Of a stretch of 64,000 bases of DNA, positions 1 through 64,000 are shown in pieces. The position numbers were made by a program, and so were the translations under genes. The stretch is from positions 62,001 through 126,000 of the IMG/VR virus record IMGVR_UViG_3300017963_000188; one strand, given 5' to 3'. The notes beneath the pieces are model-generated. The model ran no database searches. It saw nothing but the letters and a program-made list of their open reading frames with translations, and was not told where the DNA came from. How positions within the stretch are numbered: position 1 is the stretch's first letter; every line of letters begins with the position of its first letter.

Positions 1-9
1 TTGGTTCTG

Positions 10-324
10 TCATAACACACAGTCTCCACAGTTGCCTTTACGTTCACAGCTTTCGCAGATCATCCGTCTCACAACCGGAATCTCATGAAGAACCCCTGAT
101 AAAAGCTCTCTACCACGTTCCAAGTTACGAAACTCCAAAGCATACTTTGTGACCATGCTCATTGCTAGATCAAAAGCTTTTTTCAGCTCTTCATTTTCTT
201 CATTGACTCGATCTACCTCTCGAAATGCAATGGCCATTTCGTTATGAGTATAAACTCGTTGCACCTTTTGCTTGCAAGCTTTTATGTGGGCTCTCTTGAG
301 AGTTTCATACTGGTTCATTATCAA
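10..324 (-). CDS. hypothetical protein
   Basis: 104-aa ORF downstream of 328..1581; C-terminal CxxC cluster. Confidence 0.6.
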   Translation of the reverse strand: MIMNQYETLKRAHIKACKQKVQRVYTHNEMAIAFREVDRVNEENEELKKAFDLAMSMVTKYALEFRNLERGRELLSGVLHEIPVVRRMICESCERKGNCGDCVL

Positions 325-327
325 TCC

Positions 328-1581
328 TTACTTGAGTACATGTTTCTTTGTTGAGAACACACCGTCTTCTGGACCTTTCCAATAGGGCTGTATCCACTTC
401 CATTTACGAAGAGAAGATTGAGGTCCATAAGCAACCCTTCTCCAGTGACCAGCTACTTTTACTCGTACCATCAAGCTGTTCCCAACACCCGATTCGTCTC
501 TTTGTTCATCTTCACTACGGTCTACAACAATTCTTTCTCCAAGCAAAAATCTCTTACGGAGATCCATGCCTCGGAGTCTATTTTGAAGGTTCTTACGTTT
601 CTTGTTGTTCCTGCCTTTTATCTTGTCAATACGCTTCATGAGATTAGCCGCTTCACGATTCATTATGATTTCACGACCTTTTTCTACATTGGTAGCGTAC
701 AGTATAGCATTCATAGCCCAACGGAATGGGACAGTCCAATACTCAGCCATTTCCCCAAAAGCATTGAAGTTCTTGTTGTCAAGTTTCATCTCAGAATTCA
801 AAGTCTCAATGATGTCATCAAGACTTTGGCCTGGTACAAGAGAGAGCCTGAAGAATGATAAGGCATCATCTTCTACTTCACCATCACCAATTTTTATTGC
901 TCCTTTTTTTGAACCTACAAGCATGAACCTCCAGGTACGGCAAGTAGGTAAATCAGGTTCATCAAGACGTTCTATAGGATCATTGTGTCGAAGCGTGTAA
1001 TGATATTTTGGGTCTTCTACAATATAGAACCCTTCAAGGTCATGCCAACCAGATTCTTGATTCCATACCTTGAGGTCTGCATTTTTTGGTACTTCTATAT
1101 ATACAGCAGGGTATGGGAGATGGAGGTCATCTGAAGTAAGACCTCTCAGCTCGGTATCTTTAAGGGACTGAGCTAGACCAGGGCTGACTTGGTAGACACG
1201 TTTACCTGCCATGCCATGGCAGGCAAGGTGGTAAATGAGATTGCTTCTAAAATAAGTCTCCAGCATGGGTGTCTCTGGAATCCCAATAGTTGCAGTGAAG
1301 AGTCTGATGTAAGTCTCTACCCCAGCTTTTTTGGCAGCATCTGAAAAGCAGAATGGGTTAGGCTCCATCATTTCTTTTGCTACCAATGTACCCATGTAAT
1401 GTAAGGTTTTGTTGAAGATACCCAAATCATAAGGCTTTACTTCAAGCATAGCAGCCGCAGCAGCTTGGCTAGAAGCATACTCTCGACCCTCAAACTCTTT
1501 TTTCCATTTCTTGTAGGAGTTCAAGAGACGGCTCTTAACAGAGCTTGGGATAGAGCCCATGATTTTTTCGGGGTGGATCAT
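328..1581 (-). CDS. hypothetical phage protein (417 aa)
   Basis: long ORF, AGGAGG SD and promoter cassette upstream; C-terminal VAGHWR...WIQPYWKGP motif. Confidence 0.8.
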   Translation of the reverse strand: MIHPEKIMGSIPSSVKSRLLNSYKKWKKEFEGREYASSQAAAAAMLEVKPYDLGIFNKTLHYMGTLVAKEMMEPNPFCFSDAAKKAGVETYIRLFTATIGIPETPMLETYFRSNLIYHLACHGMAGKRVYQVSPGLAQSLKDTELRGLTSDDLHLPYPAVYIEVPKNADLKVWNQESGWHDLEGFYIVEDPKYHYTLRHNDPIERLDEPDLPTCRTWRFMLVGSKKGAIKIGDGEVEDDALSFFRLSLVPGQSLDDIIETLNSEMKLDNKNFNAFGEMAEYWTVPFRWAMNAILYATNVEKGREIIMNREAANLMKRIDKIKGRNNKKRKNLQNRLRGMDLRKRFLLGERIVVDRSEDEQRDESGVGNSLMVRVKVAGHWRRVAYGPQSSLRKWKWIQPYWKGPEDGVFSTKKHVLK

Positions 1582-1595
1582 TCGTACCTCCTACA

Positions 1596-1623
1596 ATTCT
1601 ATACCGAGAAATTTGATTTTTTT
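1596..1623 (-). promoter_or_regulatory. class A promoter cassette (A-tract-N11-CGGTATAGAAT-AGGAGG)
   Basis: same layout as copies at 18609, 39604, 40248, 41672, 42389. Confidence 0.65.
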
Positions 1624-1660
1624 GTAGAAAAAATATATAAATCTGTAATGTCAGTAGGAG

Positions 1661-1912
1661 GTGACTATGTGGGGCAAGCCAGTAGTGAAACAAATAAAGA
1701 CTGAAGGTTGTGAAATTTCAGTCACTTTCATGATCCAACCACATGACCATGACATTGTGATACCAAAAGGTACTGAGCTACAATCCACCCAATATGACAT
1801 GGCCTATGTACTACCTGAAGATATCGTGATACGATGTGAGCCAGAAACTTTACCTTGGTACAAACGTATTTGGTATCACCTCAAAAAGATATGGAGCTGG
1901 ATATGGGACTAG
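1661..1912 (+). CDS. hypothetical protein
   Basis: 83 aa, GGAGG SD; DIVIPKGT resembles a baseplate-J-type motif (weak). Confidence 0.6.
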   Translation: MTMWGKPVVKQIKTEGCEISVTFMIQPHDHDIVIPKGTELQSTQYDMAYVLPEDIVIRCEPETLPWYKRIWYHLKKIWSWIWD

Positions 1913-2274
1913 AGCCTGGTAAAGAACTCAACATAATGATCGCAAAAGAAGTGCTAAAACAAACTCCATGTGATCAATGGTATGTCCAGCATCATTACCC
2001 AGCCGTGTATATGTCAGACTGTGGTCATAACGGTACTTGTTACCCAGCCAAATATGGCCCTCCAGAATATTCTACCAATCACAATGCTGCTTTCTATATC
2101 TTGGAGCACCTGAATAAACAGGGTATCTTTGTCAACATTAGGCAAGAATTTGAAGATGGTTCTTTTAAGGAATGGGTCATCACCAGACTTGGAGAACCAA
2201 AGATCGACATCACAGTGACAGCATCTTCTCTTCCATATGCAATTTGTCTTTTTGCTCTAGAGATGTGCCTGTAA
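1903..2274 (+). CDS. phage ABA-sandwich-like small protein
   Basis: LNIMIAKEV...PPEYSTNHNAA...LPYAICLFAL pattern; start moved to ATG 1903. Confidence 0.55.
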   Translation: MGLEPGKELNIMIAKEVLKQTPCDQWYVQHHYPAVYMSDCGHNGTCYPAKYGPPEYSTNHNAAFYILEHLNKQGIFVNIRQEFEDGSFKEWVITRLGEPKIDITVTASSLPYAICLFALEMCL

Positions 2275-2295
2275 TCTATTTATATTCCATCTAGA
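2273..2295 (+). promoter_or_regulatory. class B upstream motif (AATCTATTTATATT...CTAGA)
   Basis: 14-mer identical to minus-strand 13611..13624. Confidence 0.5.
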
Positions 2296-2324
2296 TTAGT
2301 GAACTTTAATTCTGAGGTGGAATC

Positions 2325-3200
2325 ATGCCTAGTCCTGAAATAGCAGAACAAAATAAAGAAATAGCAGAACTTTCAAAACTCACTGGTATCAAACATAATA
2401 CAGGTACTGGTCAGGGAAATGAAGTTCTCTATGTTGATTTTGAAAAACCAGAAAGGATCGGATTCATTGAATTTGGTTTTGATCTCAAAACAGGAGCTTT
2501 TGGTGGTGCCGTGATCTACTACTCAGAAGACAAAGCCTTAGTGATTGAAGACATGCCAGAAGGTGCTTCAACTAAAGAAAAGGCTAGGTGGATTAAGGAT
2601 AAAGTCAACGAATGGACTAGTCAATATTTCGAAGGTTTAAAGTCTTCTTCACAGCTCAGGAAACTGGCTAGAAGCATTATTGGATATCGTATCAAAGACC
2701 TCCCTGACAATGCTTTTGAAGGTCATTACATTGGTTACAAGGGTGAAGATTTCATCAATTTTGATGACACATACCAGTTAGGTCTTGGTCATCCAGCTTT
2801 TGGTGGAGAGCATGAAGAGGATTGGACTGTCAGTGAAGAACTTGAAGAGATTGGAGCTGACACCACTAAACTAAATGCTATCTGGGAAAAACATCTCGGT
2901 AAACTCCATGATGCTTTTATTAAAGATTCTCTATACGATGGGACTACATATCAGGTTGTTCCAAATTTTGATGTATCAGGTTTTGACTATGCTTCACAGG
3001 ATGGTGGGTATTGGGTAGCAAACATTTCTGTTGATTTTGATGCAAAACCAAATCTTGAATCTACTGACATTGACCAAATCACACATCATCTAGATGATGT
3101 GGGATCAAGACTTGTGAGCAGAATGAAAGATTTGGCTACGGAACTTAATAGAGAATTTGACAGGCTTGGTGTGGAATTCAGATCTGAGGTTTGGTCTTAA
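2325..3200 (+). CDS. two-domain hypothetical protein with internal SSQLRKLARSI motif
   Basis: 291-aa ORF, GAGG SD. Confidence 0.8.
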   Translation: MPSPEIAEQNKEIAELSKLTGIKHNTGTGQGNEVLYVDFEKPERIGFIEFGFDLKTGAFGGAVIYYSEDKALVIEDMPEGASTKEKARWIKDKVNEWTSQYFEGLKSSSQLRKLARSIIGYRIKDLPDNAFEGHYIGYKGEDFINFDDTYQLGLGHPAFGGEHEEDWTVSEELEEIGADTTKLNAIWEKHLGKLHDAFIKDSLYDGTTYQVVPNFDVSGFDYASQDGGYWVANISVDFDAKPNLESTDIDQITHHLDDVGSRLVSRMKDLATELNREFDRLGVEFRSEVWS

Positions 3201-3607
3201 TGTATCGTTACGCTGATGAACATGACGATTTCGAGAAGATTTGGGGAGATTGGGATCGTGAACTAAAATCAAGAGGTTTTAGTCTAGCTAAACCCTGGAG
3301 TGGCGAGTGGGAGGTCGAAGGTAGACCTTGGGTGAAGGAACGTGGGAACATCCAGATTTGGGTCTATGTTGTGCCTCAGTGGGATCAGCAAGAAGTCATG
3401 GGTCGTGTGAAGAAACATCATTCAATCTATGGTCACATACAACTAAGACGAGTTCTAGATAGATTTGAACTCAAACCTAGATCACTTAGCAGTCTTCGTA
3501 ATATGAAAAGTAAGGGTCTTGAAAAGGTAGATTACTATCTAGAACAAATGGAAACAGGACTCCCCGATCTTAAAAAGTCCTCTCAGTCTTTTTCTTGGTA
3601 TTTCTGA
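3200..3607 (+). CDS. hypothetical protein with MYRY N-terminus
   Basis: TAATG coupling to upstream gene gives start 3200. Confidence 0.75.
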   Translation: MYRYADEHDDFEKIWGDWDRELKSRGFSLAKPWSGEWEVEGRPWVKERGNIQIWVYVVPQWDQQEVMGRVKKHHSIYGHIQLRRVLDRFELKPRSLSSLRNMKSKGLEKVDYYLEQMETGLPDLKKSSQSFSWYF

Positions 3608-3780
3608 AACACTGTTCTAATATCATTCCCTATAGCTTCCCAGTCACTATGCAGAGCCTCAGCATCTTTCTCCCACCACGGTCTGTTATCTATATTATGG
3701 GAACTGAGGGTGCTACCAAGATCAAGAGTGTGTGCCATTCCTTGCAGAAAGCTTTTCAACATGTTCTTTATATAACGCAT
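3583..3780 (-). CDS. small hypothetical protein
   Basis: 65-aa ORF at end of minus-strand run. Confidence 0.55.
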   Translation of the reverse strand: MRYIKNMLKSFLQGMAHTLDLGSTLSSHNIDNRPWWEKDAEALHSDWEAIGNDIRTVFQKYQEKD

Positions 3781-4057
3781 CTAATCTCTCATTTGCTTTT
3801 CGCATCATTTGGTCTCGTTCATGAGTAGCATCTTCTCTGTAATAGTTTACATCCCATCCACGACTAGTGCAAATCCAGAACTTACCTCCAAATCCAAGTA
3901 GTCCCTGAAATCTCCATTCTGAAACCCCACCCCACAGACAATCATCTTTGATATGATGACTTACAAACATGTCTCTCCACATGTCAGAATCATTTGCACC
4001 ACATTCCTCCACCAACACATCATAAACCTTGTTGGCCATTTCCTTGGTCATTGTCAT
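3722..4057 (-). CDS. hypothetical protein
   Basis: 111 aa, ATGA-coupled; EWRFQGLLGFGGKFW motif. Confidence 0.7.
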   Translation of the reverse strand: MTMTKEMANKVYDVLVEECGANDSDMWRDMFVSHHIKDDCLWGGVSEWRFQGLLGFGGKFWICTSRGWDVNYYREDATHERDQMMRKANERLDALYKEHVEKLSARNGTHS

Positions 4058-4353
4058 GTCACATTCCTTAGTATTTTAACAGGAGTCTTAGAACATATTG
4101 TCCAACCTGGAAGACCTGATTCTACGATCTCTTTTATCGTAGCAAATCTATTATTGGTGTCTACAGGCCAAGGGATGATACCTTCTCTATTTGAATTCTC
4201 ATCCCAAGAGTCTAGATATTCTACTGCTTCTTTCTCTGAAGGGAATGTGCAAGCAGCCGGTTGGCCTACAGAATCAAGTAGTGACCAAAACCCCAATCCC
4301 AAAGCCCCTCCAAGATATACTCCCATCTCTTTATGGTAGAGTACATATCTCAT
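4054..4353 (-). CDS. hypothetical protein
   Basis: 99 aa, coupled to both neighbours. Confidence 0.7.
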   Translation of the reverse strand: MRYVLYHKEMGVYLGGALGLGFWSLLDSVGQPAACTFPSEKEAVEYLDSWDENSNREGIIPWPVDTNNRFATIKEIVESGLPGWTICSKTPVKILRNVT

Positions 4354-4790
4354 GATTCGAGTTCGTTCCTATCCAGTTTGGACATCACTTTGAGGGATGA
4401 TATTATGAAGTTTGTTTCCTCATCTTCTGTTTCTGGCTCAATGATATGACATACTGCTTTTGTATTCTTGATTCTGGTTTGGATGTGTTTTGGAAGTTCT
4501 TTCCATTTCTGACCTTCAAGAGTTGTGAGAAGTTTCAATCCAGTAAGTGGGTATTCTCCTGCAACAAAATCCTTTACGGCACACAAACGTTCAGTCCCCA
4601 TAAGCATTACCATGGGTTCACTCTGACTCATCCTTCTGGCATAAAATGGTGGGAGGGGAATTCTGAGTAAAATGCATTCGATGACTCTGGATCGAATTTG
4701 ATCCAACATGGGAGTCTCATCTGGCAATTTGACATTCTTAATCACAGACCAAACTGTGGTATCTTTACTGGGCATCTTTATATATGGCAT
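4350..4790 (-). CDS. degenerate DUF262 (GmrSD/ParB-like) domain protein
   Basis: SRVIECILLRIPLPPFY and YPLTGLKLL...GQKWKELP; DGxQR replaced by MGTER. Confidence 0.6.
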   Translation of the reverse strand: MPYIKMPSKDTTVWSVIKNVKLPDETPMLDQIRSRVIECILLRIPLPPFYARRMSQSEPMVMLMGTERLCAVKDFVAGEYPLTGLKLLTTLEGQKWKELPKHIQTRIKNTKAVCHIIEPETEDEETNFIISSLKVMSKLDRNELES

Positions 4791-4800
4791 ACATAACTCC

Positions 4801-5073
4801 TTACTTTAGTTTCTTCTTGATCTTACCAAGGTGAGAAACTTTTATGACACTCAACACATAAATTCCATGAGCAAGAACTACTGCTAACCCCTCAAGCTCT
4901 TGGATATCAACCCCTTTCTCTTCTGCTTTCTTCACTGATTTCTTTCCGACATGGTATACAACTTTACCCCCTCGTTGTCGATATGCTTTTCCCCAATCCA
5001 TTGCAAGGAAGATACTCTTAGGATCAACCCCTCGTTGCTGGCACCTCCTTAACGCATGATTTGTCCAAATCAT
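4801..5073 (-). CDS. DUF4258-like protein
   Basis: N-terminal TNHALRRCQQRGV motif. Confidence 0.55.
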   Translation of the reverse strand: MIWTNHALRRCQQRGVDPKSIFLAMDWGKAYRQRGGKVVYHVGKKSVKKAEEKGVDIQELEGLAVVLAHGIYVLSVIKVSHLGKIKKKLK

Positions 5074-5539
5074 TTTTCACCTCCAGGTTCATTTTTAGAC
5101 TTCTCCTCCAAAGTTTACGATCATGTTGGGTCTTGAATATCACGAAATGATTTTCAATATCCCACCATCCAATTATCTCACCATCCCATTCATGTTGAGG
5201 ATGGTAAGAAGACCTAATTTCAGTTCTGTCCTTTGTATGACATTCTTGTGTGTTACCACTATAATGAGATTTAAAGAGATGCTCTGCCACAGAAAACATC
5301 TTTTCAGGACCAAAGAAATAAGCCTTGGCTCCATCATCAGTTGTGATAGGAAGGCTAATTCCTTCTAGATTTTTCATTGCTTTCAGAGCTTTGGGTAGTG
5401 CTCCCCATTCAAATTCAGCACTGCCCATATAATCAAATTCAAAGTATTGATCTACACCCTTTTTACCCTTCTTTGATGACCTTTTTTTGATTCGTTGGAC
5501 AAGAAATGATTTCATTTGACCCTCAATTCTGAACATCAA
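5024..5539 (-). CDS. hypothetical protein
   Basis: 171 aa; FDYMGSAEFEWGALP motif. Confidence 0.7.
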   Translation of the reverse strand: MMFRIEGQMKSFLVQRIKKRSSKKGKKGVDQYFEFDYMGSAEFEWGALPKALKAMKNLEGISLPITTDDGAKAYFFGPEKMFSVAEHLFKSHYSGNTQECHTKDRTEIRSSYHPQHEWDGEIIGWWDIENHFVIFKTQHDRKLWRRSLKMNLEVKNDLDKSCVKEVPATRG

Positions 5540-5981
5540 TTACTTCTGGTTCAACATCAAAAACATCCCTGACGTACTGGATACCTTTTCCTTTCTGCAC
5601 CTCAAATTTCATAGTCATAGGATCTTCAGAAACCGAGGGAGGGAATGGACATGGGCAAGTAGTGTGGATAAAGACTGTATCAGTACCATGACTAATGAGA
5701 ACTGAAATCTTCCTGACTCCAATCAGAAGTTTGAAGCCACGTTTCTCTTTCACCTTCTCATAGACCTTATCCTGAATGTCATGAGGCCACAGATTCTCAG
5801 GCCAACCTGCATCTTCAGGGAAGTCAACAGTGCTGCTATGCATGAAGGTTTCGATGTTGTGCTTACAGATATAGTCAGCCATACCCTCAACATCATTGGC
5901 ATGGAAGGTTGTAGTAGCATCACCATTTTTGAAGAGAAAGACAGGTTCACCATCTTGTAGGTCTATGGTCATAAAGTACAT
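5523..5981 (-). CDS. hypothetical protein
   Basis: 152 aa, GAGGAGG SD. Confidence 0.7.
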   Translation of the reverse strand: MYFMTIDLQDGEPVFLFKNGDATTTFHANDVEGMADYICKHNIETFMHSSTVDFPEDAGWPENLWPHDIQDKVYEKVKEKRGFKLLIGVRKISVLISHGTDTVFIHTTCPCPFPPSVSEDPMTMKFEVQKGKGIQYVRDVFDVEPEVIDVQN

Positions 5982-6016
5982 GAATCCTCCTCAACCTTCA
6001 CAAAAAGGTTCTATTT

Positions 6017-6043
6017 ACTTATACCGAGAGAATCTGTGTTTTT
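6017..6043 (-). promoter_or_regulatory. class A promoter
   Basis: AAAAAC-N11-CGGTATAAGT upstream of 5981. Confidence 0.55.
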
Positions 6044-6231
6044 AAAGTAAAGATTTTTTAAAATGGGTGAGGACCATTTCTAGTTTTTTTCCATCTATAT
6101 CCCGACATAGATTTCCCATATTTAGCATAATAGGTTCGGTCTATTAGATACAGAATGGTATAGGCTTCCTGATCGGAAATGGAGTGTGGTGAAAAGTAAT
6201 GTATAAGGTCAAGGATGGTTTTGATAGATAG

Positions 6232-6510
6232 TCAGCTCAACTTGTCCTTCAAAGTATTGCTGGCCTTGAATGCGATACTCTTACTGGCTTTCACCTTGAT
6301 AGTTTCACCAGTCTTGGGGTTACGAGCCTTACGAGCATTACGTTGTCGAAGTCTGAATGTTCCGAACCCACTTACAGTGAACTTACCATCTTTCACTGTC
6401 TGCTCTGTCAGCAGCTCAAAAGTCTTGTTGAAGATTTCCTCCATGTCTTTCTTGGTCACTTCCAGCCCGGTCTTCTCCAGTAGCTGCTCGACGAATTCCT
6501 TTTTGGTCAT
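6232..6510 (-). CDS. hup: HU family DNA-binding protein
   Basis: MTKKEFVE...GFGTF...RKARNPKTGETIKV...AFKAS; SD GAGG before ATG 6510. Confidence 0.92.
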   Translation of the reverse strand: MTKKEFVEQLLEKTGLEVTKKDMEEIFNKTFELLTEQTVKDGKFTVSGFGTFRLRQRNARKARNPKTGETIKVKASKSIAFKASNTLKDKLS

Positions 6511-6621
6511 TTCTTTCCTCCTTTGTGGTTTCGTCACATCACATAGCTACAACACATAACCATACTACTCTACAAAATGTTTAGAAAAAGTAAAGATATT
6601 TTTTTAATACTGTGAGTAGAT

Positions 6622-6807
6622 ATGAAAGTTCTAGAACACATAGCTATGCTACCCCATCAATGTGATACCTGTGAAGACTCAATCAAAATATTTTCTAAAT
6701 ACTATAAAGTTATCAGTGAGATACGTAATGGTGTGTTCTTTATCTTATGCCCTAAATGTTGGGAAAAGGCTTTAGAAAGTCTATATAAACGTCATCAGAA
6801 GTCTTAA
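6622..6807 (+). CDS. small Cys-rich protein
   Basis: 61 aa, two CxxC. Confidence 0.5.
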   Translation: MKVLEHIAMLPHQCDTCEDSIKIFSKYYKVISEIRNGVFFILCPKCWEKALESLYKRHQKS

Positions 6808-7040
6808 CTTTTTGCCCATGTTTCTGCAAAATGTTGAGCATGGTCATGCAACCCATTCCTCAGATATTCAGAGATTTGACGAGCATCTTTCAATCTCCAT
6901 CGGTTCACTTTTTGATAGCTGATGATCTCTACAGGTTGATCACTGCACTTTGGGCATTTGATTTTATGCCCCCACCATTTGGACAGGAAATAGTGATTGC
7001 AAGAAGAGCAATAGAGTACATGACGTGTATTATCACTCAT
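6804..7040 (-). CDS. zinc-ribbon hypothetical protein
   Basis: 78 aa, two CxxC, GGAG SD. Confidence 0.6.
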   Translation of the reverse strand: MSDNTRHVLYCSSCNHYFLSKWWGHKIKCPKCSDQPVEIISYQKVNRWRLKDARQISEYLRNGLHDHAQHFAETWAKS

Positions 7041-7160
7041 ACCCTCTCCATCGTCTATATTTTATCACTAGCCATTGTAATCCCAAACAAACAGCTAACC
7101 AGATAATCATAATCCAAAAAGGGACTATGATGTAATTGAATAACCATTTTAATGTTTCCA

Positions 7161-7385
7161 TCACTTCTCCAATCGTTCAAACATCTTTTTATATTCTTCC
7201 CTTACCTCCTTTGTGTAAGGCCAACAAGGACCATCTTCTGGGTGGTCTTTTTCCCAGGCACGAGCACATACGGGACATGGTATTTCCCAGTACCCATAAT
7301 CATCAAGCTCACCTCTACCAAAGGTAAGACTATCATCCATAGCTGAAGAGATTCTGCAATCATGATGTCCGCATTTGCTCATCAT
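7161..7385 (-). CDS. small hypothetical protein
   Basis: 74 aa, Cys/His-rich. Confidence 0.6.
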   Translation of the reverse strand: MMSKCGHHDCRISSAMDDSLTFGRGELDDYGYWEIPCPVCARAWEKDHPEDGPCWPYTKEVREEYKKMFERLEK

Positions 7386-7440
7386 ATATCTCCTTACACT
7401 TGGGACAGCAATGACTCAAATGATCGTGGGCAACGATACA

Positions 7441-7755
7441 TTATTCCTCCCACTCTAGAAGAACCCAAACCGCACCATCTACAACTCGACTGGAATAGTC
7501 AAAAAACTGCTCTGAACCTCTTTCTCTGATTATCCAGTCATGCATCCGATCTTCCATGAACGCATTGCGAAGATGCATGGGATTATATGGGAGTATTGGT
7601 GGTGTATCTGGATCAGTCTCTGTATAAAGTGTCCATATCCGAAGAGGCCATGTCTCAAATGGGTAAGGCACTAGTGGAACTTTGTTCACCATCCCACCTT
7701 GATCTTCACCAGGGGGCATCCACATCAGTTCTTGTCGCATCACAACCTCCTCCAT
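7441..7755 (-). CDS. hypothetical protein
   Basis: 104-aa ORF. Confidence 0.55.
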   Translation of the reverse strand: MEEVVMRQELMWMPPGEDQGGMVNKVPLVPYPFETWPLRIWTLYTETDPDTPPILPYNPMHLRNAFMEDRMHDWIIRERGSEQFFDYSSRVVDGAVWVLLEWEE

Positions 7756-7766
7756 GATCTATACCG

Positions 7767-8213
7767 ATGATTTCCAATTTTTTAAACAAGATTATTTCCT
7801 GGTACAATTTAAAGAGGAGGTTAGTCATGAGAGGATTAGAATTTTGCAAAGAAGGTGGGAGTTACCAAGTCTATCTTGATGGGGACCTATTTTATGAAGC
7901 TGATGAAATAGCCATAGCTGTTGATTTTGACCCAGAGTACAAGACAAGTGTAGCTCATAAGCATGGGTCTGAAAAAGACGTTTCCCAATGGATCAGCAAG
8001 ACCAGAGAAGCATTTAGGTCAAAAGGATTCAATGATTATGCAGATCGTCTCATCATGATCAGTAGTGACAATTGGGATCTGGAAACATTGAATAGAATAT
8101 GGAATTGTACCGGATCTATCAACCAGTTCTTGAAGGAAAGTGGGATTACAACCGAGGACCTAAACCATTGTGGAGAGGCTGTGCCTGGATTTCAGGGTGT
8201 TCCTCTAATTTAG
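7767..8213 (+). CDS. hypothetical protein
   Basis: 148-aa ORF; probable start at internal MRGLEF after GAGGAGG. Confidence 0.6.
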   Translation: MISNFLNKIISWYNLKRRLVMRGLEFCKEGGSYQVYLDGDLFYEADEIAIAVDFDPEYKTSVAHKHGSEKDVSQWISKTREAFRSKGFNDYADRLIMISSDNWDLETLNRIWNCTGSINQFLKESGITTEDLNHCGEAVPGFQGVPLI

Positions 8214-8376
8214 TATAGATCCTATCAGCAGCACTTTGAATCTGGTCGAATGGACCAGCATAGCCTTTCCTCACCAGCTCTTGCATCAAGAACTGGCTAT
8301 CAACCAGAAAGTCCTGCCGACGTTCAGCCATCCCAATGAACATTCTATATATTTCCGTCTCTATGTCTTTAACCAT
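8146..8376 (-). CDS. hypothetical protein
   Basis: 76 aa, GGAGG SD. Confidence 0.5.
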   Translation of the reverse strand: MVKDIETEIYRMFIGMAERRQDFLVDSQFLMQELVRKGYAGPFDQIQSAADRIYTKLEEHPEIQAQPLHNGLGPRL

Positions 8377-8477
8377 GGCAAACCTCCATAGTTCTATACT
8401 CTAAGTATACACTATACTTATCATCTAATCTAGAACTTTGGTTAAGATTTGCAATAATTTTTTTTAATTAGCTGAGA

Positions 8478-8765
8478 TTATTCAGAAATCTGTACCCAAC
8501 TTTCCCCCTTTTCAAGCCTCCATTTCTCACCATCTTTCTCCAAAGTGACGGTATCAGGACTCAAAAGGTTAGGTGGTTCAAGACCATTACAGAATTCTAG
8601 AAATACTCCTGGGACAATTTCTTGAGTTCCTTCTGGACAGGTGACAAGTTCTCCCAGCATCTTTTCTGCTGTTTCCATTGCCTCTTCCACCCCAAGGGAC
8701 TCTTTGATCTTCACCGACTCTGTTATCTTAGCAGCCAGTTTCCTTAAATGCTCTGATGGTTTCAT
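8478..8765 (-). CDS. hypothetical protein with SEHLRKLAAKI leader
   Basis: 95 aa, GAGGTG SD. Confidence 0.7.
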   Translation of the reverse strand: MKPSEHLRKLAAKITESVKIKESLGVEEAMETAEKMLGELVTCPEGTQEIVPGVFLEFCNGLEPPNLLSPDTVTLEKDGEKWRLEKGESWVQISE

Positions 8766-8859
8766 TAGTCACCTCTCATTTCTATTATACTCAAGATACA
8801 AAATTTTTATCTACAAATTTCTGGTTTTGTCCGGTATATATGGTTTGAGGAGGTGTGAC

Positions 8860-10293
8860 ATGTGGTTTGACGTAGATAAAGATGGGCTGTCAAAGTTGCT
8901 TGCCAAACGGGGTAAAGAGTTCGTCCTGTTTGAACTGATCCAAAATGCCTGGGATACTGACACCAAAGAAGTATACATTTATCTCAAGAAGCTTACAGGT
9001 AGACCTCTAGCAGAACTTGAGGTTGAAGATGAAGACCCTGAAGGTTTTGCAGACTTGGCTCACAGCTACACCTTATTTGCTGAGAGTCTGAAGAAAGGAG
9101 ACCCTTCTAAAAGAGGTCGATTCAATCTGGGTGAGAAGCTCGTTTTGGCTCTCTGCAAATCAGCAGAAGTGTCAAGCACCAAAGGGACAGTCATCTTTCT
9201 AGAAGACGGAACTCGGAAACGATCTCGTCGTAAGTTGGAAGCTGGTAGTATTTTCAAAGCCCAAATCAAAATGACTCAAGAGGAGTATGAGAAGGTCTGT
9301 GAAGAGGTCCAGAAGCTCATCCCTCCCCCAGGTATCAAGACTCATTTTAATGGTCATATGTTGGAACGTCGTAAGCCTGTGACCACTTTCCAAGCCCCTC
9401 TACAGACCGTGAAATCAGATGATGAAGGGAACCTGACCAGGACGGTCAGGAAATGTGATGTATCTGTCTATGAACCAAAGGAAGGTGAGGTAGCCCATAT
9501 ATACGAAATGGGCATTCCTGTAGTTGAAACGGGAGACTTCTATCATATCGATGTTGGACAGAAAGTCCCATTAAACATGGACCGTGATAATGTGCCCCCT
9601 TCATTCCGTAAAACCCTCAGAACTTTGGTGCTGAATGAGACCTACAATCTTGTTCCTGAAGAAGAGGCTTCCAAGCCTTGGGTCAATGAAGCTTTAGAAC
9701 ATGAACAAGTGAGTAAGGAAGCTGTAAACACCACTCTCACCAAACGGTTTGGAGAGAAACGAGCCATTTACGACATGAAAGACAAGGAGGCTAATAACCG
9801 TCTCACTTCTGAAGGTTACCAGGTTATGTATGGTGGTTCCTTCTCTAAACCAGCATGGGAAAATATCAAGAAGCATGAAGCTGCTCTTCCATCTGGTGTG
9901 ATTCGGCCCACTCCCAAACCTTACGGTGATGGTCCCGATACAGTAGAGATTATCCCAGAGCACAAATGGACTCCAGGGATGAAACGAGTTGTGAAGCTGG
10001 CAAAAGAACTAGCCATGTCTCTAATGGAAGTTGAGCTAACAGTCAGGATCGTTAGAGCTAAGAATAGTTTTGGAGCCTGTTACGGTGATGACCGTCTTGA
10101 TCTAAATCTTGATGCTCTGGGGCATCGTTGGTTTAACAGCTATAATCTAGAGGAAATTCTAGATTTATTGATCCATGAATTTGGGCATCATTACGAAAGT
10201 AATCATCTGAGTGATAGATATTACAATGCCTTATCCAGCCTTGCTGCTCAGCTAGCCGTCCTGGCTCTAGAATGCCCAGATCTCTTTGATTGA
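8860..10293 (+). CDS. GHKL (HSP90-like) ATPase with C-terminal HExxH motif
   Basis: ELIQNAWD (N box), EDEDPEG, RGRFNLGEK; LLIHEFGHH; start at ATG 8860 after GAGGAGG. Confidence 0.75.
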   Translation: MWFDVDKDGLSKLLAKRGKEFVLFELIQNAWDTDTKEVYIYLKKLTGRPLAELEVEDEDPEGFADLAHSYTLFAESLKKGDPSKRGRFNLGEKLVLALCKSAEVSSTKGTVIFLEDGTRKRSRRKLEAGSIFKAQIKMTQEEYEKVCEEVQKLIPPPGIKTHFNGHMLERRKPVTTFQAPLQTVKSDDEGNLTRTVRKCDVSVYEPKEGEVAHIYEMGIPVVETGDFYHIDVGQKVPLNMDRDNVPPSFRKTLRTLVLNETYNLVPEEEASKPWVNEALEHEQVSKEAVNTTLTKRFGEKRAIYDMKDKEANNRLTSEGYQVMYGGSFSKPAWENIKKHEAALPSGVIRPTPKPYGDGPDTVEIIPEHKWTPGMKRVVKLAKELAMSLMEVELTVRIVRAKNSFGACYGDDRLDLNLDALGHRWFNSYNLEEILDLLIHEFGHHYESNHLSDRYYNALSSLAAQLAVLALECPDLFD

Positions 10294-10352
10294 TTTTTTA
10301 TTTATATAGAACTAAAGTAGCATTGAAACCAAGCTCTTTGTAGGAGATAGGA

Positions 10353-10766
10353 ATGTTAAGTAAAGAACTGAAAAAGATTGCAAAGAACATTAATAACCCC
10401 CCGAAGACTTCTGCCTTCATGGAGCCTGAAATCATCTTGGATGATTGGGTTTCTGTCGATGGTCCTATGGGTGGGGAGTCTACCCCTGCTGAATATATAG
10501 ATCTTGATGAAGTAGCTGAACTTCAGAAAGAGATTGATGAAAAGGGTGAAGTCTCTCTGGAAGGAACTTCATTGAATGACTACTTCGAGAACCGTTCAGC
10601 CTATGAGATTGAAGTCTCCAAGGGATATGGTGCTCGTCTTTCAGCTCCTGGATATATGGATGCCACAGGTTGGTCTGTTTTTGACACTGAGGCAGAGGCC
10701 CGAGAATATCTGATGGAGACATATGACCTAGATGAAAATCTTGAAGAGATTGAAGAAGATTGGTAG
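10353..10766 (+). CDS. acidic hypothetical protein with SKELKKIAKNI leader
   Basis: 137 aa; GARLSAPGYMDATGW motif. Confidence 0.75.
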   Translation: MLSKELKKIAKNINNPPKTSAFMEPEIILDDWVSVDGPMGGESTPAEYIDLDEVAELQKEIDEKGEVSLEGTSLNDYFENRSAYEIEVSKGYGARLSAPGYMDATGWSVFDTEAEAREYLMETYDLDENLEEIEEDW

Positions 10767-11027
10767 TTAATCTATAGTCGCACCACTCGTAGCATGTGTT
10801 GACCAATAGATACCCCCATCTACAACTATTGTTCTACAATTGCATTGCTTGATTTCTGGACTCCAGATGGTTTTACATCTAGGACATTCCCATCCCTGAT
10901 TTATTTGCACAGATTCAAATGTGACCTTAATCTTGTTTGGATTGTTGGGACAGTTCCAAGCATGATTACCTGCCGTATCCATTTCACAACATGGACACCC
11001 ACCTGGTCTGTTTGCATAATCATCCAT
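10767..11027 (-). CDS. Cys-rich hypothetical protein
   Basis: 86 aa; GWECPRCKTIWSP. Confidence 0.6.
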   Translation of the reverse strand: MDDYANRPGGCPCCEMDTAGNHAWNCPNNPNKIKVTFESVQINQGWECPRCKTIWSPEIKQCNCRTIVVDGGIYWSTHATSGATID

Positions 11028-11073
11028 TTTACACCTCCAAAATAATTATTCTCTGGTAATATATTAAAAGGAG

Positions 11074-11268
11074 GTGATTATTATGTCCACAATTTTAATT
11101 GAATACGATGAAGAAATAGTGGTTGAGGATCGGGATGCTAAACTCTTTGTGATCCAAGGTGAAGAGATGTGGGTTCCAGAGTCTTTGATTGACCATCAAG
11201 ATGAAGATGACCAAACTATAGAAATTCCTCGATGGAAAGCAAAAGACCTGGGACTCATAGAAGATTGA
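11074..11268 (+). CDS. small beta-rich hypothetical protein
   Basis: AGGAGG SD; EEMWVPESLI motif. Confidence 0.65.
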   Translation: MIIMSTILIEYDEEIVVEDRDAKLFVIQGEEMWVPESLIDHQDEDDQTIEIPRWKAKDLGLIED

Positions 11269-11326
11269 TATCCTTTTTATATTCTCTAGAAATGAGTTAG
11301 ATTTCTACTTTCAAGGAGATATAAAA

Positions 11327-12004
11327 ATGAAAACAGCAACCATGGAAGAACTTGTTGAAGAATATAGTCTTGATGATTCCCAATCCAAAATCATCAATGA
11401 ATTCCTCGAAGAGCTAGACTTTGAACCTGATGATGTAGATGCTATCGAGGAAGGAGAAGGATATACCAGAGCCGGTATGAGAGTGGAGATTGGGAGTCAA
11501 GAATTCCTGATCTTTGAAGACTATGATGATGCTGAAGAAGAGGCCAAACAAGATGTCCTCAATCTGATTGAAGAGATTGGTCTTGGGGACATGAACTACT
11601 GGCAGCAATTTGTTGATGAAGACAAAGCAGAAAGTTTCTTCCGTGACGTATATATGGAATGGAATTATGGCTATGCTAATGACATCGAGAGTGAGTCTGC
11701 TAGTGATAGTGACTATGACAACCGTCTCGAAGAGGAAATGGCTGAACGTGGTGCCGATGACATGGATGAGTTTGTCGAGATGATGACTGATGAACAAATC
11801 GATGAAGGTGATGGTGGATTTGAATATTACAAAAACAATTTTGGTGAAGAAGAAGCTCAAAAACTTCTCATTGACCAAAACTTGGTTGATATCGATGCCT
11901 ATGCAGAATACTGTGTCAACACCGATGGTGTAGCTCACTTCCTGGGTCGTTACGATGGTAATGAATACGGTGGGTACAGTTGGTATGCTTATCGGCAGAA
12001 CTAG
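11327..12004 (+). CDS. highly acidic hypothetical protein
   Basis: 225 aa, D/E-rich, AGGAG SD, begins MKTA. Confidence 0.8.
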   Translation: MKTATMEELVEEYSLDDSQSKIINEFLEELDFEPDDVDAIEEGEGYTRAGMRVEIGSQEFLIFEDYDDAEEEAKQDVLNLIEEIGLGDMNYWQQFVDEDKAESFFRDVYMEWNYGYANDIESESASDSDYDNRLEEEMAERGADDMDEFVEMMTDEQIDEGDGGFEYYKNNFGEEEAQKLLIDQNLVDIDAYAEYCVNTDGVAHFLGRYDGNEYGGYSWYAYRQN

Positions 12005-12228
12005 AGAACCCCAGCTTTAACATCCTCACGTCTCTTTTTGGTACGTTTCAATAATTCATTAGGTTCCCAAGTACGTCCCGTTTTAAATGTGCTGCATGGG
12101 AAAGGTCTATCATACACAAGGTTGTAGTCTACAGATAACTGCCCTGTATGCCTAGCCTCTTGGTCATAAGGAAAGCATGGGAAATGTTTGCAGGTAATGC
12201 AAATTATTTCTTCTTTTCTGAATTCCAT
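12001..12228 (-). CDS. hypothetical protein
   Basis: 75-aa ORF following phosphoesterase. Confidence 0.5.
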   Translation of the reverse strand: MEFRKEEIICITCKHFPCFPYDQEARHTGQLSVDYNLVYDRPFPCSTFKTGRTWEPNELLKRTKKRREDVKAGVL

Positions 12229-12231
12229 AAT

Positions 12232-12954
12232 TCATATAGTGACTATTAATTGATCATTGAAACCTTGGTTCTCATCCATCTTGACATATCCAAACGGATT
12301 ACAAATAACCCTGGTTTCATCTATCATGTAATCCTTTGAATCGTGCATATGACCATGAATCCAAATTTTTGGTTTTTGTTTCATAATCATCTTCTCTACA
12401 TCACATACAAAAAATGGATTCAATGTGGATGCTTTATATTCATCTCCCACACTTTGATAACTAGGGGCATGATGAGTGATCACTACATCTCCTGGTCTCA
12501 TATTGTTACGTAGAAATTCAAGACCTTTGCTATTTTTACGATACACATGTTTCCTGAAATCTTTAATTTGATTGAAATCATTAAGGTTATGTTCATACCC
12601 CACGGCTCGATAATCAAATGGAAACCACATGGTAGTGCCAAGAAATCTCTGACCTCCACACACCACCAGACCAGGGTTGAGCACCTTGAATTTATCAGTG
12701 GAACATGATTCTAATATAGCATCAACAACTTCAAATGATGTGGTGTAATACTCATGGTTACCTGGTACATACAAGATGTCCACAGGATATTTATCACATA
12801 ACAGTTCTATGACCTTGACCAAACGACCTCCCACAGAGAGATCCCCAGCAATGATCAGCAAGTCAACTCCTTCAGGATTCAGTGAATCAATGAAAGACCG
12901 TCCTTGATCCTGATGGAATTCAAGATGTAGATCTGACAAAATTTGTATATTCAT
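12232..12954 (-). CDS. calcineurin-like metallophosphoesterase
   Basis: SDLH, AGD, GNHE, THH, GHMH motifs. Confidence 0.92.
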   Translation of the reverse strand: MNIQILSDLHLEFHQDQGRSFIDSLNPEGVDLLIIAGDLSVGGRLVKVIELLCDKYPVDILYVPGNHEYYTTSFEVVDAILESCSTDKFKVLNPGLVVCGGQRFLGTTMWFPFDYRAVGYEHNLNDFNQIKDFRKHVYRKNSKGLEFLRNNMRPGDVVITHHAPSYQSVGDEYKASTLNPFFVCDVEKMIMKQKPKIWIHGHMHDSKDYMIDETRVICNPFGYVKMDENQGFNDQLIVTI

Positions 12955-13018
12955 ATCCCTCTCCTACACAGAGCCTCAAATATAGAATACCAATGATGTT
13001 TGATTTTACAGCAGATGC

Positions 13019-13585
13019 TTATTTGATCAAAGACCAAAATTCTTCTGGGTCTTTAAGGGATTTAGATTCTAGAATCATCACTGATTTTAGTAGATTAACA
13101 GCTTTCTTTTTACCATCCCATTTAAGTGTGATGAGATTAGTATCTGTGAATTCATAATCTATCGGGTCATCTACATCTAGATTTATAGTGTCTAGGGCAT
13201 CATCAAACCGTAGTTCTAGATCAGTCAGTAACTTCTCCAACTGTTTTCGTGGTACTCCCCAGACAGGATCAGAACCCCAATTTTGTTCTGTAGAAGAAGC
13301 CGATTCAAGCTCTTCCATTGCAGTGTTGAGGTCATCTTTCTTGAGAGCCTTGATTGCAGCATCACCATATTTGGATGCTGATTTAGCATCTTCCTGAACT
13401 CTTCTTGAATACAGCTCAGCTTCTTCTTGCACTTCTTGTGGCATCTCTTCAGTGGCACTTCCTGACCCCTCAAGAAAATATGTCTCTCCATCATGGTCTT
13501 GAAAAGCATTAGCCCAATCCCAATCGGTCCAATCATTTTGTGCTTTTTCTATAGCTGAAATTATTCTATCTACTTCTGGTAGCAT
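13019..13585 (-). CDS. hypothetical protein with EVDRIISAIEKAQ leader
   Basis: 188 aa, AAGGAG SD. Confidence 0.75.
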   Translation of the reverse strand: MLPEVDRIISAIEKAQNDWTDWDWANAFQDHDGETYFLEGSGSATEEMPQEVQEEAELYSRRVQEDAKSASKYGDAAIKALKKDDLNTAMEELESASSTEQNWGSDPVWGVPRKQLEKLLTDLELRFDDALDTINLDVDDPIDYEFTDTNLITLKWDGKKKAVNLLKSVMILESKSLKDPEEFWSLIK

Positions 13586-13612
13586 GGCTCACTCCTTTAT
13601 AGATAATACCAA

Positions 13613-13628
13613 TATAAATAGATTTATA
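13613..13628. promoter_or_regulatory. palindromic class B site between divergent genes
   Basis: TATAAAT-AG-ATTTATA; analogous site at 35610..35626. Confidence 0.5.
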
Positions 13629-13669
13629 ATCCTTCTTTATGATTCAATATATAGAACTGGAGGTACAAT

Positions 13670-14680
13670 ATGGGTAATGAAAAATACCAGGATGGAAGCA
13701 GCATCTGTGTTGTGGCAAAAGTACCTGAACATATCGCTTGTCAATTCCCAAAAGATGCTGATGAAGATGCTGATGATCCACATATCACAGTGCTTTATAT
13801 TGGTGATATGCCTAGAGAGAAGACAGGCACATTAATCAATACCTGCAAAAACATTTTTGGTCAGATACCATTTTTACGAGCAAGGTTAGATTCGAAGGTC
13901 TCATACTTTGACCCCTCAGATAGCTCAGAGGGTCGTAGAGTAGCTAAACTAGATGTTAAATGCCCTGACCTTCATTATTTCCACAAGCGTCTCTGGGACG
14001 AATTAGAAGGTGCTGGTGTGGATGTAGCTCATTCATTCCCTGAATACCATCCTCATGTCACTTTGGATTACATAGAACCAGACACTGAATATGAAGGTCC
14101 AGTACCTAATGGTGAATGGGATATTGATGGTATTGAGATTTGGGGGTGGGAAGATCATATCAGAATCCCGTTTATCAGCATTGAAATCATAGCTGATAAT
14201 GTTGTAGCTAGGGTCTTAGCAAACCGTGTAGTTTCTAGAGTTATGCAAGCACAATGGTCACGTCTAAAAAATCACTTCAATGTCAGAAACCCTCTGTTCC
14301 ATGCCACTACTGGACCCCGTGCTATGAAAGTCATTGAAGAAGGATTCAAATCAGATAGTGGATATTCTGATTACGGGATGGGAAATGTTTTGGGAGTCTC
14401 TTTCTCAAGAAGCCTCGAATATCTATTAGGAGGTCACTTCGGGAATGCTATCTTTGTGGTAGATAAAGATGAACTTGGGAGCAAGTTCAAAGTAGATCAT
14501 GTAGAGTCTTATCCAGAAGAACGAGAAGAGAGGGTAGTCACCAAACACCTTCCACCCAAATACATCAAGGGATTAATCTTCAATGGTAAGCTATTGAAAG
14601 GAGACTTCCCATACTTTTCATCACTACCTTTTCCAGTTGTGCATCGACCAAAAAGTGACTGGGTATTGATTGGAGAATGA
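13670..14680 (+). CDS. 2H phosphoesterase (Acb1-like) fused to ADP-ribosyltransferase-like domain
   Basis: HITV and HVTL motifs; C-terminal LFHAT...GVSFSRS...EREERV. Confidence 0.75.
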   Translation: MGNEKYQDGSSICVVAKVPEHIACQFPKDADEDADDPHITVLYIGDMPREKTGTLINTCKNIFGQIPFLRARLDSKVSYFDPSDSSEGRRVAKLDVKCPDLHYFHKRLWDELEGAGVDVAHSFPEYHPHVTLDYIEPDTEYEGPVPNGEWDIDGIEIWGWEDHIRIPFISIEIIADNVVARVLANRVVSRVMQAQWSRLKNHFNVRNPLFHATTGPRAMKVIEEGFKSDSGYSDYGMGNVLGVSFSRSLEYLLGGHFGNAIFVVDKDELGSKFKVDHVESYPEEREERVVTKHLPPKYIKGLIFNGKLLKGDFPYFSSLPFPVVHRPKSDWVLIGE

Positions 14681-15164
14681 CATGAAATATGTATTACACA
14701 TCTGGGGTACTATCATTTGGTTACCAATTTCACTTCTCTTCTATCTGTTCTATATTGGCCCCTGCCTTATATTCAAGCAACTATATTGGGATGGCTGGGC
14801 AGATTTCTTAATACCCAAGTTTGTGGTTAAAGAAGATACAGCAGCAGCCTGGTTTCTTTCTCTATGGGGTGGTTGGTGGGGTCATGCATTACCAACATTT
14901 ATTGTGACAAGACATGATACAGATGATGAAAGACAGAAAAAAACTTTAGTCCATGAATGCCGTCATGTTTGGCAACTCTTTGTATTCTGGATCTTCCAAC
15001 CAATTATCTATGCTTGCCATACCCTATACCTATACATCTTCACAAAACGACATGCTTACTACGATAATTGGTTTGAACGGGATGCTCGTAGAGCTGCGGG
15101 TCAACTTGTAGACATCCCCCCTGAGATGTGGCGTGATCCTAACGATAGGTGGCCTTGGTGGTAG
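14670..15164 (+). CDS. membrane protein with HExxH motif
   Basis: hydrophobic segments; LVHECRHVWQ...YYDNWFERDA. Confidence 0.7.
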   Translation: MENDMKYVLHIWGTIIWLPISLLFYLFYIGPCLIFKQLYWDGWADFLIPKFVVKEDTAAAWFLSLWGGWWGHALPTFIVTRHDTDDERQKKTLVHECRHVWQLFVFWIFQPIIYACHTLYLYIFTKRHAYYDNWFERDARRAAGQLVDIPPEMWRDPNDRWPWW

Positions 15165-15461
15165 GTGAAGCGTAGCCCACTCAAATATGGCATACTCGTC
15201 AAGATCAAACAAGCCAAACCATGGTTCTGGAAAACGTGTGATAAATGTGGGGATCAGTACAAGAAAGAACAGATTTGGAAACTAATAATTGAATGGGAGG
15301 GGCCGATAGTTCCTCTACCTAACCCACATACCACATATCTTTGTTCACATTGCTGCCCTTCAAAAGATGTTGTGATATCTTTTCTAAAAACACAAATTCA
15401 AATACTGTATCGTTGGACAGAAGAGCGTTGGGGGAAAGAACCGAAGCTGATTATTCTCTAG
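15165..15461 (+). CDS. Cys-rich hypothetical protein
   Basis: 98 aa, CxxC pairs, GTG start abutting upstream stop. Confidence 0.55.
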   Translation: MKRSPLKYGILVKIKQAKPWFWKTCDKCGDQYKKEQIWKLIIEWEGPIVPLPNPHTTYLCSHCCPSKDVVISFLKTQIQILYRWTEERWGKEPKLIIL

Positions 15462-15701
15462 TTATTTCCCTTGAAATATAGGTTTTGAATCTGTAAATTC
15501 TTGGTCATAGAGAGCTAGTTCAGGTACATAATCTTTTCGTTCTCTAGTTAAATCTGCTACTCGATGGAACCTATCGATATGGAATTTGAGATGCTCTTTG
15601 CACAACGTAAATCCAAAAGCTGAATTGAAGGTTCCTAGCTTGCCACATTTAATCTTTGTTCCATTCTCCTTATAACCAATCGTTTGGTCACATCTTGTCA
15701 T
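15462..15701 (-). CDS. hypothetical protein
   Basis: 79 aa, overlaps phosphatase stop. Confidence 0.55.
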   Translation of the reverse strand: MTRCDQTIGYKENGTKIKCGKLGTFNSAFGFTLCKEHLKFHIDRFHRVADLTRERKDYVPELALYDQEFTDSKPIFQGK

Positions 15702-16209
15702 CCTCAGATCCTTTAGCTATATCTTCGTAACCCCAATAGTTACTGACCTCTCTTAAAGATCTGAGTACAAAAGAGTTAGGGCGTATCTGTGGGTTGTCCC
15801 TTTTAAACCTTGAATAGTCTAGGTTTAATATATCGTTTATGAATGTGGCAACCGCTCCAGACCTAGCAATTCCAGCCATACAATGAACAACTAGCACTTC
15901 TCTAGAATCTCGTTTTTGTAGAGTATTGACAAACTCAATAATTTGTTTTGCCTGTTCTTTATTGAATAAAAAATCCTTAGATATAGAGCTGTCTTTTGAA
16001 ATTTCTTCAGGAGTGAGATCTCCAAATTGAAGTTGCAAAATATCTTTGCAACCGAGCATTGTTTTGAGACGTAGCTTTTCACTATTGGTGAGAGATTCTT
16101 CTATAGTGGTGGTGATGGAAATGAGATTCCAAGAATAGAAAGGTTCAATGCTCTTCGAAATCCAATGATAGATTTCTTGAATCGGGTATACTTTGATTTT
16201 CTGAATCAT
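15688..16209 (-). CDS. protein tyrosine/dual-specificity phosphatase-like protein
   Basis: VVHCMAGIARS (CX5R). Confidence 0.85.
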   Translation of the reverse strand: MIQKIKVYPIQEIYHWISKSIEPFYSWNLISITTTIEESLTNSEKLRLKTMLGCKDILQLQFGDLTPEEISKDSSISKDFLFNKEQAKQIIEFVNTLQKRDSREVLVVHCMAGIARSGAVATFINDILNLDYSRFKRDNPQIRPNSFVLRSLREVSNYWGYEDIAKGSEDDKM

Positions 16210-16468
16210 CTTCTTTCTCTATTACAAAATCAGGATTATATCCTTCGTTGTAGTCATGTTGAGATGTACCTTCAACTTCCCAACATAATTCACTGTCATC
16301 AATATCAGATCTATCAACATCTAATTGACCTCTAGATTCTCGAAGTTCATTCCTTACTTTTTCATAAGCTATCTTACGAGCTTCTTTCACATCCATATCA
16401 CCTTCAATCTTCACTACAGCATCGTAAAATACCCTAGCACTGCATTCAATCCCAATGTAATGTGTCAT
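16145..16468 (-). CDS. acidic hypothetical protein
   Basis: 107 aa in operon. Confidence 0.6.
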   Translation of the reverse strand: MTHYIGIECSARVFYDAVVKIEGDMDVKEARKIAYEKVRNELRESRGQLDVDRSDIDDSELCWEVEGTSQHDYNEGYNPDFVIEKEDDSENQSIPDSRNLSLDFEEH

Positions 16469-17140
16469 CTACCATCTCCAAGAATAGCGTTTATGGTCAC
16501 GATCTTCTTTTTTCTTTTTACTACGAAGCATGTTCTCTACCCAAGCCCCCCTCCATGAATCGTAGTTATCTCGATTTAAGCACCGAGCAAATTTCCTATT
16601 GAGCTTTGAGATGCTCTTTAGATTATCGGTACACATATTGTACCAGATGTCAAAATAAATGGTGTCATATTTCACACCTTTATCAGGTTTCCATTCAAAG
16701 ATATCAGCCTGGACTATCTTCAACTTGTGGGGGTCCCACATAGCATTTCTGAGATGTGGTTCCACCAACTCAATGACTTCAGATGATTTTTCAATCACAG
16801 TGATAGAACTCACTTCTTCTTTCTCGGCAATGGGGAGTATGATCATTCCAATACCAAGACCTGCAATTAGAACATTACCATTAGATTTCCACACTACATC
16901 AAGATTGGATCTGCGTTCATGACCAGTATCAGACATGATAATGTCCCAACCATTATTGAGCTGGCAATATTTACCAGGAGATACGAAGGAATTACCACCT
17001 CGAAGTGCTGTGAACATACTGTCTTCTTCTGAAACAGTAATGTGTTCGATTTTATAATTCCCCACCTTCCCTTCGGGAATTACATGTATCATCTGGTAAT
17101 AGGTCCTGTCGTGCTTGGGAATCTCCATCTGTCTCCTCAT
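16469..17140 (-). CDS. spermidine-synthase-like SAM methyltransferase
   Basis: VLIAGLGIG, TVIEKS, ADIFEW, YDTIYFDIW. Confidence 0.8.
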   Translation of the reverse strand: MRRQMEIPKHDRTYYQMIHVIPEGKVGNYKIEHITVSEEDSMFTALRGGNSFVSPGKYCQLNNGWDIIMSDTGHERRSNLDVVWKSNGNVLIAGLGIGMIILPIAEKEEVSSITVIEKSSEVIELVEPHLRNAMWDPHKLKIVQADIFEWKPDKGVKYDTIYFDIWYNMCTDNLKSISKLNRKFARCLNRDNYDSWRGAWVENMLRSKKKKEDRDHKRYSWRW

Positions 17141-17270
17141 CTTCCTCAGACATAGCTACAGTTTTGCCTGTTTTCAAATTTACATAATGAGAACCTATTA
17201 CGGACCATCCATCATCATCTATTTTATATTCTCCTTCAAGCATCTTGTTCTTTCCGATGTTGAAACACAA
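17052..17270 (-). CDS. small hypothetical protein
   Basis: 72-aa ORF between cca and methyltransferase; start uncertain. Confidence 0.4.
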   Translation of the reverse strand: MCFNIGKNKMLEGEYKIDDDGWSVIGSHYVNLKTGKTVAMSEEDEETDGDSQARQDLLPDDTCNSRREGGEL

Positions 17271-18594
17271 TCTGCATCAGAGCTTCCATGTTGTTGTCTT
17301 CTGGCACATCCAGGACATGCTCCATCAAAGCATTCAACACTACACCCACTTGAGGACCAGGCTTGACACCCAGAGCCTGCATCACATCATGCCCATCCAC
17401 AGCCAAGTTACGTGGACTATTGGGGGTGAAGTCTTTTTGCTCATCACATCGTTTCTTGAAGGTCACGAAATCTTCGTGGTCCTTCTCAGACATCCCAGCA
17501 GAACGACTCCCAGCTTTGTCTGCAAAGCTCAAGATGAAAAAGTCTTTCAGACGTTCTTTCCCAATCTTGTTGATAAACCTTCTCACACCAGGATCTTTCA
17601 TCCTCCTGTTGCTTTGATCTGCCATATGGTGAAACACCAAATGCTTTACGAATTCTCGTTCTTCATTGGAGAACTTCATTCGACGCATGAAGTCTTCAGT
17701 GATACGAGCTGATTCTTTTTGATGATCTATGAATGCAAATTCACCTCGACGTTCGTCAAATTCCCTGACCACAGGCTTTCCAATATCATGTAGGAAAGCA
17801 GCCAGACGGATCAAGGGCCTATCAGCAGGGACATTCTTGATCACTGCTACGGTATGTCCCCACACATCAAAGTCATGGTAATGGTTCTGCTTGCAATCAA
17901 ACATAGCCTCTGCTTCTGGGCAGAAGTGTTCAAACAGACCACAGATTCTCAACTGTCTTAGGCCAGTTTCCACATGTTCTGAAGACAGAATCTTCATGAA
18001 CTCATCCCTGATTCGTTCTGGTGATACCTTAGTCAAGACCTTTGAACAGTCCTTCATTGCTTGCAAAGTAAATGGTTCGATCTGAAATCCTAACCGAGAT
18101 GCAAATCTGATTGCTCTCATCACTCTCAGACCGTCTTCCAAAAACCGATCCTTAGCTTTCCCTACTGCTTGGATCAACCCTGCCTTCAGGTCTTTCTCTC
18201 CACCAAAAGGATCTACCAAGACATCATCAATAGGATCAAAAGCCATTGCATTGATAGTGAAGTCACGACGGCTCAGGTCCTCATTAATGTCACTGATAAA
18301 ATCCACAGAATCAGGACGACGACCATCACTGTAGTTTCCATCACCCCTTAGGGTAGTGGCTTCAAAACCCTCACCATCAATCATGACTGTAACGGTACCA
18401 TACTCGATTCCCGTGGGTACAACTTTGGGGAACATGGCTACTACTTGATCTGGAAGAGCAGAAGTACAGATGTCCCAGTCTTTTGGATCTAGACCTAGAA
18501 TTGCATCTCGAACAGACCCACCTACGATGTGGGCAGAGAAGCCTTTTTCCTTCAGGCTCTTGATGATTTCTACAACTGGCTCTGGAACTCTCAT
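17236..18594 (-). CDS. cca: CCA tRNA nucleotidyltransferase with HD domain
   Basis: VGGSVRD, DWD, DLSRRDFTINAMA, EDGLRVMRAIRF, FLHDIGK. Confidence 0.93.
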   Translation of the reverse strand: MRVPEPVVEIIKSLKEKGFSAHIVGGSVRDAILGLDPKDWDICTSALPDQVVAMFPKVVPTGIEYGTVTVMIDGEGFEATTLRGDGNYSDGRRPDSVDFISDINEDLSRRDFTINAMAFDPIDDVLVDPFGGEKDLKAGLIQAVGKAKDRFLEDGLRVMRAIRFASRLGFQIEPFTLQAMKDCSKVLTKVSPERIRDEFMKILSSEHVETGLRQLRICGLFEHFCPEAEAMFDCKQNHYHDFDVWGHTVAVIKNVPADRPLIRLAAFLHDIGKPVVREFDERRGEFAFIDHQKESARITEDFMRRMKFSNEEREFVKHLVFHHMADQSNRRMKDPGVRRFINKIGKERLKDFFILSFADKAGSRSAGMSEKDHEDFVTFKKRCDEQKDFTPNSPRNLAVDGHDVMQALGVKPGPQVGVVLNALMEHVLDVPEDNNMEALMQIVFQHRKEQDA

Positions 18595-18608
18595 ACCATA
18601 CCTCCTAT

Positions 18609-18636
18609 ATTCTATACCGACCTGAACTCTTTTTTT
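18609..18636 (-). promoter_or_regulatory. class A promoter cassette
   Basis: A-tract-N11-CGGTATAGAAT then AGGAGGT before cca. Confidence 0.65.
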
Positions 18637-18727
18637 AAAGAGAATTCTAGACCTAAAATAAATAGAAAAACAATTGGTATAATAATCTGTTTTTGTTAGT
18701 CTAATTCAAACTAGGGTGGAGACAAGT

Positions 18728-19078
18728 ATGGACACACAAAGATTTTTCGATGTAGCTTTACCCACAATGATCCTAAAACAGTGGGATCTTTTCAGAACTT
18801 TGAAAGGTTCTATCTCAGTTCAAATAGATGGGGTTGGTTCTTGGACCGTACAACTGGGTAACATACAAGAGCCCATAGGACCTCCTAAGGAAGGTTCTGA
18901 CCTGAGGCTATGGTTTACCCCTAATGCCTTCCAAGAATTCATTGACGGGCAGCTAGACGTTGTTTCAGCGGCACGTTTGGGTTCTGTCAAAGGTGATGGG
19001 AATTTTGGCCTGTTGGAGAGGCTGGCAGGTCTTTTACAACCCCCAACTTCAGCGTTGGGGCTAATGCTAACACGATAG
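18728..19078 (+). CDS. SCP2 sterol-binding-like protein
   Basis: GVGSWTVQL...F..GQLDVVSAARLGSVKGDGNFGLLERL; GGAG SD before ATG 18728. Confidence 0.7.
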   Translation: MDTQRFFDVALPTMILKQWDLFRTLKGSISVQIDGVGSWTVQLGNIQEPIGPPKEGSDLRLWFTPNAFQEFIDGQLDVVSAARLGSVKGDGNFGLLERLAGLLQPPTSALGLMLTR

Positions 19079-19087
19079 GAGAAAGAC

Positions 19088-19507
19088 ATGGCACGAGTCG
19101 CAAAGGGAGATGTTCACCGAGTATTGGAAAACATGGGCCAGACGTTGATCGATGCAGGTGGTAAAGATGGTAGAGTTAGCAGAGCTGATGTTGATGAGAA
19201 GGTGAAGGGCCTGAAAGGAGCAGAGAAAGGTCTAGCAGCAACCTTCTTCAGTTTTGTAGATCATCGTGATCATGCTCCAGGAGCTACAGTCACAGCAAAG
19301 GATATCAACAAGGCTGTGGAATATGCAAAGACTCACCTGGTAGATAAGTATGATCTCAATCAGAATGGGCTGTCTCAGGATGAGATTTCTAAGATGAGCA
19401 AAATTGGTAAGCTGGCAGTGCATCTTGCAAAGGAACTCAAGGCAGCTACTTTTGAGAGTGTTGAATCAGCTTCTCAGATGGTGCAGTCAGCTCAGCAATC
19501 AGAATAA
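19088..19507 (+). CDS. myxobacterial-type helical protein with EF-hand-like loops
   Basis: DAGGKDGRVSRAD and KYDLNQNGLSQDEI; similarity recalled, not searched. Confidence 0.6.
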   Translation: MARVAKGDVHRVLENMGQTLIDAGGKDGRVSRADVDEKVKGLKGAEKGLAATFFSFVDHRDHAPGATVTAKDINKAVEYAKTHLVDKYDLNQNGLSQDEISKMSKIGKLAVHLAKELKAATFESVESASQMVQSAQQSE

Positions 19508-20212
19508 TCATTTCACTCTAAGATTCTTCAAATCATTGTACCGCTTCATTATGTTTTCAGCATAATTGTTGGCTGTGACTGGATCTTTCTTTTTGATGAT
19601 GTCCCAATCAACCATACCAGGACCTCTATTATAGACAGCTAAAGCAAGTTCAAGGTCAGGATAAAGGTCTTGATAGGCTTTAAGTATTTGGATTCCATAT
19701 CTGATACTCACGTCAGGATCAAACAATGAACCTTTGATATTCCAAATCTTAGCCCAATGGTCCATAATCTGCATAAGTCCCTTAGCTCCCACTTTTGACT
19801 CAGCTTTTGGATCAAACCCTGATTCTACAGATATCATGGCTAGGATAAGATCAGAATCCATTCTATATTCTTTACTGTACCGATACACCTTGACAGCTAT
19901 ATCACGAGCCAGTTCACGATTCACCTCAGGTTTTAGATAAATAATTTTGAGAAAGATAACATTTTCATGGTGACTGGACATTATTGTGGTACGGAGTTTT
20001 ACCAGCTCTTCGTCTACAGATTTGGATTTATGGTCAAGAACTTTATTCTGTTCTGAAATGGTTTCTAATTCAAACCGAGATGTTATCATCTCCATAATAT
20101 TGAAACCACATACTGCTATATTTAGGATGCAAATGGCGATAGTTAAATAATGCATCTTTGTTGGTTTCTGTGGTGGTGGTGCAGGAGGTAATGGTGTTTG
20201 TATATCAGTCAC
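19508..20212 (-). CDS. membrane-anchored lytic transglycosylase (SLT)
   Basis: N-terminal TM; AMISVESGFD, GAKGLMQI, AVYNRG. Confidence 0.9.
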   Translation of the reverse strand: MTDIQTPLPPAPPPQKPTKMHYLTIAICILNIAVCGFNIMEMITSRFELETISEQNKVLDHKSKSVDEELVKLRTTIMSSHHENVIFLKIIYLKPEVNRELARDIAVKVYRYSKEYRMDSDLILAMISVESGFDPKAESKVGAKGLMQIMDHWAKIWNIKGSLFDPDVSIRYGIQILKAYQDLYPDLELALAVYNRGPGMVDWDIIKKKDPVTANNYAENIMKRYNDLKNLRVK

Positions 20213-20224
20213 GGTTAAAACCTT

Positions 20225-21127
20225 TCACTTCCAGATTCTGTTCCAAATAAATTTCAACCTTTGACCAATTCTTTTGAGCAATGATGCTCTTTTCAGGAAT
20301 GGTAAATCACCATATATCTGAAATCCTGCTGCCCCTTTGTGACCTCCACCATCATAACGTATTGCTATGGCACTCACATCAACATCTTCCTTGGTGCTAT
20401 ACAACGAGACTTTCCAGAAACCTTTTTTTGACCAATGGAAAACAATCATCAAATCATAGATTTCAGGGTCCCATTTAGAGTCAAAAATTTTTGAACTGGC
20501 AAAGCCCTTATTGAGAGCTATAGCTTTCTTACCATCAATTTCGGTTTCAAAGCTGTACCCTCTGCAATATTTTGTCTCTTGTACCTTTTCATACTCAATA
20601 ATGAATTCCCCATCCTTCAAGGTTTTGTTAAGGAATTCTTTGTCATCACTAAGCATCTTTTCCCAGATATCAGATTGAGGGAATGTGTTAGGATAGATTC
20701 TCATACCATATTGAAACACCAAAGTATCAGGATCTTCATGATCCCATACATCATATCGTCCCAATAGATACACAGCTCTTGGCATCTCAACGTCAGGATA
20801 GATATACTCCCAAGTCAACTCACACCCAGCAGTACCATTTCTACTATTACCTTCAGCAGAGAAATCATTTTTCTCAGCATTATCTAGAGCCGATTTATGA
20901 TGATCAATCCAGATCAGGTTACAAGATTCTTTGAGACGAATCATATCACTGAACGGTTGCAGAGAGAAATCTACCATGTAAACGGTATCATCCTTTCCAA
21001 TCTCATCCCATGGGAATGGGTCTCCATAATTAATCCCATGTAGTTTGCAATCTGGGTGTTTCCGATGCACGATTGCGCCAGAGCAATGACCATCAAGGTC
21101 TACGGAATGAAAGAAACAGTGAATCAT
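20225..21127 (-). CDS. DHH/DHHA1 phosphoesterase
   Basis: DLDG, MVDF, WIDHH, GGGHKGAAG. Confidence 0.9.
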   Translation of the reverse strand: MIHCFFHSVDLDGHCSGAIVHRKHPDCKLHGINYGDPFPWDEIGKDDTVYMVDFSLQPFSDMIRLKESCNLIWIDHHKSALDNAEKNDFSAEGNSRNGTAGCELTWEYIYPDVEMPRAVYLLGRYDVWDHEDPDTLVFQYGMRIYPNTFPQSDIWEKMLSDDKEFLNKTLKDGEFIIEYEKVQETKYCRGYSFETEIDGKKAIALNKGFASSKIFDSKWDPEIYDLMIVFHWSKKGFWKVSLYSTKEDVDVSAIAIRYDGGGHKGAAGFQIYGDLPFLKRASLLKRIGQRLKFIWNRIWK

Positions 21128-21129
21128 AT

Positions 21130-21369
21130 CTACTCCTCAGTATCTATTTTCTTGATTAGTTCATCAATCTGAATGCAGAGTTTCATCTGATCAGTATCTA
21201 AAGCTTTTATTTCAGGTCCACCAAGTTTAGGACGACCAAGCAAATTTTTCTGAGAACCCATCCTTTTCACGTCTTGAGCTGAGACGTTTGGATCTCCAGT
21301 TTGAATGATATTGGATCTCATTTGAAGTCCATAAATGATGAGATTTCGTTCTTCTCTAGTCAATTCCAT
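21130..21369 (-). CDS. hypothetical protein
   Basis: 79 aa in operon. Confidence 0.6.
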   Translation of the reverse strand: MELTREERNLIIYGLQMRSNIIQTGDPNVSAQDVKRMGSQKNLLGRPKLGGPEIKALDTDQMKLCIQIDELIKKIDTEE

Positions 21370-21372
21370 GTT

Positions 21373-21720
21373 TTACTCAAAAATGTCTTGGACAAGTTCT
21401 TCTACCACAATATCTAGATATTCAGGACTCTTGTCATCAAGAACTCCATTGAGTCCTGCTTTCAATTTCTCTGTCAGCCATTCCCTAGACATAATTTCAA
21501 TGGGAGCTTCTTTGAAATCTCGATCATTGAATTTTAGGTCTGGGACAACATCAACACAAAACATCTCCTGGTCTTCAGTGTTGAGTTGTGAAATCACTAC
21601 TCCTTTGGGGACTTCTTCACAATATCGGCACCCATTGATTACTTCGAGGGTATAGACAGTATCACCAGGACCTTCAAATTTATACTGGGGTACAAAATCC
21701 CCACATCCACAAGCACCCAT
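21373..21720 (-). CDS. hypothetical protein
   Basis: 115 aa, begins MGACGC. Confidence 0.65.
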   Translation of the reverse strand: MGACGCGDFVPQYKFEGPGDTVYTLEVINGCRYCEEVPKGVVISQLNTEDQEMFCVDVVPDLKFNDRDFKEAPIEIMSREWLTEKLKAGLNGVLDDKSPEYLDIVVEELVQDIFE

Positions 21721-21722
21721 AT

Positions 21723-21971
21723 CTACTCCTCATATTCAATTATTGGGAATTGTTTACCTGATATGGTTTCTTCTCTCCCACATTCTTCACATCTATGGGG
21801 GTATTTTATTGGGTAGGTAGGGTAATACGTGTCCATTGGTACCATCTCTCCACCACAGTCACAAAACAGTTTAGTCTCGAAAACTTTAACTTCTCTTTTG
21901 ACTTTTTTCATGGCTCCATCCGAATGACAAGATTTGAGGTAATACTCATCAATATTTCTATCATACCTCAT
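21723..21971 (-). CDS. zinc-ribbon hypothetical protein
   Basis: CDCGGEM...YPHRCEECG. Confidence 0.65.
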   Translation of the reverse strand: MRYDRNIDEYYLKSCHSDGAMKKVKREVKVFETKLFCDCGGEMVPMDTYYPTYPIKYPHRCEECGREETISGKQFPIIEYEE

Positions 21972-23049
21972 CCCACTTAATGGCCTGAATCACTACGTCA
22001 GGATAAAGTTCTCGACTCATGATTTCAATGCACATCTCATTGATTCGTTTTCTATTTGGCTCACGAGGCAATGAGGTTGTCTTCTTCAACTCCAAGAATA
22101 GACGTTCTTTTTCAAGAGCCCATTCTTCTAGCTGTTCAAATGACCAGGCCCCTTGACCAATAGTCATGAGTTCTTTTGCGTCAGGACGACGTACAATGAC
22201 CCCTTTACCAGTAAGGATTTCTTCACCCATCCTGATGAGCCTTACTAGATTTGTAGCGTGTTTACAATCATATCCAAACTTAGCTTCTAGTTCAGCTCGT
22301 TTTGGGTTCCTATTTTTCTTCCAGTTCTGGTAGCTATTCCACTCATTAATAGCATTCTGATATTGACGTTCCCTGGACATGGCCTCAATGAAGTTGTCAG
22401 AACAACCTGTTAGCTTCTGAATCTCAGCCCAGTTTTGTTCGTCCCCAGGATCAAAACTCTGCAAAAGACCAACTGTATTTACTTCTCGAAGTTCCTCCAG
22501 AGTCTCATCACTGAGTCTAGCTTCCTCAATAGATCCTTTCAGAATGTGGTTCAGCACATAGAAGAAAGCTCCCATATGGTCACGGCTCACAAGCTTGTGA
22601 GTCTCAGGAAGACCATAGGTTCCACGTTCTGGCTTTGTCTTTGGTGGGTTCAAAAGCCAGTTTCGGTGCCTTCTGATACGTTTAAGCTGTGAGAAGGCAT
22701 AGCCCAAATAGCTGCTACCCATCTTTGAGGAAAGGAACAAATCCCTGTGGTCTCTGATCAGCTTTCCTGTGTCTGTCATGGTCACGACATCAGAGTCTTC
22801 ACAGTACAGAATCTCAAAGCTAGAGGGGTTAGCTGCAAGAGCCATGTTACAGAATTTCTTCAGATCCCACAACACTCGGTCAGGTTCCTTGATTTCTTTC
22901 TGCTCAAATCTCTGGAGACATCCAAGATAATATTGAATTGGAGCCAGAGCAATACCCCTGAAATCCTCATCAGAGTCTGGTCTGCTGGTCCCATAAGCAT
23001 GGGACCCAAACCATGTTTCGTATATAATTTTCAAGTCTTTTAGATCCAT
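21961..23049 (-). CDS. Pol-beta superfamily nucleotidyltransferase (RlaP/YcgL-like)
   Basis: GSHAYGTSRPDSDEDFRG, YDCKHATNLVRL. Confidence 0.88.
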   Translation of the reverse strand: MDLKDLKIIYETWFGSHAYGTSRPDSDEDFRGIALAPIQYYLGCLQRFEQKEIKEPDRVLWDLKKFCNMALAANPSSFEILYCEDSDVVTMTDTGKLIRDHRDLFLSSKMGSSYLGYAFSQLKRIRRHRNWLLNPPKTKPERGTYGLPETHKLVSRDHMGAFFYVLNHILKGSIEEARLSDETLEELREVNTVGLLQSFDPGDEQNWAEIQKLTGCSDNFIEAMSRERQYQNAINEWNSYQNWKKNRNPKRAELEAKFGYDCKHATNLVRLIRMGEEILTGKGVIVRRPDAKELMTIGQGAWSFEQLEEWALEKERLFLELKKTTSLPREPNRKRINEMCIEIMSRELYPDVVIQAIKWDEV

Positions 23050-23142
23050 TTTTCAATTCCTCCATATAGAGTACACATAAATAATTTTTTTGTACTCTCT
23101 AGCTATATACTGATCTTCAGTAGAAATTTAAAGGAGAAATCC

Positions 23143-23628
23143 ATGGCTGAAAATGCACGAGACGAAATCCAAAGATACATTGGAGACCTAGAGGACAGAA
23201 CCTCAAACATCAAGAAATTGATTGATAAGTTCACAGAACATCAATCTGATATAGAACATTATTCTAGCAGTGTTGATGAATTGATCTCAGGTGAATTCTC
23301 CTCTTCTCTAGAAGTACCTCCTGTGGTTGACAAGCAACTTCAAGATCTCATCAATGAACATGGAGATCTTCTCTTGGCTATTGATACAGAATCAGATTCT
23401 GAGCATTCAGAAATGACCTGGGGTGTTTTGGATGCTGTCAATGATTATCTCTCACATTATGACGACATCGAAGCTGACCTAGAGACTCTCAATGCTGGGC
23501 TGAAAGAAGTGGTATCCAACATAGAAGACGTATTACATGCTTGGAACAGGAAAGATGTTCAGAAACTAGACAAGCTAAGTGACCAACTTACTGATGCAAT
23601 CACTGGTTTGAAAAGACTCCTTAAGTAA
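23143..23628 (+). CDS. acidic helical-bundle hypothetical protein
   Basis: 161 aa, AAGGAG SD, against local strand. Confidence 0.75.
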   Translation: MAENARDEIQRYIGDLEDRTSNIKKLIDKFTEHQSDIEHYSSSVDELISGEFSSSLEVPPVVDKQLQDLINEHGDLLLAIDTESDSEHSEMTWGVLDAVNDYLSHYDDIEADLETLNAGLKEVVSNIEDVLHAWNRKDVQKLDKLSDQLTDAITGLKRLLK

Positions 23629-24213
23629 CTCTATACAATCTTCAAAAACCTTTTCTTTACTTTGTTCTCCATTTACAAATTTGACATTTGGGAGACGTTT
23701 ATAGAGTAGATTGTATTCTTGGGCTATTTTATCCAGGAAGTCATTGTTTTCAAACCTATCAGCATATTGACCAGTCTCAGCCCACCTCTTTTCCAATCTA
23801 TTAAGAGCTGTATTTGTAGCTATCTTAATGACGATAGTGAGGTCAGGGGTTTTTGCTTTTTGATTGACACTCTGAGTGAAATCCATGCCGCATGTGATAC
23901 TCTGATAGACTAGGGAAGAACCTAACCCACGATCTCCTATTACCCATTTCCCAGACCTCAGCCAACCATTAACTTCTCGATCATGCACTAAACGGTCTGC
24001 TGCAAATAATAAAGCATGTACCTCTTCTATTGGATCTGATTCCTTCAGATATTTGCGAGCTATCTTTCCTATCTCACCGTCTGTTGGTTCTTTAGTAGAT
24101 ACAATATCAATATCATGGTTGTTAAAAGAACTCTCAATTAATTCACATTGAGTAGTAGAACCACATCCATCAATACCTTCTAGAACTACATATTTTGGTT
24201 CATCAATAACCAT
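23575..24213 (-). CDS. tmk: thymidylate kinase
   Basis: LEGIDGCGSTT, KEPT, LLFAADR, DRG..S.LVYQ, PDL. Confidence 0.92.
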   Translation of the reverse strand: MVIDEPKYVVLEGIDGCGSTTQCELIESSFNNHDIDIVSTKEPTDGEIGKIARKYLKESDPIEEVHALLFAADRLVHDREVNGWLRSGKWVIGDRGLGSSLVYQSITCGMDFTQSVNQKAKTPDLTIVIKIATNTALNRLEKRWAETGQYADRFENNDFLDKIAQEYNLLYKRLPNVKFVNGEQSKEKVFEDCIELLKESFQTSDCISKLVT

Positions 24214-24430
24214 ATTTCAACCTTCTACTTTCAAAATAGGCTCGTGCTCTATCTGGTTTAGGTAAGCACTTAGCACAAGCTGTTTCAATTATTGTAAGAT
24301 CACCGTTAGATTTTCTGATAGGTCCTAGAGTCATCTGCCAACACCATTGTAACCGAATCGATGTTTGACATTCCATACACCATTCAGTCTTTATGATAGG
24401 GAAAATCTTTTTTATTGTAAACATTACCAT
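24203..24430 (-). CDS. Cys-rich hypothetical protein
   Basis: 75 aa. Confidence 0.55.
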   Translation of the reverse strand: MVMFTIKKIFPIIKTEWCMECQTSIRLQWCWQMTLGPIRKSNGDLTIIETACAKCLPKPDRARAYFESRRLKYGY

Positions 24431-24584
24431 TGCAAGCCAATAGTTCCGTAAGAGTGACCCATTTTTTGCAGTATGGACACATATCTTTTGGTAACCTTAC
24501 CTTATAACTGAAATGCTTACCACAATCGCAAAGAACTATGAATAAAGCACCTCTTGATGTTTCTCTTGTCTCTTTAATTTCCAT
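24384..24584 (-). CDS. zinc-ribbon hypothetical protein
   Basis: 66 aa; CDCG...CPYC. Confidence 0.55.
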   Translation of the reverse strand: MEIKETRETSRGALFIVLCDCGKHFSYKVRLPKDMCPYCKKWVTLTELLACNGNVYNKKDFPYHKD

Positions 24585-24591
24585 ATTTATT

Positions 24592-24687
24592 GAGGGGGGT
24601 CATATCCATGAGTGAATCAGGAGGTGACATACCCAAACAGACATGACCCCCCTCCTCAAGCAGGTTATGGCTAACCAACAACCCGCA
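24592..24687 (-). other. GC-rich structured 5' region (two hairpins)
   Basis: 12-bp perfect stem 24592..24603/24643..24654 plus upstream GCGGGTT/AACCTGC stem. Confidence 0.45.
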
Positions 24688-24734
24688 TAATCATTATACC
24701 AATTATGTGGATTATTAAAAGATCAACATATATC

Positions 24735-25250
24735 TTAGGATTTTCCAGTAAATAATGATTTATATACATCAAGGATTGATATTCTATAAGTTTTATTTTC
24801 TAACATGTCTCTAAACACATCATCTAACCAGATACCTAAAGGACACAATAAAGCCCACACAGGTAGATAAATTAATGTGATCTGACCCATAATGTTGAGA
24901 GGCCATGTGCTGTAATCCCACAGATGAAGACCTAACCAGACATTAAAGAAGAGTCCTGTCACAAACTCTATACTGAATACGGTAAGAGTCCCCAATATAA
25001 CCTGAGACCATATAGGTAGTTTCTTCTTTTCATTTAGGTATCCAATAATAAAGATACAACTCCCTCCAATCGGGAACATCCATATTGAAGTCCATCCAGC
25101 AAATGAAGGATAAGTTAACCCATGTATCCCTACCATTTCTCCTCGAAACATCCGCATAAACACTTCCAGGACAATATAGATACATCCGAACATTATAAAT
25201 AAGATTATGTTTTTCTTCACTCTGCTCATACCAACCTCCAAGCATTTCAA
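24735..25250 (-). CDS. multi-pass membrane protein (DUF1113/CmpB-like)
   Basis: GCIYIVLEV, IEFVTG, WDYS..PLNIMGQI. Confidence 0.8.
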   Translation of the reverse strand: MKCLEVGMSRVKKNIILFIMFGCIYIVLEVFMRMFRGEMVGIHGLTYPSFAGWTSIWMFPIGGSCIFIIGYLNEKKKLPIWSQVILGTLTVFSIEFVTGLFFNVWLGLHLWDYSTWPLNIMGQITLIYLPVWALLCPLGIWLDDVFRDMLENKTYRISILDVYKSLFTGKS

Positions 25251-25297
25251 TATATGTAACCTATTAAAGGATTGTAATTTTTTTATATATTTCTATA

Positions 25298-25588
25298 TTG
25301 AATATTTTGGAGATCAAAATGCCTAATTGCATGGGTATTATGTACGACAATGATGTGCCTGATGGTGATTCATGCTGGGTAGTTGTTCAAGGCATTGCTG
25401 AAGTTCTATTGCAAGATTGGGCTAAGGTATCGGACACACAAAATGGTAGAGCCGATATCACGAATCTATTACCTCCAGGGGGTACTATTGTAGCTTTAGA
25501 AGATCATCTATCTGAGATAGGGCATTGTCTTGAATCAAAAACGGCAGGGGTCGATGTTTTGGCTAAATGTATGATTCACTTCCTCTAG
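25298..25588 (+). CDS. hypothetical protein, possibly truncated structural-protein fragment
   Basis: CWVVVQGIAEVLL...EIGHCLES motif; start uncertain. Confidence 0.45.
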   Translation: MNILEIKMPNCMGIMYDNDVPDGDSCWVVVQGIAEVLLQDWAKVSDTQNGRADITNLLPPGGTIVALEDHLSEIGHCLESKTAGVDVLAKCMIHFL

Positions 25589-27780
25589 AGATTGACAGTT
25601 TCTTCACCTAGATCGAATGTGAATGATATACCATCAACTTCTAGAGTAGTTTCATCTCTGGACTCAAATTCATCAAACCATTTTTTGCCCAAGATAACAG
25701 CAAACTTTGTCTCCTGGATCTGTGACCTGATCCCCAACATGGTCTTCTGTAGACCCTTAATGGTTTCATCAAACCATTTAGTCTTAGTTTCAGTGGAGCT
25801 GAGCTTGCTCTTTGAAGCATCGTACAGATTGATACCCTCTTCAACTAGGTACTCTACTGGAGTTCGGCTCTTCCCTACTGCAATCTTGTCCATCACCTTT
25901 TTCACAGTGGGGAGGCTCGACATCTTGGCAATCTTGATCTTGAATGCCTTGGCAATATATTGGTCAGATGCTTCAGCAGTCTCCATAGGAGGTTGATACA
26001 ATCCACCCTTCTTGAGATTGATACCATTTGCTTCCAGAAAAGCAATCTGGTCATCATTGTACTCTGTAGTTTCAACCTTCTGTTCTCCGATCTCTTCATT
26101 CTTAAGCCATTTCAGAGCCTTGATCTGACCTTTCAATTTCTGCTCTTCCATAGACAACTTGCAAAGATCTGTTGCTGAGGTTCGACCAGTAGCAATCTTT
26201 CTGTTAATTGCTGGGAGACCAGAGACATCAATAGCGTAAACTCCAGAGTTCTTGAAATCATCATCAGTTACGATACCTTTGTTCTTTAGCTCTAGATAGG
26301 TCTTCTCAGAAGTCTTTACATAGAACTTCTTGATGTGAACCCTCCCATCTTTGATGAAGGTGTAATTTCTGAACACAAAAGTATTGAAGTATTCTGGAAG
26401 TTCAAGATCAGAACCTGTCTTTCCCTCTACTTCTTTGAGATGTACCACACCCTTGATACGTGTCTGGACATTGAGATTCAATCGACTTGAATGCCATACC
26501 AATTGGTTGAATGGACATTGAATATCCTTGTCAGCCATGAACTTGGGATAATCACCCTTGGTCTTAGTAGGAACTCCAATCTTCTCATAATGGAAATTCT
26601 CATGGTATGGATAGAATGAAGCCTCATCATCATTGACTAGGATACCAAGAAGATCAAAAGCACAAAAAGCATCATCAGGGGGTAGATAATTGGCATCTCG
26701 ACCTTCAATGAATCTTTCACTGATATCCTGAAGTCCTTTATTGATGACATCTTCAGCTTGACCATACTCTTCAATTGTGAAAGCATTGGTCAAAGAATCT
26801 ACTACCTTCTTATCTCCAACCTTACCAATAAACTCAAGAGCAAGGTCAGTCTTTGCTTGTTGAGTCAGAACGAGAGCAGCAGCATAAAGTCCTTTACCAT
26901 ACTTGTTGCCAGTATCTGCAAAGTCGATATCATCAATGTTGACACGCTTCCAGCTCTTCTTGTTGGGCTTCTCATTTGACACATAAAATACAGAAGTGCC
27001 TCGACCTTTTTGTGGACTAATATACAACTTACCATCATCATCTAGTCCATAGAGCATCACACCTTGATCTGAAACAGTGAATACTGCCAGTGGATTTTCT
27101 ACCAAAGATTCCACTTCCTGTTTCGGTTCCTGTATTTCAGAGAGCTTCACAAGTCGTGTAATACTATCTGAGTATTCATTGACCATTGTGCTATGGATAA
27201 GAAGAGCACCAAGTTTCTCAGCCATTTGAGCCATGAGTTCCTTGTTGTAGTAGTACCCATAACCGATGAACATAGCACTGTGAATCTTGCCCTTGATCTT
27301 ATTGATAGCTTCAAAGATACTCTCAATCTCTCTTCTATAATTCCTGACAACTGGATATCCATCTGTAAAAAAATGAAGAGAAAAAGTATCAGACATGATT
27401 GAGAGATCTTCAATGACAGTGCTACTATTGTGAAGAATCTCTGAAAAACAGGTTGTATTCCTAACTGAACTATTCTTTCTGATAGCCCGTTCCAAGGTAT
27501 CGTAATCAGCTTCATCACTGATTTTGAATCCCTTGATGATGAAATTGAAATCCCCCTCCCCACTAAACCACCCAAGACTGAGAGTATCCCCCTTTGGCAG
27601 TTTCTTGGAAAGAATCATAAGTTGTTCACATAGGCCAGAAAGAGTGTAATACATGGAACCTGACCTGTCATAGATCCAAATATGATTGACAGGCTCTCTC
27701 TTTTCAACTGTTGTGACCTTGGACTTTACTTCTTGATGGACTAAACACATCTCGTCTGTGATTGGTACATAACTCGGCAT
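25585..27780 (-). CDS. vWA domain protein
   Basis: YDRSGSM MIDAS, FFTDG; 731 aa. Confidence 0.85.
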   Translation of the reverse strand: MPSYVPITDEMCLVHQEVKSKVTTVEKREPVNHIWIYDRSGSMYYTLSGLCEQLMILSKKLPKGDTLSLGWFSGEGDFNFIIKGFKISDEADYDTLERAIRKNSSVRNTTCFSEILHNSSTVIEDLSIMSDTFSLHFFTDGYPVVRNYRREIESIFEAINKIKGKIHSAMFIGYGYYYNKELMAQMAEKLGALLIHSTMVNEYSDSITRLVKLSEIQEPKQEVESLVENPLAVFTVSDQGVMLYGLDDDGKLYISPQKGRGTSVFYVSNEKPNKKSWKRVNIDDIDFADTGNKYGKGLYAAALVLTQQAKTDLALEFIGKVGDKKVVDSLTNAFTIEEYGQAEDVINKGLQDISERFIEGRDANYLPPDDAFCAFDLLGILVNDDEASFYPYHENFHYEKIGVPTKTKGDYPKFMADKDIQCPFNQLVWHSSRLNLNVQTRIKGVVHLKEVEGKTGSDLELPEYFNTFVFRNYTFIKDGRVHIKKFYVKTSEKTYLELKNKGIVTDDDFKNSGVYAIDVSGLPAINRKIATGRTSATDLCKLSMEEQKLKGQIKALKWLKNEEIGEQKVETTEYNDDQIAFLEANGINLKKGGLYQPPMETAEASDQYIAKAFKIKIAKMSSLPTVKKVMDKIAVGKSRTPVEYLVEEGINLYDASKSKLSSTETKTKWFDETIKGLQKTMLGIRSQIQETKFAVILGKKWFDEFESRDETTLEVDGISFTFDLGEETVNL

Positions 27781-27801
27781 TGGTTTCTCCTTTAGCTACA
27801 T

Positions 27802-28011
27802 TTATGCTTGACAAGCAATGGCTGCATTTGCAGTCATCACCGCTTCTCGAATCTTGCGGATCGCTACATCCTGATCCTCACCTGGAGGGGTGAGCCGATG
27901 AACAGTTAGGGCAAATGTCTTGGCTGCTTCTCTCAGTTCGTTGTATTTTGGGATTTGGTCTTTGCTCGGTGGGTGATAGGTGAATAGATGTTCTACAGTC
28001 TTCTCGTCCAT
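27802..28011 (-). CDS. Acb2/Tad1-like hairpin (nucleotide-signal sponge) protein
   Basis: FTYHPP...Y..LRE.A...AIRKIREAVMTANAAIA; AGGAG SD before ATG 28011. Confidence 0.75.
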   Translation of the reverse strand: MDEKTVEHLFTYHPPSKDQIPKYNELREAAKTFALTVHRLTPPGEDQDVAIRKIREAVMTANAAIACQA

Positions 28012-28206
28012 GTGTTTCTCCTTGTTCCCAATCTTGTATCCATTTATCAAAGAATCTATCTTCTGGAAAGATATGATTCAAAAAATATGGTTCTTGTTCC
28101 CTCAGTTCTCGTTCATTATGTGTAGTCATATGTGATCCCTCCAGGCAGACTATACCAGTTTTAATTTTTTTACCAAAAATCTTGACTTGAGTATAGAAAT
28201 ATAGTT

Positions 28207-28881
28207 ATGATTCTGAACATGGAATTGTCAAAAGAACATATGCTAGCTACATTTGGTCGAAATGATTCAAAGCTATTTTTTGAATCTGGTCAGAAATCTC
28301 TAGATCAAATCAAATCACTAGTTAAAGATAAAGAGATAAAGGATGTTCTAGATTGGGGCTGTGGCTTGGGGAGAGTTCTGAAATTTTGGGGTCCTGAAGT
28401 ACATAGACATGGTTGTGATATAAACAAAGAGTATCTGAAACTGGCTCGTAAGAATTGTGATAACAGAGGTGATTTCTACGCTTGCAATTCCATGCCCCCC
28501 ACGAAGTACGATGATAAATCGTTTGACCTTATTTATGGATGCTCTGTGCTGACACATCTCGACTTTGAATCTCAGAAAATTTGGTCTAAAGAACTCAAGA
28601 GAATATTGAAGCCAGATGGTATGGCTATACTCACGTTTGATTCAAGGAATTTTAATCGTGCTATGTTCCGTGGAAAAGAAGACCTGATCAAAGACAGATA
28701 CCAGACAGTACACTTATTTGAAGATGACTTTTTCTTATCCCATAAACGAGATGGTATATTATGGGTGATCCAGTCCCCAGGTACTATTGTATTAAACTTC
28801 CCACAATTTAAAATTGAATTCCATCATGGTTTGAAGATTTTCCACGGTCAGCAAACAGCAGTATTCACACTACCTAAATGA
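28207..28881 (+). CDS. class I SAM-dependent methyltransferase
   Basis: VLDWGCGLGR, GCDIN, FDLIYGCSVLTHL. Confidence 0.88.
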   Translation: MILNMELSKEHMLATFGRNDSKLFFESGQKSLDQIKSLVKDKEIKDVLDWGCGLGRVLKFWGPEVHRHGCDINKEYLKLARKNCDNRGDFYACNSMPPTKYDDKSFDLIYGCSVLTHLDFESQKIWSKELKRILKPDGMAILTFDSRNFNRAMFRGKEDLIKDRYQTVHLFEDDFFLSHKRDGILWVIQSPGTIVLNFPQFKIEFHHGLKIFHGQQTAVFTLPK

Positions 28882-29083
28882 TGTCTAAGCCTATAGCTTC
28901 TAGAACTTTCTGATCTGCATCAACAGGCTTAGCTATTAATTCTCCAGGCTCCAACCCATCAGCTTTGGAGATCATCTCAATCCTTTCATAGGCCACTTTT
29001 TCTTCTAGATAAGCAGCCATTCCTTTTCCAGTTCCTATGCTATATCTAGAACCATTACGATACACAATCACATATACTTTCAT
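28874..29083 (-). CDS. small hypothetical protein
   Basis: 69 aa, ATGA-coupled. Confidence 0.55.
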   Translation of the reverse strand: MKVYVIVYRNGSRYSIGTGKGMAAYLEEKVAYERIEMISKADGLEPGELIAKPVDADQKVLEAIGLDII

Positions 29084-29793
29084 TTCTTGACAGCTTTCTT
29101 AGCAGCAGGCTTTGCCCGTGCCCTTTTTTTACGTTTCGTTTTTGGTTCTTGCTTTCTATTTTCATCTAGGGATGACATTGGACCTGGTTGTCTCATTTCT
29201 TCTATGAATGCATTAGCTTCTACATATTCTTTCTTTTTGAGATCATACACTGTACCAATCTCCTGCATGATGAAAGGATGATGGACAGAGGCTATGATCT
29301 GGATATTTTTCTCAAAAGGATACAGCAAGAAAAGTCTTGATAAAGCCATTGCAACTCGTATAGAAGCTGCCTGATCAGGTTCGTCGAGAAGATACACATC
29401 ATACTCTTTTGACATGATTGCATCGATAGCATAGATAGCTGATTCACCATGAGACATCCACATAGAGTGCATATGGTGGCCAACATCCATGTCTTTGTCA
29501 TCCCAATCAAAATAGTTCAGTGTTCTTTTGTTATCTTTTTCAAAATCATAATGCTTGATTTTACAACCTTCATCCATATCAATATTGATGATATCTTTGG
29601 CTTTTTTATGATCATGGCTTTTCCAGACATTGGTAGAAGTGTAATCTCCAATTAACTGTAGGAGTGTCGATTTACCAGATCCATTGAGACCAACTATGAG
29701 ATTTGTGCGACCTCGAAACTCGATAACATCACCAGATTTAAAGCATCTGTGGTCTTGTTTGAAAGTAACTTTTCTGAATTTTGGTTCAAACAT
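29080..29793 (-). CDS. ABC/AAA_21-type ATPase
   Basis: GLNGSGKST, SHGES, YLLDEPD, H-loop SVHH; start uncertain (track 29865). Confidence 0.85.
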   Translation of the reverse strand: MFEPKFRKVTFKQDHRCFKSGDVIEFRGRTNLIVGLNGSGKSTLLQLIGDYTSTNVWKSHDHKKAKDIINIDMDEGCKIKHYDFEKDNKRTLNYFDWDDKDMDVGHHMHSMWMSHGESAIYAIDAIMSKEYDVYLLDEPDQAASIRVAMALSRLFLLYPFEKNIQIIASVHHPFIMQEIGTVYDLKKKEYVEANAFIEEMRQPGPMSSLDENRKQEPKTKRKKRARAKPAAKKAVKK

Positions 29794-29795
29794 TT

Positions 29796-30224
29796 TCAGT
29801 GTCCAATATAACTCAGTCGGGGTATCTGAGAGTATTTCTTCCTCCAATCTTTGGTGTATTTCCATTGGAGGTCATCAAGTTGTGGGAAGAACCCTTCATC
29901 ATCCATACTGTCTGGAGAGAAAGCATCTTCAGCATCATGAACCCATGCCATGACTATCTTCTTGTTCTTATCACTAGGATCTACCAACTCTATGAATCTA
30001 TTTTCTTGTGGTGGGCATGTGGGAAGAATTCCTAGCATGAATCTGATGACACCCCCCATACCAAGAGCAAGGTGAGGTTTGTCATCACAGGAACCAGCAC
30101 TTGTATCATATGTGATGCCATTCTCATACATAGCATCTACACATTCTCGTATCGAGAGCTTTCCTTTAGCATAGAGCCGACGCATAAAGAATTCACATAT
30201 TGGTCTGAGATGTGCCACTCCCAT
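29796..30224 (-). CDS. hypothetical protein
   Basis: 142 aa, AAGGAG SD. Confidence 0.65.
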   Translation of the reverse strand: MGVAHLRPICEFFMRRLYAKGKLSIRECVDAMYENGITYDTSAGSCDDKPHLALGMGGVIRFMLGILPTCPPQENRFIELVDPSDKNKKIVMAWVHDAEDAFSPDSMDDEGFFPQLDDLQWKYTKDWRKKYSQIPRLSYIGH

Positions 30225-30240
30225 AATAGCTCCTTTATGT

Positions 30241-30326
30241 TGGTGGGTGAGGAGGGACTCGAACCCTCAAGCCCGAAGGCACAGGAACCTAAATCCTGCG
30301 TGTCTACCAAGTTCCACCACTCACCC
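30241..30326 (-). tRNA. trnL: tRNA-Leu(UAG)
   Basis: cloverleaf, loop TTTAGGT, long variable arm, CCA. Confidence 0.95.
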
Positions 30327-30373
30327 AGCTTGCATCTCACCCAGCTTGCATCTCATCCAGCTTGCATCTCACC
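30320..30373. repeat. 16-bp tandem repeat (3.4 copies) overlapping tRNA-Leu 5' end
   Basis: CTCACCCAGCTTGCAT at 30320, 30336, 30352 (1 mismatch), partial 30368. Confidence 0.9.
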
Positions 30374-30531
30374 ACATCTGCCCGTTTCTTTGCAGCCTCT
30401 CTTTTTGCTTTTTCCTCTGCTTCTTTTTTCCTAACCATCTCCTTATGAGCATCACTTTCAAGATGGTCCTTAAGAGCTGATTCTCTCTTGAAACGTCTCA
30501 TACAAAGACTGCAAACAAACTTTGGAGGCAT
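30337..30531 (-). CDS. C2H2 zinc-finger small protein
   Basis: FVCSLCMRRF...LKDHLESDAH. Confidence 0.7.
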   Translation of the reverse strand: MPPKFVCSLCMRRFKRESALKDHLESDAHKEMVRKKEAEEKAKREAAKKRADVVRCKLDEMQAG

Positions 30532-30556
30532 CTTATCTCCTTCCTATGTTCTAAGG

Positions 30557-30583
30557 TTGTATACTGGACAGATTTGAATTTTT
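30557..30583 (-). promoter_or_regulatory. class A promoter
   Basis: AAAAAT-N11-CAGTATACAA. Confidence 0.55.
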
Positions 30584-30605
30584 GAAGGGATTTTTTGAAA
30601 GGTCA

Positions 30606-31433
30606 TTAGTCGATCCAGCTAACACCTTCCATTCGACCTTGATTGGATTCAGTGTTAGCAATGACTTTACGCCATTGTCTGATCTTAAGGGTTTTATGGT
30701 CCACATGCCTGATATTGCCCCTGACAAACACTTCTGGACGCTGACGCATGGGAAAGCCGTGACTCAAGGGGGTCCCTCCAAGCACTACCAGTTCCTCAGC
30801 AATGTGAGGGTTTCCACCAGCACGACCCGCATGGGCTCCAATGCTTTCCTTACGTTTCATCAGACCCATTTCCACAGCCTTTTCGATTTCTTTCTTCTCA
30901 GTATCTGTGGTGTTGAGGAAGAACCACTCCCCTTGCCTGAAGGTCCTCCCTTTTTGCTTCCCTTCTGCTGTCCATACAGTGGGGGCTTTGAGGCAGTTGT
31001 GTGCATCCCTGACCGTACTCACAGCTTTGGGGAGCTGAGCAATGAAGAGCTGTCGTTCATCCACTCCCATCAAGAAATGACGTTTGTTTTCTGGGGTGTA
31101 TTCCCGAACAACCCAATGCTTTTTGGTTTCCCGGATCGTATTCTTGGGTCTATCAGGGATACGAGACTTGTAGATCAGAGTCTCAAAGGGCCTACGTTTT
31201 TCATGGACCATCAACACAAGTTGACCCTTCTCTGCATCAGTACCCTGGACCAAGACCCGATTGGAATCATGGCCAGGATAAATCCTGAAGATTTCGGTAC
31301 GACGATTGCCCTTGATACGACGGTCAATATCCATACCGAAAACATCCTCTCCACCCGTACCACGAGTGAAAGGAGTGTTGGTAACTTCCACTTTGAGTCC
31401 TGCTCTCTCGAAACCTTTGACCAAATTTTCCAT
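30606..31433 (-). CDS. hypothetical protein (RQGEWFF motif)
   Basis: 275 aa; visibly higher GC than flanks. Confidence 0.8.
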   Translation of the reverse strand: MENLVKGFERAGLKVEVTNTPFTRGTGGEDVFGMDIDRRIKGNRRTEIFRIYPGHDSNRVLVQGTDAEKGQLVLMVHEKRRPFETLIYKSRIPDRPKNTIRETKKHWVVREYTPENKRHFLMGVDERQLFIAQLPKAVSTVRDAHNCLKAPTVWTAEGKQKGRTFRQGEWFFLNTTDTEKKEIEKAVEMGLMKRKESIGAHAGRAGGNPHIAEELVVLGGTPLSHGFPMRQRPEVFVRGNIRHVDHKTLKIRQWRKVIANTESNQGRMEGVSWID

Positions 31434-31494
31434 GGTACCATCTCCATTCTAGAAGTAACCACTCTAGAATTATACCAAGGGGTTATTTTTTTGG

Positions 31495-33450
31495 TTATTG
31501 ATCTAGAACAGACCTGATCTTTTTTGAGATTTCACTGAGACTGAAAGGCTTTTGAATAAATCCATCACAACCTTTTTCCAACACATATGAAGCTTTCCCA
31601 TTGATGTTGTATCCACTCATCAAGACAACTTTCACTTTTGGGTTTATCTTCTTCAGAGTGTCATATATCTCTGGACCCCCAATTCCTGGCAGCACCATAT
31701 CTAACAATATCAAGTCGATACTGTCTTGATGGTTCTTATAGAAATCAATAGCTTTTAAACCATCTTTTTCAGGATAAACCGTATATCCTATAGTACTGAG
31801 AAGTCTAGTAGCTGTTTTTATGATAATATCTTCATCATCTATCAACAATATACATTCTGATCCTATCTCTAACTGATCATCCTCTATTTTATTTTCAAAT
31901 AAGATCTCTTCAGCTCTGGGGAGATACACATTTACGGTAGTCCCTTCTCCTTCAACACTATGTAGAGAAATATCCCCCTCATGATTTTTGATGATACCAT
32001 ATGCTGAAGATAAGCCAAGACCAGAACCACGTCCTACTTCTTTGGTTGTGTAGAACGGATCAAAGGCTCGTTCTATTGTTTTATTACTCATCCCACACCC
32101 AGTATCTGTCACAGATAACTTGATATAATCACCAGGTTTTAAATGAAGAGATCCTATTTCAGATACTGATATATTTGAAGTAGTAATATAAAGATCACCT
32201 CCTGTTGGCATAGCTTGACTAGCATTGACAAACAGGTTCATAAGAACTTGTTCTATCTGGCCGGGATCTGCACTGACACTCCAAATATCACTCTTCAGAC
32301 TTTTATGCACAACAATATCTTTCCTAGTTCTGCTAAATATACCAATGCTATTGTTGACTAATACATTTATGTTTGAGGTTATGATATTTGAGGTGTCTAT
32401 GCCACGACGGGCAAAGCTAAGAAGTTGTGCAGTCAGATCAGCAGCTCTCTTACCACAAATCTCTATATCTATAAGTTCTTGGCTAGTCTTCCCTTCTTTC
32501 AAACGAAGTAAAGTAGCATTTGATAGTATACCCATCAAAAGGTTGTTGAAATCATGTGCTATTCCACCAGCCAAGGTTCCAATAGCTTCCATTTTCTGAG
32601 CATGGTAAAATTGAGTTTCAAGAGCTTTTCGATCTGTGATGTCCTCTCCATAACCAATACTATATTTTATATTACCCTCGTGATCATACAACACTGAATT
32701 GTGCCAAGCTATGAGTCTTTCTTCTCCAGTCTTTGTCAGTACAGGATTTTCATAGTATTCAGATAATTGTATTTCACCATTTATCAGATTATTAAAGACT
32801 TGTTTTACTTGAGGCACATATCTTTTTGGTAAGAAGTTTTCAAACCAGTTTTTACCAATTATATGCCTACAATCATCAGAATTATAACCTAATATCTGAC
32901 ATCCTTTCTTGTTTATAAGAGCAACATTTTGATTAGAATCAATTGTTACAAAAATCACATTAGCTACATTAAGGAACTCTTTCACTGTATTTTTTTCCAT
33001 CTTTAATTCTTTTTCTACTTCATATTGTTTAGTCACATCTACGATCTGTATTATTAGACCACCTTTAAAAAATGATGTGTGAAAAGAAGCTACTTTCTCA
33101 GCACCATCTTTACACGTTATTCTGAATACAGTGCAATCCTGTCCCTCACCCTTAAGAGCTTGTGTCACATTTTTCCAAACAAAATCTCTATATTCTCCAT
33201 CAGGATATAACCTTTCTACCCATTCTCCTACATTTTTGATTTCATCAGTAGTGTACCCAATGAATTTCTCTAGAGCTTTATTGAAAAGTACAATAGAACC
33301 ATCCGACCGTCCTATAGCCGTTGGTATTGGACTTTGAAGCACAATTAACGGAAAGCATAATTCAGAGTCTAGGATATCAACATCATATTCTGGAGATCCC
33401 CTAATATCTGCTAGAGCTTTCGCTTCTTTGTCCGACATTCCTTTGATCAT
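31495..33450 (-). CDS. PAS-PAS hybrid sensor histidine kinase/response regulator
   Basis: two PAS; AHDFNN H box, N/G1/F/G2 boxes; receiver LLIDDE...LLDMVLP...KPF. Confidence 0.95.
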   Translation of the reverse strand: MIKGMSDKEAKALADIRGSPEYDVDILDSELCFPLIVLQSPIPTAIGRSDGSIVLFNKALEKFIGYTTDEIKNVGEWVERLYPDGEYRDFVWKNVTQALKGEGQDCTVFRITCKDGAEKVASFHTSFFKGGLIIQIVDVTKQYEVEKELKMEKNTVKEFLNVANVIFVTIDSNQNVALINKKGCQILGYNSDDCRHIIGKNWFENFLPKRYVPQVKQVFNNLINGEIQLSEYYENPVLTKTGEERLIAWHNSVLYDHEGNIKYSIGYGEDITDRKALETQFYHAQKMEAIGTLAGGIAHDFNNLLMGILSNATLLRLKEGKTSQELIDIEICGKRAADLTAQLLSFARRGIDTSNIITSNINVLVNNSIGIFSRTRKDIVVHKSLKSDIWSVSADPGQIEQVLMNLFVNASQAMPTGGDLYITTSNISVSEIGSLHLKPGDYIKLSVTDTGCGMSNKTIERAFDPFYTTKEVGRGSGLGLSSAYGIIKNHEGDISLHSVEGEGTTVNVYLPRAEEILFENKIEDDQLEIGSECILLIDDEDIIIKTATRLLSTIGYTVYPEKDGLKAIDFYKNHQDSIDLILLDMVLPGIGGPEIYDTLKKINPKVKVVLMSGYNINGKASYVLEKGCDGFIQKPFSLSEISKKIRSVLDQ

Positions 33451-33514
33451 AAGAGCCCCTGATCTTTTTCGTACTATACAACTTATTTTTAGATTATATA
33501 ATAAAATAATTGAT

Positions 33515-33602
33515 TGGTGCCGGGGGAGGGAATCGAACCCTCACGAGATTTCTCTCATCGGATTTTGAATCCGACGTGTCTACCTAGTTCCACCACCCCG
33601 GC
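33515..33602 (-). tRNA. trnL: tRNA-Leu(CAA)
   Basis: stem TCGGA/TCCGA, loop TTCAAAA, CCA. Confidence 0.95.
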
Positions 33603-33606
33603 TATA

Positions 33607-33692
33607 TGGTGCTGGAGGAGGGATTTGAACCCTCAATCCCTTACGGGCATAGCGTCCTGAACGCTACGTGTATACCGTTCCACCACTCCAGC
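33607..33692 (-). tRNA. trnL: tRNA-Leu(CAG)
   Basis: loop TTCAGGA, CCA. Confidence 0.95.
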
Positions 33693-33700
33693 AAATTGTT

Positions 33701-33788
33701 TGGTGCCGGAAGAGGGAATCGAACCCCCACGGGACAAGTCCCACTAGGACCTAAACCTAGCGTGTCTGCCTAGTTCCACCATTCCGGC
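33701..33788 (-). tRNA. trnL: tRNA-Leu(UAG)
   Basis: loop TTTAGGT, CCA. Confidence 0.95.
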
Positions 33789-33789
33789 C

Positions 33790-33875
33790 TGGTGTCTGGG
33801 GAGGGGATCGAACCCTCAAGCCTTTCGGCACAGCGACCTCAACGCTGCGTGTCTACCTAATTTCACCACCCAGAC
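33790..33875 (-). tRNA. trnL: tRNA-Leu(GAG)
   Basis: loop TTGAGGT, CCA. Confidence 0.95.
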
Positions 33876-33877
33876 TT

Positions 33878-33962
33878 TGGTGCTCAGGGAGGGATTCGAA
33901 CCCTCAAGCCTTTCGGCACAGGATTCTTAGTCCTGCGTGTATACCAGTTCCACCACCCGAGC
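33878..33962 (-). tRNA. trnL: tRNA-Leu(AAG)
   Basis: stem CAGGA/TCCTG, loop CTAAGAA, CCA. Confidence 0.93.
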
Positions 33963-33969
33963 ATATTTT

Positions 33970-34056
33970 TGGTGCTGGGGGAGGGAATCGAACCCTCACG
34001 ACACAAGGCCAGGGGATTTTAAGTCCCCAGTGTCTACCTAATTCCACCACCCCAGC
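33970..34056 (-). tRNA. trnL: tRNA-Leu(UAA)
   Basis: loop CTTAAAA, CCA. Confidence 0.95.
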
Positions 34057-34076
34057 ACAACACCTAAAATTTCAAA

Positions 34077-34244
34077 GATCAAACCTATCCCCTGCACACA
34101 GTACAGTAGTCTAGATCTGTACTGTGAGGATTATTAAATTACAAGAGTAACAGGGAAAGGGATAGATCGGTGGAAACGATTTCGGTTTTGGCAACGATGT
34201 CAATTCCCGTTTTCATCTCTCACCTCACCGTGTCGATTCACGGT
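34077..34244 (-). ncRNA. candidate structured leader/ncRNA upstream of Leu array
   Basis: nested stems 34085-91/34159-65 and 34097-106/34117-126; hairpin 34227-44; class-A-like promoter near 34250. Confidence 0.4.
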
Positions 34245-34297
34245 ACACTTAATATACAGTAGAGAAATCTTTTTGGCTAGTCTTTTTTTGATCTAGG

Positions 34298-35224
34298 CTA
34301 AAAAATACTTCCGTCTTCATTAAATTCATATTCATTGACCATGATATTTTCATCTACATTCTCATCAGCCATCAACCAATCATATTCTTTTTCAAGAGCT
34401 TGGTAGTAATCTTGAGCATAGTATCGAGCTTGTTCAAGACCCCATTCATTGAGTTCTTCTACTTCTCTTTCAAGAGCCTCATCAAACTTGTCTACTTCAT
34501 CTTCTGACCAGTCATCAGCATCTTCATAATTATCTACAGATGGAGCACGGATGTCGTCACCGTGCATTGTATTTGAATGATAGTAATGCCCAGAATGAGT
34601 GATGTTGAGGTGATAATCCTCATAGTCTTCACCACCCATTTCTTCCATGAGCTTTACAAAAGAAGGGAATTGCTTTTCAGCACCTTCACTATGAATGAGC
34701 TTGAGAAGGTCTACAGAACCTTCCCAGCTTGCACCGTCACCCTGACTAGCAAAACCAGAAAAGTACATCTTGTCAATGTCAAAACCCTTTTTCTCACCAT
34801 CTTCCTTGAACTGCTCTTCAAGAAAATCCCACCACTCGTAATCAAGGGCTCCATCACGCCACCATTCACGAGCCTTATCTTTAGCTTGATCGTCAAGTTC
34901 GTCAAACTTGTAGACCTCTTTTTCAACGGTTCTTGGGAGAGCTACTTTTCTTTGTGACTGATATCTATACATGTTCGACCTCTTTGCTGCCTTGTTGAAA
35001 TACTTTACTGCCTCATCTTCTTTCTTGAAGTAATGACCCCAATAGAAACCATTGCCTTTAGACCATCTCCAGACACCCCAAGGTGATGCTGAAGAGTCAG
35101 AAAAACCTAAGGCATACCATTCCTGACCATCCTTACGTTTCACATTCCTGATATCGTATGCTCCAGCACTGGTTTCCATTCCTGGGGGTAACTGCACTCC
35201 TGCTGCTTTTTTATATCTATACAT
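34298..35224 (-). CDS. two-module hypothetical protein, each module beginning MYRY
   Basis: 308 aa; second module VYKFDELDDQAKDKAREW...NEYEFNEDG; internal SD+ATG at 34972. Confidence 0.85.
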   Translation of the reverse strand: MYRYKKAAGVQLPPGMETSAGAYDIRNVKRKDGQEWYALGFSDSSASPWGVWRWSKGNGFYWGHYFKKEDEAVKYFNKAAKRSNMYRYQSQRKVALPRTVEKEVYKFDELDDQAKDKAREWWRDGALDYEWWDFLEEQFKEDGEKKGFDIDKMYFSGFASQGDGASWEGSVDLLKLIHSEGAEKQFPSFVKLMEEMGGEDYEDYHLNITHSGHYYHSNTMHGDDIRAPSVDNYEDADDWSEDEVDKFDEALEREVEELNEWGLEQARYYAQDYYQALEKEYDWLMADENVDENIMVNEYEFNEDGSIF

Positions 35225-35233
35225 TTCAATCTC

Positions 35234-35590
35234 CTAGAAAGCACCTGGTTGAAACCAATTTCCAAAATCATGCTTATCAGTGACTTTAAGATGATCTCCC
35301 TCACTTACCTTAGGGAGCTTTTTACGAAGCCTGATACTCTTCATCTCTGACCTTTTACGAGCATTCTGCATCACAATATCAGCTTCTTCTTGATTATCCA
35401 CAGCAATAGCTATATAGCTTCGACCAGGAGCTTTACCCCACCCACTCATAAAGCTGTCGATCATGATGACGTAATTCCAAGGTTGGGTCTTTTTCTTACG
35501 AACATCTTCAATTTCCTGTCCTCTGATTGATCTCCAGGCAACATTCTCTGCTATTTTACTGAAATCCATGATATGTCTCCTATGTACCAA
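35234..35590 (-). CDS. hypothetical protein (FSKIAENVAWRSI leader)
   Basis: 118 aa; MIDSFMSGWG motif. Confidence 0.75.
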   Translation of the reverse strand: MVHRRHIMDFSKIAENVAWRSIRGQEIEDVRKKKTQPWNYVIMIDSFMSGWGKAPGRSYIAIAVDNQEEADIVMQNARKRSEMKSIRLRKKLPKVSEGDHLKVTDKHDFGNWFQPGAF

Positions 35591-35609
35591 ACAATCTACT
35601 CTAGATAGA

Positions 35610-35626
35610 TTATAAATGATTTATAA
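35610..35626. promoter_or_regulatory. palindromic class B site between divergent genes
   Basis: TTATAAAT-G-ATTTATAA. Confidence 0.5.
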
Positions 35627-35650
35627 TTATATCAAATAAGGAGATATGTC

Positions 35651-35941
35651 ATGCAAATCAGTGCTCAATTAAGAAGACTAGCCAAAGAAATATATCAAGT
35701 GCGGTTAAGCCAAGATCTGATAGATCGTTTAGAAGATTGGGTTTTTGGAACCACAGGTTATGTATCTATAATTTTCAATAATTCTAGAAATTACAAAGAC
35801 GTACCTCTGCAATTAGTTCTAGATACAATATCTGAACTTGAGGGGCCTCTTTATCTAAAGAGCCCCACCCTATCTCTATACGAAAAAGATGAGATAAAAG
35901 ATTTGATCCGTCGATTGAAGAGCTATGTACCTATGCAGTAG
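35651..35941 (+). CDS. hypothetical protein with SAQLRRLAKEI leader
   Basis: 96 aa, AAGGAG SD. Confidence 0.7.
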   Translation: MQISAQLRRLAKEIYQVRLSQDLIDRLEDWVFGTTGYVSIIFNNSRNYKDVPLQLVLDTISELEGPLYLKSPTLSLYEKDEIKDLIRRLKSYVPMQ

Positions 35942-36113
35942 GTTGTGATTTCCTTTTATCCACCACAATCTCTTCTTGACCTTCTTTGACATCCCAGTTA
36001 GCTTGCTTAGCCAAGTTCATCAAAGTTTCTTTTGAGATCCGAATCCCATTACCAAGCTGACCTTCTTTCCAGGTAGTTTGAGATTCTCTTCTTTTCTTTT
36101 TGTCCTTACCCAT
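35931..36113 (-). CDS. small basic protein
   Basis: 60 aa, AAGGAG SD. Confidence 0.55.
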   Translation of the reverse strand: MGKDKKKRRESQTTWKEGQLGNGIRISKETLMNLAKQANWDVKEGQEEIVVDKRKSQPTA

Positions 36114-36353
36114 CTATATCTCCTTAATAGCTTTAACTCCTGGGAAAAGTCGGACATTGCTAGACCCAAGAATCCTTGCAGAACCGAGAAGGACCCATTC
36201 CCTTCTCAAATCGTGGCATTTCTTAATCAACGGTCTGAATCGATAGAATTTGGGGGATCGATAATAACACATTTCATGGGACAATTCTTGAACCAGATAT
36301 TCATATTGTTCCACGAGAGTCTCAAGGGAAGTGATGCACTCAGCATCTTTCAT
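36114..36353 (-). CDS. hypothetical protein
   Basis: 79 aa, TAATG-coupled. Confidence 0.55.
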   Translation of the reverse strand: MKDAECITSLETLVEQYEYLVQELSHEMCYYRSPKFYRFRPLIKKCHDLRREWVLLGSARILGSSNVRLFPGVKAIKEI

Positions 36354-36931
36354 TAGATACTTTTCCCACCGTGACGATATGACCGACCTTTGTTGTATTC
36401 TTTTTTAGCTTCGAGAGCTTCTGCGATACGTAAACCTTTGGCAAGAGCCATATCCATCATTCTAATGATAGTATCGGCAAACTCTACTTCCTGGTAACTA
36501 AATTTTGGAAGTTGATCATTGGGAGGGTCACCCTTCCTAAGACCTTCAAGAGCTTCTGACAATTCACTATGCATCAGAGCAATCATCTCAGCATCATTCC
36601 TAGTTGTAGCTACATTCCAGAGTGTGTGGATGATTTCTTTCTGGTTGTCAATGGTATGACCACATTTTCTGCATTTGAGTTGTAAAAAATCTTCAAGGTA
36701 AGTCCCATCTGGATTTTGTTCTAGAACATATTCATGTGGTTTTCCATCTTTTTCACACCTACCAAACCGAATAGTCTTTTCCCACCAGCCTTTTTCCACT
36801 GCGGTATCATGTACTTCTTTAGCCGTTTCATTCCATGCATCTACAAAACTCATATCTATTCCTTTCTCTAGGGTTGATTTTTTAAGTCCATGTGGATTGT
36901 AAAAAGCAATCCCTATCTCAGGATGTGCCAT
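36353..36931 (-). CDS. MazG-like NTP pyrophosphatase with Cys/His insertion
   Basis: ALMHSELSEALE, EFADTIIRMMD, YNKGRSYRHGGK; start may be MSF at 36853. Confidence 0.8.
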   Translation of the reverse strand: MAHPEIGIAFYNPHGLKKSTLEKGIDMSFVDAWNETAKEVHDTAVEKGWWEKTIRFGRCEKDGKPHEYVLEQNPDGTYLEDFLQLKCRKCGHTIDNQKEIIHTLWNVATTRNDAEMIALMHSELSEALEGLRKGDPPNDQLPKFSYQEVEFADTIIRMMDMALAKGLRIAEALEAKKEYNKGRSYRHGGKSI

Positions 36932-37277
36932 ATTTCTTATCCAGGAATTTGTTGATATTTTCAGCAGAATACCCTAACAATAGACCCATCAAGGCATCAC
37001 CTTCTAAATCCCCTATTGCCACAGTCTCTTCAAATAGATTTTTCACCCATGGGTATCTAGCCACATAAACTCCTGCTGCGGTACCAAAATCATCAGTTAT
37101 GAATTTGTCACGGAATATTTGGACCTCATGTGTGGATTCAAGATTATTTTTGGATTGCTCTATTTGAGCCCATCCTTCAGGACTTACTTCACTTGGATTT
37201 GATAGTAGGGATACACCTCTAGAGACTCGGTAACAGGCTTCTTCTAACCACCACATCCATTCATCTTCGTAACTCAT
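36918..37277 (-). CDS. hypothetical protein
   Basis: 119 aa; GLLLGYS motif. Confidence 0.65.
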   Translation of the reverse strand: MSYEDEWMWWLEEACYRVSRGVSLLSNPSEVSPEGWAQIEQSKNNLESTHEVQIFRDKFITDDFGTAAGVYVARYPWVKNLFEETVAIGDLEGDALMGLLLGYSAENINKFLDKKYGTS

Positions 37278-37552
37278 ATGTCTACTGCCTCAAACTCGAT
37301 ATGGTACGTCTCACTAACCTTGAAATGAGGACATCGTTTACACCCTATATGATATTCTTGTCTGTGCCCATCTGGACCTATCCCACCCCATCGTTGTCTC
37401 ACCATATCATGCCCAATGAAAAAACATCTGACCCTTCTGAAGAAATCTCCTAGTCTTCTTTTCAATGGGAATTTCCCATGCTGGATCGCATACATAAGTG
37501 TTTCAACATCTTCAGACATGGATCGTTTTGCAAAATATGTTTTTGCTTTCAT
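37274..37552 (-). CDS. hypothetical protein
   Basis: 92 aa; CFFIGHD...CKRC. Confidence 0.6.
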   Translation of the reverse strand: MKAKTYFAKRSMSEDVETLMYAIQHGKFPLKRRLGDFFRRVRCFFIGHDMVRQRWGGIGPDGHRQEYHIGCKRCPHFKVSETYHIEFEAVDI

Positions 37553-37568
37553 ATCTTCATGTCTCCCA

Positions 37569-37805
37569 TCAAATATTTACATCTTCTCGACGATGAACCT
37601 CAACAAGTTCAGCTTCGAGTTTACCACCATAAAATGACATGTTAGATCCTACAGAGGAATTCTTATTGGCTTCAGCTACGTTACCCCATTCTTTCATAGC
37701 TTTTTTCCATGCAGCTTTGGGTGATTTCGCCTCGAATTCTTGACCATTCCAAATGGTCTTGATGCTTTCCCCACCACTCGTAAACTTGATTCGATACATA
37801 CCCAT
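37569..37805 (-). CDS. hypothetical protein
   Basis: 78 aa, GGAGG SD. Confidence 0.6.
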   Translation of the reverse strand: MGMYRIKFTSGGESIKTIWNGQEFEAKSPKAAWKKAMKEWGNVAEANKNSSVGSNMSFYGGKLEAELVEVHRREDVNI

Positions 37806-37815
37806 TGGAGTCCTC

Positions 37816-38538
37816 CTAAAATAGTTCCAGTTGCACTGGTATTCTAGGTTCCTTTCCTTTGATATATAATCTCTTATATCGACCAGAAGGAACCATCACA
37901 ATGTTGTCGATCACAATACCCTCTTGGATATATTTTGACAAACATAGACGTGCCGTACTGGTCGTTCTATAATGATGCTTGATATTATCTATAGCCTCTT
38001 TGAGATGGCAGCCTGGATGTAGGCTTACAAATCTAACAAGGTCTGAAACAGTTAATTGGAAGGGAGTAAAATACTTGTTCTGGTCATTACCTGCTTCTGC
38101 CCATGTCTTATGTTCTTCTCGTAAATTTTTCTTGAGCAACCAATGGACCTTTCTACGAAACTTTGGTTCCATAGATTCTATAACTTGATTATTTTTTCTA
38201 ACGTTTATTTCTATAAGTCCAATTCCAAAATGTTTACATAACGATGCTTCAAAGTCTCTTCGACCTGAGCTGTAAGACCTCCATTGGCCTTTTTTCTTTG
38301 GGACTGCTATTGAAACTCTATGGGCATATCTTGTCCAGAACATGGCTTGCTCAAGCACTTTGAGACTGAAACTGGTCTTCACCTCAATGACCCATAATAC
38401 AGGGTTCATCTTGGCTACAATGTCAGCTCTTGAACTGGTTCTGCTAGGATCAATCTCTACTTCTTGGTAAACTTCCCAATGGTGGTCCTGAAGCCAGTCC
38501 ACAACTGACTTTGCAATGTCAGATTCTTTTATTTTCAT
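37816..38538 (-). CDS. PD-(D/E)xK nuclease-like (MmcB-like) protein
   Basis: VYQEV...RADIVA...VIEVKTS. Confidence 0.7.
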   Translation of the reverse strand: MKIKESDIAKSVVDWLQDHHWEVYQEVEIDPSRTSSRADIVAKMNPVLWVIEVKTSFSLKVLEQAMFWTRYAHRVSIAVPKKKGQWRSYSSGRRDFEASLCKHFGIGLIEINVRKNNQVIESMEPKFRRKVHWLLKKNLREEHKTWAEAGNDQNKYFTPFQLTVSDLVRFVSLHPGCHLKEAIDNIKHHYRTTSTARLCLSKYIQEGIVIDNIVMVPSGRYKRLYIKGKEPRIPVQLELF

Positions 38539-39551
38539 TACTTGAGTTTGTTAGGAACGATCTGGGAATGCATCCAATGAGTAGAGGTTTGCACATGACC
38601 TTTTCTTACATATTTGGCAGTTGATTTTCTGAAATCCCGGTATCGAAATTCATCAACCACTCTGATTACATATCCTTCACATTCATCGTTGTCATAAGTT
38701 TCCTGGTACAAATTCTTAATGGTCTCTTCATCCCATATCCCTCTATAAAGAACCGGTACTGTTTCAAGACCTAAGAGTTGACACCATTCTACTGTGTCAT
38801 CCCAGGATAGGCAACGATTATTTTCATCCCAGATCGAGAATGTCATGAAATAACTGGGAAGATTCTCGTAGCTTATGGAATGAGCTGCATATAAATTCTC
38901 TCCACAAATTCTCCAATCTCTGGGGATCTCATAAGCCACTGAAGCATGGAGTGACTTCACCCAATGCCTCGATTCATGGTCCTTCGAGGTGATAGAACGA
39001 GCATGGATGTGACCTTGGTACATGGTAGTATTCTCACCATCCATCTTAATGGTCACTACAACTTCTTTACCTTCAAATTGGGAAGTATCCTGAAGGATCT
39101 TATCATCATCAGAAGCTCCAGGACTCCATGGTAAATGATAGGTCCTTGGATATTTATAGAACCCTATGAACGTGATCAGAGGATTTGCAGATCGAATCAT
39201 TTTCTCAGATTCAGAATATAATTCACCATGAAACCTGACCTTATGAGTCTTATCAGTACAGGGATTACCCCACTTGTCATACTCACCTTTTTTAAGATGA
39301 GGGGGTAGTAAGATAGTCTCGATACCAGCAGCTTCCCTAACCTCATTGGTGCTGACCGAAGTATCCTCAGCTTTGATGTGACAATCAGAACAAAGGGCAG
39401 CACCATTATCTAGATAGTATCCACCATCATCCCAAAGTTTACGTTCCATGATGTGGTGAGCATCTGAGGCAGGAGCCTGACAGATCACGCACTTGTGACC
39501 ATCTCGGTCCATTACGTTCTGTCTGAACTGGTCTCTAGTAAGCAGCATCAC
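38538..39551 (-). CDS. HNH domain fused to RNA ligase family domain
   Basis: RDGHKCVIC..DAHH..LCSDCH; KYPRTYHL, KMDGEN, GENL, EGYVIR, AKYVR. Confidence 0.85.
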   Translation of the reverse strand: MMLLTRDQFRQNVMDRDGHKCVICQAPASDAHHIMERKLWDDGGYYLDNGAALCSDCHIKAEDTSVSTNEVREAAGIETILLPPHLKKGEYDKWGNPCTDKTHKVRFHGELYSESEKMIRSANPLITFIGFYKYPRTYHLPWSPGASDDDKILQDTSQFEGKEVVVTIKMDGENTTMYQGHIHARSITSKDHESRHWVKSLHASVAYEIPRDWRICGENLYAAHSISYENLPSYFMTFSIWDENNRCLSWDDTVEWCQLLGLETVPVLYRGIWDEETIKNLYQETYDNDECEGYVIRVVDEFRYRDFRKSTAKYVRKGHVQTSTHWMHSQIVPNKLK

Positions 39552-39603
39552 ATCCTCCTGTACCTATATACTGAAAAAGTTTGATTCTCTAAAGTATATA
39601 TTT

Positions 39604-39631
39604 AAAAATCTGTTTTGTTTCGGTATATGAT
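39604..39631 (+). promoter_or_regulatory. class A promoter cassette
   Basis: AAAAATCTG-N8-CGGTATA-N7-AGGAGGTG. Confidence 0.7.
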
Positions 39632-39646
39632 AGTAGGAGGTGAGAT

Positions 39647-39811
39647 ATGAAAGCATGGGGAATTGAACATCTAGAAGAATTGAAGCAGGCCCAACAGGTC
39701 CAACCACAGCAACTCCAATTGGAACTTGATGTGCCTACCTATCCTGAGTACGATAATTCTGAAGAGAAATTTGATTCAGAAGTGAGTTTTGAGGTTGATT
39801 TCTCGATCTAA
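39647..39811 (+). CDS. 54-aa acidic protein (below ORF-track cutoff)
   Basis: MKAWGIEHLEELKQ...; cassette and AGGAGG SD. Confidence 0.6.
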   Translation: MKAWGIEHLEELKQAQQVQPQQLQLELDVPTYPEYDNSEEKFDSEVSFEVDFSI

Positions 39812-40143
39812 CGTCTACGAGTCCTACGAACCCTATTTTGCCTAGCCTTACGAGCCTTACGTTTTTTAGCACCCATGATAGCTCTTTGAGCTTCTTGGAC
39901 AGCTTTAGATAGATCTTCAACCTTTCTCAGTTCCTGATCGCTAAGGTCTTGAATCTTGACATCACCCCAACCTTTGAATAGCTCTTCTAGATCTTCACCA
40001 AGATCCTTGAACATTTCAACGTCTTGAGCTTTCTTATTTCTAGCAGTCCTAACTACTTCTGTTGGGATCACCCATTCATTGTCGTGGGACTTGTGAATTT
40101 TACGAGCCCTACGGGGGCTTCGATTATCATTGTAACGGTACAT
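39808..40143 (-). CDS. basic protein with MYRY N-terminus and Arg/Lys tail
   Basis: 111 aa, AAGGAG SD; RNKKAQ; ends RRTRRR. Confidence 0.75.
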   Translation of the reverse strand: MYRYNDNRSPRRARKIHKSHDNEWVIPTEVVRTARNKKAQDVEMFKDLGEDLEELFKGWGDVKIQDLSDQELRKVEDLSKAVQEAQRAIMGAKKRKARKARQNRVRRTRRR

Positions 40144-40247
40144 TTGTATCTCCTTATTCAGGTTTGGTCCTCTCTAGACAAAAGTTAAAAAAAGATAACA
40201 AATCTAGATCTTCTATGAAAAAGTCACTTTTCTAGATTTTTTAATTC

Positions 40248-40276
40248 AAAAATCTGGATCATTTCAGTATAGAACT
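40248..40276 (+). promoter_or_regulatory. class A promoter cassette
   Basis: AAAAATCTG-N8-CAGTATA-N7-AGGAGGTG. Confidence 0.7.
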
Positions 40277-40291
40277 ATAGGAGGTGACGAG

Positions 40292-40816
40292 ATGTCATAC
40301 CAAGATTCCAAAGCATGTGAGATGGTCGCAACCCACTGCTGCTGCTGCTCCCGTCCATTGGTCGATGCCAAGTCGGTTGAGATCGGTATTGGCCCTATCT
40401 GTCGTAGCAAGTACGGCTTCGATATCGATGTGGATGAAGAGAGTCGTGAGAAAGCTAACAAGCTGGTCTACAAGGTTGCCTGTGATCCTTCTCATCCCGA
40501 AGCTGTTGACCATTGCAAGGAACTCCATGACCTGGGATTCCATGTTCTGGCCAGCAAGGTCATGTCTGCTGTGGCTGCCATCCAGATTACCATGACCGAT
40601 GCAGAGCATCCTCACGGTCCTGGTCGTCTCTCGGTCAAGACCCCCTACAGCCCCGATGTGGTCGAAGCGATGCGTTGCATCCGTGGTCGTAGGTGGGACA
40701 AGGAAGGGAAGGTCAACACTTTCCCGATCAGCTCCAAGGCTGACCTGTGGAAGATGATGCAGACTTTTTACAAGGGTCGTGTTGTTGTGGGTCCGAAAGG
40801 CCCCTTCACTATCTGA
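40292..40816 (+). CDS. DUF6011-like zinc-binding protein with HARP-like C-terminus
   Basis: CCCSRPLVD.KS...GIGPIC; PYSPDVVEAMRCIRGRRWD. Confidence 0.65.
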   Translation: MSYQDSKACEMVATHCCCCSRPLVDAKSVEIGIGPICRSKYGFDIDVDEESREKANKLVYKVACDPSHPEAVDHCKELHDLGFHVLASKVMSAVAAIQITMTDAEHPHGPGRLSVKTPYSPDVVEAMRCIRGRRWDKEGKVNTFPISSKADLWKMMQTFYKGRVVVGPKGPFTI

Positions 40817-40858
40817 GTAGTATAACTGTAGGAGTGGTAACAACCATAGGAGAACGTT

Positions 40859-41665
40859 ATGGCTACCAATCACGAGGCAATCGTCAAGCGGACCAACCTG
40901 TACTACATTGATCCCCAACAGATCAAGGTGATTGAGGGGTGGAACAAGCGAAAGGACTTTGGAGATCTGGAGGCTCTCTGTCAGTCCATCATCAATCACC
41001 CTGGGGTCAAGGTCCCTCTCCGAGTCAAGAAGGATTCCGAGGGGAACATCACCCTGATCGATGGTGAGCGTAGGCTCAAAGCCACCATGATGGCTATTGA
41101 GCGTGGTCACGATATCAAGGCTGTTCCTGCCATCATTGAGGATCGGAAGATGTCTCAGGTCGAGATGATGTACCTCCAGATCCTGGCCAATGACGGTAAG
41201 AATTTCGATCCGGTGGAAGAGGCTCATGCCTTCAATCAGCTCCTTCAGTGGGGCTCCACCATCGACGAGATTGCCACGAAGCTGGGCAAATCTTCGGTCC
41301 ATGTCAGGGAACGTCTGGTCCTGATCAATGCTGTCCCTGAGGTTCAGAAGGCTGTTGCTGATCAGACCATTCCCATCGGTGAGGGTAAGCGAATCGTGAA
41401 GGAATCCGATGGTGATGTGGAGAAGCAGCGTCAGGCTCTCAAGGCTGAGGTGAGCAAGCGAGCTACCAAGAAGGCCAACAAGGAAGCTGGGGTGAAGACG
41501 GAAAAGACCCCAGACTTGGAGCGTGTCCTGAAGGTCTTGAAGATTGAGATGAAGAAGGGCACTCCCAAGGAAGATCAGATGGTCTTTGCCTCTGAGATTC
41601 GTGGTATCGTTTCCATGGTCATGGAAAACATCGAGACTATGGGAAATCTCAAGCCCACCAAGTAG
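40859..41665 (+). CDS. ParB/Spo0J-like protein
   Basis: PLRV...LIDGERRLKA; FDPVEEAHAF..L; EIATKLGKS HTH. Confidence 0.88.
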   Translation: MATNHEAIVKRTNLYYIDPQQIKVIEGWNKRKDFGDLEALCQSIINHPGVKVPLRVKKDSEGNITLIDGERRLKATMMAIERGHDIKAVPAIIEDRKMSQVEMMYLQILANDGKNFDPVEEAHAFNQLLQWGSTIDEIATKLGKSSVHVRERLVLINAVPEVQKAVADQTIPIGEGKRIVKESDGDVEKQRQALKAEVSKRATKKANKEAGVKTEKTPDLERVLKVLKIEMKKGTPKEDQMVFASEIRGIVSMVMENIETMGNLKPTK

Positions 41666-41671
41666 TTCTTC

Positions 41672-41699
41672 AAAAATCTGAAAACCCTCAGTATATAAT
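41672..41699 (+). promoter_or_regulatory. class A promoter cassette
   Basis: AAAAATCTG-N8-CAGTATATAAT-AGGAGGTG. Confidence 0.7.
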
Positions 41700-41714
41700 C
41701 TTAGGAGGTGCTCC

Positions 41715-42017
41715 ATGAAAGTCACCACTGAGAAAGGTCATCCAGCTCTTATCGATGGAGCTGTCAGAATCACTTTCAAAGACCATACCGGCAAGACCAT
41801 GACCTGGCTTGCCAAAAAGATTGGTACATGCACCTGGAAGAGACTTGATCTAGAAGGTGGTTGGTGGCAAAAAAGCACCACCGAGAATGGCACTGAAATT
41901 GTAAAGGAAGAGGTGCTTGTAGCCAATCCTGACGAATTTCTCAAACACATCTTGATGCGAATGAATCTTCATTATGGTAAATATGAACCCATCACAGGCG
42001 AAGAAAAGGAGCGTTAA
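41715..42017 (+). CDS. hypothetical protein
   Basis: 100 aa, cassette upstream. Confidence 0.7.
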   Translation: MKVTTEKGHPALIDGAVRITFKDHTGKTMTWLAKKIGTCTWKRLDLEGGWWQKSTTENGTEIVKEEVLVANPDEFLKHILMRMNLHYGKYEPITGEEKER

Positions 42018-42021
42018 ATGT

Positions 42022-42099
42022 GGCAAAGAATCCGGCAAAGAATCCGGCAACCATTGCCGGATTCTGGGGATAAGTAAAATATTGAAATGTATCCGGCAA
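42022..42099. repeat. ATCCGGCAA direct and inverted repeat cluster
   Basis: copies at 42030, 42042, 42091 (+) and 42054..42062 (reverse complement). Confidence 0.85.
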
Positions 42100-42109
42100 G
42101 GAGATTAAG

Positions 42110-42349
42110 ATGAAATGTAAATTTTGTGGTGGCACTGCTGGGTCATTGATTGATGGGGCTCATGCTTTGTGTGCGGCTCGTAAGGAACGTAACCTTCCAA
42201 CACCATGTCTAGGATATCGATGTCAGACCTGTAATGGGCATGGTCGAATCCCCAAGACCAAATATGGACCAATAAATCCAAACCAAGCAGCTATTGATGC
42301 CTGGGCTCCACCATGTCCTGATTGTGATGGGAAGGGACATACTTTCTGA
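42110..42349 (+). CDS. Cys-rich small protein
   Basis: 79 aa; DnaJ-like CxxCxGxG repeats. Confidence 0.65.
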   Translation: MKCKFCGGTAGSLIDGAHALCAARKERNLPTPCLGYRCQTCNGHGRIPKTKYGPINPNQAAIDAWAPPCPDCDGKGHTF

Positions 42350-42388
42350 ACCTTTAAATATTTCCTGCATTTTTTCATTTTTTAATTT

Positions 42389-42416
42389 AAAAATCTGAAA
42401 AGTATCAGTATAGAAT
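42389..42416 (+). promoter_or_regulatory. class A promoter cassette
   Basis: AAAAATCTG-N8-CAGTATAGAAT-AGGAGGTG. Confidence 0.7.
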
Positions 42417-42432
42417 AGTAGGAGGTGACGAT

Positions 42433-43005
42433 ATGATGAAAGGCTGCCGACCACTCAATGAGCAAGAAGTAGAAAAAATCATCAGTTTCTTCAGCAAGAA
42501 CCGCTATGGGCTTCGTGACATTGCCTTGGTTCTGTTGGGACTTTACACTGGTCGTCGTATCAGCCAACTTCTGTCCGTCAAGGTTGAGGATGTCTACAAC
42601 TCCAAGACCGATAAGGTAAACGACCGTCTCTGGTTTGCTCGTCAACATGTCAAGGGTAAACGTGAAGGTGAGGTCGTGATACTTCATCCCAAAGTCAAGA
42701 CTGCCATCAAGACTTGGGTGGAGGCTATGCCTACTTCTGACTTCTTGTTCTGTTCCCAGAAAGGTGGGGCTATCTCTCGGATGCAAGCTCATCGAATCCT
42801 CAAAGAGGCTGTAGAAGTCTTAAACCTAGAAGGCAAGGTTGCCACTCATAGCATGAGGAAAACCTTTGCCAAGAAGATGTACGGTGCCCTGGACAATGAT
42901 ATCTATCGTCTCCAAAGGGCTATGGGTCACACTGATATCAAGACCACTGTGAAGTACCTGAGCTTCCAGCAGGAAGATATCGATGATGCTATCCTGGGGA
43001 TGTAA
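42433..43005 (+). CDS. tyrosine recombinase, catalytic domain only
   Basis: GRRISQLL (R), HSMRKTF (HxxR), MGH, TVKYL (Y); 190 aa. Confidence 0.92.
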   Translation: MMKGCRPLNEQEVEKIISFFSKNRYGLRDIALVLLGLYTGRRISQLLSVKVEDVYNSKTDKVNDRLWFARQHVKGKREGEVVILHPKVKTAIKTWVEAMPTSDFLFCSQKGGAISRMQAHRILKEAVEVLNLEGKVATHSMRKTFAKKMYGALDNDIYRLQRAMGHTDIKTTVKYLSFQQEDIDDAILGM

Positions 43006-43006
43006 G

Positions 43007-43381
43007 ATGAAGATTGGAATACAGCAAGCCTCAAAGCTCCAACAGAACATGTCAGCTACACACCATCTTGATCGTTGTATTCACTGCGGTAAGCCAGAAG
43101 GTGATATACGATATCACCAAGATGGAGAATGTGGTAGTTACCAAAGAATATTTATAAAAACCGGAACCACTTTTGAAAACGCTACCTCTCTACAGAGATT
43201 GAAAGAGATAGAACATACTATCCCTTACATGGAGCATGAACTAACCTATGGGTGGGGCTCTCAAGAAGAGCTTGATGAGGCTCGTAAAGAAGCTGCTGAG
43301 TTGAGAAAAAAATTAGGTTTGGGATGGTATGGCTATGAACCTATTGATCAATCCGAGCCAGAATCCGATCCACAACATTAG
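43007..43381 (+). CDS. hypothetical protein
   Basis: ATG right after recombinase stop. Confidence 0.6.
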   Translation: MKIGIQQASKLQQNMSATHHLDRCIHCGKPEGDIRYHQDGECGSYQRIFIKTGTTFENATSLQRLKEIEHTIPYMEHELTYGWGSQEELDEARKEAAELRKKLGLGWYGYEPIDQSEPESDPQH

Positions 43382-43604
43382 CCTCTCTGAATAATTCTAC
43401 CCCAGCTCGTTCCTTCAAAGCATCTCCCAACATTATCATTGTTGAGGTAGCTTCTGAAAGATGATCTGAAACATCCTGAAGAGCATCATCAATATCGATG
43501 CGTTTAAATTCTCGTGGTAGAGGTACAGAGTCTATAAACTCTTTGGTCTTACGTAACTCTTCAAAGACCTCTTCCAACTTATCATAGACTTCTGAAGGTC
43601 TCAT
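43341..43604 (-). CDS. helical hypothetical protein with C-terminal NVVDRILAR motif
   Basis: ATGA coupling at 43601-04. Confidence 0.7.
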   Translation of the reverse strand: MRPSEVYDKLEEVFEELRKTKEFIDSVPLPREFKRIDIDDALQDVSDHLSEATSTMIMLGDALKERAGVELFREANVVDRILARIDQ

Positions 43605-43887
43605 TTCCACCAGTAGTTCCATCTATTTTTGGTTGTGCCCATACCATCGACAACCTGAGTGAGTTTACTTGTCCATGAGAAAAACTCATTCAGTGTATCT
43701 TCAATCTCACCTTCTAGTCCCTGACGACCAGCTTCAGAAAGTTCTTCTAAAAGTTCCTCAAGTGTGTCTTGAGATTCTTCTAGCTGCCCAATTCCTTCTC
43801 TAGCTTTAGTGATAGCATCATTGAGTTTATTGACATATCCAGACATCTCTGGAAGAGCAGCAGATTTTTTGTTCGATACCGGTACAT
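43601..43887 (-). CDS. helical protein; MYRY start (43887) joins body only via -1 frameshift
   Basis: AGGAGG SD before 43887; A AAA AAT run; track ORF 43601..43846 has no SD. Confidence 0.6.
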
Positions 43888-43930
43888 GGTAAGCCTCCTT
43901 TATATCTATAAAAGCAAACTTATAAAATGA

Positions 43931-44584
43931 TTATGATTTCAATTCACAGTGATGTTGGATCATCTCGATGATTTTTTGGGGGTCTTGATTGTCGATGTTC
44001 CATGGGATATCTATGATGTGCATACCTCTTGACCAAGGATGCATTCCTGATCTCATTTCCACCAGTAGGTCTAAATATCCCTTTTGAAGGTCCTTTAGAT
44101 AATCAAGAGTGATGTCTTTTTCCGCTTCACGTCCACGCTTCCCTATTCGTTCTAGAGCAACTTTTGGATCTGTATCAAGCCAAATCATTAGTGAAGGTGG
44201 AATAAGGCTACAAGCCATAATCTCGTAACACTGAGAGTATGTTTCCCACTCTAGCTGAGCTATGTTTTCATACAGCATATGGAGATGGCAGAATACTCTA
44301 TCTCCTGGCATTGAACGGTCAATTACAGCTCCAGACCAAGCACTATCAGGACTCACAACATCATAGGCAGCAGCTTTTTGCATAGCATACCTTCTATATA
44401 GAAGATCAATCTGCATGGGAAAAGCCCAACGCTTTGGCTCCTGATAAAATAGTTCAAGATAAGGATTTGACTTCACAGGTTCCTGAAGGACCCGGAATCC
44501 AAGAACCTCACCAATTTTCTTAGCTAGGGTGCTCTTGCCACATCCAATGATACCTTCAAGAACAACCAATGGTTTTTTCTTCAT
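43931..44584 (-). CDS. deoxynucleoside kinase
   Basis: LEGIIGCGKST, QEPV, IDRSMPGDRVF, RIGKRGREAE. Confidence 0.92.
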   Translation of the reverse strand: MKKKPLVVLEGIIGCGKSTLAKKIGEVLGFRVLQEPVKSNPYLELFYQEPKRWAFPMQIDLLYRRYAMQKAAAYDVVSPDSAWSGAVIDRSMPGDRVFCHLHMLYENIAQLEWETYSQCYEIMACSLIPPSLMIWLDTDPKVALERIGKRGREAEKDITLDYLKDLQKGYLDLLVEMRSGMHPWSRGMHIIDIPWNIDNQDPQKIIEMIQHHCELKS

Positions 44585-45504
44585 GACTCCTCCTTCTTTT
44601 TCTTGGGTGGTTTACTATTTGGGTTGTTGTTCCAATACTCCAAACCTCTAAATTCTCCCCTGTATTCAAAATCATCAAATACAGCAGGCCAACGCTGGAT
44701 ACATTCTTTCAGTAGATTCACCATGGTACGACGGATCTCCCAGTGTGCAGGCCAATCACATCGCATCTTGAAGACATGTCTCCACTCCCTGAAATTAGCT
44801 GACATGACTATTTTTGAAGTTATACCAATTGGGAGGAACTGTCTAGCATTCTCAGGTTTGTGTTTATTTTTTCTGAGATTTCGATAGACTTGTTCATTCA
44901 AAGCTATCCAATCTTCTATAGATATTTGAATCTTGTTTCTATCTAACAAAGGTTCTAAAGATTTTGTGATGTCAGATAGTAAACCCAATTGAATACCGAG
45001 CTGACCGGATATAAAATTATCATCTATCTGAATATTTGAGAGTTTATAAGATACAGATTCAATTGATTTCTTCAACGTCAACAAATCACTGTGAACCAAT
45101 GATATTACCTGGTTAGTTGCAGCTTTACCCATCTTCTTTTGATACTCGTTAATATCCAGTTCTAAGACGATTTCCATACGATCCATTGTAGGTGGAAGTA
45201 CAAATTGAAAATCGGATTCATCTACATATCGAGTTGATTCTTGACCAAATGCGGCAAGTCTATGTCTAACCAACTCATGGGTGAAACCTCTAGAATGATC
45301 ATTAAATTCCACTGTCATGAAACTATGTTCAATCATAGCTTCATGCCCACGTCTACGAAGCATTCTCACAAATGTATCTGCTGATTCTTCTGTGATTTTC
45401 TCTTCAGATCTATAACAAGTTCTTCCCGCATCTTCAATAGTTCTAAGAGGTGTGTCATAGACCGCTATGATTCGATAATTACCAGCGTCTTGAAAGATTT
45501 CCAT
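44581..45504 (-). CDS. thyX: FAD-dependent thymidylate synthase with internal insertion
   Basis: GHEAMIEH, SRGFTHELVRHR...QESTRY, ARQFLP, AHWEIR. Confidence 0.93.
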   Translation of the reverse strand: MEIFQDAGNYRIIAVYDTPLRTIEDAGRTCYRSEEKITEESADTFVRMLRRRGHEAMIEHSFMTVEFNDHSRGFTHELVRHRLAAFGQESTRYVDESDFQFVLPPTMDRMEIVLELDINEYQKKMGKAATNQVISLVHSDLLTLKKSIESVSYKLSNIQIDDNFISGQLGIQLGLLSDITKSLEPLLDRNKIQISIEDWIALNEQVYRNLRKNKHKPENARQFLPIGITSKIVMSANFREWRHVFKMRCDWPAHWEIRRTMVNLLKECIQRWPAVFDDFEYRGEFRGLEYWNNNPNSKPPKKKKEES

Positions 45505-45559
45505 GATGTGTCCTTTGTTAGGGGGTCCAGATTTTTGATATTATACTAGCAGAAAAAAT

Positions 45560-45597
45560 TAATGGGAGAGCATCGAAGGGGGGATGCTCTCCCATTA
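45560..45597 (-). terminator. rho-independent terminator
   Basis: 15-bp perfect stem 45560-74/45583-97 then T-run on minus strand. Confidence 0.75.
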
Positions 45598-45672
45598 GAG
45601 AGTTTTGCAAAGAGCCTCCTCTAAAGGGAGTTCCCAGGATTGGGACTAGAGGTGAAGACCCCTTGCGGTCTA
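45560..45672 (-). ncRNA. candidate ~115-nt small RNA
   Basis: stems 45656-60/45667-71, 45618-23/45647-52, 45632-36/45641-45 plus terminator; no ORF. Confidence 0.45.
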
Positions 45673-45693
45673 CTACTATACTATAGAACTATA

Positions 45694-46101
45694 TTAATAG
45701 GTTTTGCGTACAGCAAGACCTTCATTTACAAGGATGTCATTGAGGCAGAACAGGTTTCCTTCGGCATCTATTTTGTAGATCTCTGCTAAGTATCTGCCGT
45801 ATTTTCCTGTTTTATCTTCTATGGTTTTGATCCAAAGGTCAGCATTATAGATATATTCTGAAACTCTAGCAGCAGCTTTCTTCCCTGCTTCATATTCTTC
45901 TGAGCCCTTTTTGACTCCATATGTTTCAGGGGTATCTATCCCATAGAGACGAACTCTTTGTCTAGAAAAAATATTGAGCCCAAGGTCTATCTCTAGATCT
46001 AAGGTGTCTCCATCAACGACACGTACACAGGTAGCTTTGTACCAATAGAGTTTATCTTCATGATTTTCCATAATCATTACTCTTCCATGTATTCTACCCA
46101 C
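45694..46101 (-). CDS. thermonuclease (SNase-like)
   Basis: VVDGDTL, RVRLYGIDTPE, GKYGRYLA, LVNEGLA. Confidence 0.92.
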   Translation of the reverse strand: MGRIHGRVMIMENHEDKLYWYKATCVRVVDGDTLDLEIDLGLNIFSRQRVRLYGIDTPETYGVKKGSEEYEAGKKAAARVSEYIYNADLWIKTIEDKTGKYGRYLAEIYKIDAEGNLFCLNDILVNEGLAVRKTY

Positions 46102-46715
46102 TTCTCTACATCACGCTCCATATCATTGATCTCATGGAGTTCAGCATACTCAAAGACTTGAGCAGCCCTATCTTCAAGATAGGCTTCTTCCCATGCCTGA
46201 TCATAGAATGGGGAGTCATACTGACCAAGCCAGGCAGCCCAGTTCCATTCCTTAGCATCTTCATGCATAGGTGAGTCTGAGAATTGGTAGAAAAGACCTG
46301 AAGGCTCATAGTCTTCAGATTCATCCCCAAGAGATACTGTGACTGTCATTCCCACATAGCCAAGACCAGAATTTACATCCCAAGTCACTTGTACTTCAAC
46401 ATCAGGATGAATGTCTTTAAGGGCATTGAGAACTTCTTCTTTCACTGCTTCAGCAGTCTGGTCAAACTTTTCACTGGTATCCAATTCATAGAAAGTTTCC
46501 ATGCTGCGAGCAAGTTCTTTTTGAACTTCAGGCTTTATGGTGACGAAATCAACCTCATCCTCATCGGTTCTGGTGACTTCAACATCATCCCAAAGGTTGT
46601 ATTCATCCAAGAAAGAGCTATATTCTTCAGTGTCAATCTCTTCACCAAAATCAGGCAAATAGGACTGTGCCTTCTTTGATCGTTCAATAACTCGTGATAT
46701 GAGATCCATTTCCAT
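46077..46715 (-). CDS. acidic hypothetical protein with DLISRVIERSKKAQ leader
   Basis: 212 aa, GAGGAGG SD. Confidence 0.8.
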   Translation of the reverse strand: MEMDLISRVIERSKKAQSYLPDFGEEIDTEEYSSFLDEYNLWDDVEVTRTDEDEVDFVTIKPEVQKELARSMETFYELDTSEKFDQTAEAVKEEVLNALKDIHPDVEVQVTWDVNSGLGYVGMTVTVSLGDESEDYEPSGLFYQFSDSPMHEDAKEWNWAAWLGQYDSPFYDQAWEEAYLEDRAAQVFEYAELHEINDMERDVEKWVEYMEE

Positions 46716-46776
46716 ACCTCCTCAAGGTTTATCTATAGAGGTATAGAAATTAAAGAACTATTATAGAATGTGACTT

Positions 46777-47346
46777 TTAATCATCTAGATCAGGAGGGTC
46801 TTGCAGACCGGTTCTACCTTGATTAAGGTCTAGGCTGTAGAAATATTTGAAGATACTATCCAAATCCTCTACCTTGGCATACCCAGCCAACTTATCCTTA
46901 CGTACCCAGATAGTCCCATAATTCTTGGAGTGATCCGGCTTTGGTGTTACTTCTTTGAAGATGTTAGCCTTGGGTTTGATAGCTCCTTCAGCCCAGGTGT
47001 TGATCTTTCTCTGAACCTCCCAAGCTCGTCCAGCCGCTGTCTCACGTCCAACTTCTTTCTTAGGGTTGTCCATAATGATATTACAACGACCAATACCCCA
47101 ATAGGCCATAGTTTCATTTAGGAAAACTACCAGGGTCTTTACAGGCTCACCCTTTCGTGGGGGGAACTTATCTTTCAGGCTGGTAGCACCTATCTCTTGG
47201 AGCTTATCTTCATCAAGACCCAATTCTTGGAGCTTCTCAACCATCTGATTCAGCTCTTCTCCAAGACTATGGAGTTGTACTTCAGCTTCTGGGATTTTTG
47301 CTCGTGCATACCTGATAATCGTCTTCATGGCATTCTCCTTTACCAA
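46777..47346 (-). CDS. hypothetical protein
   Basis: 189 aa; GIGRC...D...GRETAAGRA motif. Confidence 0.7.
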   Translation of the reverse strand: MVKENAMKTIIRYARAKIPEAEVQLHSLGEELNQMVEKLQELGLDEDKLQEIGATSLKDKFPPRKGEPVKTLVVFLNETMAYWGIGRCNIIMDNPKKEVGRETAAGRAWEVQRKINTWAEGAIKPKANIFKEVTPKPDHSKNYGTIWVRKDKLAGYAKVEDLDSIFKYFYSLDLNQGRTGLQDPPDLDD

Positions 47347-47373
47347 TGTGCCATGTTAGGATACAAGACATCT

Positions 47374-48003
47374 TTATGAATTTATATTTATAGAACTTTC
47401 ACTGACACTGAAACCAAAGCTACAATCAGGGCATAGATAGGTGAAATATTCCTCATCATATTCGTACCGAGATTCACCTGTCTTAGCAGCATGTGGATGC
47501 CGATACATTAAGGCATGACGTATTAATTTCTCTACTTCATCCTGATGTCTATTGTAACCTTCACTATTATACCCATCATTTTGGGAAATTTTTAGTTTTT
47601 CACTAGCAACCGTTAGCCAAGAGTAGTAGTCTCGAACATCTGAATGGGTACATACCTTTCTAGATTCTTTAACTATCCCCATTCCCTTGTTTACATATTT
47701 TATTTGATCAGGACATTGACCCACAAATCCATCTAGATCTATAAGACCTGAAGGATGGACACTGGCTAAAAGACTTCCATCAGGAGTATAAGCCCATACC
47801 GTGACATCATCCAAAAGATGAGGTCGGTCAATTTTCACTGTGATAGTTCTCATGAGGTCAGGATGTTGGGCTACAACCACACCACTGAGACTATTCAAAT
47901 CAGACCACACACCACCGAGTTGAGCAAAGATAACTTTTGTGCCTACAGGGAATTGCTCTTTCCCCTCAGCAGCCGATTCTTTGAGTTCTTGAAGTGTGAT
48001 CAT
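47374..48003 (-). CDS. hypothetical protein
   Basis: 209 aa, ATGA-coupled. Confidence 0.7.
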   Translation of the reverse strand: MITLQELKESAAEGKEQFPVGTKVIFAQLGGVWSDLNSLSGVVVAQHPDLMRTITVKIDRPHLLDDVTVWAYTPDGSLLASVHPSGLIDLDGFVGQCPDQIKYVNKGMGIVKESRKVCTHSDVRDYYSWLTVASEKLKISQNDGYNSEGYNRHQDEVEKLIRHALMYRHPHAAKTGESRYEYDEEYFTYLCPDCSFGFSVSESSININS

Positions 48004-48251
48004 AATTGAATCAGGAAGTCTTGTTGTTGTTTTAAGATACCTCTGAGTTCATCATCGGTACGATGTTGTTGGCTGCTGAGGATTTGTTTGAGTAAGATCC
48101 ATATTCCTTCTTTTTGAATTTCAGACATTCGCATCCCCTGGTCATCATAACCCCATTGGACCTTTACATCTACAGTACCATCTTCTTCCCAAACCATTGA
48201 GATACGTCTCTTTGATTTAGACATAACCTCTCTCCCTGACTCTGTTGGCAA
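48000..48251 (-). CDS. hypothetical protein
   Basis: 83 aa in operon. Confidence 0.55.
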   Translation of the reverse strand: MPTESGREVMSKSKRRISMVWEEDGTVDVKVQWGYDDQGMRMSEIQKEGIWILLKQILSSQQHRTDDELRGILKQQQDFLIQL

Positions 48252-48492
48252 TGGTGTCTATACGCTCAATATCAGATCGATAAGCTGCAATTCTAAGAGA
48301 TATTACAATAGCCATAGGTAAAAGAACACCTATGATAGATGAGATAACAGATTCTTGATGTGGGTAAGCCAGAGCTGTAATAGCACTACAAACGATGAGT
48401 ACAAAAAAGATCGTACCAAAACATTGACGATACGCTTTCTTTTTTGATTCTCTAATGATAGATTCAAACTTCTCCACTTCTATACGATGCAT
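48217..48492 (-). CDS. two-TM membrane protein
   Basis: two hydrophobic helices. Confidence 0.65.
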   Translation of the reverse strand: MHRIEVEKFESIIRESKKKAYRQCFGTIFFVLIVCSAITALAYPHQESVISSIIGVLLPMAIVISLRIAAYRSDIERIDTIANRVRERGYV

Positions 48493-48658
48493 CTGTTTTC
48501 CAATGTCCTGGGTCTTCTAGTTTATGTTCCTTCAACCATTTAAGAGAAACCTCTGTATACCCCATACCTACTGGAGCGTTGCAAGGATATTCTCCTTGCC
48601 AGCACTTTGCTTTGAAACAGGATGCACAAACTTTGACCATAATTTTACTTTCGTCCAT
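48464..48658 (-). CDS. small Cys-rich protein
   Basis: VCASCFKAKCWQGEYPC. Confidence 0.6.
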   Translation of the reverse strand: MDESKIMVKVCASCFKAKCWQGEYPCNAPVGMGYTEVSLKWLKEHKLEDPGHWKTDASYRSGEV

Positions 48659-48710
48659 ATCCTAGCTCCTATGAAAAGTTCATAGGGAACAGGTATAAAA
48701 GAAACATTGG

Positions 48711-48974
48711 TCATATATCACTTGCTTCCCTTTGATGTTTGTAGTCTTGGGAACGTTCTCTTACCTCATCCTCAAGAACTCTTCTAGATCCTACCTGATC
48801 TACTTTCCACCCATTATCCCACACTCCATCATTTTTTAGTTTCAAAACTTTGCCTTGTTTAGCAAACTTTTCAGGAAGCCATGATGTAGTTGTGACGCTC
48901 TGTTTCTTCAAAACACATTGTCGATAATATATCTGTTTCTTCATTATCTCATCTTCTGGATAGTAAAGTGTCAT
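48711..48974 (-). CDS. hypothetical protein
   Basis: TSWLPEKFAKQGKVLKLK motif. Confidence 0.65.
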   Translation of the reverse strand: MTLYYPEDEIMKKQIYYRQCVLKKQSVTTTSWLPEKFAKQGKVLKLKNDGVWDNGWKVDQVGSRRVLEDEVRERSQDYKHQREASDI

Positions 48975-48979
48975 TGTTT

Positions 48980-49067
48980 TGGCAGAGGGTGAGGGAGTCG
49001 AACCCCCGCTAGTGTTACCTAGACCTTGGCTTTCGAAACCAGTGCCTTACCACTCGGCCAACCCTCT
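48980..49067 (-). tRNA. trnS: tRNA-Ser(CGA)
   Basis: loop TTCGAAA, long variable arm, A1:U72, G73, CCA. Confidence 0.9.
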
Positions 49068-49306
49068 AGTTCCTTCCCACATTGTTCACATGTATCAACC
49101 ACTTCATGTTGAGGTAGTTTACATCTTGAACACAACATCAAGATGGGCCTAATTTCAGTGGTGATCAGTTCATCCTTTTCATCCTTTACCATAGCTATAT
49201 CTTTAAATCCTATTACAGGATGTTTTTTCAAAGTCTCTGCTATACTTTTTGGTTCAGTGCCATACATATATGCAAAGGCAACTATTGACCAATTTTCCCT
49301 ACCCAT
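49019..49306 (-). CDS. zinc-ribbon hypothetical protein ending inside tRNA-Ser
   Basis: 95 aa, coupled start; stop in tRNA variable arm. Confidence 0.55.
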   Translation of the reverse strand: MGRENWSIVAFAYMYGTEPKSIAETLKKHPVIGFKDIAMVKDEKDELITTEIRPILMLCSRCKLPQHEVVDTCEQCGKELEGWPSGKALVSKAKV

Positions 49307-49532
49307 CTAAATTACCTTCAATTTCATTAGCATGTTTAATGAGCATCATACCCAGGTCTTTTGCTTCCTTTGGTGGGAGCCCAAGCCATGCTACTGGAGT
49401 ACCAAAATCCAAAATCACATTACCATCCTTATGACCAATAGCTAATTGAAGCTCTCCTTCGTCATGAGCATTCAGTTTACCACGAGGATATTTTCCCGTT
49501 TTCCCAGTCTTTGGTTTGATCTTGGTAACCAT
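49299..49532 (-). CDS. small conserved-looking phage protein
   Basis: GKLNAHDEGELQLAIG...DFGTPVAWLGL. Confidence 0.7.
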   Translation of the reverse strand: MVTKIKPKTGKTGKYPRGKLNAHDEGELQLAIGHKDGNVILDFGTPVAWLGLPPKEAKDLGMMLIKHANEIEGNLDG

Positions 49533-49710
49533 GTTGTGCCTTTCTATATTCTATATATTCAGGTCTTTCTAGGTGACCTTCTTTACATTTGCAGTCTGTT
49601 ATATGCAAACCACATCTATAACAACAACGATGCTTCTCACAGTATCCATGTGTTACGGTCATAACACCATGAAAGGTAACAGCATCTTTGTCACATTTTT
49701 CACATTTCAT
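49477..49710 (-). CDS. Cys-rich small protein
   Basis: 77 aa, ATGA-coupled. Confidence 0.55.
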   Translation of the reverse strand: MKCEKCDKDAVTFHGVMTVTHGYCEKHRCCYRCGLHITDCKCKEGHLERPEYIEYRKAQHGYQDQTKDWENGKISSW

Positions 49711-50318
49711 TTCAAAGCCTCGAACATTTTCTGATCATCTCCACAATGCTCTTTGAGCCGTTGCATCCAAGCATCAGTCTTGATTTTGAACATATGGGGA
49801 GGATAACCTTTCTTTAGAGGGGCTCCTTTACATACCACTCCTTCAGCACTTATTCCTTCGAGAGTCCCATCTCTTACCATTTGTATGAAGATGTCATTGA
49901 TGTTACCTCGATACAGCAACGGTGCTATCTCTACTCCTTCTGTAAGGTCAAGAAAATCTCGTGGTCCAAGAATACCTTTGCGATGCACATTGATGTCAAA
50001 CAAAAGAACATCATGACATTCTTCTTGGTGGAAACCAGCAAAAGAATTAGGACCAAAGAATTCAAAAAAACAAATGACACGTTCTAACCGTTTCTTCTTG
50101 AACCGATCTGTAATGGGACCTTCATATTTGGATTTCACAAGATCTTCAGCCTCAGCTAAAACTCCTTGATCAGTTCCGAGGAGTCGTTTACGAGAACCAA
50201 ATTTATAGAAACCACGCTTACGATTCCATTCAGCTCTGATATTAGACCCATCAATCTTATTGAAGGCATAATAAGAACCATTAAGAATGTCTCGTGATAT
50301 GGTAGGATACTGTTTCAT
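49707..50318 (-). CDS. RNA ligase-like (Rnl2-type nucleotidyltransferase domain)
   Basis: KIDGSN, FEFFG, LFDI, EGVVCK, FKIKT. Confidence 0.78.
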   Translation of the reverse strand: MKQYPTISRDILNGSYYAFNKIDGSNIRAEWNRKRGFYKFGSRKRLLGTDQGVLAEAEDLVKSKYEGPITDRFKKKRLERVICFFEFFGPNSFAGFHQEECHDVLLFDINVHRKGILGPRDFLDLTEGVEIAPLLYRGNINDIFIQMVRDGTLEGISAEGVVCKGAPLKKGYPPHMFKIKTDAWMQRLKEHCGDDQKMFEALK

Positions 50319-50569
50319 TGTTTTTCTTTCAAATGACCTTGAAGTAAATGTTTTTCTTGACCTGTAACTCTTTTACAGGGTGGTTCTTTGTTTCTACCTA
50401 TTAATCTACCTCCAGAATCAATATCCATTTCTCCAGGCATCATATATTCAATATCATCTATCTCATAGATAACTTTGAGAACACCACAGATACAACACCA
50501 TTCGTAAGTCATATCTGAAGGGGGTCCTCCTGGGAATGTTTGCCAGTTATGTTTCATCGTAATATCCAA
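50315..50569 (-). CDS. hypothetical protein
   Basis: 84 aa in operon. Confidence 0.55.
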   Translation of the reverse strand: MDITMKHNWQTFPGGPPSDMTYEWCCICGVLKVIYEIDDIEYMMPGEMDIDSGGRLIGRNKEPPCKRVTGQEKHLLQGHLKEKQ

Positions 50570-50867
50570 AAAGAGTTTCCCTCAACCCCCTTCCAATTAG
50601 AAGAGGGCCTCCTTCCCAACTACCTTTAAATTCATTATTCCATTTCACTCTTTGTTCTTCTCTATCATATTCAACAACTCCGATTATCACAAGGTCACTG
50701 AGTAACATGTCGTAGAGTTTTCTCCCAACTAAATTCTCAGAAGCAAAGATATGTTTAGCATCTGTAGCAAAACTGGTTTCTGTATTCATTAGACCTAGAC
50801 ACTGTGCTAATTTAAAAGCAGCGAAATCAATATCTACCCAGTCTTGCAACTCATCTTTAAGGGTCAT
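50547..50867 (-). CDS. hypothetical protein
   Basis: 106 aa; DWVDIDFAAFKLAQCLGL. Confidence 0.65.
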   Translation of the reverse strand: MTLKDELQDWVDIDFAAFKLAQCLGLMNTETSFATDAKHIFASENLVGRKLYDMLLSDLVIIGVVEYDREEQRVKWNNEFKGSWEGGPLLIGRGLRETLFGYYDET

Positions 50868-51064
50868 TTCTTTACACCTATATATGTCAACTCTACCCCA
50901 GTTTTTTCTTTAATGTATTTTATGAAATAGTCCACACTTTCACCATAAGGACTGTTTTTAAGAGCTGAAACAATGTAAGCTGCTGCTACTTGTTCTGCAA
51001 ATTTGATAGCAGCAGCTTCTCCATCCCTAGCCTCAATAAAGGCTATCCGATCTTCTTCCTTCAT
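50864..51064 (-). CDS. hypothetical protein
   Basis: EDRIAFIEARDG motif, ATGA-coupled. Confidence 0.65.
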   Translation of the reverse strand: MKEEDRIAFIEARDGEAAAIKFAEQVAAAYIVSALKNSPYGESVDYFIKYIKEKTGVELTYIGVKK

Positions 51065-51300
51065 TTCTCGGCCTTATTTTTCTGGACGCACTTTGGACAC
51101 ATATACCCACAATGTTCCCCACTTTTGGAATCTTTGAGTTGTATCCAGCCTTCATTTCTCACTGAGATTGCAGCAACCATTGGTGAAGTCCCAAGAGGAA
51201 ATGTGTATTCAATTTCTTTTTCACATGTACGGCATTTCATCTTGAGTTTATGTGTGTCCATCTTAACCTTCTTTGGATTGGAATATTTTTTGTGGTCCAA
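51061..51300 (-). CDS. zinc-ribbon protein
   Basis: CRTC...MCPKC. Confidence 0.6.
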   Translation of the reverse strand: MDHKKYSNPKKVKMDTHKLKMKCRTCEKEIEYTFPLGTSPMVAAISVRNEGWIQLKDSKSGEHCGYMCPKCVQKNKAEK

Positions 51301-51523
51301 ATTCTTTTATTGCCCCTTCTTCTGCCACGAACTTTTTAAATTTTTCTGGTCTATTTTCAGATAACCAAAGAGCATATTGAGCAGCCATTCCCAAACAGAT
51401 GTTACCCTTCAGCTCATCGATAGTGAGATCACCATCTAACACATCTTCAAACATGTCAATGGCATCTCGAAGAGCTTCTTCTGCAATCTGTTTCCTTTTC
51501 TCAAGGTCTTCAATATCATCCAT
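51263..51523 (-). CDS. hypothetical protein
   Basis: 86 aa. Confidence 0.6.
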   Translation of the reverse strand: MDDIEDLEKRKQIAEEALRDAIDMFEDVLDGDLTIDELKGNICLGMAAQYALWLSENRPEKFKKFVAEEGAIKEFGPQKIFQSKEG

Positions 51524-51540
51524 AAGGTTCTCTTTGAATT

Positions 51541-51625
51541 TGGCAGAGGGGAGGGGACTCGAACCCCTAAGGCTTTTACACCCACGACGTTCCAGGCCGT
51601 TGCCTTACCATTAGGCTACCCCTCT
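51541..51625 (-). tRNA. trnS: tRNA-Ser(GGA)
   Basis: loop CTGGAAC, A1:U72, G73, CCA. Confidence 0.93.
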
Positions 51626-51933
51626 GTATAGTTTATATATTCCTCCCTGTTCCCATCACAGAAAAATACATCTGGATTATAATAGAACAAGTCTTTTCGT
51701 CTAAAACTTTTGGTTCCCTCATTGGCATATTCTACACTGTGGATACCATCCTCTTCAGAAGGCACAAACTCTAGAAGAGGGACTATGTTATTATGTTTCA
51801 TGTCATTTTCAGCACACCATATCACAAGATCAACAATCAGCTCTGATGCTGAACAGAATCCTTGTTCTCTGATTATTTCACGAGCTTTCTCTATGATCTT
51901 GTCTTCTGCATCCATGATCCTCTCCAAAGTCAT
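51616..51933 (-). CDS. hypothetical protein ending inside tRNA-Ser
   Basis: 105 aa; stop is tRNA nt 8-10. Confidence 0.6.
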   Translation of the reverse strand: MTLERIMDAEDKIIEKAREIIREQGFCSASELIVDLVIWCAENDMKHNNIVPLLEFVPSEEDGIHSVEYANEGTKSFRRKDLFYYNPDVFFCDGNREEYINYTEG

Positions 51934-52223
51934 TTTTTTGACTTAGCCATCAAACCCATTATCTTCTGAGCTTCTTGTGTGATTTGGCACATTGTTTCTT
52001 CGCACACATCACAATCAAAGTTTTCATCAATATCTATCATGTCCTTTTTCAACTGGCACGTCTCAGGATCTCCATCCCATTCTCGTGTCATCTCATGGTA
52101 AAAGAAGCACATCTTTTCATATGCTTGGTCATAGAGAGCTGGTTCATTTGGGTCACGTTTCTTCAACTCATCTATAAGTTCTTTTACTGTCATATACTTG
52201 TCATACTCACCAATAGGCATCAA
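51930..52223 (-). CDS. hypothetical protein
   Basis: 97 aa, AGGAG SD. Confidence 0.6.
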   Translation of the reverse strand: MMPIGEYDKYMTVKELIDELKKRDPNEPALYDQAYEKMCFFYHEMTREWDGDPETCQLKKDMIDIDENFDCDVCEETMCQITQEAQKIMGLMAKSKK

Positions 52224-52300
52224 AATCTCCTGGTTCCTAGTTTGGCATAGACATCCTCATGGTACTCCTGTTCCCAATAAGGAATCTTTTCTAACCATAG

Positions 52301-52327
52301 ACTATACCGGAGAAATCTCTTTATTTT
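52301..52327 (-). promoter_or_regulatory. class A promoter
   Basis: A-rich-N11-CGGTATAGT. Confidence 0.5.
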
Positions 52328-52346
52328 CCAAGTCAACTTTTTCATT

Positions 52347-52841
52347 TTAAACTCCTAAAATTTCAATAGCTTTATCAGCTTGTTGTTCCGTCAGGCCAGT
52401 AGCCATCCCATTTTCTATATGCACTAGATGATTTTTCAAATGAGACATGTCGGAATCATCATCTAGAATCACAAATGATTCAATTTGATCTCCATGCAAA
52501 AAATGATACTGCTCTAACCATTTTTGTATTTCATCACCTCTGGTTTTTGCTAACCAGATACCATTTACACATTTATTGAGATCTGGGGTGACTCCAATAA
52601 CTTTTGCCTTCACTCCCTCTTTTTGTAAATGCTGAAATAGATCCTCATTGTCGATTCGAGACACAGATCTCCAAGAGCTAGAGATTACAATTTCAGCCCC
52701 TGTCTTAGTAGTGATTCTATTTAGGTTCTCTACAGCTTCAGGTTTGAATTTTTGAAACCTACTCTTCCTGATACGTACCCATGTCTTGGCCTGATCCCAA
52801 GTCATGAGCACACCATCTATGTCCAAAAAAACAACTTTCAT
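52347..52841 (-). CDS. HAD domain protein (Swiss-army-knife RNA repair type)
   Basis: VFLDIDGVL, VISSSWR, RGDEI..WL, FVILDD. Confidence 0.88.
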   Translation of the reverse strand: MKVVFLDIDGVLMTWDQAKTWVRIRKSRFQKFKPEAVENLNRITTKTGAEIVISSSWRSVSRIDNEDLFQHLQKEGVKAKVIGVTPDLNKCVNGIWLAKTRGDEIQKWLEQYHFLHGDQIESFVILDDDSDMSHLKNHLVHIENGMATGLTEQQADKAIEILGV

Positions 52842-53464
52842 GTCCCACCATTAGGGGGATCAAACCCCACTCCTAGTATTTCAGCAACACGTCTGTCTTC
52901 AGCATCACCCAGATCCTTCAGAGCTTTTGCTTTAGCTTCATTGAGTTTATCAACAGGTAGATCTTTTCGTACAGGAATTTTTCCCACTTCTTCTGGTTCA
53001 TCCATAAAGAAAACAAGAGCATCATCCTTAGGTACAGGAATTTCTTGTATCGGAAACAGCAAATTCATCCGATGAGAACTGGGATGAGCTTTGTAACCAC
53101 ATTCACATTTATATGCAGAATCTACCATTGAATACTGTTCGAACTTCAATGTTTTTTTACATTCTGGGCAAGGACCACCATCACGAGATACTGCTGCTAC
53201 CTTAGGCTCCTGAAGGAGTTTTACAGTTTTCTCAATCAGATGTGCTTTCTGTGATATTGATAAAGATTTTTGAACATCTCTGATGTCTCGAATGATTTGT
53301 CTAGCTTCACAACAACCAGTAATTCCACCTTTGTTACAAGGGTTAATGGTTTTACAATCACAAACCTTACCATCTCCTTCTTCAGTACCATAACCACAAA
53401 GATGTACTTGAAGTTCACGAGCTGTATGTTCTATCCTGCTTAGAATTTCTCCTATATTTTTCAT
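52838..53464 (-). CDS. Cys-rich hypothetical protein
   Basis: 208 aa. Confidence 0.65.
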   Translation of the reverse strand: MKNIGEILSRIEHTARELQVHLCGYGTEEGDGKVCDCKTINPCNKGGITGCCEARQIIRDIRDVQKSLSISQKAHLIEKTVKLLQEPKVAAVSRDGGPCPECKKTLKFEQYSMVDSAYKCECGYKAHPSSHRMNLLFPIQEIPVPKDDALVFFMDEPEEVGKIPVRKDLPVDKLNEAKAKALKDLGDAEDRRVAEILGVGFDPPNGGT

Positions 53465-53482
53465 GTAGGGTCTCCAAAGTTA

Positions 53483-53569
53483 TGGCAGAGGGGAGGGGAC
53501 TCGAACCCCTAAGGCTTTTACACCCACCCGATTAGCAGTCGGGCCTCTTACCAATTAGAGTACCCCTCT
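53483..53569 (-). tRNA. trnS: tRNA-Ser(GCU)
   Basis: loop CTGCTAA, A1:U72, CCA. Confidence 0.95.
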
Positions 53570-53580
53570 GTAAAAATTAT

Positions 53581-53671
53581 TGGCAGAGGGGGTGGGATTC
53601 GAACCCACGGGGGCTTTGACACCCCACCGGTTTTCAAGACCGGCACCATAGACCAGCTCGGACACCCCTCT
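53581..53671 (-). tRNA. trnS: tRNA-Ser(UGA)
   Basis: loop CTTGAAA, A1:U72, CCA. Confidence 0.95.
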
Positions 53672-53691
53672 GTATTTAACAACCTCCTTAT

Positions 53692-53766
53692 TGGCAGGGG
53701 TGCTGGGATTCGAACCCAGAGTCCAGGTTTTGGAGACCTGTGGTTTAGCCATTAACCGACACCCCT
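53692..53766 (-). tRNA. trnW: tRNA-Trp(CCA)
   Basis: loop CTCCAAA, CCA end. Confidence 0.95.
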
Positions 53767-53772
53767 GTATTT

Positions 53773-53848
53773 TGGTGGGTCCAGAGGGATTTGAACCCCC
53801 GACCTTCTGATTAAGAATCAGCAGCTCTACCAACTGAGCTATGGACCC
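53773..53848 (-). tRNA. trnK: tRNA-Lys(CUU)
   Basis: loop TTCTTAA, CCA. Confidence 0.93.
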
Positions 53849-53860
53849 TTCATTGCTCCT

Positions 53861-53937
53861 TGGTGGGATGGGAGGGACTTGAACCCCCGACGCTTGGAAC
53901 TTCAACCCAACGCTCTACCAATCTGAGCTACCATCCC
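53861..53937 (-). tRNA. trnF: tRNA-Phe(GAA)
   Basis: loop TTGAAGT, CCA. Confidence 0.93.
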
Positions 53938-53942
53938 ACAAA

Positions 53943-54029
53943 TGGTGGGCCGGGGAGGATTTGAACCTCCGTAGCCTTGCAGCGGCAGATTTACAGTCTG
54001 CTCCCTTTGACCAACTCGGGCACCGACCC
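53943..54029 (-). tRNA. trnY: tRNA-Tyr(GUA)
   Basis: loop CTGTAAA, long variable arm, CCA. Confidence 0.95.
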
Positions 54030-54037
54030 ATAATTTT

Positions 54038-54114
54038 TGGCGAGCCAGGTGGGACTCGAACCCACAACACTCGGATTAAAAGTCCGATACGCTACCAAAT
54101 TGCGTCACTGGCTC
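54038..54114 (-). tRNA. trnK: tRNA-Lys(UUU)
   Basis: loop CTTTTAA, G73, CCA. Confidence 0.95.
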
Positions 54115-54146
54115 ACTATTTAATGCCTCCTATCGAGACTTATCAT

Positions 54147-54221
54147 TGGCGGGAACGGAGGGATTCGAACCCCCAACCTAGCGGTTAACAGCCGCTAGCT
54201 CTACCATTGAGCTACGTTCCC
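54147..54221 (-). tRNA. trnN: tRNA-Asn(GUU)
   Basis: loop CTGTTAA, CCA. Confidence 0.95.
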
Positions 54222-54228
54222 AGTTATT

Positions 54229-54316
54229 TGGTGGGCAGGGAAGGATTCGAACCTCCGTACCCCCGAAGGGGATCGGGTCTACAGCCCGACGCCATTAACC
54301 ACTCGGCCACCTGCCC
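54229..54316 (-). tRNA. trnY: tRNA-Tyr(GUA), second copy
   Basis: loop CTGTAGA, long variable arm, CCA. Confidence 0.93.
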
Positions 54317-54317
54317 T

Positions 54318-54902
54318 TTATGTCCAGAGATGCCTCCATTGTCTAGACTCATCTCCAAAACATCTTCGTCCTTTCTCGTATTCTTCAACGACCTGCTTGA
54401 TAGTCAGGATTTCTCCTTCTCGAAAAGCAGGTTTCCCTTCTGCTAAAGCCTTCTCACATGCCTCACATCTATGATGTGTATTCCACACATCAGTTGGTAT
54501 TATCCCATGGACCACTACCACCCAATGATCTCGTGGGAGGTAGTAGCTACAGATGTGATCCATCCGTATCAGACTCACCCTGTGTTTTCTGATGCTGCCC
54601 TGGTAGTGACAACCACATGTGCCTTGACAGACACATTCGTCTGCTTTCCAGGTGGAGCAAAAGTGTTGTTCCCGTGGAAGTTCACCTTTCTCCTTCAGCA
54701 TCCTTCGGTTCCACTCCTTCTCTGTTACCTGTCGTGGTGACAGTTTATCATCCTCTACTTTCCATCCCAGTTCCCAAGCTCTCTTGCTGGGACAATCCTT
54801 TTTGAAAGGACAATTGGTGATGGGTTTCCCATCTTTTCGAGCACACCGTCCGTCCCAGAATTTCCACTTGGTCTTTGGATCGTCCCGGTATCCCATCACC
54901 AA
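54318..54902 (-). CDS. Cys-rich hypothetical protein
   Basis: 194 aa, stop adjacent to tRNA-Tyr. Confidence 0.65.
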   Translation of the reverse strand: MVMGYRDDPKTKWKFWDGRCARKDGKPITNCPFKKDCPSKRAWELGWKVEDDKLSPRQVTEKEWNRRMLKEKGELPREQHFCSTWKADECVCQGTCGCHYQGSIRKHRVSLIRMDHICSYYLPRDHWVVVVHGIIPTDVWNTHHRCEACEKALAEGKPAFREGEILTIKQVVEEYEKGRRCFGDESRQWRHLWT

Positions 54903-55078
54903 TTCTCCTTCTTCATCTCTTGCTTCTCGTTCCGTCGCTTCAAACGACGAGACAGGGCCTTCATGTTACGGGGATAGCAATGATAAGGGTTACAACATTG
55001 ACAACCCAAGCCACCCGGCCCCGTCTTCAGCTTCTTGTGCTTCTGATATTCCTTGCTTCCCATCTCATCACCTCCCAA
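54896..55078 (-). CDS. small basic protein
   Basis: GPGGLGCQCC...RRLKRR; class A promoter at 55081..55107. Confidence 0.6.
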   Translation of the reverse strand: MGGDEMGSKEYQKHKKLKTGPGGLGCQCCNPYHCYPRNMKALSRRLKRRNEKQEMKKENW

Positions 55079-55119
55079 GGTTCTATACTGAAGAGATCCG
55101 AGATTTTAAATTACTATTT

Positions 55120-55195
<76 letters not shown>

Positions 55196-55324
55196 TTTTA
55201 TTTTCTCCCTTCAAATGCACACACACAGAGATCTCTCCTAGACTCTCTTTCAGCACCAAGATGTAAAGGTACTGGTAGAGTCTTAGCTCTTACTAAACCA
55301 ATATGAGGATTTATTCTTGGGGGA

Positions 55325-55398
55325 GGAGGAAACCACACCAGTGCCTGGCTGAATCTCAGTGGCTACGATGGTAATTGTGTGGTCCATAACGGTCCTCC
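55325..55398 (-). ncRNA. candidate structured RNA
   Basis: nested stems 55325-30/55393-98 and 55332-38/55377-83 in GC-rich intergenic patch. Confidence 0.35.
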
Positions 55399-55492
55399 AT
55401 ATGATGACCTACACTTGACTATACACATAAGGATATTTTTTTGCAAGCAGAAAATAGATTATTTATATTTCTATAGTCTAGAGAGGTGATTC

Positions 55493-56356
55493 ATGATAAT
55501 AAGACCGAAAGATTGGGAAGCTACAAGTGATGAAGCTGTAGATTTCTTGAACTCTATACAAAGACCAAAACACTATTATAGAGGTATGACCGATCAAGAA
55601 TATAAAGCTACGGTCGGTAAAGGTGATCCAGTCCAATCCACAGGAGCTTTCTCTCACAGTTCTGAAGGGACAAATTTCTCAGAATATCCTGCTGATGCTG
55701 AGAGCTATGTAAACTTTGGTCGTGATGACCCAAGAAGAACTGGGAAATCAAATTGGCTTGTAGAAGTAGCAGAAACCCCAACCATGTATCGAGACACTGA
55801 TGGGTACTACAAAGATAAAGAACCTGTAGATACCGTGACAAGGATATGGGAATTTTACCCCGAAGATGGAGCTATCAAGACTAGGAAAGTGAAGGGTAGT
55901 GATATGAGACTAGTGAATCGAGTTGCTCTTAGACATTTGTTTGCTAGATATGCTGATGAAGTTAAAAAAGAGCTGAAATACGATGTCAAGAATATGAAAG
56001 GTGTAGAAACAGTCAAAGAGTACCACAAGGAATTCACCCCTGGGTCACAGAAGGGTGGAGCTTTCCCTGATATGGACTTAATAGAAATGGTATGGGTCGT
56101 TGGTGATGGAGAACAAGGGAACTACACAGTGATGTGTGAACTCTATGTAGAAAAGGGTGGGATCTTACTTCGAGATGAAGGGCCTCAAGAAACCTTTGCA
56201 GGTTCAGTTCGAGGTGAAGCTGCTCTTGGACCTAAGGGAGGGCTTCAATCTGTAAGACAGATCCAAGGTGAAAAGTTCACTGGTAAGCTGGATGAAGTGG
56301 TTGGTAAGTTCGACAAAGCCATTGGTAAAATGATTCAACAACTTGAAGCTATGTAA
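55493..56356 (+). CDS. ART-like N-terminal domain, RLVNRVALR linker, C-terminal domain
   Basis: YYRGM...TNFSEYPADAESY; internal ATG at 55904. Confidence 0.65.
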   Translation: MIIRPKDWEATSDEAVDFLNSIQRPKHYYRGMTDQEYKATVGKGDPVQSTGAFSHSSEGTNFSEYPADAESYVNFGRDDPRRTGKSNWLVEVAETPTMYRDTDGYYKDKEPVDTVTRIWEFYPEDGAIKTRKVKGSDMRLVNRVALRHLFARYADEVKKELKYDVKNMKGVETVKEYHKEFTPGSQKGGAFPDMDLIEMVWVVGDGEQGNYTVMCELYVEKGGILLRDEGPQETFAGSVRGEAALGPKGGLQSVRQIQGEKFTGKLDEVVGKFDKAIGKMIQQLEAM

Positions 56357-56601
56357 TCTTTAGCTTTACTTAATTCTTTTTCCACCACAGGAACCCTCTT
56401 TTTCAATTGATCTATGATTTTATCTTCAGCTTCTTCTATAGATCCCACTGTTTGATCAAAACAATGATGTATACTTGGAACTATTTGTCTTAGATTCCAT
56501 AACTTATGTCCCAGGTCATACTCTATACGGTAAGTCAAATCTAGAAGATTGAATTCATAGCATTGATGCTCTACCGAAACATTTTCCCAATCTAACTTCA
56601 T
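56335..56601 (-). CDS. hypothetical protein
   Basis: 88 aa. Confidence 0.55.
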   Translation of the reverse strand: MKLDWENVSVEHQCYEFNLLDLTYRIEYDLGHKLWNLRQIVPSIHHCFDQTVGSIEEAEDKIIDQLKKRVPVVEKELSKAKDYIASSC

Positions 56602-57492
56602 CTATTCCTCCAACATAATTGTCACATTCTTTGGTTTCACATAATATTTAGGGTTGTATTCTTCACAAGCACCATCATCACAGAATCTCAATGTGTTCAC
56701 TTCTTTGAAACCATCGTCTATGACTTTGTAATGCTCCTCTGAAGCCTTAATCCATTTGAAAGCCTCATCAGCAAATTCTTTGTTCTCTACAGCTTCCACA
56801 TCGTTATGGAAATTGGCTCGTCTCTTTAGCTCATCCATCCCAGCATGGTCATAAACACATCCCCGTCCGGTCTGATACATCCAGAACTTCCAAGCCATGA
56901 TATATTTCATGACCCATCCTTTGATACCACGGCTGTAATACTGTGTCTCTTCATCATAAAGACTATCTGCTAGAAGCATGAAGGCACATTTTACAAACTC
57001 TATAGCAGGTCGTAAGCATTGTTCTCTGATATTGGTATCAAATCCCCTTGAGATATTCCATTCCATAAGAGCTGCCTGGCTCATACGTTTAATTTCTCTC
57101 ATATACTCATGGGAAATGATGAACTTGGCTTCTCGTATCTTTTGTTCGTATTCTGGTGGGAGTGCTGGGACCCAAGGTATGGGTTGTTCAGGATGATATT
57201 GTTTTGCCCATGCTTCATGTTTCTCTTTGAGTTTAGCATCAAAGCCATCCCAATGAAGACGATAGGCAGTAACCTTTTTCCTTTTTATTAGTTCTGATTT
57301 GCTTTCAGGGTCTCCATCCATTTCAAAATCATAGACTACTGGTTCTTGGAGTTCTGGATCTTGAGCTTTTGGATACAGATGTTTCACCAAATATACATCT
57401 GATACTCTTAGGATTTGAGGGAAAAATAGAGACTTCTTGAGACTTAACATGACGTTCCTCCGTCGTTTAATTGTTATGCCATGACCCTTCAT
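56602..57492 (-). CDS. hypothetical protein
   Basis: 296 aa. Confidence 0.75.
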   Translation of the reverse strand: MKGHGITIKRRRNVMLSLKKSLFFPQILRVSDVYLVKHLYPKAQDPELQEPVVYDFEMDGDPESKSELIKRKKVTAYRLHWDGFDAKLKEKHEAWAKQYHPEQPIPWVPALPPEYEQKIREAKFIISHEYMREIKRMSQAALMEWNISRGFDTNIREQCLRPAIEFVKCAFMLLADSLYDEETQYYSRGIKGWVMKYIMAWKFWMYQTGRGCVYDHAGMDELKRRANFHNDVEAVENKEFADEAFKWIKASEEHYKVIDDGFKEVNTLRFCDDGACEEYNPKYYVKPKNVTIMLEE

Positions 57493-57511
57493 GGCTTTCC
57501 AATCTCAGATA

Positions 57512-57778
57512 CTAAAGAGGTGTGTCAGTTTTGTCAATATTTTCTTTAAGGTGCTTGATTTCTTTACGTTGCTTATCAATTATGGAAATAAGTTCCATGA
57601 GAATATCTCTCATGTATACTCCACCACGACCTGTTACTAGATATATCTTTGCAACATCCCAGCTACTGGCAAATTCACGTAGCTCTTCGATTCGTTTATT
57701 CCTCTTCCCACTCTTCTTGGGCTTTGCTGAGTAGTTCAACGATCCAGAAGAACCTGTCTCTTCTTTCTTTGCAACCAT
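57512..57778 (-). CDS. hypothetical protein
   Basis: 88 aa, overlaps GH19 end; start uncertain. Confidence 0.45.
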   Translation of the reverse strand: MVAKKEETGSSGSLNYSAKPKKSGKRNKRIEELREFASSWDVAKIYLVTGRGGVYMRDILMELISIIDKQRKEIKHLKENIDKTDTPL

Positions 57779-58352
57779 GCATTTTCCCCAGTGCTACTTG
57801 ACGTTGCTTTTGACTCTGATCATACCCTTCACGCCACGGACCAGCGTTAATTATATAGCTGATTTTATCAAAAGCTAAGTAATCAGCATGGCCATTGAGA
57901 TCATGGTCATCCCAATATAGAAGACTAGCAAAGAACCCATGCTCAGGTTGTTCTAGAAGTTCTGGATTCTTTACATAAGCATCAGGGCTATCTACAATCC
58001 CAGCCTCATATGCAGCTTCACTAGCTCTGGTATAATTCTTCAAGCCAGTTGTTTGGATCGGACCCCTACCACAATATTTAGCCCCCATACCACGGGCATT
58101 GTGGCCAAGATCTCCTCTGAAATCGTATTCTTGATAATTGTCATTTCCTGAGTCCCATTCCTTCCACCACCTCAAATCACCAGATTCAAGAGCAAGCTGA
58201 GCCAGAAGACAAGCCATGCGATTGACTGTATTGACTTCAATCCTGAGCATCCCCTCATGAAGATATTTATGATATTCATAGAGTTTATCATCAGGAAGTT
58301 TAGGCATCATTTTTTTAAGTAATTCACTACTGAAATAGGGTGTTAGTTCCAT
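57696..58352 (-). CDS. glycoside hydrolase family 19 (endolysin candidate)
   Basis: LAQLALESG, KYCGRGPIQTTGLKNY, SYIINAG. Confidence 0.88.
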   Translation of the reverse strand: MELTPYFSSELLKKMMPKLPDDKLYEYHKYLHEGMLRIEVNTVNRMACLLAQLALESGDLRWWKEWDSGNDNYQEYDFRGDLGHNARGMGAKYCGRGPIQTTGLKNYTRASEAAYEAGIVDSPDAYVKNPELLEQPEHGFFASLLYWDDHDLNGHADYLAFDKISYIINAGPWREGYDQSQKQRQVALGKMHGCKERRDRFFWIVELLSKAQEEWEEE

Positions 58353-58390
58353 CTTGGACCTCCATTGGTTATTTGTCCTAGATGGATAGC

Positions 58391-58927
58391 TTACTGTGTA
58401 GTATATAATTTTGCAAGGTCAAATGTGGTTCGAGTCACACCATAAACTTCTATATCTGTCCCCATAACAGCAAAAGGTAGGTCTATAATTTCATTTGATC
58501 TATATATTTTCATAGATACTTTCTCTAGACTCAAAAGTTCTATGTTACCATCAAAAAATTCTTCCTGGAAATCATCAATGAAGTATCGGATCTGGTCTCC
58601 TTTATGAAGGGTACGAAGTCTCATCTTTTTTATCTGCACATCCATCTTCTTCCTGAATGGTTCATAATGATACGTATATGGACTCCAGGGTTCATCTAAC
58701 ATTTGACATTCAGAGACATGACAGAGAGGGAATTGATCCTTATTCTCATTTGGTTCTGTGAAGAGGTTAGGCCATTCGATACATTCAGGATCATCACATA
58801 GGAGGCATTGGGCACGGTCTGATTCTGGGGTTGGTTGTATCTCTGCTCTATACTTATTAGACTCCCCTACAAACCCGCTCATAGGTTTCAACCATACCTT
58901 ATCCCCAGGTTTACGTCTCTTGCTCAT
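58391..58927 (-). CDS. hypothetical protein
   Basis: start placed at MSKRRK downstream of tRNA-Gly. Confidence 0.6.
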   Translation of the reverse strand: MSKRRKPGDKVWLKPMSGFVGESNKYRAEIQPTPESDRAQCLLCDDPECIEWPNLFTEPNENKDQFPLCHVSECQMLDEPWSPYTYHYEPFRKKMDVQIKKMRLRTLHKGDQIRYFIDDFQEEFFDGNIELLSLEKVSMKIYRSNEIIDLPFAVMGTDIEVYGVTRTTFDLAKLYTTQ

Positions 58928-58949
58928 ATTGAATCCAAAATAGATGAGT

Positions 58950-59025
58950 TGGAGCGGGGTAGGGGACTCGAACCCCCAACCTGATGCATGGCAAGCACCT
59001 GCTCTACCAATTGAGCTAACCCCGC
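58950..59025 (-). tRNA. trnG: tRNA-Gly(GCC)
   Basis: loop TTGCCAT, U73, CCA. Confidence 0.93.
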
Positions 59026-59243
59026 TGAAAACATTCCTCACATTTGTAGATATGAGGATGTGCAAATTTATGGTTCACCACAGATTTATATTTCATACAC
59101 CAATGACGACCTTTTCTTTTCAATGTGTCCTGCTCATGTTCTGTGGGTGACAAATGATGACAATTTGGAGGACACAGTTTTTTCAAGATATCTGGGTCCA
59201 TCTTTTCAAGTTCTGTGATTGGTATTGAATACATCAGCACCAC
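59016..59243 (-). CDS. Cys-rich protein ending inside tRNA-Gly
   Basis: 75 aa; stop is tRNA nt 8-10. Confidence 0.55.
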   Translation of the reverse strand: MVLMYSIPITELEKMDPDILKKLCPPNCHHLSPTEHEQDTLKRKGRHWCMKYKSVVNHKFAHPHIYKCEECFQRG

Positions 59244-59246
59244 CTC

Positions 59247-59504
59247 TCATGTCTTTTTCCTGAACATAACAAGGTTCCCTATCTCATCTTTAGGGACTCC
59301 TTCATAGTACCCTTCTACAAATTCTTCTAGATCATGTCCCATCATTTCTGCAACTAAAAGTTGTAGAGAAGCTACTTTTTGTAACAAAAATCCAACAGCA
59401 ATAGAATCTCTATTGGTTGGTCCTACTTGTCTCCACACAGCTTCACAATGGTCATCGAGTTCTTTCACCAAGTTTTCAGATTGTTGTCGTATCAAATCTA
59501 TCAT
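59247..59504 (-). CDS. hypothetical protein
   Basis: 85 aa. Confidence 0.55.
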   Translation of the reverse strand: MIDLIRQQSENLVKELDDHCEAVWRQVGPTNRDSIAVGFLLQKVASLQLLVAEMMGHDLEEFVEGYYEGVPKDEIGNLVMFRKKT

Positions 59505-59522
59505 CTCAACACCTTATGTATT

Positions 59523-59598
59523 TGGAGCGGGTGACGGGACTCGAACCCGTAACAACTAGCTTGGAAGGCTAGCGTCCTACCAATTGGACGACACCCGC
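59523..59598 (-). tRNA. trnG: tRNA-Gly(UCC)
   Basis: loop CTTCCAA, CCA. Confidence 0.95.
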
Positions 59599-59763
59599 TT
59601 ATTTATATATACAAAAACCCAATACTTATGGTTTATCTTCCTTCACTTTTTTATATACCGTTGGCTTCCCACACTTCTCACATCTAAGCAGTTTTCCATA
59701 TTCTACTTCAGTGGTATATCTATGAGTACACCACGGACAAGTGACAGAAACCTTGGTTTTCAT

Positions 59764-60219
59764 TCATCTTCCCTTAATATACTCTTCGAACACAATCAAA
59801 TCAATATCAGTTTTTGATCCTATTCCATCTAGAACTTCTTTCACTTTATCCCAATCCAAACCTCCAAGTCCAGCACCTATTCTTGGAAGACCAATAGTCT
59901 TGAGATTTATTTGCTCAGAAGCTCCTACCATCCGTCTCACAGATGCTCTAATTGCATCAAGACGAGCCTTTGTTCTCCACGATACCTGTGTGCCCAAGTT
60001 GAATATGATCGTCCCTTCAGGACTCCTCCAGGCAAATACAGAGCCTAGTTTAAACTCCCTTGCTTTACATCTTCTCCGATACTCCTGATACATCTCAGGA
60101 TATCGTGATCTGAATTCAAGAGCTATGCCTTTCCCCATAGCACCTTCACAATTACATCCATGAGCAATAGCATCTAGGGAGTGATGGAAAAGATCACCAG
60201 AAATGTATTTGACTGACAT
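59764..60219 (-). CDS. macro domain protein (ADP-ribose hydrolase, DarG-like)
   Basis: GDLF, IAHGCNCEGAMGKGIALEF, LPRIGAGLGGLDW; start moved below tRNA-Thr. Confidence 0.92.
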   Translation of the reverse strand: MSVKYISGDLFHHSLDAIAHGCNCEGAMGKGIALEFRSRYPEMYQEYRRRCKAREFKLGSVFAWRSPEGTIIFNLGTQVSWRTKARLDAIRASVRRMVGASEQINLKTIGLPRIGAGLGGLDWDKVKEVLDGIGSKTDIDLIVFEEYIKGR

Positions 60220-60231
60220 CTGCAATCCATT

Positions 60232-60306
60232 TGGAGCCGGTGAGTGGAATTGAACCACCAACCTACTGTTTACGAGACAGTTGCTCTACCGTTGAGCTAC
60301 ACCGGC
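60232..60306 (-). tRNA. trnT: tRNA-Thr(CGU)
   Basis: loop CTCGTAA, CCA. Confidence 0.95.
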
Positions 60307-60599
60307 TATCGATTCTTTTTACGAGACTTCTTAGCTATCTTGTTTTTAGCCCTTCGTTTACGAATCGAGTTTTGATATTGAAGTTCCTTCTGATCTAATC
60401 TAGAAAGCTTCCTGGCAGGTTTTGCCATAGTATCTAGACCTTCTTGGGCTCTTTTGATTTGATTCTCCAACTCTTTTCTAGCCGTCTCAAATTTGGCTTT
60501 TGCAGTCGGATCTTCCAGCTTCTCAATTTCAGCATCCAAATTTTCAATGGCTGCCATGAGTTCTTTCTTCTTCTTTTCTGCAAATTCTCTTCTGTCCAT
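60306..60599 (-). CDS. coiled-coil protein with basic tail
   Basis: ends RRAKNKIAKKSRKKNR; stop G is tRNA G1. Confidence 0.7.
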   Translation of the reverse strand: MDRREFAEKKKKELMAAIENLDAEIEKLEDPTAKAKFETARKELENQIKRAQEGLDTMAKPARKLSRLDQKELQYQNSIRKRRAKNKIAKKSRKKNR

Positions 60600-60666
60600 G
60601 TGCTACCTCCTAACCTATAGTACCCCAGTTATGTTTTTATATACATCATTTTTGTAAGGAGATCCC

Positions 60667-61194
60667 ATGGATATTGTCAGTAGAGTAATCCAACGCTATC
60701 TCAGAGCGTCTAGATACGATACAGATAGTCTTGAGCCTGGTTACATTGGAAAGTACGTGATACATGACCACAGGGCTCAGAACAGGCATTTTGATTTACG
60801 TTTAGAGTTCCCTACCAGCAAGGGAAAAGTTTTCCGTTCCTGGACCATTCCCAAACACACTATTCCCAAAAGTGTAGGTGATAAAGTCCTTGCCACAGAG
60901 ACAGAAGACCACCCAATGAGTTGGGGTGATGTTGTAGATTTTGATGAGACACATGAAATCCCTGAAGGTGAGTATGGTGCTGGTACTGTCAAACTCTATG
61001 ACAAAGGTAAATTTGCTCTCATAGATATGGACTATGATAGTAAGTATGTCTTCAAAATGATTGGTGAGAAACTTGATGGAGTCTGGTCTTTAGTCAAAAC
61101 TGATGGTAAGAACTTCCTTTTGGTACGTTCAAGTGCTGATCAACCAGAACTTGAAGAACCTGAAGTACAAAAAGCGATCAAAAAGTTGGAATAG
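60667..61194 (+). CDS. stand-alone LigD 3'-phosphoesterase domain with DIVSRVIQRYLRA leader
   Basis: HDHRAQNRHFDLRLE, SWTIPK, TEDHP, GEYGAGTV. Confidence 0.88.
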   Translation: MDIVSRVIQRYLRASRYDTDSLEPGYIGKYVIHDHRAQNRHFDLRLEFPTSKGKVFRSWTIPKHTIPKSVGDKVLATETEDHPMSWGDVVDFDETHEIPEGEYGAGTVKLYDKGKFALIDMDYDSKYVFKMIGEKLDGVWSLVKTDGKNFLLVRSSADQPELEEPEVQKAIKKLE

Positions 61195-61218
61195 TCCCAT
61201 AATCTACATTATAGATTA

Positions 61219-61294
61219 TGGAGCTGGCACCCGGATTCGAACCGGGGACCTCATCCTTACCAAGGATGTGCTCTACCTACTGAGCTATGCCAGC
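61219..61294 (-). tRNA. trnT: tRNA-Thr(GGU)
   Basis: loop TTGGTAA, CCA. Confidence 0.95.
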
Positions 61295-61297
61295 TAA

Positions 61298-61374
61298 TGG
61301 AGCCGGTGAAGGGACTTGAACCCCCAACAACCTGATTACAAATCAGGTGCTCTACCAAATTGAGCTACACCGGC
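61298..61374 (-). tRNA. trnT: tRNA-Thr(UGU)
   Basis: loop TTTGTAA, CCA. Confidence 0.95.
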
Positions 61375-61613
61375 TAATACTCTATATTATAGAGTTCCAT
61401 GAACTCTTTGAATTGCAATCGTCTCCAACCTTCATCAACTATGTCTGGCATCCATCGAGCATTAGCAAACATAGGTCCACAATAGATATTGTCTTCACCA
61501 CCATTAAAAAATGGTTTGTGACATCCTATGAAGATGTTATCACCAGCAGGATCAAATACAGCTAGGAATGGTTTGAGCTTCAAATATATCTCACTAGCTT
61601 TTTCATGATCCAT
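61374..61613 (-). CDS. hypothetical protein
   Basis: 79 aa, GGAGG SD; stop G is tRNA G1. Confidence 0.6.
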   Translation of the reverse strand: MDHEKASEIYLKLKPFLAVFDPAGDNIFIGCHKPFFNGGEDNIYCGPMFANARWMPDIVDEGWRRLQFKEFMELYNIEY

Positions 61614-61666
61614 GGCTTACCTCCAACATAACAATACCAAGATATAAACTTTATCTCAATATAGAA

Positions 61667-61741
61667 TGGCACCCCCAACCGGACTCGAACCGGTATTACT
61701 GGCGTGACAGGCCAGCGTCCTAACCATTGAACGATGAGGGT
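61667..61741 (-). tRNA. trnD: tRNA-Asp(GUC)
   Basis: loop CTGTCAC, A1:U72, G73, CCA. Confidence 0.93.
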
Positions 61742-61744
61742 GTC

Positions 61745-61823
61745 TGGCAGTGGTGACGGGACTTGAACCCGCAACCTCCGACGTGACAGGCCGGTGCTCT
61801 AAACCAAATTGAGCTACACCACT
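61745..61823 (-). tRNA. trnD: tRNA-Asp(GUC), second copy
   Basis: loop CTGTCAC, A1:U72, G73, CCA. Confidence 0.93.
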
Positions 61824-61853
61824 GTACCTATATAGAATACCATAGAAATCAGA

Positions 61854-62147
61854 TTATTGGTTAAACTGATCTGGGAGTTCTTCTTCACTTTGAGTGAAAC
61901 CTCTATTTTCTGGGACGTGTTCCCAGTAAAAAGCGTCTTCTTTCAAACCACCATCTGTACGCATAGGTTCTGAAATGCCAGGCTTGATTCTTGGATGATA
62001 TGTTTTCATTTCACTACGATCCGTATCAATAGCAACCAAGACATTTCCTTCTACAACTCTGGTATCAATTTTTAGAATCCCATTTTGATCGAAATGAAAA
62101 TCAGGATCTTCTCTTAAAAGCACACCATCAAAAAAAAGTAACTTCAT
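61854..62147 (-). CDS. hypothetical protein
   Basis: 97 aa, ATGA-coupled. Confidence 0.55.
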   Translation of the reverse strand: MKLLFFDGVLLREDPDFHFDQNGILKIDTRVVEGNVLVAIDTDRSEMKTYHPRIKPGISEPMRTDGGLKEDAFYWEHVPENRGFTQSEEELPDQFNQ

Positions 62148-62914
62148 GAATCTCTCCCTGTAAGTTCAGCAAATCGTCTCGTGAAAATCTTATATGCTTG
62201 GAGTGGTTCCCAACATACAATTTCTATATTATATGGGTCAAATCTTTTTTCTAGGTCCCATTCATAATAATGATCAAAGAGAACTTTTTTCTCTGTTATC
62301 AATAGCCGTACATCTGCAATTTTCACTTCATCTGGAAGTTCAGAGAGACCATACTTTTCTAGAATTACTTTCAAAATCTTATCTTCTAGAAGTTTGTAAC
62401 CTTGAAGTTCAGGGAGTTCTTTTGCAGGGGCTGGGATATCATTTATGTATGCCTCAGCAGCATCATGGAGAAGACCATATAAAGCATACTGTGGTGGCAC
62501 AAGTTGCGACACCAAAACACTATGTTGAGCTACTGAATAAAACTTGTTGGGATGCCCTGCGTATCGACACGTATTTGATAGGGCATGAGCAATATCAAAT
62601 ATTGAAACCTGATCTGGATGTGGTTCAGAAAATGAAAACTGTAGTCCAGTGAAGGTCTGTATCCAATCAAGTCCTGGAAGGATACTTTCTTTTACAGTGG
62701 GAGTAATCACCTCAATCACTTTTCGTAACATACCATCCATTGCTGGGTAATCACCAACCCCTGTTTTGAGATTCTTACCTCCACATTCTTTACAGATAGT
62801 CTCATTATCTCTCATCTGTTGAAGTTGAGCTTCAGTTTTACCTATCCCAGTTTTATACCCTGCCCATTGATATTTTGCACCACAGTCGGGACAGCTCGAA
62901 CAATATACTTCCAT
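62144..62914 (-). CDS. HD phosphohydrolase (YfbR/5'-deoxynucleotidase-like) with N-terminal zinc ribbon
   Basis: DIAHALSNTCRYAGH, YSVAQHSV, LLHDAAEAY; two CxxC. Confidence 0.88.
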   Translation of the reverse strand: MEVYCSSCPDCGAKYQWAGYKTGIGKTEAQLQQMRDNETICKECGGKNLKTGVGDYPAMDGMLRKVIEVITPTVKESILPGLDWIQTFTGLQFSFSEPHPDQVSIFDIAHALSNTCRYAGHPNKFYSVAQHSVLVSQLVPPQYALYGLLHDAAEAYINDIPAPAKELPELQGYKLLEDKILKVILEKYGLSELPDEVKIADVRLLITEKKVLFDHYYEWDLEKRFDPYNIEIVCWEPLQAYKIFTRRFAELTGRDS

Positions 62915-62929
62915 GCATCACCTTTAGAT

Positions 62930-63004
62930 TGGAGAGCCGGGTGGGAGTCGAACCCACGATCCTGGGGTTGCAGCCCAGAGCTTTAGCCACTTAGCTACCG
63001 GCTC
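62930..63004 (-). tRNA. trnC: tRNA-Cys(GCA)
   Basis: loop CTGCAAC, U73, CCA. Confidence 0.95.
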
Positions 63005-63497
63005 TTATTAACTCTTCTCTCCCAATAGGGGAGATACCTTTCTTTACCAATTTCATAGCAGCTTGGACAGCATAACATTCCTTACTGCTATGTGTAGTTT
63101 CATATAGACTCAAAAGATGTCCTGGTTCAACAACCTTAAATTCATCCAATTGAATCCAAGGAACTTCTTCAACAAAAATATCAAATAGAACTTTGACATG
63201 ATATGGCTTATCTATATCTTGTCTCACAGTTGTTAAACCATATCTATAGAAGTCTTTTGATAGACCGTCATATTTTGTCCAGTATTTTTCAAAACCTCGA
63301 TTCTTCAATGTTTTGATAACAACTGGAAACATTGAAGGAAACACAAACAGGTCTACATCTTTATGGTCATGTGTCAGTTTATGTTCTTCATGGGGTGGAG
63401 ACATGAGATGCCAAGCCAACCCACCACTGATGACCACATGATCTTTAATGGCTTCAACTTCCCTCAGTTGAGCTTTGACTTTCTCTTGCTTCCACAT
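62991..63497 (-). CDS. Pol-beta-fold nucleotidyltransferase-like protein
   Basis: VVISGGLAW...HKDVDLFV; stop in tRNA-Cys D arm. Confidence 0.7.
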   Translation of the reverse strand: MWKQEKVKAQLREVEAIKDHVVISGGLAWHLMSPPHEEHKLTHDHKDVDLFVFPSMFPVVIKTLKNRGFEKYWTKYDGLSKDFYRYGLTTVRQDIDKPYHVKVLFDIFVEEVPWIQLDEFKVVEPGHLLSLYETTHSSKECYAVQAAMKLVKKGISPIGREELIRAGS

Positions 63498-63714
63498 TTT
63501 CTACTCTTTGTGGTTCAATTAGTTCAACTTCTTCTTCAGATGCTAAAGACCATTCATGACAACCAATTTCATAGATGAAATCTGTGTCATCTCTCCTATC
63601 TCTAATGCAAATATAGTCCTCTTTTCTATACATTACTGTAGCTTCATGACCTTGTTTGTTTGTTAACCTGTCTCCAGGAACAAGGTTTCTAAATTCTGGT
63701 ACATTCATAATCAT
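63454..63714 (-). CDS. hypothetical protein
   Basis: 86 aa. Confidence 0.5.
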   Translation of the reverse strand: MIMNVPEFRNLVPGDRLTNKQGHEATVMYRKEDYICIRDRRDDTDFIYEIGCHEWSLASEEEVELIEPQRVENVEARESQSSTEGS

Positions 63715-63726
63715 TACCTTTCAAAT

Positions 63727-63801
63727 TGGTGGGCCTCCCCGGACTCGAACCGGGAACCATTCGGTTATGAGCCGAAAGCTCTACCATTGCGCTAGAGGCC
63801 C
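63727..63801 (-). tRNA. tRNA with CAU anticodon, probably Ile2 (lysidine) rather than Met
   Basis: loop CTCATAA; acceptor GGGCCTC has C4:G69 and C5:G68 (TilS determinants); identity inferred. Confidence 0.85.
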
Positions 63802-64000
63802 ATTAAAGTATTGTACCAGAAATGATTTTTTATGGAACTATATTTACAGCACCGCAACAAATGGCAAGTTCCATTGTCTTACACCATAATTCTGAAGGTA
63901 CTTTAAAACGAAGTGGCTTTTTACCTGTAGGTACAAAAGCAAACTTTCCTTTATGATGAAGTAAACTGAGTTCTAGATCTTGTGCAATAAGATGATCCCA

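What the first reader, a model, noticed from the sequence alone, without database searches (positions are those of the whole stretch)
2325..61194. Candidate capsid-targeting/cargo system: about 15 unrelated proteins share short leader motifs, most with a distinct upstream motif
Seen: three motifs (SxxL[RK][RK][LI]AxxI x4; [VI]xR[VI]xxR x6; MYRY x5) sit at N-termini or between domains of unrelated proteins. Several are followed by K/Q-x-A(Q/A) (KKAQ, EKAQ, MQAQ, KKAA, RKVA). Most of these genes have TTTATA-type upstream sites, lack the class A cassette, and several run against the local strand. Cargo includes an Acb1-like/ART fusion, a second ART-like protein, a LigD phosphoesterase and acidic proteins. 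Established: T4 internal proteins use an N-terminal capsid-targeting sequence removed by the prohead protease. Inference: a modular address tag that loads counter-defence/repair enzymes into the head for co-injection.
Basis: partly seen in the sequence, partly recalled or inferred. Interest (0 to 1): 0.9.

Follow-up and report, generated by a model that had tools for sequence, protein, structure and literature searches.

The report
Shared leader tags on phage cargo proteins
About a dozen unrelated small proteins of a 358-kb phage G-like jumbo phage carry the same short helical tag or a four-residue MYRY start; the tags are real, modular and found in relatives, and most likely load enzymes into the capsid, which is unproven.

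Summary
S..L[RK][RK][LI]A..I occurs 4 times against about 0.01 expected. MYRY occurs 6 times against about 0.2, four of them at ribosome-binding-site-preceded starts. The [VI]xR[VI]xxR pattern is at chance as written, but a refined motif, R-V-[AI]-x-R-[FYH]-L-x-A, is real.

Motifs A and B are one family of amphipathic basic helices. Codons differ between copies, so selection acts on the peptide. Tags come and go among orthologs. A relative has the g005 C-domain as a separate protein with the tag at its N-terminus, so internal copies are fusion relics. A distant relative, LR745208, shares none of the cargo but has the motif 11 times against 0.8 expected, mostly N-terminal.

Tagged genes avoid the class A cassette. 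They carry a TTTAT element that also precedes about half of the virion operons. The phage has a phage G-type capsid. Its prohead protease carries the motif just after the catalytic domain, and scaffold-like proteins have similar helices.

My best reading (about 0.45) is a capsid-core targeting tag analogous to the T4 capsid targeting sequence. No cleavage site or virion presence is shown. LigD phosphoesterase and an ADP-ribosyltransferase-fold domain are confirmed; the "Acb1-like/ART" label for g005 is not.

The parts
2325..3200 (+). g005, 291 aa, pI 4.6. It is a fusion of an unknown N-domain (residues 1-105), an internal helix tag (2646-2678, SSQLRKLARSI) and a C-domain.
   Evidence: One search gives the motif. 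In some searches the relative P0020 (52% identity) is the C-domain alone, starting MTSSILRRLAKNI. No family hit was found.
2277..2285 (+). TATTTATAT promoter-like element (class B) upstream of g005. Identical 9-mers lie at 10299 (g023), 13612 (g029, minus strand), 55460 (g109) and 59600.
   Evidence: the 9-mer occurs 5 times and all 5 copies are intergenic. Searches give the spacing to the ATG.
3200..3607 (+). g006, 135 aa, starting MYRY (3200-3211). Its ATG overlaps the g005 stop codon.
8478..8765 (-). g021, 95 aa, with an N-terminal helix tag at 8724-8756 (SEHLRKLAAKI).
10353..10766 (+). g023, 137 aa, pI 4.05, with an N-terminal helix tag at 10359-10391 (SKELKKIAKNI).
13019..13585 (-). g029, 188 aa, pI 4.3, with an N-terminal tag-like helix at 13538-13582 (LPEVDRIISAIEKAQ).
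   Evidence: One search gives the sequence. One search gives a leave-one-out score of 5.1, the weakest member. RIISA is shared with the upstream-flank copy.
34298..35224 (-). g060, 308 aa, with MYRY at its start (35213-35224) and again at residue 85 (34961-34972). The second copy has its own Shine-Dalgarno-like site. The N-domain is a paralogue of g061 and the C-domain a paralogue of g026 (phrog_5162).
35651..35941 (+). g062, 96 aa, with an N-terminal helix tag at 35660-35692 (SAQLRRLAKEI). An ATTTATAA element lies upstream.
39808..40143 (-). g072, 111 aa, basic (pI 10.5), starting MYRY (40132-40143).
43780..43887 (-). A 35-codon ORF starting MYRY behind a strong AAGGAGG site. It overlaps the start of g080 and holds the slippery heptamer A_AAA_AAT (43864-43870), in register for a -1 shift into the g080 frame.
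   Evidence: Searches give the sequence. One search shows it is identical in three independent assemblies. The frame arithmetic comes from the sequence itself.
43601..43846 (-). g080, 81 aa, pI 4.4. Its N-terminus, SGYVNKLNDAITKA (43802-43843), is the best non-seed match to the tag profile.
   Evidence: 11.9 bits. Its own ATG has no ribosome-binding site.
46077..46709 (-). g085, 210 aa, pI 4.05, with an N-terminal tag at 46665-46709 (MDLISRVIERSKKAQ).
   Evidence: The 53%-identical orthologue P0018 lacks the helix and starts MNKRAYLPDF.
55493..56356 (+). g109, 287 aa. It has an ART-fold N-domain (55493-55900), an internal tag helix (55907-55972, MRLVNRVALRHLFARY) and an unknown C-domain.
   Evidence: Searches found 191 homologues of the N-domain only, within polyvalent proteins. 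Searches give the models. One search gives the fold match.
60667..61194 (+). g118, 175 aa, with an N-terminal tag at 60667-60711 (MDIVSRVIQRYLRASR) followed by a LigD 3'-phosphoesterase domain.
   Evidence: One search gives the Pfam hit; orthologues at 62-71% identity keep the tag or have MYRY, and homologues at 44% identity start directly at the domain.
11327..12004 (+). g026, 225 aa, pI 4.05. It is an untagged acidic paralogue of the g060 C-domain and has a CCTTTTTATAT element upstream (TTTAT at 11276-11280).
35234..35569 (-). g061, 111 aa, a paralogue of the g060 N-domain. Its tail, MKSIRLRKKLPKV, aligns with the internal MYRYQSQRKVALP of g060.

Best explanation
The window is an accessory, tRNA-rich island of a 358-kb jumbo phage with a phage G-type capsid.

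A set of small genes here are mostly single-gene units with their own TTTAT-type promoter-like element. Their products begin with a short amphipathic basic helix, in two forms: [ST]-x-x-phi-[RK]-[RK]-phi-A-x-x-phi, and R-V-[AI]-x-R-[FYH]-L-x-A. Others begin with the minimal form MYRY.

I propose that this peptide is a prohead-targeting tag. During head assembly it would dock onto the scaffold or core, mimicking a helix that the scaffold-like proteins and the prohead protease themselves carry. The attached cargo would then be enclosed in the capsid and enter the next host together with the DNA. The cargo includes a LigD-type phosphoesterase, an ART-fold domain, acidic proteins and, in a relative, a 2H phosphoesterase. 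This is the same logic as the T4 capsid targeting sequence.

Shown: the motif is non-random and N-terminal. Selection acts on the peptide. The tag is modular among orthologues and recurs on different cargo across the clade. Tagged genes are linked to a distinct upstream element. The motif is present in head-module proteins.

Inferred: the tag binds the prohead core, the genes are expressed late, the cargo is packaged and ejected, and the tag may be removed proteolytically.
For: 1. The motifs are non-random. A occurs 4 times against 0.006-0.02 expected, and MYRY 6 times against about 0.2. Two further N-terminal A copies lie in the unseen 8-kb flank.
2. A and B form one family. Leave-one-out profile scores are 5-14 bits against a proteome 99.9th percentile of 7.9. 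Eight of 11 members lie within the first 5 residues.
3. Selection acts on the peptide: synonymous codon families differ between copies.
4. The tag is modular.
   - g118 orthologues at 62-71% identity keep the helix or have MYRY, while 44%-identity homologues lack any leader.
   - The g085 orthologue lacks the helix.
   - The g005 C-domain exists in a relative as a separate protein with the tag at its N-terminus.
5. The motif is clade-wide on different cargo. LR745208 (capsid protein 79% identical, GC 55%) shares 8 of 123 window proteins and none of the cargo. It has the motif 11 times against 0.8 expected, 7 of them within the first 25 residues. One tagged protein there is a 2H/Acb1-like phosphoesterase.
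6. There are links to the head.
   - The prohead protease has NLRRVASRIVLA right after its catalytic domain (15.9 bits, above every non-seed hit in the window). A 58%-identical relative keeps QRVASRLILAQPP at the same place.
   - The scaffold-like proteins of both phages have C[VI][KR]IA..ML.
   - The protein just upstream of the protease has ARKVASNMLGR.
7. The promoter evidence fits. Tagged genes carry the TTTAT element (p = 1.6e-5) and never class A. [TA]TTTAT occurs at -22..-70 in 8 of 15 virion-block upstream regions in sense and 0 of 15 in antisense. That block holds the capsid protein, protease, sheath and tail terminator.
8. The cargo types fit virion-delivered effectors. The g109 N-domain family sits in MuF-containing polyvalent proteins (PMC5512222).
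9. There is a precedent. In T4, 10 N-terminal residues suffice for targeting, on diverse internal proteins and on the ADP-ribosyltransferase Alt (PMC9026906, PMC3012670).
Against: - There is no proteomic, transcript or structural evidence that any tagged protein is in virions.
- Cargo proteins are strongly acidic (pI 4.0-4.7), unlike the basic T4 internal proteins. That is awkward next to packed DNA.
- Tags also occur internally, in tandem and at a C-terminus in LR745208, which a strictly N-terminal cleaved signal does not predict.
- The protease motif is not conserved in LR745208 or in more distant relatives, which have only [RQL]KAA[ASG] at that column.
- A weight matrix built from the window's class B sites scores virion-gene sites only 5-9.6, against a null 95th percentile of 7.0. 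The two site sets share a core but are not shown to be one promoter class.
- No consistent cleavage motif follows the tags.
- MYRY is only 4 residues long.
- No tagged genes were seen in about 50 kb of the structural region.
- The two more distant relative loci examined (27 kb) had no extra tags.
Confidence: 0.45

Rival explanations
1. The tag is a docking helix for a hub that is not the capsid. The partner could be an AAA+ unfoldase or protease that times the turnover of the proteins (an N-terminal degron), a chaperone, or a host or phage complex on which these proteins act.
For: - The tags are short amphipathic basic helices at N-termini.
- Internal, tandem and C-terminal copies in LR745208 look like typical short linear docking motifs.
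- The genes sit in an accessory island among early-type genes.
- The cargo is acidic.
- Phage G, the cultured relative, encodes ClpP and ClpX (PMC12484599).
Against: - The motif also occurs in the prohead protease and in scaffold-like proteins.
- Tagged genes never use the class A cassette and share a TTTAT core with virion operons.
- No candidate hub was identified.
Confidence: 0.22
2. The motif is mainly a recognition or cleavage site for the prohead protease or another phage protease. On this reading the sites mark junctions of polyprotein-like fusions, and the enzyme's own propeptide junction, rather than serving as an address.
For: - The motif lies at domain junctions in g005, g109 and g060, and three times in one LR745208 protein.
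- In the protease family the same column, between the catalytic domain and a variable linker, carries RVASR or [RQL]KAA[ASG]. This resembles the C-terminal autocleavage of SPN3US gp245 (PMC10052503).
- KAQ and KKA are enriched near N-termini.
Against: - Most copies are at the extreme N-terminus, where cleavage would release only a few residues.
- Internal copies are explained by gene fusion, since the relative has the tag at a free N-terminus.
- No common scissile motif is evident.
- This rival overlaps with the best explanation, because T4 capsid targeting sequences are both address and cleavage site.
Confidence: 0.13
3. The shared 5' ends are evolutionary baggage. Promoter, ribosome-binding site and first codons would move together as a cassette by recombination, and the peptide itself would have no function.
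For: - Tagged genes share an upstream element, and many are single-gene units against the local strand.
- The tag is present or absent among orthologues.
- Upstream 'tttgctctaga' is conserved with a relative.
Against: - Copies differ at synonymous sites, including switches between Ser and Arg codon families, while the peptide is kept.
- Spacing between the element and the ATG varies from 26 to 47 nt.
- The motif persists in a relative with 55% GC on unrelated genes.
- MYRY genes such as g006 and g060 lack an upstream promoter of their own.
Confidence: 0.1
4. The similarities arise by chance or from composition: generic amphipathic helices picked out after the fact.
For: - N-terminal 25-mers as a whole are no more similar to each other than internal segments are.
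- The K-x-A pattern was chosen post hoc.
Against: - A and MYRY exceed expectation by 20- to 700-fold.
- They replicate in unseen flanking DNA and in orthologues.
- They replicate in a separate genome, 11 against 0.8.
Confidence: 0.03

Closest known systems
Phage T4 capsid targeting sequence (CTS) on internal proteins IPI-III and Alt
   Same: In both cases a short N-terminal peptide is shared by otherwise unrelated, fast-evolving proteins, including an ADP-ribosyltransferase. The genes are dispersed in variable regions. The peptide is modular and transferable. The prohead protease itself may be targeted by propeptides (PMC9026906, PMC3012670).
   Different: - The sequences are unrelated.
- The capsid here is phage G-type (PDB 6wkk, E = 1e-62) with a different protease family (phrog_18299, no T4-type hit).
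- No L/I-x-E-type cleavage site is seen.
- The cargo is mostly acidic rather than basic.
- Internal, tandem and C-terminal copies exist.
- Packaging is not demonstrated.
Head propeptides and ejection proteins of phiKZ-like giant phages (phiKZ, 201phi2-1, SPN3US)
   Same: Both are jumbo phages with many non-shell head proteins. N-terminal propeptides of 20-250 residues are removed by the prohead protease. The protease carries a C-terminal propeptide (PMC10052503).
   Different: Those propeptides are defined by an A/S/G-x-E cleavage motif, not by a shared helix. They belong to paralogous head protein families. No homology to those proteins was found here.
Polyvalent proteins and MuF- or portal-fused effectors of phages
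   Same: The g109 N-domain family occurs in MuF-containing multidomain proteins next to ART-PolyVal, topoisomerase IB and GNAT domains. ART and 2H phosphoesterase domains are typical delivered effectors (PMC5512222).
   Different: Here the effectors are small separate proteins with a short peptide tag. They are not fused to a MuF or portal anchor in one giant polypeptide.
Encapsulin cargo-loading peptides (from my own knowledge, not tested here)
   Same: Short terminal peptides on diverse enzymes bind the interior of an HK97-fold shell.
   Different: Encapsulins are cellular nanocompartments, and their peptides are usually C-terminal and Gly/Ser/Leu-rich. There is no sequence relation.
Phage P1 Dar anti-restriction proteins packed in the head (from my own knowledge; PMC9024508 was listed but not read)
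   Same: Anti-defence proteins are incorporated into heads during morphogenesis and injected, with an N-terminal region needed for incorporation.
   Different: In P1 there are a few large proteins with ordered, dependent incorporation, and no shared short tag across many cargo proteins.

Membership tests
T4-type CTS / internal protein system | A short N-terminal peptide shared by otherwise unrelated proteins | tested here: met
   The cargo proteins show no mutual similarity beyond the tag.
T4-type CTS / internal protein system | Sequence similarity to the T4 CTS and an L/I-x-E site cut by a gp21-type protease | tested here: not met
   The tags have a different consensus, and no consistent x-x-E site follows them. 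The protease matches phrog_18299 and has no Pfam hit.
T4-type CTS / internal protein system | Tagged proteins are present in the prohead core and virion and are ejected | not testable with these tools
   This needs virion proteomics. No supplementary proteomics tables are held for phage G.
T4-type CTS / internal protein system | Late expression together with head genes | tested here: inconclusive
   The TTTAT core is shared with 8 of 15 virion-block upstream regions. The weight matrix from the window sites scores those regions only near the null 95th percentile. No transcript data are available.
phiKZ/SPN3US-type head propeptides | [A/S/G]-x-E cleavage motif at the propeptide boundary | tested here: not met
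   No such conserved boundary follows the tags. The published motif is in PMC10052503.
Polyvalent / MuF-anchored effectors | The effector domain is fused to a MuF or portal domain, or lies within a protein of many domains | tested here: not met
   g109 has 287 aa and no MuF domain. Only its N-domain is homologous to modules of such proteins.
ADP-ribosyltransferase fold (g109 N-domain) | ART fold with conserved Arg, Ser and Glu positions | tested here: met
   The model has pLDDT 94. The Foldseek top hits are catalytic subunits of AB5-type ADP-ribosylating toxins (probability 0.98-0.99, E = 0.015, TM about 0.5, 12-14% identity), followed by PltA and PARP16. R30, S49 and S54 are invariant and E91 nearly invariant across 40 homologues. 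Catalysis was not tested. Pfam gives no hit.
LigD 3'-phosphoesterase (g118) | Match to PF13298 above the gathering score, with conserved His/Asp/Arg positions | tested here: met
   75.7 bits against a cut-off of 31.1. H35, H41, D43, R45 and H82 are invariant in the alignment.
Acb1 / 2H phosphoesterase (claimed for g005) | Match to a 2H/Acb1 profile, with two H-x-[ST] motifs | tested here: not met
   g005 or its halves give no hit in Pfam at E <= 1, in PHROGs or in PDB sequences. A genuine 2H/Acb1-like tagged protein does exist in LR745208.
Phage G-like jumbo phages | Major capsid protein homologous to phage G gp27 | tested here: met
   PDB 6wkk E = 1e-62. tblastn to phage G gives 38% identity, Tunturi_5 46% and LR745208 79%. 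The sheath, protease and tail terminator match Tunturi_5.

The most novel reading that the evidence does not exclude
Phage G-like megaphages may use a short helix that copies a helix of their own scaffold, core proteins and protease as a general cargo-loading peptide. Any gene that acquires about 10-15 codons, or the minimal MYRY start, would have its product loaded into the capsid and co-injected. This would give a rapidly exchangeable, pre-made anti-defence and repair kit. Gene fusions and a -1 frameshift (the MYRY ORF into g080) would modulate which products are tagged.
Probability: 0.35. Interest if true: 0.8.

Novelty: new variant of a known kind. Interest (0 to 1): 0.62.

Why it matters
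If the tag is a capsid address, it would be the second sequence-defined cargo-loading signal in tailed phages, after the T4 capsid targeting sequence. It would be the first in the phage G lineage of megaphages.

It would explain how very large capsids are stocked with enzymes. It would allow injected proteins to be predicted from sequence in uncultured huge phages. It would also offer a short tag for loading foreign proteins into large capsids.

Even without that function, the finding stands on its own. It is a conserved, modular N-terminal peptide on fast-turnover accessory genes with their own promoter-like class.

Tried and rejected
- Megablast of 20 kb against phage records found nothing.
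- PHROGs, Pfam and PDB sequence searches gave nothing for most tagged proteins.
- I tried to sample the rest of the genome with the class A cassette pattern. It matched only the 4 window copies, nowhere else in the 358-kb contig or in IMG/VR.
- Foldseek with the full g109 model gave no useful hit until the N-domain was modelled alone.
- I considered a halophile-type acidic proteome as the cause of the acidic cargo. The proteome median pI is 5.8, so I rejected it.
- I considered an archaeal TATA box and leaderless mRNAs for the TTTATA element. I rejected this because Shine-Dalgarno sites lie between the element and the ATG, and the CCA-adding enzyme and other genes are bacterial in type.
- I considered reading the element as T4's late TATAAATA on the opposite strand. 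For g005 and g023 that would point antisense into the upstream gene.
- I considered an assembly error for the MYRY/g080 frame break. Three assemblies are identical, so I rejected it.
- Phage G virion proteomics could not be used, because no supplementary tables are held.

Full report
**Source and setting**

The window is bases 62,001-126,000 of IMGVR_UViG_3300017963_000188, a 358,038-bp viral contig. Identical stretches occur in several other assemblies.

It has 40% GC and 28 tRNA genes. I called about 123 mostly small genes, most on the minus strand. No phage record matches at the DNA level.

By jumping through a relative's protein I reached the structural region of the same genome, at contig positions about 208-242 kb.
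- The major capsid protein matches phage G gp27 (PDB 6wkk, E = 1e-62; phrog_2522).
- Next to it lie a head maturation protease (phrog_18299), a scaffold-like protein and a decoration-like protein.
- A 1407-aa tail sheath, a tail terminator and a minor tail protein match Tunturiibacter phage Tunturi_5.
- The closest records by capsid protein are LR745208 (485 kb, 79% identity, GC 55%), Tunturi_5 (46%) and phage G (38%).

The phage is therefore a new member of the phage G-like jumbo phages.

Motif A occurs four times, only in real ORFs, and three copies sit at residues 3-5. The expectation is 0.006-0.02. The 8 kb upstream of the window holds two more N-terminal copies.

MYRY occurs six times against about 0.2 expected. 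Three copies start called genes, against 0.009 expected. A fourth starts a short ORF behind a strong ribosome-binding site.

Motif B as written is at chance, 9 hits against 6-11 expected. Even so, g085 and g118 form the top-scoring N-terminal pair of all gene pairs.

Codons differ between copies, including switches of Ser and Arg codon family. What is conserved is therefore the peptide and not the DNA.

**One family, not three**

A copy in the flank, SDQLRIISAKI, bridges A (S..LRKLA..I) and B (g029 VDRIISAIE). A profile built from ten copies gives leave-one-out scores of 5-14 bits, against a proteome 99.9th percentile of 7.9. The best new hit is again an N-terminus, that of g080.

MYRY is tied to the same system. 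In the alignment of g118 orthologues, the MYRY start of one orthologue lines up with the ..QRY and ..SRY end of the helix in the others.

**The tag is modular**

- g118 (LigD phosphoesterase, PF13298): orthologues at 62-71% identity keep a helix or have MYRY. Homologues at 44% identity begin directly at the enzyme domain.
- g085: a 53%-identical orthologue starts MNKRAYLPDF, where ours has MDLISRVIERSKKAQSYLPDF.
- g005: a 52%-identical relative is only the C-domain and starts MTSSILRRLAKNI, behind a conserved upstream sequence. The internal tag in g005 is therefore a relic of fusion with a new N-domain.
- The second MYRY in g060 has its own Shine-Dalgarno-like site. The tag in g109 begins with a Met exactly where homology of the N-domain ends.

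**Conservation across the clade on different cargo**

LR745208 shares only 8 of 123 window proteins, and none of the tagged ones. Yet the pattern [RKQ][VI][AIV].[RK][FYHILMA][LIFA].[AS] occurs 11 times against 0.8 in shuffles. Seven copies lie within the first 25 residues. Others are internal or tandem at a C-terminus. One tagged protein there is a 2H/Acb1-like phosphoesterase with three copies of the motif.

**Upstream elements**

Two classes are clear.

Class A reads AAAAATCTG-N8-TC[AG]GTATAGAA-N4-6-TAGGAGGTGA. In its strict form it is confined to this island.

Class B has a TTTAT core. The exact 9-mer TATTTATAT occurs five times, always intergenic. The TTTAT core ends 26-28 nt from the ATG in four genes (g109, g118, g062, g029).

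Tagged genes carry class B in 7 of 12 cases against 5 of 98 for other genes (p = 1.6e-5). They never carry class A, and they are enriched on the plus strand.

In the virion block, [TA]TTTAT lies at -22..-70 upstream of 8 of 15 genes with a spacer, and in 0 of 15 on the antisense strand. However, a matrix trained on the window sites scores those regions only around the null 95th percentile. The core is shared, but the two sets are not shown to be one promoter class, and timing is inferred only.

**Links to the head**

- The prohead protease carries NLRRVASRIVLA directly after its catalytic domain. It scores 15.9 bits, while the highest non-seed hit in the window is 11.9.
- A 58%-identical protease keeps QRVASRLILAQPP there. 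More distant ones, including LR745208, have only [RQL]KAA[ASG] at that column, before a variable acidic linker.
- The scaffold-like proteins of both phages share C[VI][KR]IA..ML.
- The protein upstream of our protease has ARKVASNMLGR.
- The capsid protein N-arm, GRQKLAASMIQ, resembles A-type tags. This last point is weak.

**Cargo**

- g118 is a LigD-type phosphoesterase.
- The g109 N-domain (residues 1-135) has 191 homologues. Many are modules of very long proteins with MuF, ART-PolyVal, topoisomerase IB or GNAT domains.
- Modelled alone, the g109 N-domain has pLDDT 94. Its nearest solved folds are catalytic subunits of AB5-type ADP-ribosylating toxins, then PltA and PARP16 (probability 0.98-0.99, TM about 0.5, 12-14% identity). 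Arg and Ser positions are invariant and one Glu (E91) is nearly invariant. The similarity is at the fold level only.
- g005 has no detectable family.
- The g060 C-domain is phrog_5162 and is paralogous to g026. Its N-domain is paralogous to g061.
- Eight of 14 proteins in the set have pI 4.0-4.7, while the proteome median is 5.8.

**Interpretation**

The pattern has five parts.
- A short peptide is shared by unrelated, quickly exchanged proteins.
- Selection acts on the peptide.
- It sits at free N-termini unless a fusion buried it.
- It is linked to a non-early upstream element.
- It is echoed in the protease and in scaffold-like proteins.

The pattern closely parallels the T4 capsid targeting sequence. 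In T4, 10 residues suffice for targeting, the cargo is diverse and includes the ADP-ribosyltransferase Alt, and the protease may be targeted the same way (PMC9026906, PMC3012670). ART and 2H domains are classic virion-delivered effector domains (PMC5512222).

I therefore rank capsid-core targeting first, at about 0.45. Several things weigh against it: the acidic cargo, the internal, tandem and C-terminal copies, the absence of a common cleavage motif, the non-conserved protease motif in LR745208, and the complete lack of proteomic or timing data.

The rivals are a docking helix for another hub such as an unfoldase (0.22), a protease site (0.13, overlapping the first), a hitch-hiking 5' cassette (0.10) and chance (0.03).

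KAQ is enriched near N-termini, and a K-A-A element lies at the protease domain junction in relatives.

**Verdict**

The feature is real and statistically robust. It is probably a new sequence variant of a known strategy, peptide-addressed loading of effectors into capsids, in a lineage where that has not been described. Its function remains unproven.

Noticed in passing
window 43780-43887 (-) and 43601-43846 (-): This is a candidate programmed -1 frameshift. A MYRY-initiated 35-codon ORF with a strong ribosome-binding site overlaps g080, whose own ATG has none. The heptamer A_AAA_AAT (43864-43870) is in register. The shifted product would read MYRYRTKKSAALPEM-SGYV.., which resembles the g060 start MYRYKKAAGVQLPPGM. 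The sequence is identical in three assemblies.
   Followed up: partly
whole window: The palindrome TCTAGA occurs 76 times, twice as often as any other palindromic hexamer (the next has 37). It occurs inside genes as well as between them and often flanks class B sites. It might be a regulator site or a modification or restriction-related signal.
   Followed up: no
window, e.g. 40248-40290, 41672-41712, 42389-42430, 55065-55107 (-): The class A cassette reads AAAAATCTG-N8-TCAGTATAGAA-N4-5-TAGGAGGTGA. It is a long promoter-plus-ribosome-binding-site unit in front of about 20 genes. In its strict form it is found only in this part of the 358-kb contig and nowhere else in IMG/VR.
   Followed up: partly
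window 30241-34056 and 48980-63801: There are 28 tRNA genes, all on the minus strand. They include a run of six tRNA-Leu genes with six different anticodons, plus a second tRNA-Leu(tag) copy at 30241-30326. They are interleaved with the tagged genes.
   Followed up: no
L013:12641-13633 (contig about 233.4 kb): An actin-like protein with a strong match to Pfam Volactin (E = 9e-70) sits inside the tail gene block. The more distant relative L005 also has it, next to the MYRY-LigD gene.
   Followed up: no
L013:15549-19772: The tail sheath protein has 1407 aa. It is homologous at both ends to the 1204-aa sheath of Tunturi_5, with a large middle insert that holds flagellin-IN and DUF2460-like stretches.
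   Followed up: partly
L015:435-1940: The prohead protease has 501 aa. A cysteine-rich insert sits in the catalytic domain. It is followed by a long acidic linker and a conserved C-terminal helical region, possibly a fused scaffold- or anchor-like part.
   Followed up: partly
window 34298-35569 and 11327-12004: This is a small paralogue family. g061 matches the g060 N-domain, and g026 matches the g060 C-domain (phrog_5162, very acidic). It shows domain shuffling among these accessory genes.
   Followed up: partly
window 59764-60219 (g116), 45694-46077 (g084), 42433-43005 (g077): Precomputed Pfam hits on identical contigs list a Macro domain, a staphylococcal-nuclease-like domain and a phage-integrase-type recombinase near the tagged genes.
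   Followed up: no
window 8860-10293 (g022) and 38538-39548 (g070): These two proteins are among the few in the window that are conserved in LR745208 (about 51-53% identity). There they are adjacent and lie directly downstream of a tagged 454-aa protein.
   Followed up: no
L011:891-1481: In the relative that carries the stand-alone tagged homologue of the g005 C-domain, the next gene looks like a peroxiredoxin of the AhpC type.
   Followed up: no

Follow-up and report, generated by a model that had tools for sequence, protein, structure and literature searches.

An 11-residue N-terminal tag shared by otherwise unrelated small proteins of an uncultured huge bacteriophage

Occurrence of Tag I in the window and in the genome

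The window analyzed here is a 64,000-nucleotide stretch (positions 62,001 to 126,000) of the IMG/VR record IMGVR_UViG_3300017963_000188, which belongs to a huge phage with a genome of 358,038 bp. A plasmid or cellular origin, first suggested by a histidine kinase and a CCA-adding enzyme, was rejected since the record encodes a terminase, a portal, a capsid protein, a protease, and tail fibers. The peptide S-x-x-L-[RK]-[RK]-[LI]-A-x-x-I, designated Tag I, occurs at four places in the window. SSQLRKLARSI (2646 to 2678, + strand) is internal, occupying residues 108 to 118 of a 291-amino-acid (aa) ORF (2325 to 3200), between an extra 106-aa N-terminal module and the conserved C-terminal cargo. SEHLRKLAAKI (8724 to 8756, - strand) occupies residues 4 to 14 of a 95-aa ORF (8478 to 8765), and its ortholog in the related contig L029 keeps the tag as MKLSTKLRKLSSQI. 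SKELKKIAKNI (10359 to 10391, + strand) occupies residues 3 to 13 of a 137-aa ORF (10353 to 10766), in which tag and linker (residues 1 to 20) precede a widespread acidic cargo domain. SAQLRRLAKEI (35660 to 35692, + strand) occupies residues 4 to 14 of a 96-aa ORF (35651 to 35941). All four sites listed in an earlier note are thus confirmed, although the positions 8765, 10353, and 35651 given there are ORF starts rather than motif starts. The weaker case in that note, FSKIAENV (35540 to 35563, - strand), directly follows an SD-preceded ATG at 35569 (MDFSKIAENV; ORF 35234 to 35569). It resembles the short forms MNPIRKMAERVAK (protein P0002) and LRKIAENM but on its own is not statistically separable from noise.

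A second recurrent N-terminal motif, MYRY, opens three ORFs: one at 3200 to 3607 (+ strand), directly downstream of the 291-aa Tag I protein; a 308-aa ORF at 34298 to 35224 (- strand; MYRYKKAAG...); and a 111-aa ORF at 39808 to 40143 (- strand; MYRYNDNRSPRRARK...). The adjacency of Tag I genes and MYRY genes was not significant (permutation P = 0.16).

The occurrence of Tag I is far beyond chance. The per-position probability calculated from the proteome composition is 4.2e-8, which gives 0.005 expected hits in the gene set of ~112,000 residues and 0.03 in six frames of the whole genome. In total, seven hits were observed, and 0 of 500 per-protein shuffles gave any hit. Three of the seven lie outside the window, where about 0.025 are expected, and they provide an out-of-sample check of a pattern that was defined from the window. 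A PSSM and an HMM separated nine strong sites (16 to 22 bits) from everything else, with the best reversed-sequence decoy scoring 6.2 bits. Seven of the nine strong sites begin 2 to 4 residues after the start codon. The codons for the conserved residues differ between copies (Ser is TCA, AGT, AGC, or TCT; Leu is TTG, TTA, CTC, or CTG; and Arg and Lys codons vary), so selection acts on the peptide and a DNA repeat or regulatory cassette is rejected.

Tag I as an add-on to unrelated cargos

As proposed in the earlier note, the tag is a basic amphipathic helix, with a net charge of 0 to +4, a hydrophobic moment of 0.57 to 0.92, and an L/L-A/I stripe. The conserved Ser is inferred to sit at the helix N-cap position. 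These properties could suggest a membrane-targeting helix that brings accessory proteins to the host inner membrane, like the short, terminal, basic amphipathic sequences of MinD, FtsA, and MreB. However, this reading is very doubtful because the mean hydrophobicity is negative (-0.10 to -0.58), there are only three large hydrophobic residues and no aromatics, and position-specific conservation of Ser, Leu, and Ala is not expected for lipid binding.

Consistent with the claim of the note that the rest of each protein is unrelated, all-versus-all BLASTP found similarity only in the 12- to 16-residue tag, and the tagged proteins gave no Pfam or PHROG hits. The 117-aa tagged protein is an ORFan, and a fold search of the 137-aa cargo in PDB and AFDB clusters returned no meaningful match. 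A scan of JGI metagenomes for orthologs of the 95-aa protein found only the source contig. A degenerate DNA scan of IMG/VR for an SD, an ATG, and the tag gave 23 hits, which is about the chance level; only the second contig of the phage itself and one lone hit looked tag-like, and the record of the latter holds no further copies.

Several observations of homologs and predicted structures reveal that the tag is an add-on. In a search that returned 105 proteins, including the query, nearly all relatives of the 137-aa cargo start with M[AS]FMEP, which is residue 21 of the query, indicating that the helix is gained independently of the cargo. In the AF2 model of this protein, the pLDDT is 56 to 62 for residues 1 to 20 and above 90 for residues 21 to 125, so the helix is not part of the predicted cargo fold. 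The note described the copy at 2646 to 2678 as linking two domains, which is confirmed; it is an N-terminal tag that acquired an extra upstream module, since the closest homolog (P0107; 52% identity over residues 107 to 283), in a syntenic contig, starts with MTSSILRRLAKNI directly after the syntenic upstream gene. The AF2 model of the 291-aa protein itself was too poor to use beyond secondary structure (mean pLDDT of 55). The alternative that the tag is merely the slowly evolving first helix of one fast-diverging paralogous family is very unlikely. Although the genes are small, clustered, and fast-evolving, and several are ORFans, one cargo belongs to a large family that lacks the tag, a tag-bearing protein of a relative (G006, below) carries DUF7007, and cargo lengths, charges, and predicted folds differ.

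Tag classes in related phages and the head module

The earlier note underestimated the scope of the motif, which is one of several N-terminal tag classes in a whole clade of huge phages. Relatives with major capsid proteins 80 to 93% identical (424 IMG/VR loci) carry five recurrent classes (Y, V, N, W, and L) on 4 to 8% of their genes. In two relatives, G006 and G002 (major capsid protein about 83% identical), each class is far above shuffled expectation; in G006, the observed counts are 12, 11, 10, 6, and 7 against shuffled means of 0.2, 0.03, 0, 0.26, and 0.01. Class L aligns with Tag I, with the Leu invariant and the Ala present in at least 90%. The tags are exchangeable, since the same downstream segment, AKKKVPPEFLEQQKKMKEK, follows a class W tag in one gene and a class V tag in another. 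However, the nearest GenBank huge phage, LR745208 (major capsid protein 79% identical), shows no Tag I copies, and its one C-terminal hit, THELRRIAKRI, is within the chance expectation.

In G006, 10 of the 18 genes around protease-scaffold-capsid are tagged. Eight of them, including one of class L, form a same-strand run with gaps of 6 to 29 nucleotides downstream of the capsid gene, from which they are separated by a 764-aa methyltransferase-like gene and one short opposite-strand ORF. In G002, 4 of 11 genes are tagged. Binomial estimates for the two relatives are about 2e-7 and about 5e-4, respectively. This placement is not general, because in the 4-kb flanks downstream of the capsid gene in 64 other relatives only 14 of 224 ORFs are tagged, which is about the genome-wide rate. 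In the genome studied here, no Tag I gene lies near the head module. The Tag I genes sit in the small-ORF and tRNA-rich accessory region (genome positions 327 to 358 kb plus 0 to 98 kb), on both strands, many with their own promoter-like sequences. Two promoter-like motif types were seen, but they do not cleanly separate structural genes from tagged genes.

The core pattern L[RK][RK][LIV]A..[IM] hits exactly 11 places in six frames of the genome, of which nine are the strong tags and one is a near-N-terminal copy. The eleventh is in the head maturation protease (NDNLRRVASRI, residues ~286 to 296), just after its catalytic domain. This position is a clade-conserved helix, [DN]P..[ML].[KR]AA[RS], in 42 relatives and takes the Tag I form in this phage and its nearest relatives, L060 and L061. 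It should be noted that the protease hit is a single post hoc observation.

Possible roles of the tag

Tag I is interpreted as a short, autonomous docking helix that this phage and its relatives attach, usually at the N terminus, to unrelated small proteins. Its most likely role, proposed tentatively, is a prohead or capsid-targeting signal. The helix would bind a component of the assembling head (the scaffold or core, the prohead protease, or the luminal face of the HK97-type major capsid protein), and the tagged proteins would then be enclosed and later delivered with the DNA. Binding, encapsidation, and ejection are inferred. The cargos fit ejected proteins, one being protamine-like and basic (pI 10.7) and several being very acidic (pI 4.1 to 4.7). 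In addition, the scaffold-like protein beside the protease is extremely acidic, which would suit a basic helix.

A precedent is the capsid targeting sequence (CTS) of phage T4, a 10- to 20-residue N-terminal peptide shared by the diverse internal proteins (IPI-III and Alt), which places them in the scaffolding core; the T4 cargos include anti-defense proteins delivered with the DNA (PMC3012670, PMC5694885). However, Tag I shows no sequence similarity to the T4 CTS, which is probably MKTYQEFIAE-like, and no conserved residue or cleavage motif follows the tag in 17 aligned copies, whereas T4 CTSs end at a protease site, although the specificity of the protease of this clade is unknown. At least five tag classes exist in the clade, rather than one, and the tag tolerates internal positions in two cases; in G006, it sits behind a 28-residue extra helix. 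The head genes are also of a different lineage. The capsid protein is of the short HK97 type rather than gp23, matching phrog_2522 and weakly PF05065, with Tunturi_5, phage G, and Myrna as its nearest cultured relatives. A PF03420 search of the genome for a gp21-type protease (Peptidase_S77) found nothing, although its control gave no hit either.

Other terminal targeting peptides were also compared. Encapsulin cargo-loading peptides are short conserved terminal peptides on diverse cargos that dock on the luminal face of an HK97-fold shell protein, and the shell protein here is also HK97-like and unusually conserved, but encapsulin peptides tend to be C-terminal and extended rather than helical and basic. 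A complex prediction with the capsid protein, scaffold, and a tagged protein gave no answer, which neither supports nor refutes docking. N-terminal regions of the phage P1 Dar anti-restriction proteins and the phiKZ and SPN3US head proteins direct accessory or ejection proteins into large phage heads, and the conserved N termini of SPN3US gp53 and gp54 are described as CTS-like (PMC5694885). However, those signals are long (30 to more than 100 residues) and specific to a protein or a paralog. Bacterial microcompartment (BMC) encapsulation peptides are terminal amphipathic helices of about 11 to 18 residues joined by a linker to unrelated cargos, but the tag here is basic with conserved residues at fixed positions, the context is a tailed phage, and no PF00936 shell protein match was found in the genome, whereas the control genomes gave matches.

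An alternative, which is possible but less likely, is that Tag I docks to a hub outside the virion, such as the phage-encoded Cpn60-family chaperonin, an unfoldase or protease adaptor, RNA polymerase, or the ribosome. A basic amphipathic helix with a nearly invariant small residue is typical of groove binding, and the accessory-region location of the Tag I genes, their promoter-like sequences, and the tolerance of internal placement are consistent with this. However, no candidate partner was identified, five tag classes would need several hubs, and neither the enrichment of tagged genes in the head operons of G006 and G002 nor the Tag I-form helix in the prohead protease would be explained. 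It is improbable that Tag I is a degron or protease-recognition element that times the lifetime of accessory proteins or marks them as substrates of the head maturation protease. N-terminal degrons may occur in bacteria, and the sequence in the protease could be an autoprocessing or pseudo-substrate site. However, the motif is helix-forming with a conserved N-cap and a hydrophobic stripe rather than an extended cleavage motif, the internal copies are conserved in orthologs, and no resemblance to ClpX, ClpS, or Lon recognition motifs is apparent, although without a formal comparison.

A more speculative possibility, considered unlikely, is that the clade runs a peptide "postcode" system, in which each tag class is read by a different receptor and dozens of accessory proteins are sorted to different destinations or into different loading and ejection waves, such as distinct layers of the head interior or virion versus cell, with tags shuffled between cargos as modules. 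Such a virus-encoded multisignal sorting code would have no described counterpart in phages. While short N-terminal targeting peptides are already known from T4, the multiclass tag system itself appears undescribed.

If the tag is a head-loading signal, it gives a sequence-only way to list the proteins that uncultured huge phages carry into the cell with their DNA, which are likely first-strike anti-defense and takeover factors otherwise invisible among ORFans. It would also give a portable 11-residue handle for packaging foreign proteins into large capsids. Whatever the mechanism, 3 to 8% of genes in a widespread clade carry one of a few short N-terminal motifs that are swapped between cargos, which is an unrecognized organizing principle of these genomes and makes the role of the small ORFs of huge phages a testable question.

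Genomic context and occurrence of the motif

The window occupies bases 62,001-126,000 of a single contig with a length of 358,038 bp and a G+C content of 40.6%. The contig is classified as a virus record with a CheckV completeness of 100%, and its source is a JGI metagenome scaffold. Two IMG/VR contigs carry an identical terminase gene and so appear to be the same phage. The phage is a tailed huge phage, with genes encoding tail-fibre proteins, a large terminase, a portal, a head maturation protease, a very acidic scaffold-like protein and a short HK97-type major capsid protein (MCP). A Cpn60/GroEL-type chaperonin (PHROG E 3e-142, Pfam 2e-63) is encoded at genome 176183-177751 (-), next to the portal and terminase genes. 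The window alone contains 28 tRNA genes (window 30241-63801) in arrays grouped by amino acid, including seven tRNA-Leu and four tRNA-Ser genes. A CCA-adding enzyme is encoded at window 17236-18594 (-), and a phage-encoded hybrid sensor histidine kinase with PAS domains, HisKA, HATPase and a receiver domain is found at window 31495-33450 (-).

The strict pattern S..L[RK][RK][LI]A..I occurs at four places in the window, 2646-2678 (+), 8724-8756 (-), 10359-10391 (+) and 35660-35692 (+), which confirms the four sites reported in the earlier note, although for three of them the note gave the ORF starts instead of the motif coordinates. In the whole genome the strict pattern hits seven times, and slightly relaxed patterns add two more, with N-terminal MLSQHLRRLARKI, MLSNDLRKIAKRI, MVSNELRKIAENM and MRVSNELRRVAAGI and internal SSALRKIAQDI in a 332-aa protein. 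From amino acid composition, 0.005 hits are expected in the gene set and 0.03 in all six frames, and none of 500 per-protein shuffles produced a hit. The three strict hits outside the window are an independent check, because the pattern was defined from the window. A PSSM and an HMM separate nine strong sites from the rest, with the best reversed-sequence decoy scoring 6.2 bits against 15.9-22.4 bits for the nine sites, although those nine are also the training set. Weaker candidates are MFRLAANFKTVSYLRRLAKKI (9.8 bits), a C-terminal ...SSGLRGIAKRIWAK (7.1 bits), MSSIELRKLSFKI, MKDSDQLRIISAKI and MDFSKIAENV, which the earlier note had also listed as a weaker case. Seven of the nine strong sites begin 2-4 residues after an SD-preceded ATG. 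Synonymous codons vary freely between copies, so the conserved object is the peptide. All copies of this tag (Tag I) lie in genome 327-358 kb plus 0-98 kb, the region of small ORFs and tRNAs, and none lies among the large structural and replication genes, except for a site in the protease.

Modularity and physical character of the tag

All-vs-all BLASTP of the carriers finds only the 12-16-residue tag, and none of the carriers has a Pfam or PHROG family. A homology search with the 137-aa protein (window 10353-10766) returned 105 proteins, the query among them, and nearly all relatives begin M[AS]FMEPQ..., which is residue 21 of the window protein. MLSKELKKIAKNINNPPKTS is therefore an N-terminal extension. 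The closest homologue, P0002 (67% identical), carries a shorter variant, MNPIRKMAERVAKTA, and the same 12.9-kb contig has the ortholog of the 95-aa window protein with the tag kept as MKLSTKLRKLSSQI. An AF2 model of the 137-aa protein built on 46 sequences gives pLDDT above 90 for residues 21-125 and 56-62 for residues 1-20, which indicates that the helix is not part of the cargo fold, with the caveat that the alignment is nearly empty over the tag. The predicted cargo fold has no match in PDB or AFDB clusters. A 550-aa ORF with weak GHKL/sacsin-like ATPase matches (window 8641-10293, +) sits between two divergently placed Tag I genes and is absent from the syntenic related contig L029, which instead carries two PAPS-reductase-like genes.

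Two copies are internal. The copy in the 291-aa protein, which the earlier note described as linking two domains, has a single homologue (P0107), which aligns with residues 107-283 and starts MTSSILRRLAKNI directly after the syntenic upstream gene. The window protein has therefore gained a 106-aa N-terminal module in front of an ancestrally N-terminal tag. A related contig carries a peroxiredoxin (AhpC-like) gene (L033:891-1481) immediately downstream of P0107. The second internal copy (genome 18050) follows a widespread ~80-aa N-terminal domain and is conserved in a fragmentary ortholog as SAELRWVAKNI. That the tag is merely a paralog remnant or an artefact is considered very unlikely.

The net charge of the tag is 0 to +4, the hydrophobic moment is 0.57-0.92, and the mean hydrophobicity is negative. 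The conserved Ser, often followed by an acidic or amide residue, sits where a helix N-cap would be, and L, L/I-A and I then form an i, i+3/4, i+7 stripe, as read from the alignment. This fits a three-turn helix that docks into a protein groove better than it fits a lipid-binding helix, and membrane targeting is considered improbable. A docking helix for a hub outside the virion, for which the phage chaperonin is one candidate, remains possible but doubtful.

Recurrent N-terminal tag classes in related huge phages

The MCP has 424 relatives in IMG/VR at about 80-93% identity, on contigs of up to 448 kb and with GC contents of 40-55%. They represent a large clade of huge phages whose other genes are much more diverged, with the protease, for example, being 38-58% identical and the scaffold and accessory genes also diverging strongly. 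The unusual conservation of the MCP may reflect many binding constraints on the shell protein. Two of these genomes, G002 (400 of 416 kb) and G006 (398 kb, complete), were retrieved, and the first 22 residues of all predicted proteins were compared within each. Five recurrent N-terminal motif classes emerged on proteins of different length and sequence. Class Y, M(x)YSYD[RH]R, was observed 12 times in G006 against a shuffled mean of 0.2, and 9 times in G002. Class V, ..[AS]ERV[VA].R[YF], was observed 11 times in G006 (shuffled mean, 0.03) and 8 times in G002, and class N, M(S)NPRKAFEEA[LI], 10 times in G006 (shuffled mean, 0) and 4 times in G002. Class W, MD..RWK.A, was observed 6 times in G006 (shuffled mean, 0.26) and twice in G002, and class L, MEKIANPQELA.EL..L...(5)PSR..LAS.L..LA..[VIL], 7 times in G006 (shuffled mean, 0.01) and 0 times in G002. 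In total, 46 of 586 predicted genes are tagged in G006 (for example, at 298380-302828) and 23 of 612 in G002.

Tag I aligns with the second helix of class L. In 17 sequences from three phage lineages, the Leu is invariant and the Ala is present in at least 90%. Class-L cargos in G006 also differ from each other, with one carrying DUF7007. The phage under study has classes L (Tag I) and Y. Class Y appears here as MYRY, usually followed by basic residues, which opens 10 otherwise dissimilar proteins against 0.14 in shuffles, again with varied codons. These are found at window 3200-3607 (+), 34298-35224 (-) and 39808-40143 (-), and at genome 17549, 27148, 27669, 37320, 42125, 43293 and 44950. One protein (genome 17549-18547) has both MYRY at its N terminus and an internal Tag I. 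Sequences that may be class-V-like N termini, MSFESIVSRVVHR, MDLISRVIERSKK, MDIVSRVIQRYLR, MDIIDKVAERV and MDLRQITERVAKR, lie at genome 40714 (+), 108709 (-) (window 46709), 122667 (+) (window 60667), 45043 (+) and 344320 (+), but they were not captured by the class-V pattern. The exact class-N pattern occurs in all of IMG/VR only in G006 (5 copies) and G003 (2 copies), with no chance hits. The tags are therefore clade-specific. They are also exchangeable, since the segment AKKKVPPEFLEQQKKMKEK follows a class-W tag in one G006 gene and a class-V tag in another, and a near-identical LPPEFLEQQKKMKEK follows a class-V tag in G002. A further shared segment, VPPEFLEQQKKMKEK, follows different tags.

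Possible link to head assembly

The head operon of G006 consists of two MTYDRRY genes (class Y), the protease, the scaffold, a 212-aa gene, the MCP and a 764-aa methyltransferase-like gene, followed by eight tagged genes in a row (W, Y, V, L, Y, W, V, W) on the same strand with 6-29-nt gaps and then by further conserved virion genes. Ten of the 18 genes there are tagged, against 7.8% genome-wide (binomial estimate, about 2e-7). In G002, three class-V genes follow the MCP and one class-Y gene precedes the protease, which amounts to 4 of 11 genes against 3.8% genome-wide (about 5e-4). However, placement in the head operon is not general across the clade, since only 14 of 224 downstream ORFs in 64 relatives are tagged. 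In the genome under study, the Tag I genes are dispersed in the accessory region, often with their own promoter-like sequences. One promoter-like motif, TCTGAAAAGTCTCAGTATAGAAT, lies about 26 nt before the ATG of many genes (e.g., genome 38281, 103715, 104433, 321111 and 322355), and a second type, TTTTTATTT...TATAGA, lies upstream of several tagged genes and some structural genes, but timing classes could not be assigned.

The core pattern L[RK][RK][LIV]A..[IM] has exactly 11 hits in six frames of this genome. Ten are tags, and the eleventh is NDNLRRVASRI in the head maturation protease (genome 211503-213008), just after the catalytic domain and before a poly-acidic stretch and a ~200-aa extension. 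The neighboring 365-aa protein is extremely acidic, with PMPEGEAAPA repeats, and looks like a scaffold. The protease position is a conserved helix, [DN]P..[ML].[KR]AA[RS], in 42 relatives, and it takes the Tag I form in this phage and its closest relatives, with TSELKKIASVF in L061 and KKGIQRVASRL in L060. The huge phage LR745208, which has no Tag I copies, has SDAYLKAAHQT there. A protease that must itself be built into the prohead, carrying the same docking helix as the small tagged proteins, is what a shared head-targeting signal would predict, although this remains a single post hoc observation. A turnover or protease-recognition signal is an unlikely alternative.

The best-supported model, which is put forward tentatively, is a capsid- or prohead-targeting peptide that works like the T4 CTS. 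The CTS is 10-20 residues long, and SPN3US head proteins show CTS-like conserved N termini (PMC5694885). The cargos here fit proteins packed with DNA and ejected, with one being protamine-like and several being very acidic and possibly DNA-mimic-like. Against this model, internal placement of the tag is tolerated, and no conserved cleavage site was seen after it in the aligned sequences. A complex prediction with the MCP, the scaffold and a tagged protein gave no answer and is not evidence either way.

On this model the system resembles the T4 CTS and, more loosely, encapsulin cargo-loading peptides or P1 Dar packaging signals, but it does not appear to be a member of those families. There appears to be no sequence similarity to the T4 CTS, and the head-gene lineage is different, with the MCP being nearest to those of Tunturi_5 (46%), phage G (38%) and Myrna-type phages. 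No BMC shell gene is present. Literature searches found no description of shared short N-terminal motifs in this clade. Although targeting peptides of this general type are already known, the multiclass, swappable tag repertoire on 3-8% of genes appears to be the genuinely new observation, and it could amount to a sorting code.

What the first reader, a model, noticed from the sequence alone, without database searches (positions are those of the whole stretch)
3200..43887. Motif III: five MYRY starts written with different codons
MYRY begins ORFs at 3200+, 35224-, 40143- and 43887-, and an internal module at 34972-. Four different codon strings are used (TAT/TAC; CGT/AGA/CGG), so conservation is at peptide level. 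Four are followed by KKAA, RKVA, KKAQ or KKSAA (the last needs the frameshift at 43865).
Basis: seen in the sequence. Interest (0 to 1): 0.7.

Follow-up and report, generated by a model that had tools for sequence, protein, structure and literature searches.

The report
Shared MYRY leader on phage proteins
An uncultured 358-kb phage starts at least ten unrelated accessory proteins with the same four residues, Met-Tyr-Arg-Tyr, usually followed by a basic stretch ending in alanine; this most likely is a removable address label, like the capsid-targeting peptide of phage T4, and related huge phages have their own versions.

Summary
The window is part of a 358,038-bp virus record. MYRY occurs 16 times in its six frames, against 1.6 simulated. 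Nine to ten called genes start with it, against 0.03 expected, all between 17.5 and 106 kb. Two more copies sit at domain junctions.

The tagged proteins are not alike beyond the tag. Three 12-residue tags are saturated at synonymous sites but nearly identical as peptides. A fragment of a related phage also has a MYRY start. 23 more distant huge phages do not, but three read in full carry other short N-terminal leaders on unrelated proteins.

Leaders end at a basic-x-Ala junction. In two MYRY tags the next residue is Met. In a third the next residue aligns with Met1 of free-standing homologues.

The same junction motif is over-represented in the putative prohead protease, the scaffold and neighbouring head proteins. 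This holds in this phage and, more clearly, in a relative.

Best reading: a capsid-targeting, protease-removed leader (confidence about 0.45). Rivals are a cytoplasmic docking or degradation tag, an RNA-binding arginine-rich peptide, and a translation effect. No virion or expression data exist.

The parts
3200..3607 (+). 135-aa gene starting MYRYADEHDD. The ATG overlaps the stop of the upstream ORF (2325-3200). This is the only acidic continuation of the tag.
34298..35224 (-). 308-aa protein with two leaders: MYRYKKAAG, then an 84-aa domain, then MYRYQSQRKVA, then a 213-aa domain of family phrog_5162.
35213..35224 (-). First MYRY (ATG TAT AGA TAT), with SD AGGAGA five bases upstream.
34940..34972 (-). 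Internal leader MYRYQSQRKVA with its own SD-like AAGAGG. The next residue (Leu) aligns with Met1 of free-standing homologues in CcrPW and in metagenomes (MPRTV.., MPRIK..).
39808..40143 (-). 111-aa basic protein starting MYRYNDNRSPRRARK, with NKKAQ at residues 36-40 and SD AAGGAGA.
43780..43887 (-). 35-codon ORF starting MYRYRTKN, behind the best SD of the set (AAGGAGG). It overlaps the next ORF, which lies in its -1 frame.
43864..43870 (-). A AAA AAT in the zero-frame phase of a classical -1 slippery heptamer. A -1 slip would join the MYRY leader (..SAALPE) to the 81-aa ORF.
43601..43846 (-). 81-aa acidic helical ORF (MSGYVNK..) with no SD of its own. It is the presumed body of the frameshifted MYRY gene.
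35651..35941 (+). 96-aa gene with a second leader class of this phage (MQISAQLRRLAKEI). It is one of 8 such genes with unrelated bodies.
10353..10766 (+). 137-aa gene of the same second class (MLSKELKKIAKNI).
46077..46715 (-). 212-aa gene with a third leader class (MEMDLISRVIERSKKAQ).
60667..61194 (+). 175-aa gene of the third class (MDIVSRVIQRYLRAS).

Best explanation
MYRY is the invariant head of a short N-terminal leader (4 to about 20 residues). This phage lineage puts it in front of at least ten unrelated accessory proteins of its non-structural arm.

In its full form the leader reads MYRY-(R/K)(K/R/Q)-A-R-(R/K)-V-R-A. Weaker forms end in KKA(A/M/Q), KRAG or RKVA. I propose that the leader is an address label that carries its cargo into the assembling prohead. 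There it would associate with the scaffold and protease, both of which have long acidic stretches. The prohead protease would cut it off just after the alanine. The trimmed cargo would then be injected with the DNA. [quoted passage not shown]

Shown:
- The tag is real, is selected as a peptide, sits on unrelated proteins, and is an add-on.
- The junction lies after a basic-x-Ala motif.
- That motif is over-represented in head-assembly proteins.

Inferred:
- Cleavage at the junction.
- The protease responsible.
- Packaging into the capsid and injection.
For: (1) Enrichment and real starts.

(2) Peptide-level selection: pS 0.8-1.1 against pN 0.04-0.16 in three tags whose bodies cannot be aligned. 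None of the 36 pairs of MYRY proteins shows body homology.

(3) The tag is an add-on.
- Homologues of the C-terminal domain in GAP32, PMBT3, CcrPW and metagenomes begin exactly where MYRYQSQRKVA ends.
- RVRA is followed directly by Met in two tags.
- A 57%-identical module in another phage fragment (P0244 on L154) also starts MYRY, although the 100-180 residues after the tag are different.

(4) The junction motif appears in head proteins.
- [KR][KR]V[KR]?A has 15 hits in 113,000 residues. Four are in MYRY tags. Five are in the putative protease, the scaffold-like protein, a 163-aa neighbour and a 621-aa protein next to the terminase. Composition-preserving shuffles give 0.16 for those four head proteins (P about 2e-4).
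- In the protease, LRRVA|S lies at the end of the conserved domain, just before the acidic linker. Three orthologues have basic-x-A-(F/Y) at the same place.

(5) The same logic is clearer in relative G020.
- Eight of the 15 leader-bearing proteins that a motif pattern picked out have K[KQ][AS][SGAM] in residues 5-50, against 8 of 356 others.
- The 690-aa scaffold has the motif six times, against 0.5 in shuffles. One copy is KKAGVG, identical to one leader's end.

(6) In G010, paralogues with swapped leaders share their bodies from ..KQA|GIFEAPPAM onward.

(7) Two MYRY genes carry the CTTTT(T)AT upstream motif otherwise seen before structural genes.

(8) Precedent: in T4 a diverse set of internal defence proteins shares only the capsid-targeting sequence (PMC3012670).
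Against: - There are no virion, proteomic or transcript data. Only DNA assemblies exist.
- The MYRY genes lie among small early-looking genes. Most have variants of the TATAG(A/T) promoter class that is common there, not a structural-gene context.
- Three tags (MYRYADEHDD, MYRYSRSWFE, MYRYNDNRSP) have no clear junction motif close by.
- The protease is named only by a PHROG match (E 6e-11). Pfam, NCBIfam and PDB sequence searches found nothing, and its model was too poor to use.
- The complex prediction of protease, scaffold and a tagged protein gave no answer.
- The motif regexes were chosen after looking at the tags.
- In G010 a leader sits on a CCA-adding enzyme, which is not an obvious capsid passenger.
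Confidence: 0.45

Rival explanations
1. A cytoplasmic recognition tag with no link to the capsid. The exposed aromatic-basic N-terminus would be bound by a host or phage machine (an AAA+ unfoldase or protease, a chaperone, or a hub protein). That would set the lifetime, folding or place of a set of early accessory proteins.
For: - Position among small early-looking genes with the common TATAG(A/T) promoter class.
- Strict need for the free Met-Tyr N-terminus.
- Net charge of +3 to +6 in the first 14 residues of most tags, against 6% of genes reaching +4.
- From general knowledge, ClpX, ClpS, trigger factor, SecB and ClpB all favour aromatic plus basic segments.
- Leaders on enzymes such as a CCA-adding enzyme in G010.
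Against: - No ClpS, ClpP or deformylase gene in the phage.
- It does not explain why the junction motif recurs in the protease, scaffold and head neighbours.
- It does not explain why the tag ends exactly at an ancestral Met.
- No shared degradation tag on many phage proteins is known to me.
Confidence: 0.25
2. An arginine-rich nucleic-acid-binding peptide, like the N-terminal RNA-binding motifs of lambda N or HIV Rev. It would tether different effector domains to an RNA or to DNA.
For: - MYRYRQARRVRA, MYRYRKARRVRA and MYRYKRARKVRA are Arg-rich with flanking aromatics.
- At least one leader-bearing cargo in a relative is an RNA-handling enzyme.
Against: - The invariant part is MYRY, not the arginines.
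- Several tags are neutral or acidic (MYRYADEHDD, MYRYSRSWFE).
- Other leader classes of the clade are acidic (MNPRKAFEEAL, MEKIANPQELAQEL).
- No recurrent RNA hairpin target was found.
Confidence: 0.1
3. A translation effect. The first four residues or codons would set initiation or early-elongation efficiency, or gate expression on the phage's own tRNAs, so that a group of genes is co-regulated.
For: - The motif is tied to the start codon.
- The window holds 28 tRNA genes, including two tRNA-Tyr.
- From general knowledge, residues 3-5 can change expression by orders of magnitude.
Against: - Four different Arg codons and both Tyr codons are used, which argues against gating by one tRNA.
- Conservation extends 8 more residues in several tags.
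- It explains neither the basic-Ala junction nor its link to head proteins.
Confidence: 0.1
4. No function: chance, or the last recognisable remnant of one duplicated gene family.
For: - About 1.6 MYRY per genome are expected by chance. The three short ORFs (genome 9344-, 77037-, 353723+) and the copy at genome 54247-, 26 codons inside a called gene, fit that.
Against: - Poisson P about 2e-19 for the gene starts.
- Synonymous sites are saturated while the peptide is kept.
- The bodies are unrelated.
- A MYRY start occurs in another phage on a reshuffled protein.
Confidence: 0.02

Closest known systems
Capsid-targeting sequence (CTS) of the phage T4 internal proteins (IPI, IPII, IPIII, Alt)
   Same: - A peptide of about 10 residues at the extreme N-terminus is the only thing shared by otherwise diverse, fast-evolving accessory or anti-defence proteins (PMC3012670).
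- It ends at the prohead-protease site, so the mature protein lacks it.
- The MYRY tag is 11-12 residues long in its clearest copies and ends where the native protein begins.
   Different: - No sequence likeness to the T4 peptide, and no Peptidase_S77 (gp21-type) match in this genome.
- The junction is basic-x-Ala, not the hydrophobic-x-Glu of T4 (general knowledge).
- Ten or more cargo genes are scattered over 90 kb.
- Several leader classes coexist in one genome.
- Packaging is not shown here.
N-terminal propeptides of head and inner-body (ejection) proteins of giant phages phiKZ, 201phi2-1 and SPN3US
   Same: A giant phage in which many head-internal proteins are trimmed by the prohead protease at a short consensus that also occurs in scaffold-like proteins (PMC5694885 and PMC7411985 listed; details from general knowledge).
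   Different: - As far as I know, those propeptides share only the cleavage consensus (S/A/G-x-Glu), not a common N-terminal word.
- This phage belongs to a different, uncultured clade. The closest cultured terminase is 29% identical, in Tunturiibacter phage Tunturi_5.
Herpesvirus assemblin release and maturation sites ((V/L)-x-Ala|Ser)
   Same: - Cleavage after Ala with Val two or three places before it.
- One site at the end of the protease domain and one near the C-terminus of the scaffold.
- Here LRRVA|S ends the protease domain. AKKS|S in G000 and SKKA|S in G020 lie about 55 residues from the scaffold C-terminus.
   Different: - The resemblance is recalled from general knowledge, not tested.
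- The fold of the phage protease could not be modelled.
Head-packaged anti-restriction proteins of phage P1 (Dar system)
   Same: Defence-countering proteins that ride in the capsid and enter with the DNA (PMC9024508 listed; general knowledge).
   Different: Dar incorporation depends on an ordered set of partner proteins, not on one shared N-terminal word.
Leader peptides cut by a dedicated protease (double-glycine bacteriocin leaders; the N-terminal extension of ribosomal protein L27 and of Staphylococcus phage 80alpha capsid and scaffold proteins, cut by Prp)
   Same: A short conserved N-terminal leader with a fixed junction motif, removed to give the active protein.
   Different: - Different motifs and proteases.
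- No C39 or Prp search was run here.

Membership tests
T4-type capsid-targeting leader on internal or ejection proteins (functional class) | A short N-terminal peptide is the only region shared by otherwise unrelated proteins of one phage | tested here: met
   Ten N-terminal and two junction copies. None of 36 body pairs is homologous.
T4-type capsid-targeting leader on internal or ejection proteins (functional class) | The leader is under selection as a peptide | tested here: met
   pS 0.8-1.1 against pN 0.04-0.16. All synonymous codon choices are used.
T4-type capsid-targeting leader on internal or ejection proteins (functional class) | The leader ends in the prohead-protease cleavage motif, which also occurs in scaffold, protease and other head proteins | tested here: inconclusive
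   - G000: the motif [KR][KR]V[KR]?A occurs 5 times in four head-module proteins, against 0.16 in shuffles.
- G020: K[KQ][AS][SGAM] occurs 6 times in the scaffold against 0.5, and in 8 of 15 leader proteins.
- Cleavage itself has not been seen, and three tags lack the motif.
T4-type capsid-targeting leader on internal or ejection proteins (functional class) | Tagged proteins are present in proheads or virions with the leader removed | not testable with these tools
   Uncultured phage. Only DNA assemblies were found.
T4-type capsid-targeting leader on internal or ejection proteins (functional class) | The leader is sufficient to package a foreign protein | not testable with these tools
   Needs an experiment.
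T4-type capsid-targeting leader on internal or ejection proteins (functional class) | A gp21-type (Peptidase_S77) prohead protease | tested here: not met
   PF03420 has no match in the genome. The candidate protease matches phrog_18299 only. So this is not a member of the T4 family itself, only possibly an analogue.
Programmed -1 ribosomal frameshift (43887- gene) | Slippery heptamer X XXY YYZ in the zero-frame phase, with the downstream ORF in the -1 frame | tested here: met
   ACA AAA AAT at 43872-43864. The two ATGs are 41 nt apart.
Programmed -1 ribosomal frameshift (43887- gene) | A stimulatory RNA structure a few bases downstream | tested here: not met
   Only a 6-bp hairpin, 10 nt downstream. 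The fold is no better than shuffles (z 0.29).
Programmed -1 ribosomal frameshift (43887- gene) | The same reading in independent genomes, or a detected fusion product | tested here: inconclusive
   The run of six A is identical in an ENA assembly and two Logan runs, but these are the same phage population. No protein data exist.
Bacterial N-degron / ClpS pathway | N-terminal Leu, Phe, Trp or Tyr exposed after removal of Met, and a ClpS adaptor | tested here: inconclusive
   Tyr-Arg-Tyr would be a good degron if Met were removed, but no such step is known. The phage has no ClpS or ClpP. The host is unknown.

The most novel reading that the evidence does not exclude
Uncultured huge phages of this terminase clade use a multi-class N-terminal address code. 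Several short leader words occur: MY(R/S)Y.., ..RV.xR(Y/F)L.A, ..L(R/K)(R/K)IA(K/R).., MNPRKAFEEAL, MD..RWK, MISQKLASLEARIAKLE. The words differ from phage to phage, are swapped between paralogues, and each ends at a basic-x-Ala junction. Together they mark up to about 9% of the genes of a genome. They could sort an arsenal of accessory proteins into the capsid, or to different destinations or times, with an assemblin-like protease removing the label.
Probability: 0.3. Interest if true: 0.85.

Novelty: new variant of a known kind. Interest (0 to 1): 0.72.

Why it matters
If the leader is a capsid address, it names in one step the proteins that an uncultured 358-kb phage injects with its DNA. 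Those are the first weapons to meet host defences. It would also give a rule (leader word plus basic-x-Ala junction) for finding such cargo in hundreds of metagenomic huge phages whose genes are otherwise unannotatable.

It would show that the T4 strategy of many cargoes behind one label arose independently, with a different protease specificity and on a much larger scale. A 12-residue label that is cut off cleanly at the native Met would also be a practical tool for loading foreign proteins into large capsids.

Even if the destination is not the capsid, a peptide label kept on unrelated proteins while every synonymous site has turned over points to a receptor that is still unknown.

Tried and rejected
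- No near-identical DNA in the phage collection.
- The 80-aa MYRY protein has no homologue among 5.8 billion proteins except itself.
- The strong-tag DNA pattern finds only this phage's own contig in IMG/VR and in JGI metagenomes. The G010 pattern MYSYDHRK finds only G010.
- Pfam and PHROGs give nothing for eight of the ten MYRY proteins.
- Atlas searches place the two larger cargo domains in unnamed phage families. One structural match is to bacterial clusters auto-named 'antitoxin'. This is not informative about function.
- Looser N-terminal patterns (M[YFWH][RK][YFWH], GTG/TTG starts) add no further members, so the word is strict.
- A small HMM of the post-MYRY segment ranks the scaffold first among non-tag proteins, but at only 6.7 bits. 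It was replaced by the regex-and-shuffle tests.
- The idea that a Glu-ending (T4- or phiKZ-like) site follows the tag was considered and dropped. The residue before Glu is inconsistent.
- The complex prediction gave no answer.
- The AlphaFold model of the protease from four sequences reached pLDDT 42, so no fold search was run.
- PDB, Pfam and NCBIfam give no name for the protease.
- Sequencing runs hold only contigs of DNA metagenomes. There is no read-level or RNA evidence for the frameshift or for timing.
- The copy at genome 54247- was rejected as a tag. It lies 26 codons inside a called gene, has no SD, and sits within a ..RTGLGLREAK.. segment that I recall as typical of L7/L12-like domains.

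Full report
WHAT THE WINDOW IS. The window is bases 62,001-126,000 of a single 358,038-bp virus record with 40.6% G+C. The record has a large terminase, a portal, a putative head-maturation protease, a scaffold-like protein and an HK97-type major head protein. It also encodes a chaperonin-like protein, ribonucleotide reductase and many tRNAs. It is therefore a huge tailed phage. It is known only from metagenomes: the same sequence appears in two IMG/VR fragments, an ENA assembly and two Logan runs from sediment and seawater. Its terminase has hundreds of 42-50% identical relatives on contigs of 200-600 kb. The closest cultured phage is only 29% identical.

THE OBSERVATION. Over the whole genome the pattern ATG-TAY-(CGN/AGR)-TAY occurs 16 times in six frames. 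Second-order Markov simulations give 1.6 (maximum 4 in 30), and the reversed pattern occurs twice.

Ten copies are gene starts: genome 17549+, 27148+, 27669+, 42125-, 43293-, 44950-, 65200+, 97224-, 102143- and 105887-. Two sit inside proteins at what look like domain junctions, 27217+ and 96972-, each with its own SD-like sequence. Four are probably chance: three ORFs of 9-15 codons, and one copy 26 codons inside a called gene.

MYRY is by far the commonest N-terminal tetrapeptide of this genome, at 11 against at most 3. Nine of 543 called genes start with it against 0.034 expected, P about 2e-19. Gene calls made by others on independent assemblies use these ATGs. All copies lie between 17.5 and 106 kb, in arrays of small genes without database matches.

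IT IS A PEPTIDE TAG, NOT A GENE FAMILY OR A DNA ELEMENT.
- Without their first residues the MYRY proteins (35 to 496 aa) show no significant pairwise similarity.
- Both Tyr codons and four Arg codons are used.
- The three longest tags (MYRYRQARRVRA, MYRYRKARRVRA, MYRYKRARKVRA) differ at nearly every synonymous site (pS 0.8-1.1) but hardly at replacement sites (pN 0.04-0.16).
- YRY is preceded by Met in 12 of 27 cases in this genome, against about 1 in 10-20 in three relatives.
- Relaxed versions of the word add no members.

IT IS AN ADD-ON. The C-terminal 213 residues of the 308-aa window protein belong to a widespread phage family, phrog_5162. Free-standing members begin MPRTV.. or MPRIK.., exactly at the residue after MYRYQSQRKVA in the window protein. 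In the closest relative of that protein (P0123, 61% identical) the domain is instead fused to the homologue of the window's upstream gene. The linker is ..QSRKLSKKVKA.. and there is no MYRY.

In two tags RVRA is followed directly by Met. The 496-aa MYRY protein is a mosaic whose modules occur separately elsewhere. One module is 57% identical to part of a 338-aa protein on a 3.6-kb contig of a related phage. That contig shares three other genes at 47-66% identity. Its protein also starts MYRY, behind the same AGGAGATTGAA spacer as the window gene at 35224, yet the 100-180 residues after the tag are unrelated. The word is therefore kept through module shuffling in at least two phages.

THE WIDER PATTERN. 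Twenty-three huge-phage relatives (terminase 42-50% identical) have 0-4 matches to the DNA pattern. The long form of the tag occurs nowhere else in IMG/VR or in JGI metagenomes. I read three relatives in full, called genes roughly, and clustered the first 30 residues. Each genome has its own families of short N-terminal leaders on bodies that are mostly not homologous.
- G020 has a cluster of 22 proteins, most with M(I/Y/F)xQKLASLEARLAKLE-like N-termini. Several copies are identical at DNA level, ribosome-binding site included.
- G010 has about 20 with ..RV(V/A)xR(Y/F)(L/Q)xA, 8 with M(x)YSYD(H/R)R.., 6 with MD..RWK, 11-13 with MNPRKAFEEAL and 6-9 with MEKIANPQELAxEL.
- G005 has a few RVVxRFLxA.
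- This phage has, besides MYRY, eight MLSxELRKIAKxI and about four ..SRV(I/V)xRS.

G010's MYSYDHRKVAI closely resembles the window's MYRYQSQRKVAL, so MYRY is a local version of a clade-wide word. In G010, paralogues carry different leaders on the same body, with the shared part beginning at ..KQA|GIFEAPPAM or ..A|KKKVPPEF. The leaders are therefore exchangeable modules with a defined junction after an alanine preceded by basic residues.

LINK TO HEAD ASSEMBLY. The junction motif recurs in head proteins.

In this phage:
- [KR][KR]V[KR]?A has 15 hits in 113,000 residues. Four are in MYRY tags and one is in another leader.
- Five more are in the putative protease, the scaffold-like protein, a 163-aa neighbour and a 621-aa protein beside the terminase. 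Composition-preserving shuffles of those four proteins give 0.16 (P about 2e-4). Leaving out the 621-aa protein gives 3 against 0.09.
- In the protease the site LRRVA|S lies exactly where conservation among four orthologues stops and an acidic linker begins. The orthologues have QKSA|F, SRAA|F and QKAA|Y there.
- The scaffold N-termini align as SRRRRRA|DAYEM, AKRRA|N.. and ALKKVA|DPYTM.

In G020:
- Eight of the 15 leader-bearing proteins that a motif pattern picked out have K[KQ][AS][SGAM] in residues 5-50, against 8 of 356 others. Within-segment shuffles give 0.5.
- The 690-aa scaffold has that motif six times against 0.5. One copy is KKAGVG, identical to the end of one leader. Another, SKKA|S, lies about 55 residues from the C-terminus, aligned with AKKS|S of this phage.
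- The G005 scaffold has three copies against 0.25.

A motif repeated in a scaffold, placed at the end of a protease domain and at the end of removable leaders is what one expects of a prohead-protease site. It resembles the (V/L)-x-Ala|Ser sites of herpesvirus assemblin, whose fold phage prohead proteases share. That comparison is from general knowledge and was not tested here. In addition, two MYRY genes (genome 17549 and 105887) and one gene of the second leader class carry a CTTTT(T)AT motif 20-70 nt upstream. That motif is otherwise seen mainly before structural genes.

BEST EXPLANATION AND ITS LIMITS. I read the MYRY leader as an analogue of the T4 capsid-targeting sequence. In T4 a diverse set of defence-countering internal proteins shares only that short N-terminal peptide, which brings them into the scaffolding core (PMC3012670). 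Here the address would be MYRY plus a basic stretch that could bind the very acidic scaffold and protease linkers. The protease would cut after the alanine and regenerate the native N-terminus. In three cases that N-terminus is the ancestral Met or its replacement.

The 308-aa protein with two leaders would be cut into two cargo proteins. Alternatively, the internal copy is a second start.

Cleavage, packaging and injection are all inferred. Points against this reading:
- The genes sit in an early-looking region, mostly with the promoter class TTTAAAAA-N12-13-(C/G)(A/G)GTATAG(A/T) that is common there.
- Three tags lack a nearby junction motif.
- The protease is named only by a PHROG match (nothing).
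- Its model failed and the complex prediction gave no answer.
- The motifs were defined after inspection.

I put the full mechanism at about 0.45. That the tag is a functional, selected peptide label I put above 0.95.

RIVALS.
- A cytoplasmic recognition or degradation tag fits the early context and the aromatic-basic nature of the peptide. It does not explain the link to head proteins or the exact junction, and the phage has no ClpS, ClpP or deformylase.
- An arginine-rich RNA-binding peptide fits three tags. It does not fit the invariant MYRY, the acidic MYRYADEHDD, or the acidic leader classes of relatives.
- A translation effect fits the tie to the start codon. It does not fit the four Arg codons or the conserved continuation.
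- Chance or relic paralogy is excluded for the twelve good copies.

THE FRAMESHIFTED COPY. At 43887- a strong SD precedes MYRYRTKN.., which ends after 35 codons. The 81-aa ORF at 43846- has no SD and lies in the -1 frame. ACA AAA AAT is a correctly phased slippery heptamer. A slip would give a leader ending ..SAALPE directly before the ORF's own Met. The sequence is the same in all available assemblies, which are the same phage population. No significant downstream structure is predicted. Programmed frameshifting, a decayed tag and translational coupling all remain possible.

NOVELTY. I found no paper describing MYRY or shared N-terminal leaders in huge phages. The principle is known from T4. 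The word, the junction, the number of cargo genes, the coexistence and swapping of several leader classes, and the spread over an uncultured clade are new, at least as far as these searches reach.

Noticed in passing
window 42386-42413 (+), 7759-7786 (-), 18612-18639 (-); many more in the genome: A strongly conserved promoter-like element: TTTAAAAA, 12-13 bases, (C/G)(A/G)GTATAG(A/T), ending about 15 bases before the SD. It has 3 exact copies in the window against 0.01 expected. It lies in front of dozens of genes of the non-structural arm and is rare in the structural block. It explains the roughly 52-nt stretch that other contigs of the same phage share with 42384-42436.
   Followed up: partly
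genome 174-237 kb, and window 43894-43906 region (upstream of 43887-): A second upstream motif, CTTTT(T)AT, 20-70 nt before starts. It is found before 7 structural genes and 8 others, three of which carry N-terminal leaders. It may be a late promoter class.
   Followed up: partly
window 30241-34056 and 48980-63801 (- strand): 28 tRNA genes, grouped by amino acid: seven tRNA-Leu covering six different anticodons, four Ser, three Thr, and two each of Tyr, Lys, Phe, Gly and Asp. This is an unusually complete phage tRNA set.
   Followed up: no
window 31495-33450 (-): A 651-aa ORF that, read by eye and not searched against any library, looks like a hybrid sensor histidine kinase (PAS-like, kinase and receiver segments). 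It lies inside the phage genome, between tRNA-Leu genes, and is preceded by a TATAG-type promoter-like sequence.
   Followed up: no
window 38538-39551 (-): One ORF that joins an HNH endonuclease motif to an RNA ligase domain (Pfam HNH plus RNA_ligase).
   Followed up: no
It is probably one of the 1-2 chance copies expected per genome.
   Followed up: yes
window 35234-35590 (-) and relative L153 2046-3023: In a 31% G+C relative, the homologue of this 118-aa gene is fused in one 325-aa protein to the homologue of the C-terminal domain of the 308-aa MYRY protein. The 84-aa middle domain and both MYRY words are missing there.
   Followed up: partly
relative G020 (loci L096-L111): 42003+, 42407+, 44926+, 45846+, 46492+, 152536+ and others: 22 small proteins cluster by their N-termini, most of them MISQKLASLEARIAKLE-like. 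Three copies are identical at DNA level, including 25 bases upstream, so the leader cassette is being copied between genes.
   Followed up: partly
relative G010 (loci L112-L131), e.g. 298-302 kb: Runs of adjacent small genes, each starting with one of five leader words. A CCA-adding enzyme (PolyA_pol, RNA-binding and HD domains) carries an approximately 40-residue N-terminal extension with the RVVQRYL leader.
   Followed up: partly
genome 54247 (-), outside the window: This MYRY lies inside a called 170-aa gene, in a segment ..MYRYRTGLGLREAK.. that I recall as typical of the C-terminal domain of ribosomal protein L7/L12. No search was run.
   Followed up: no
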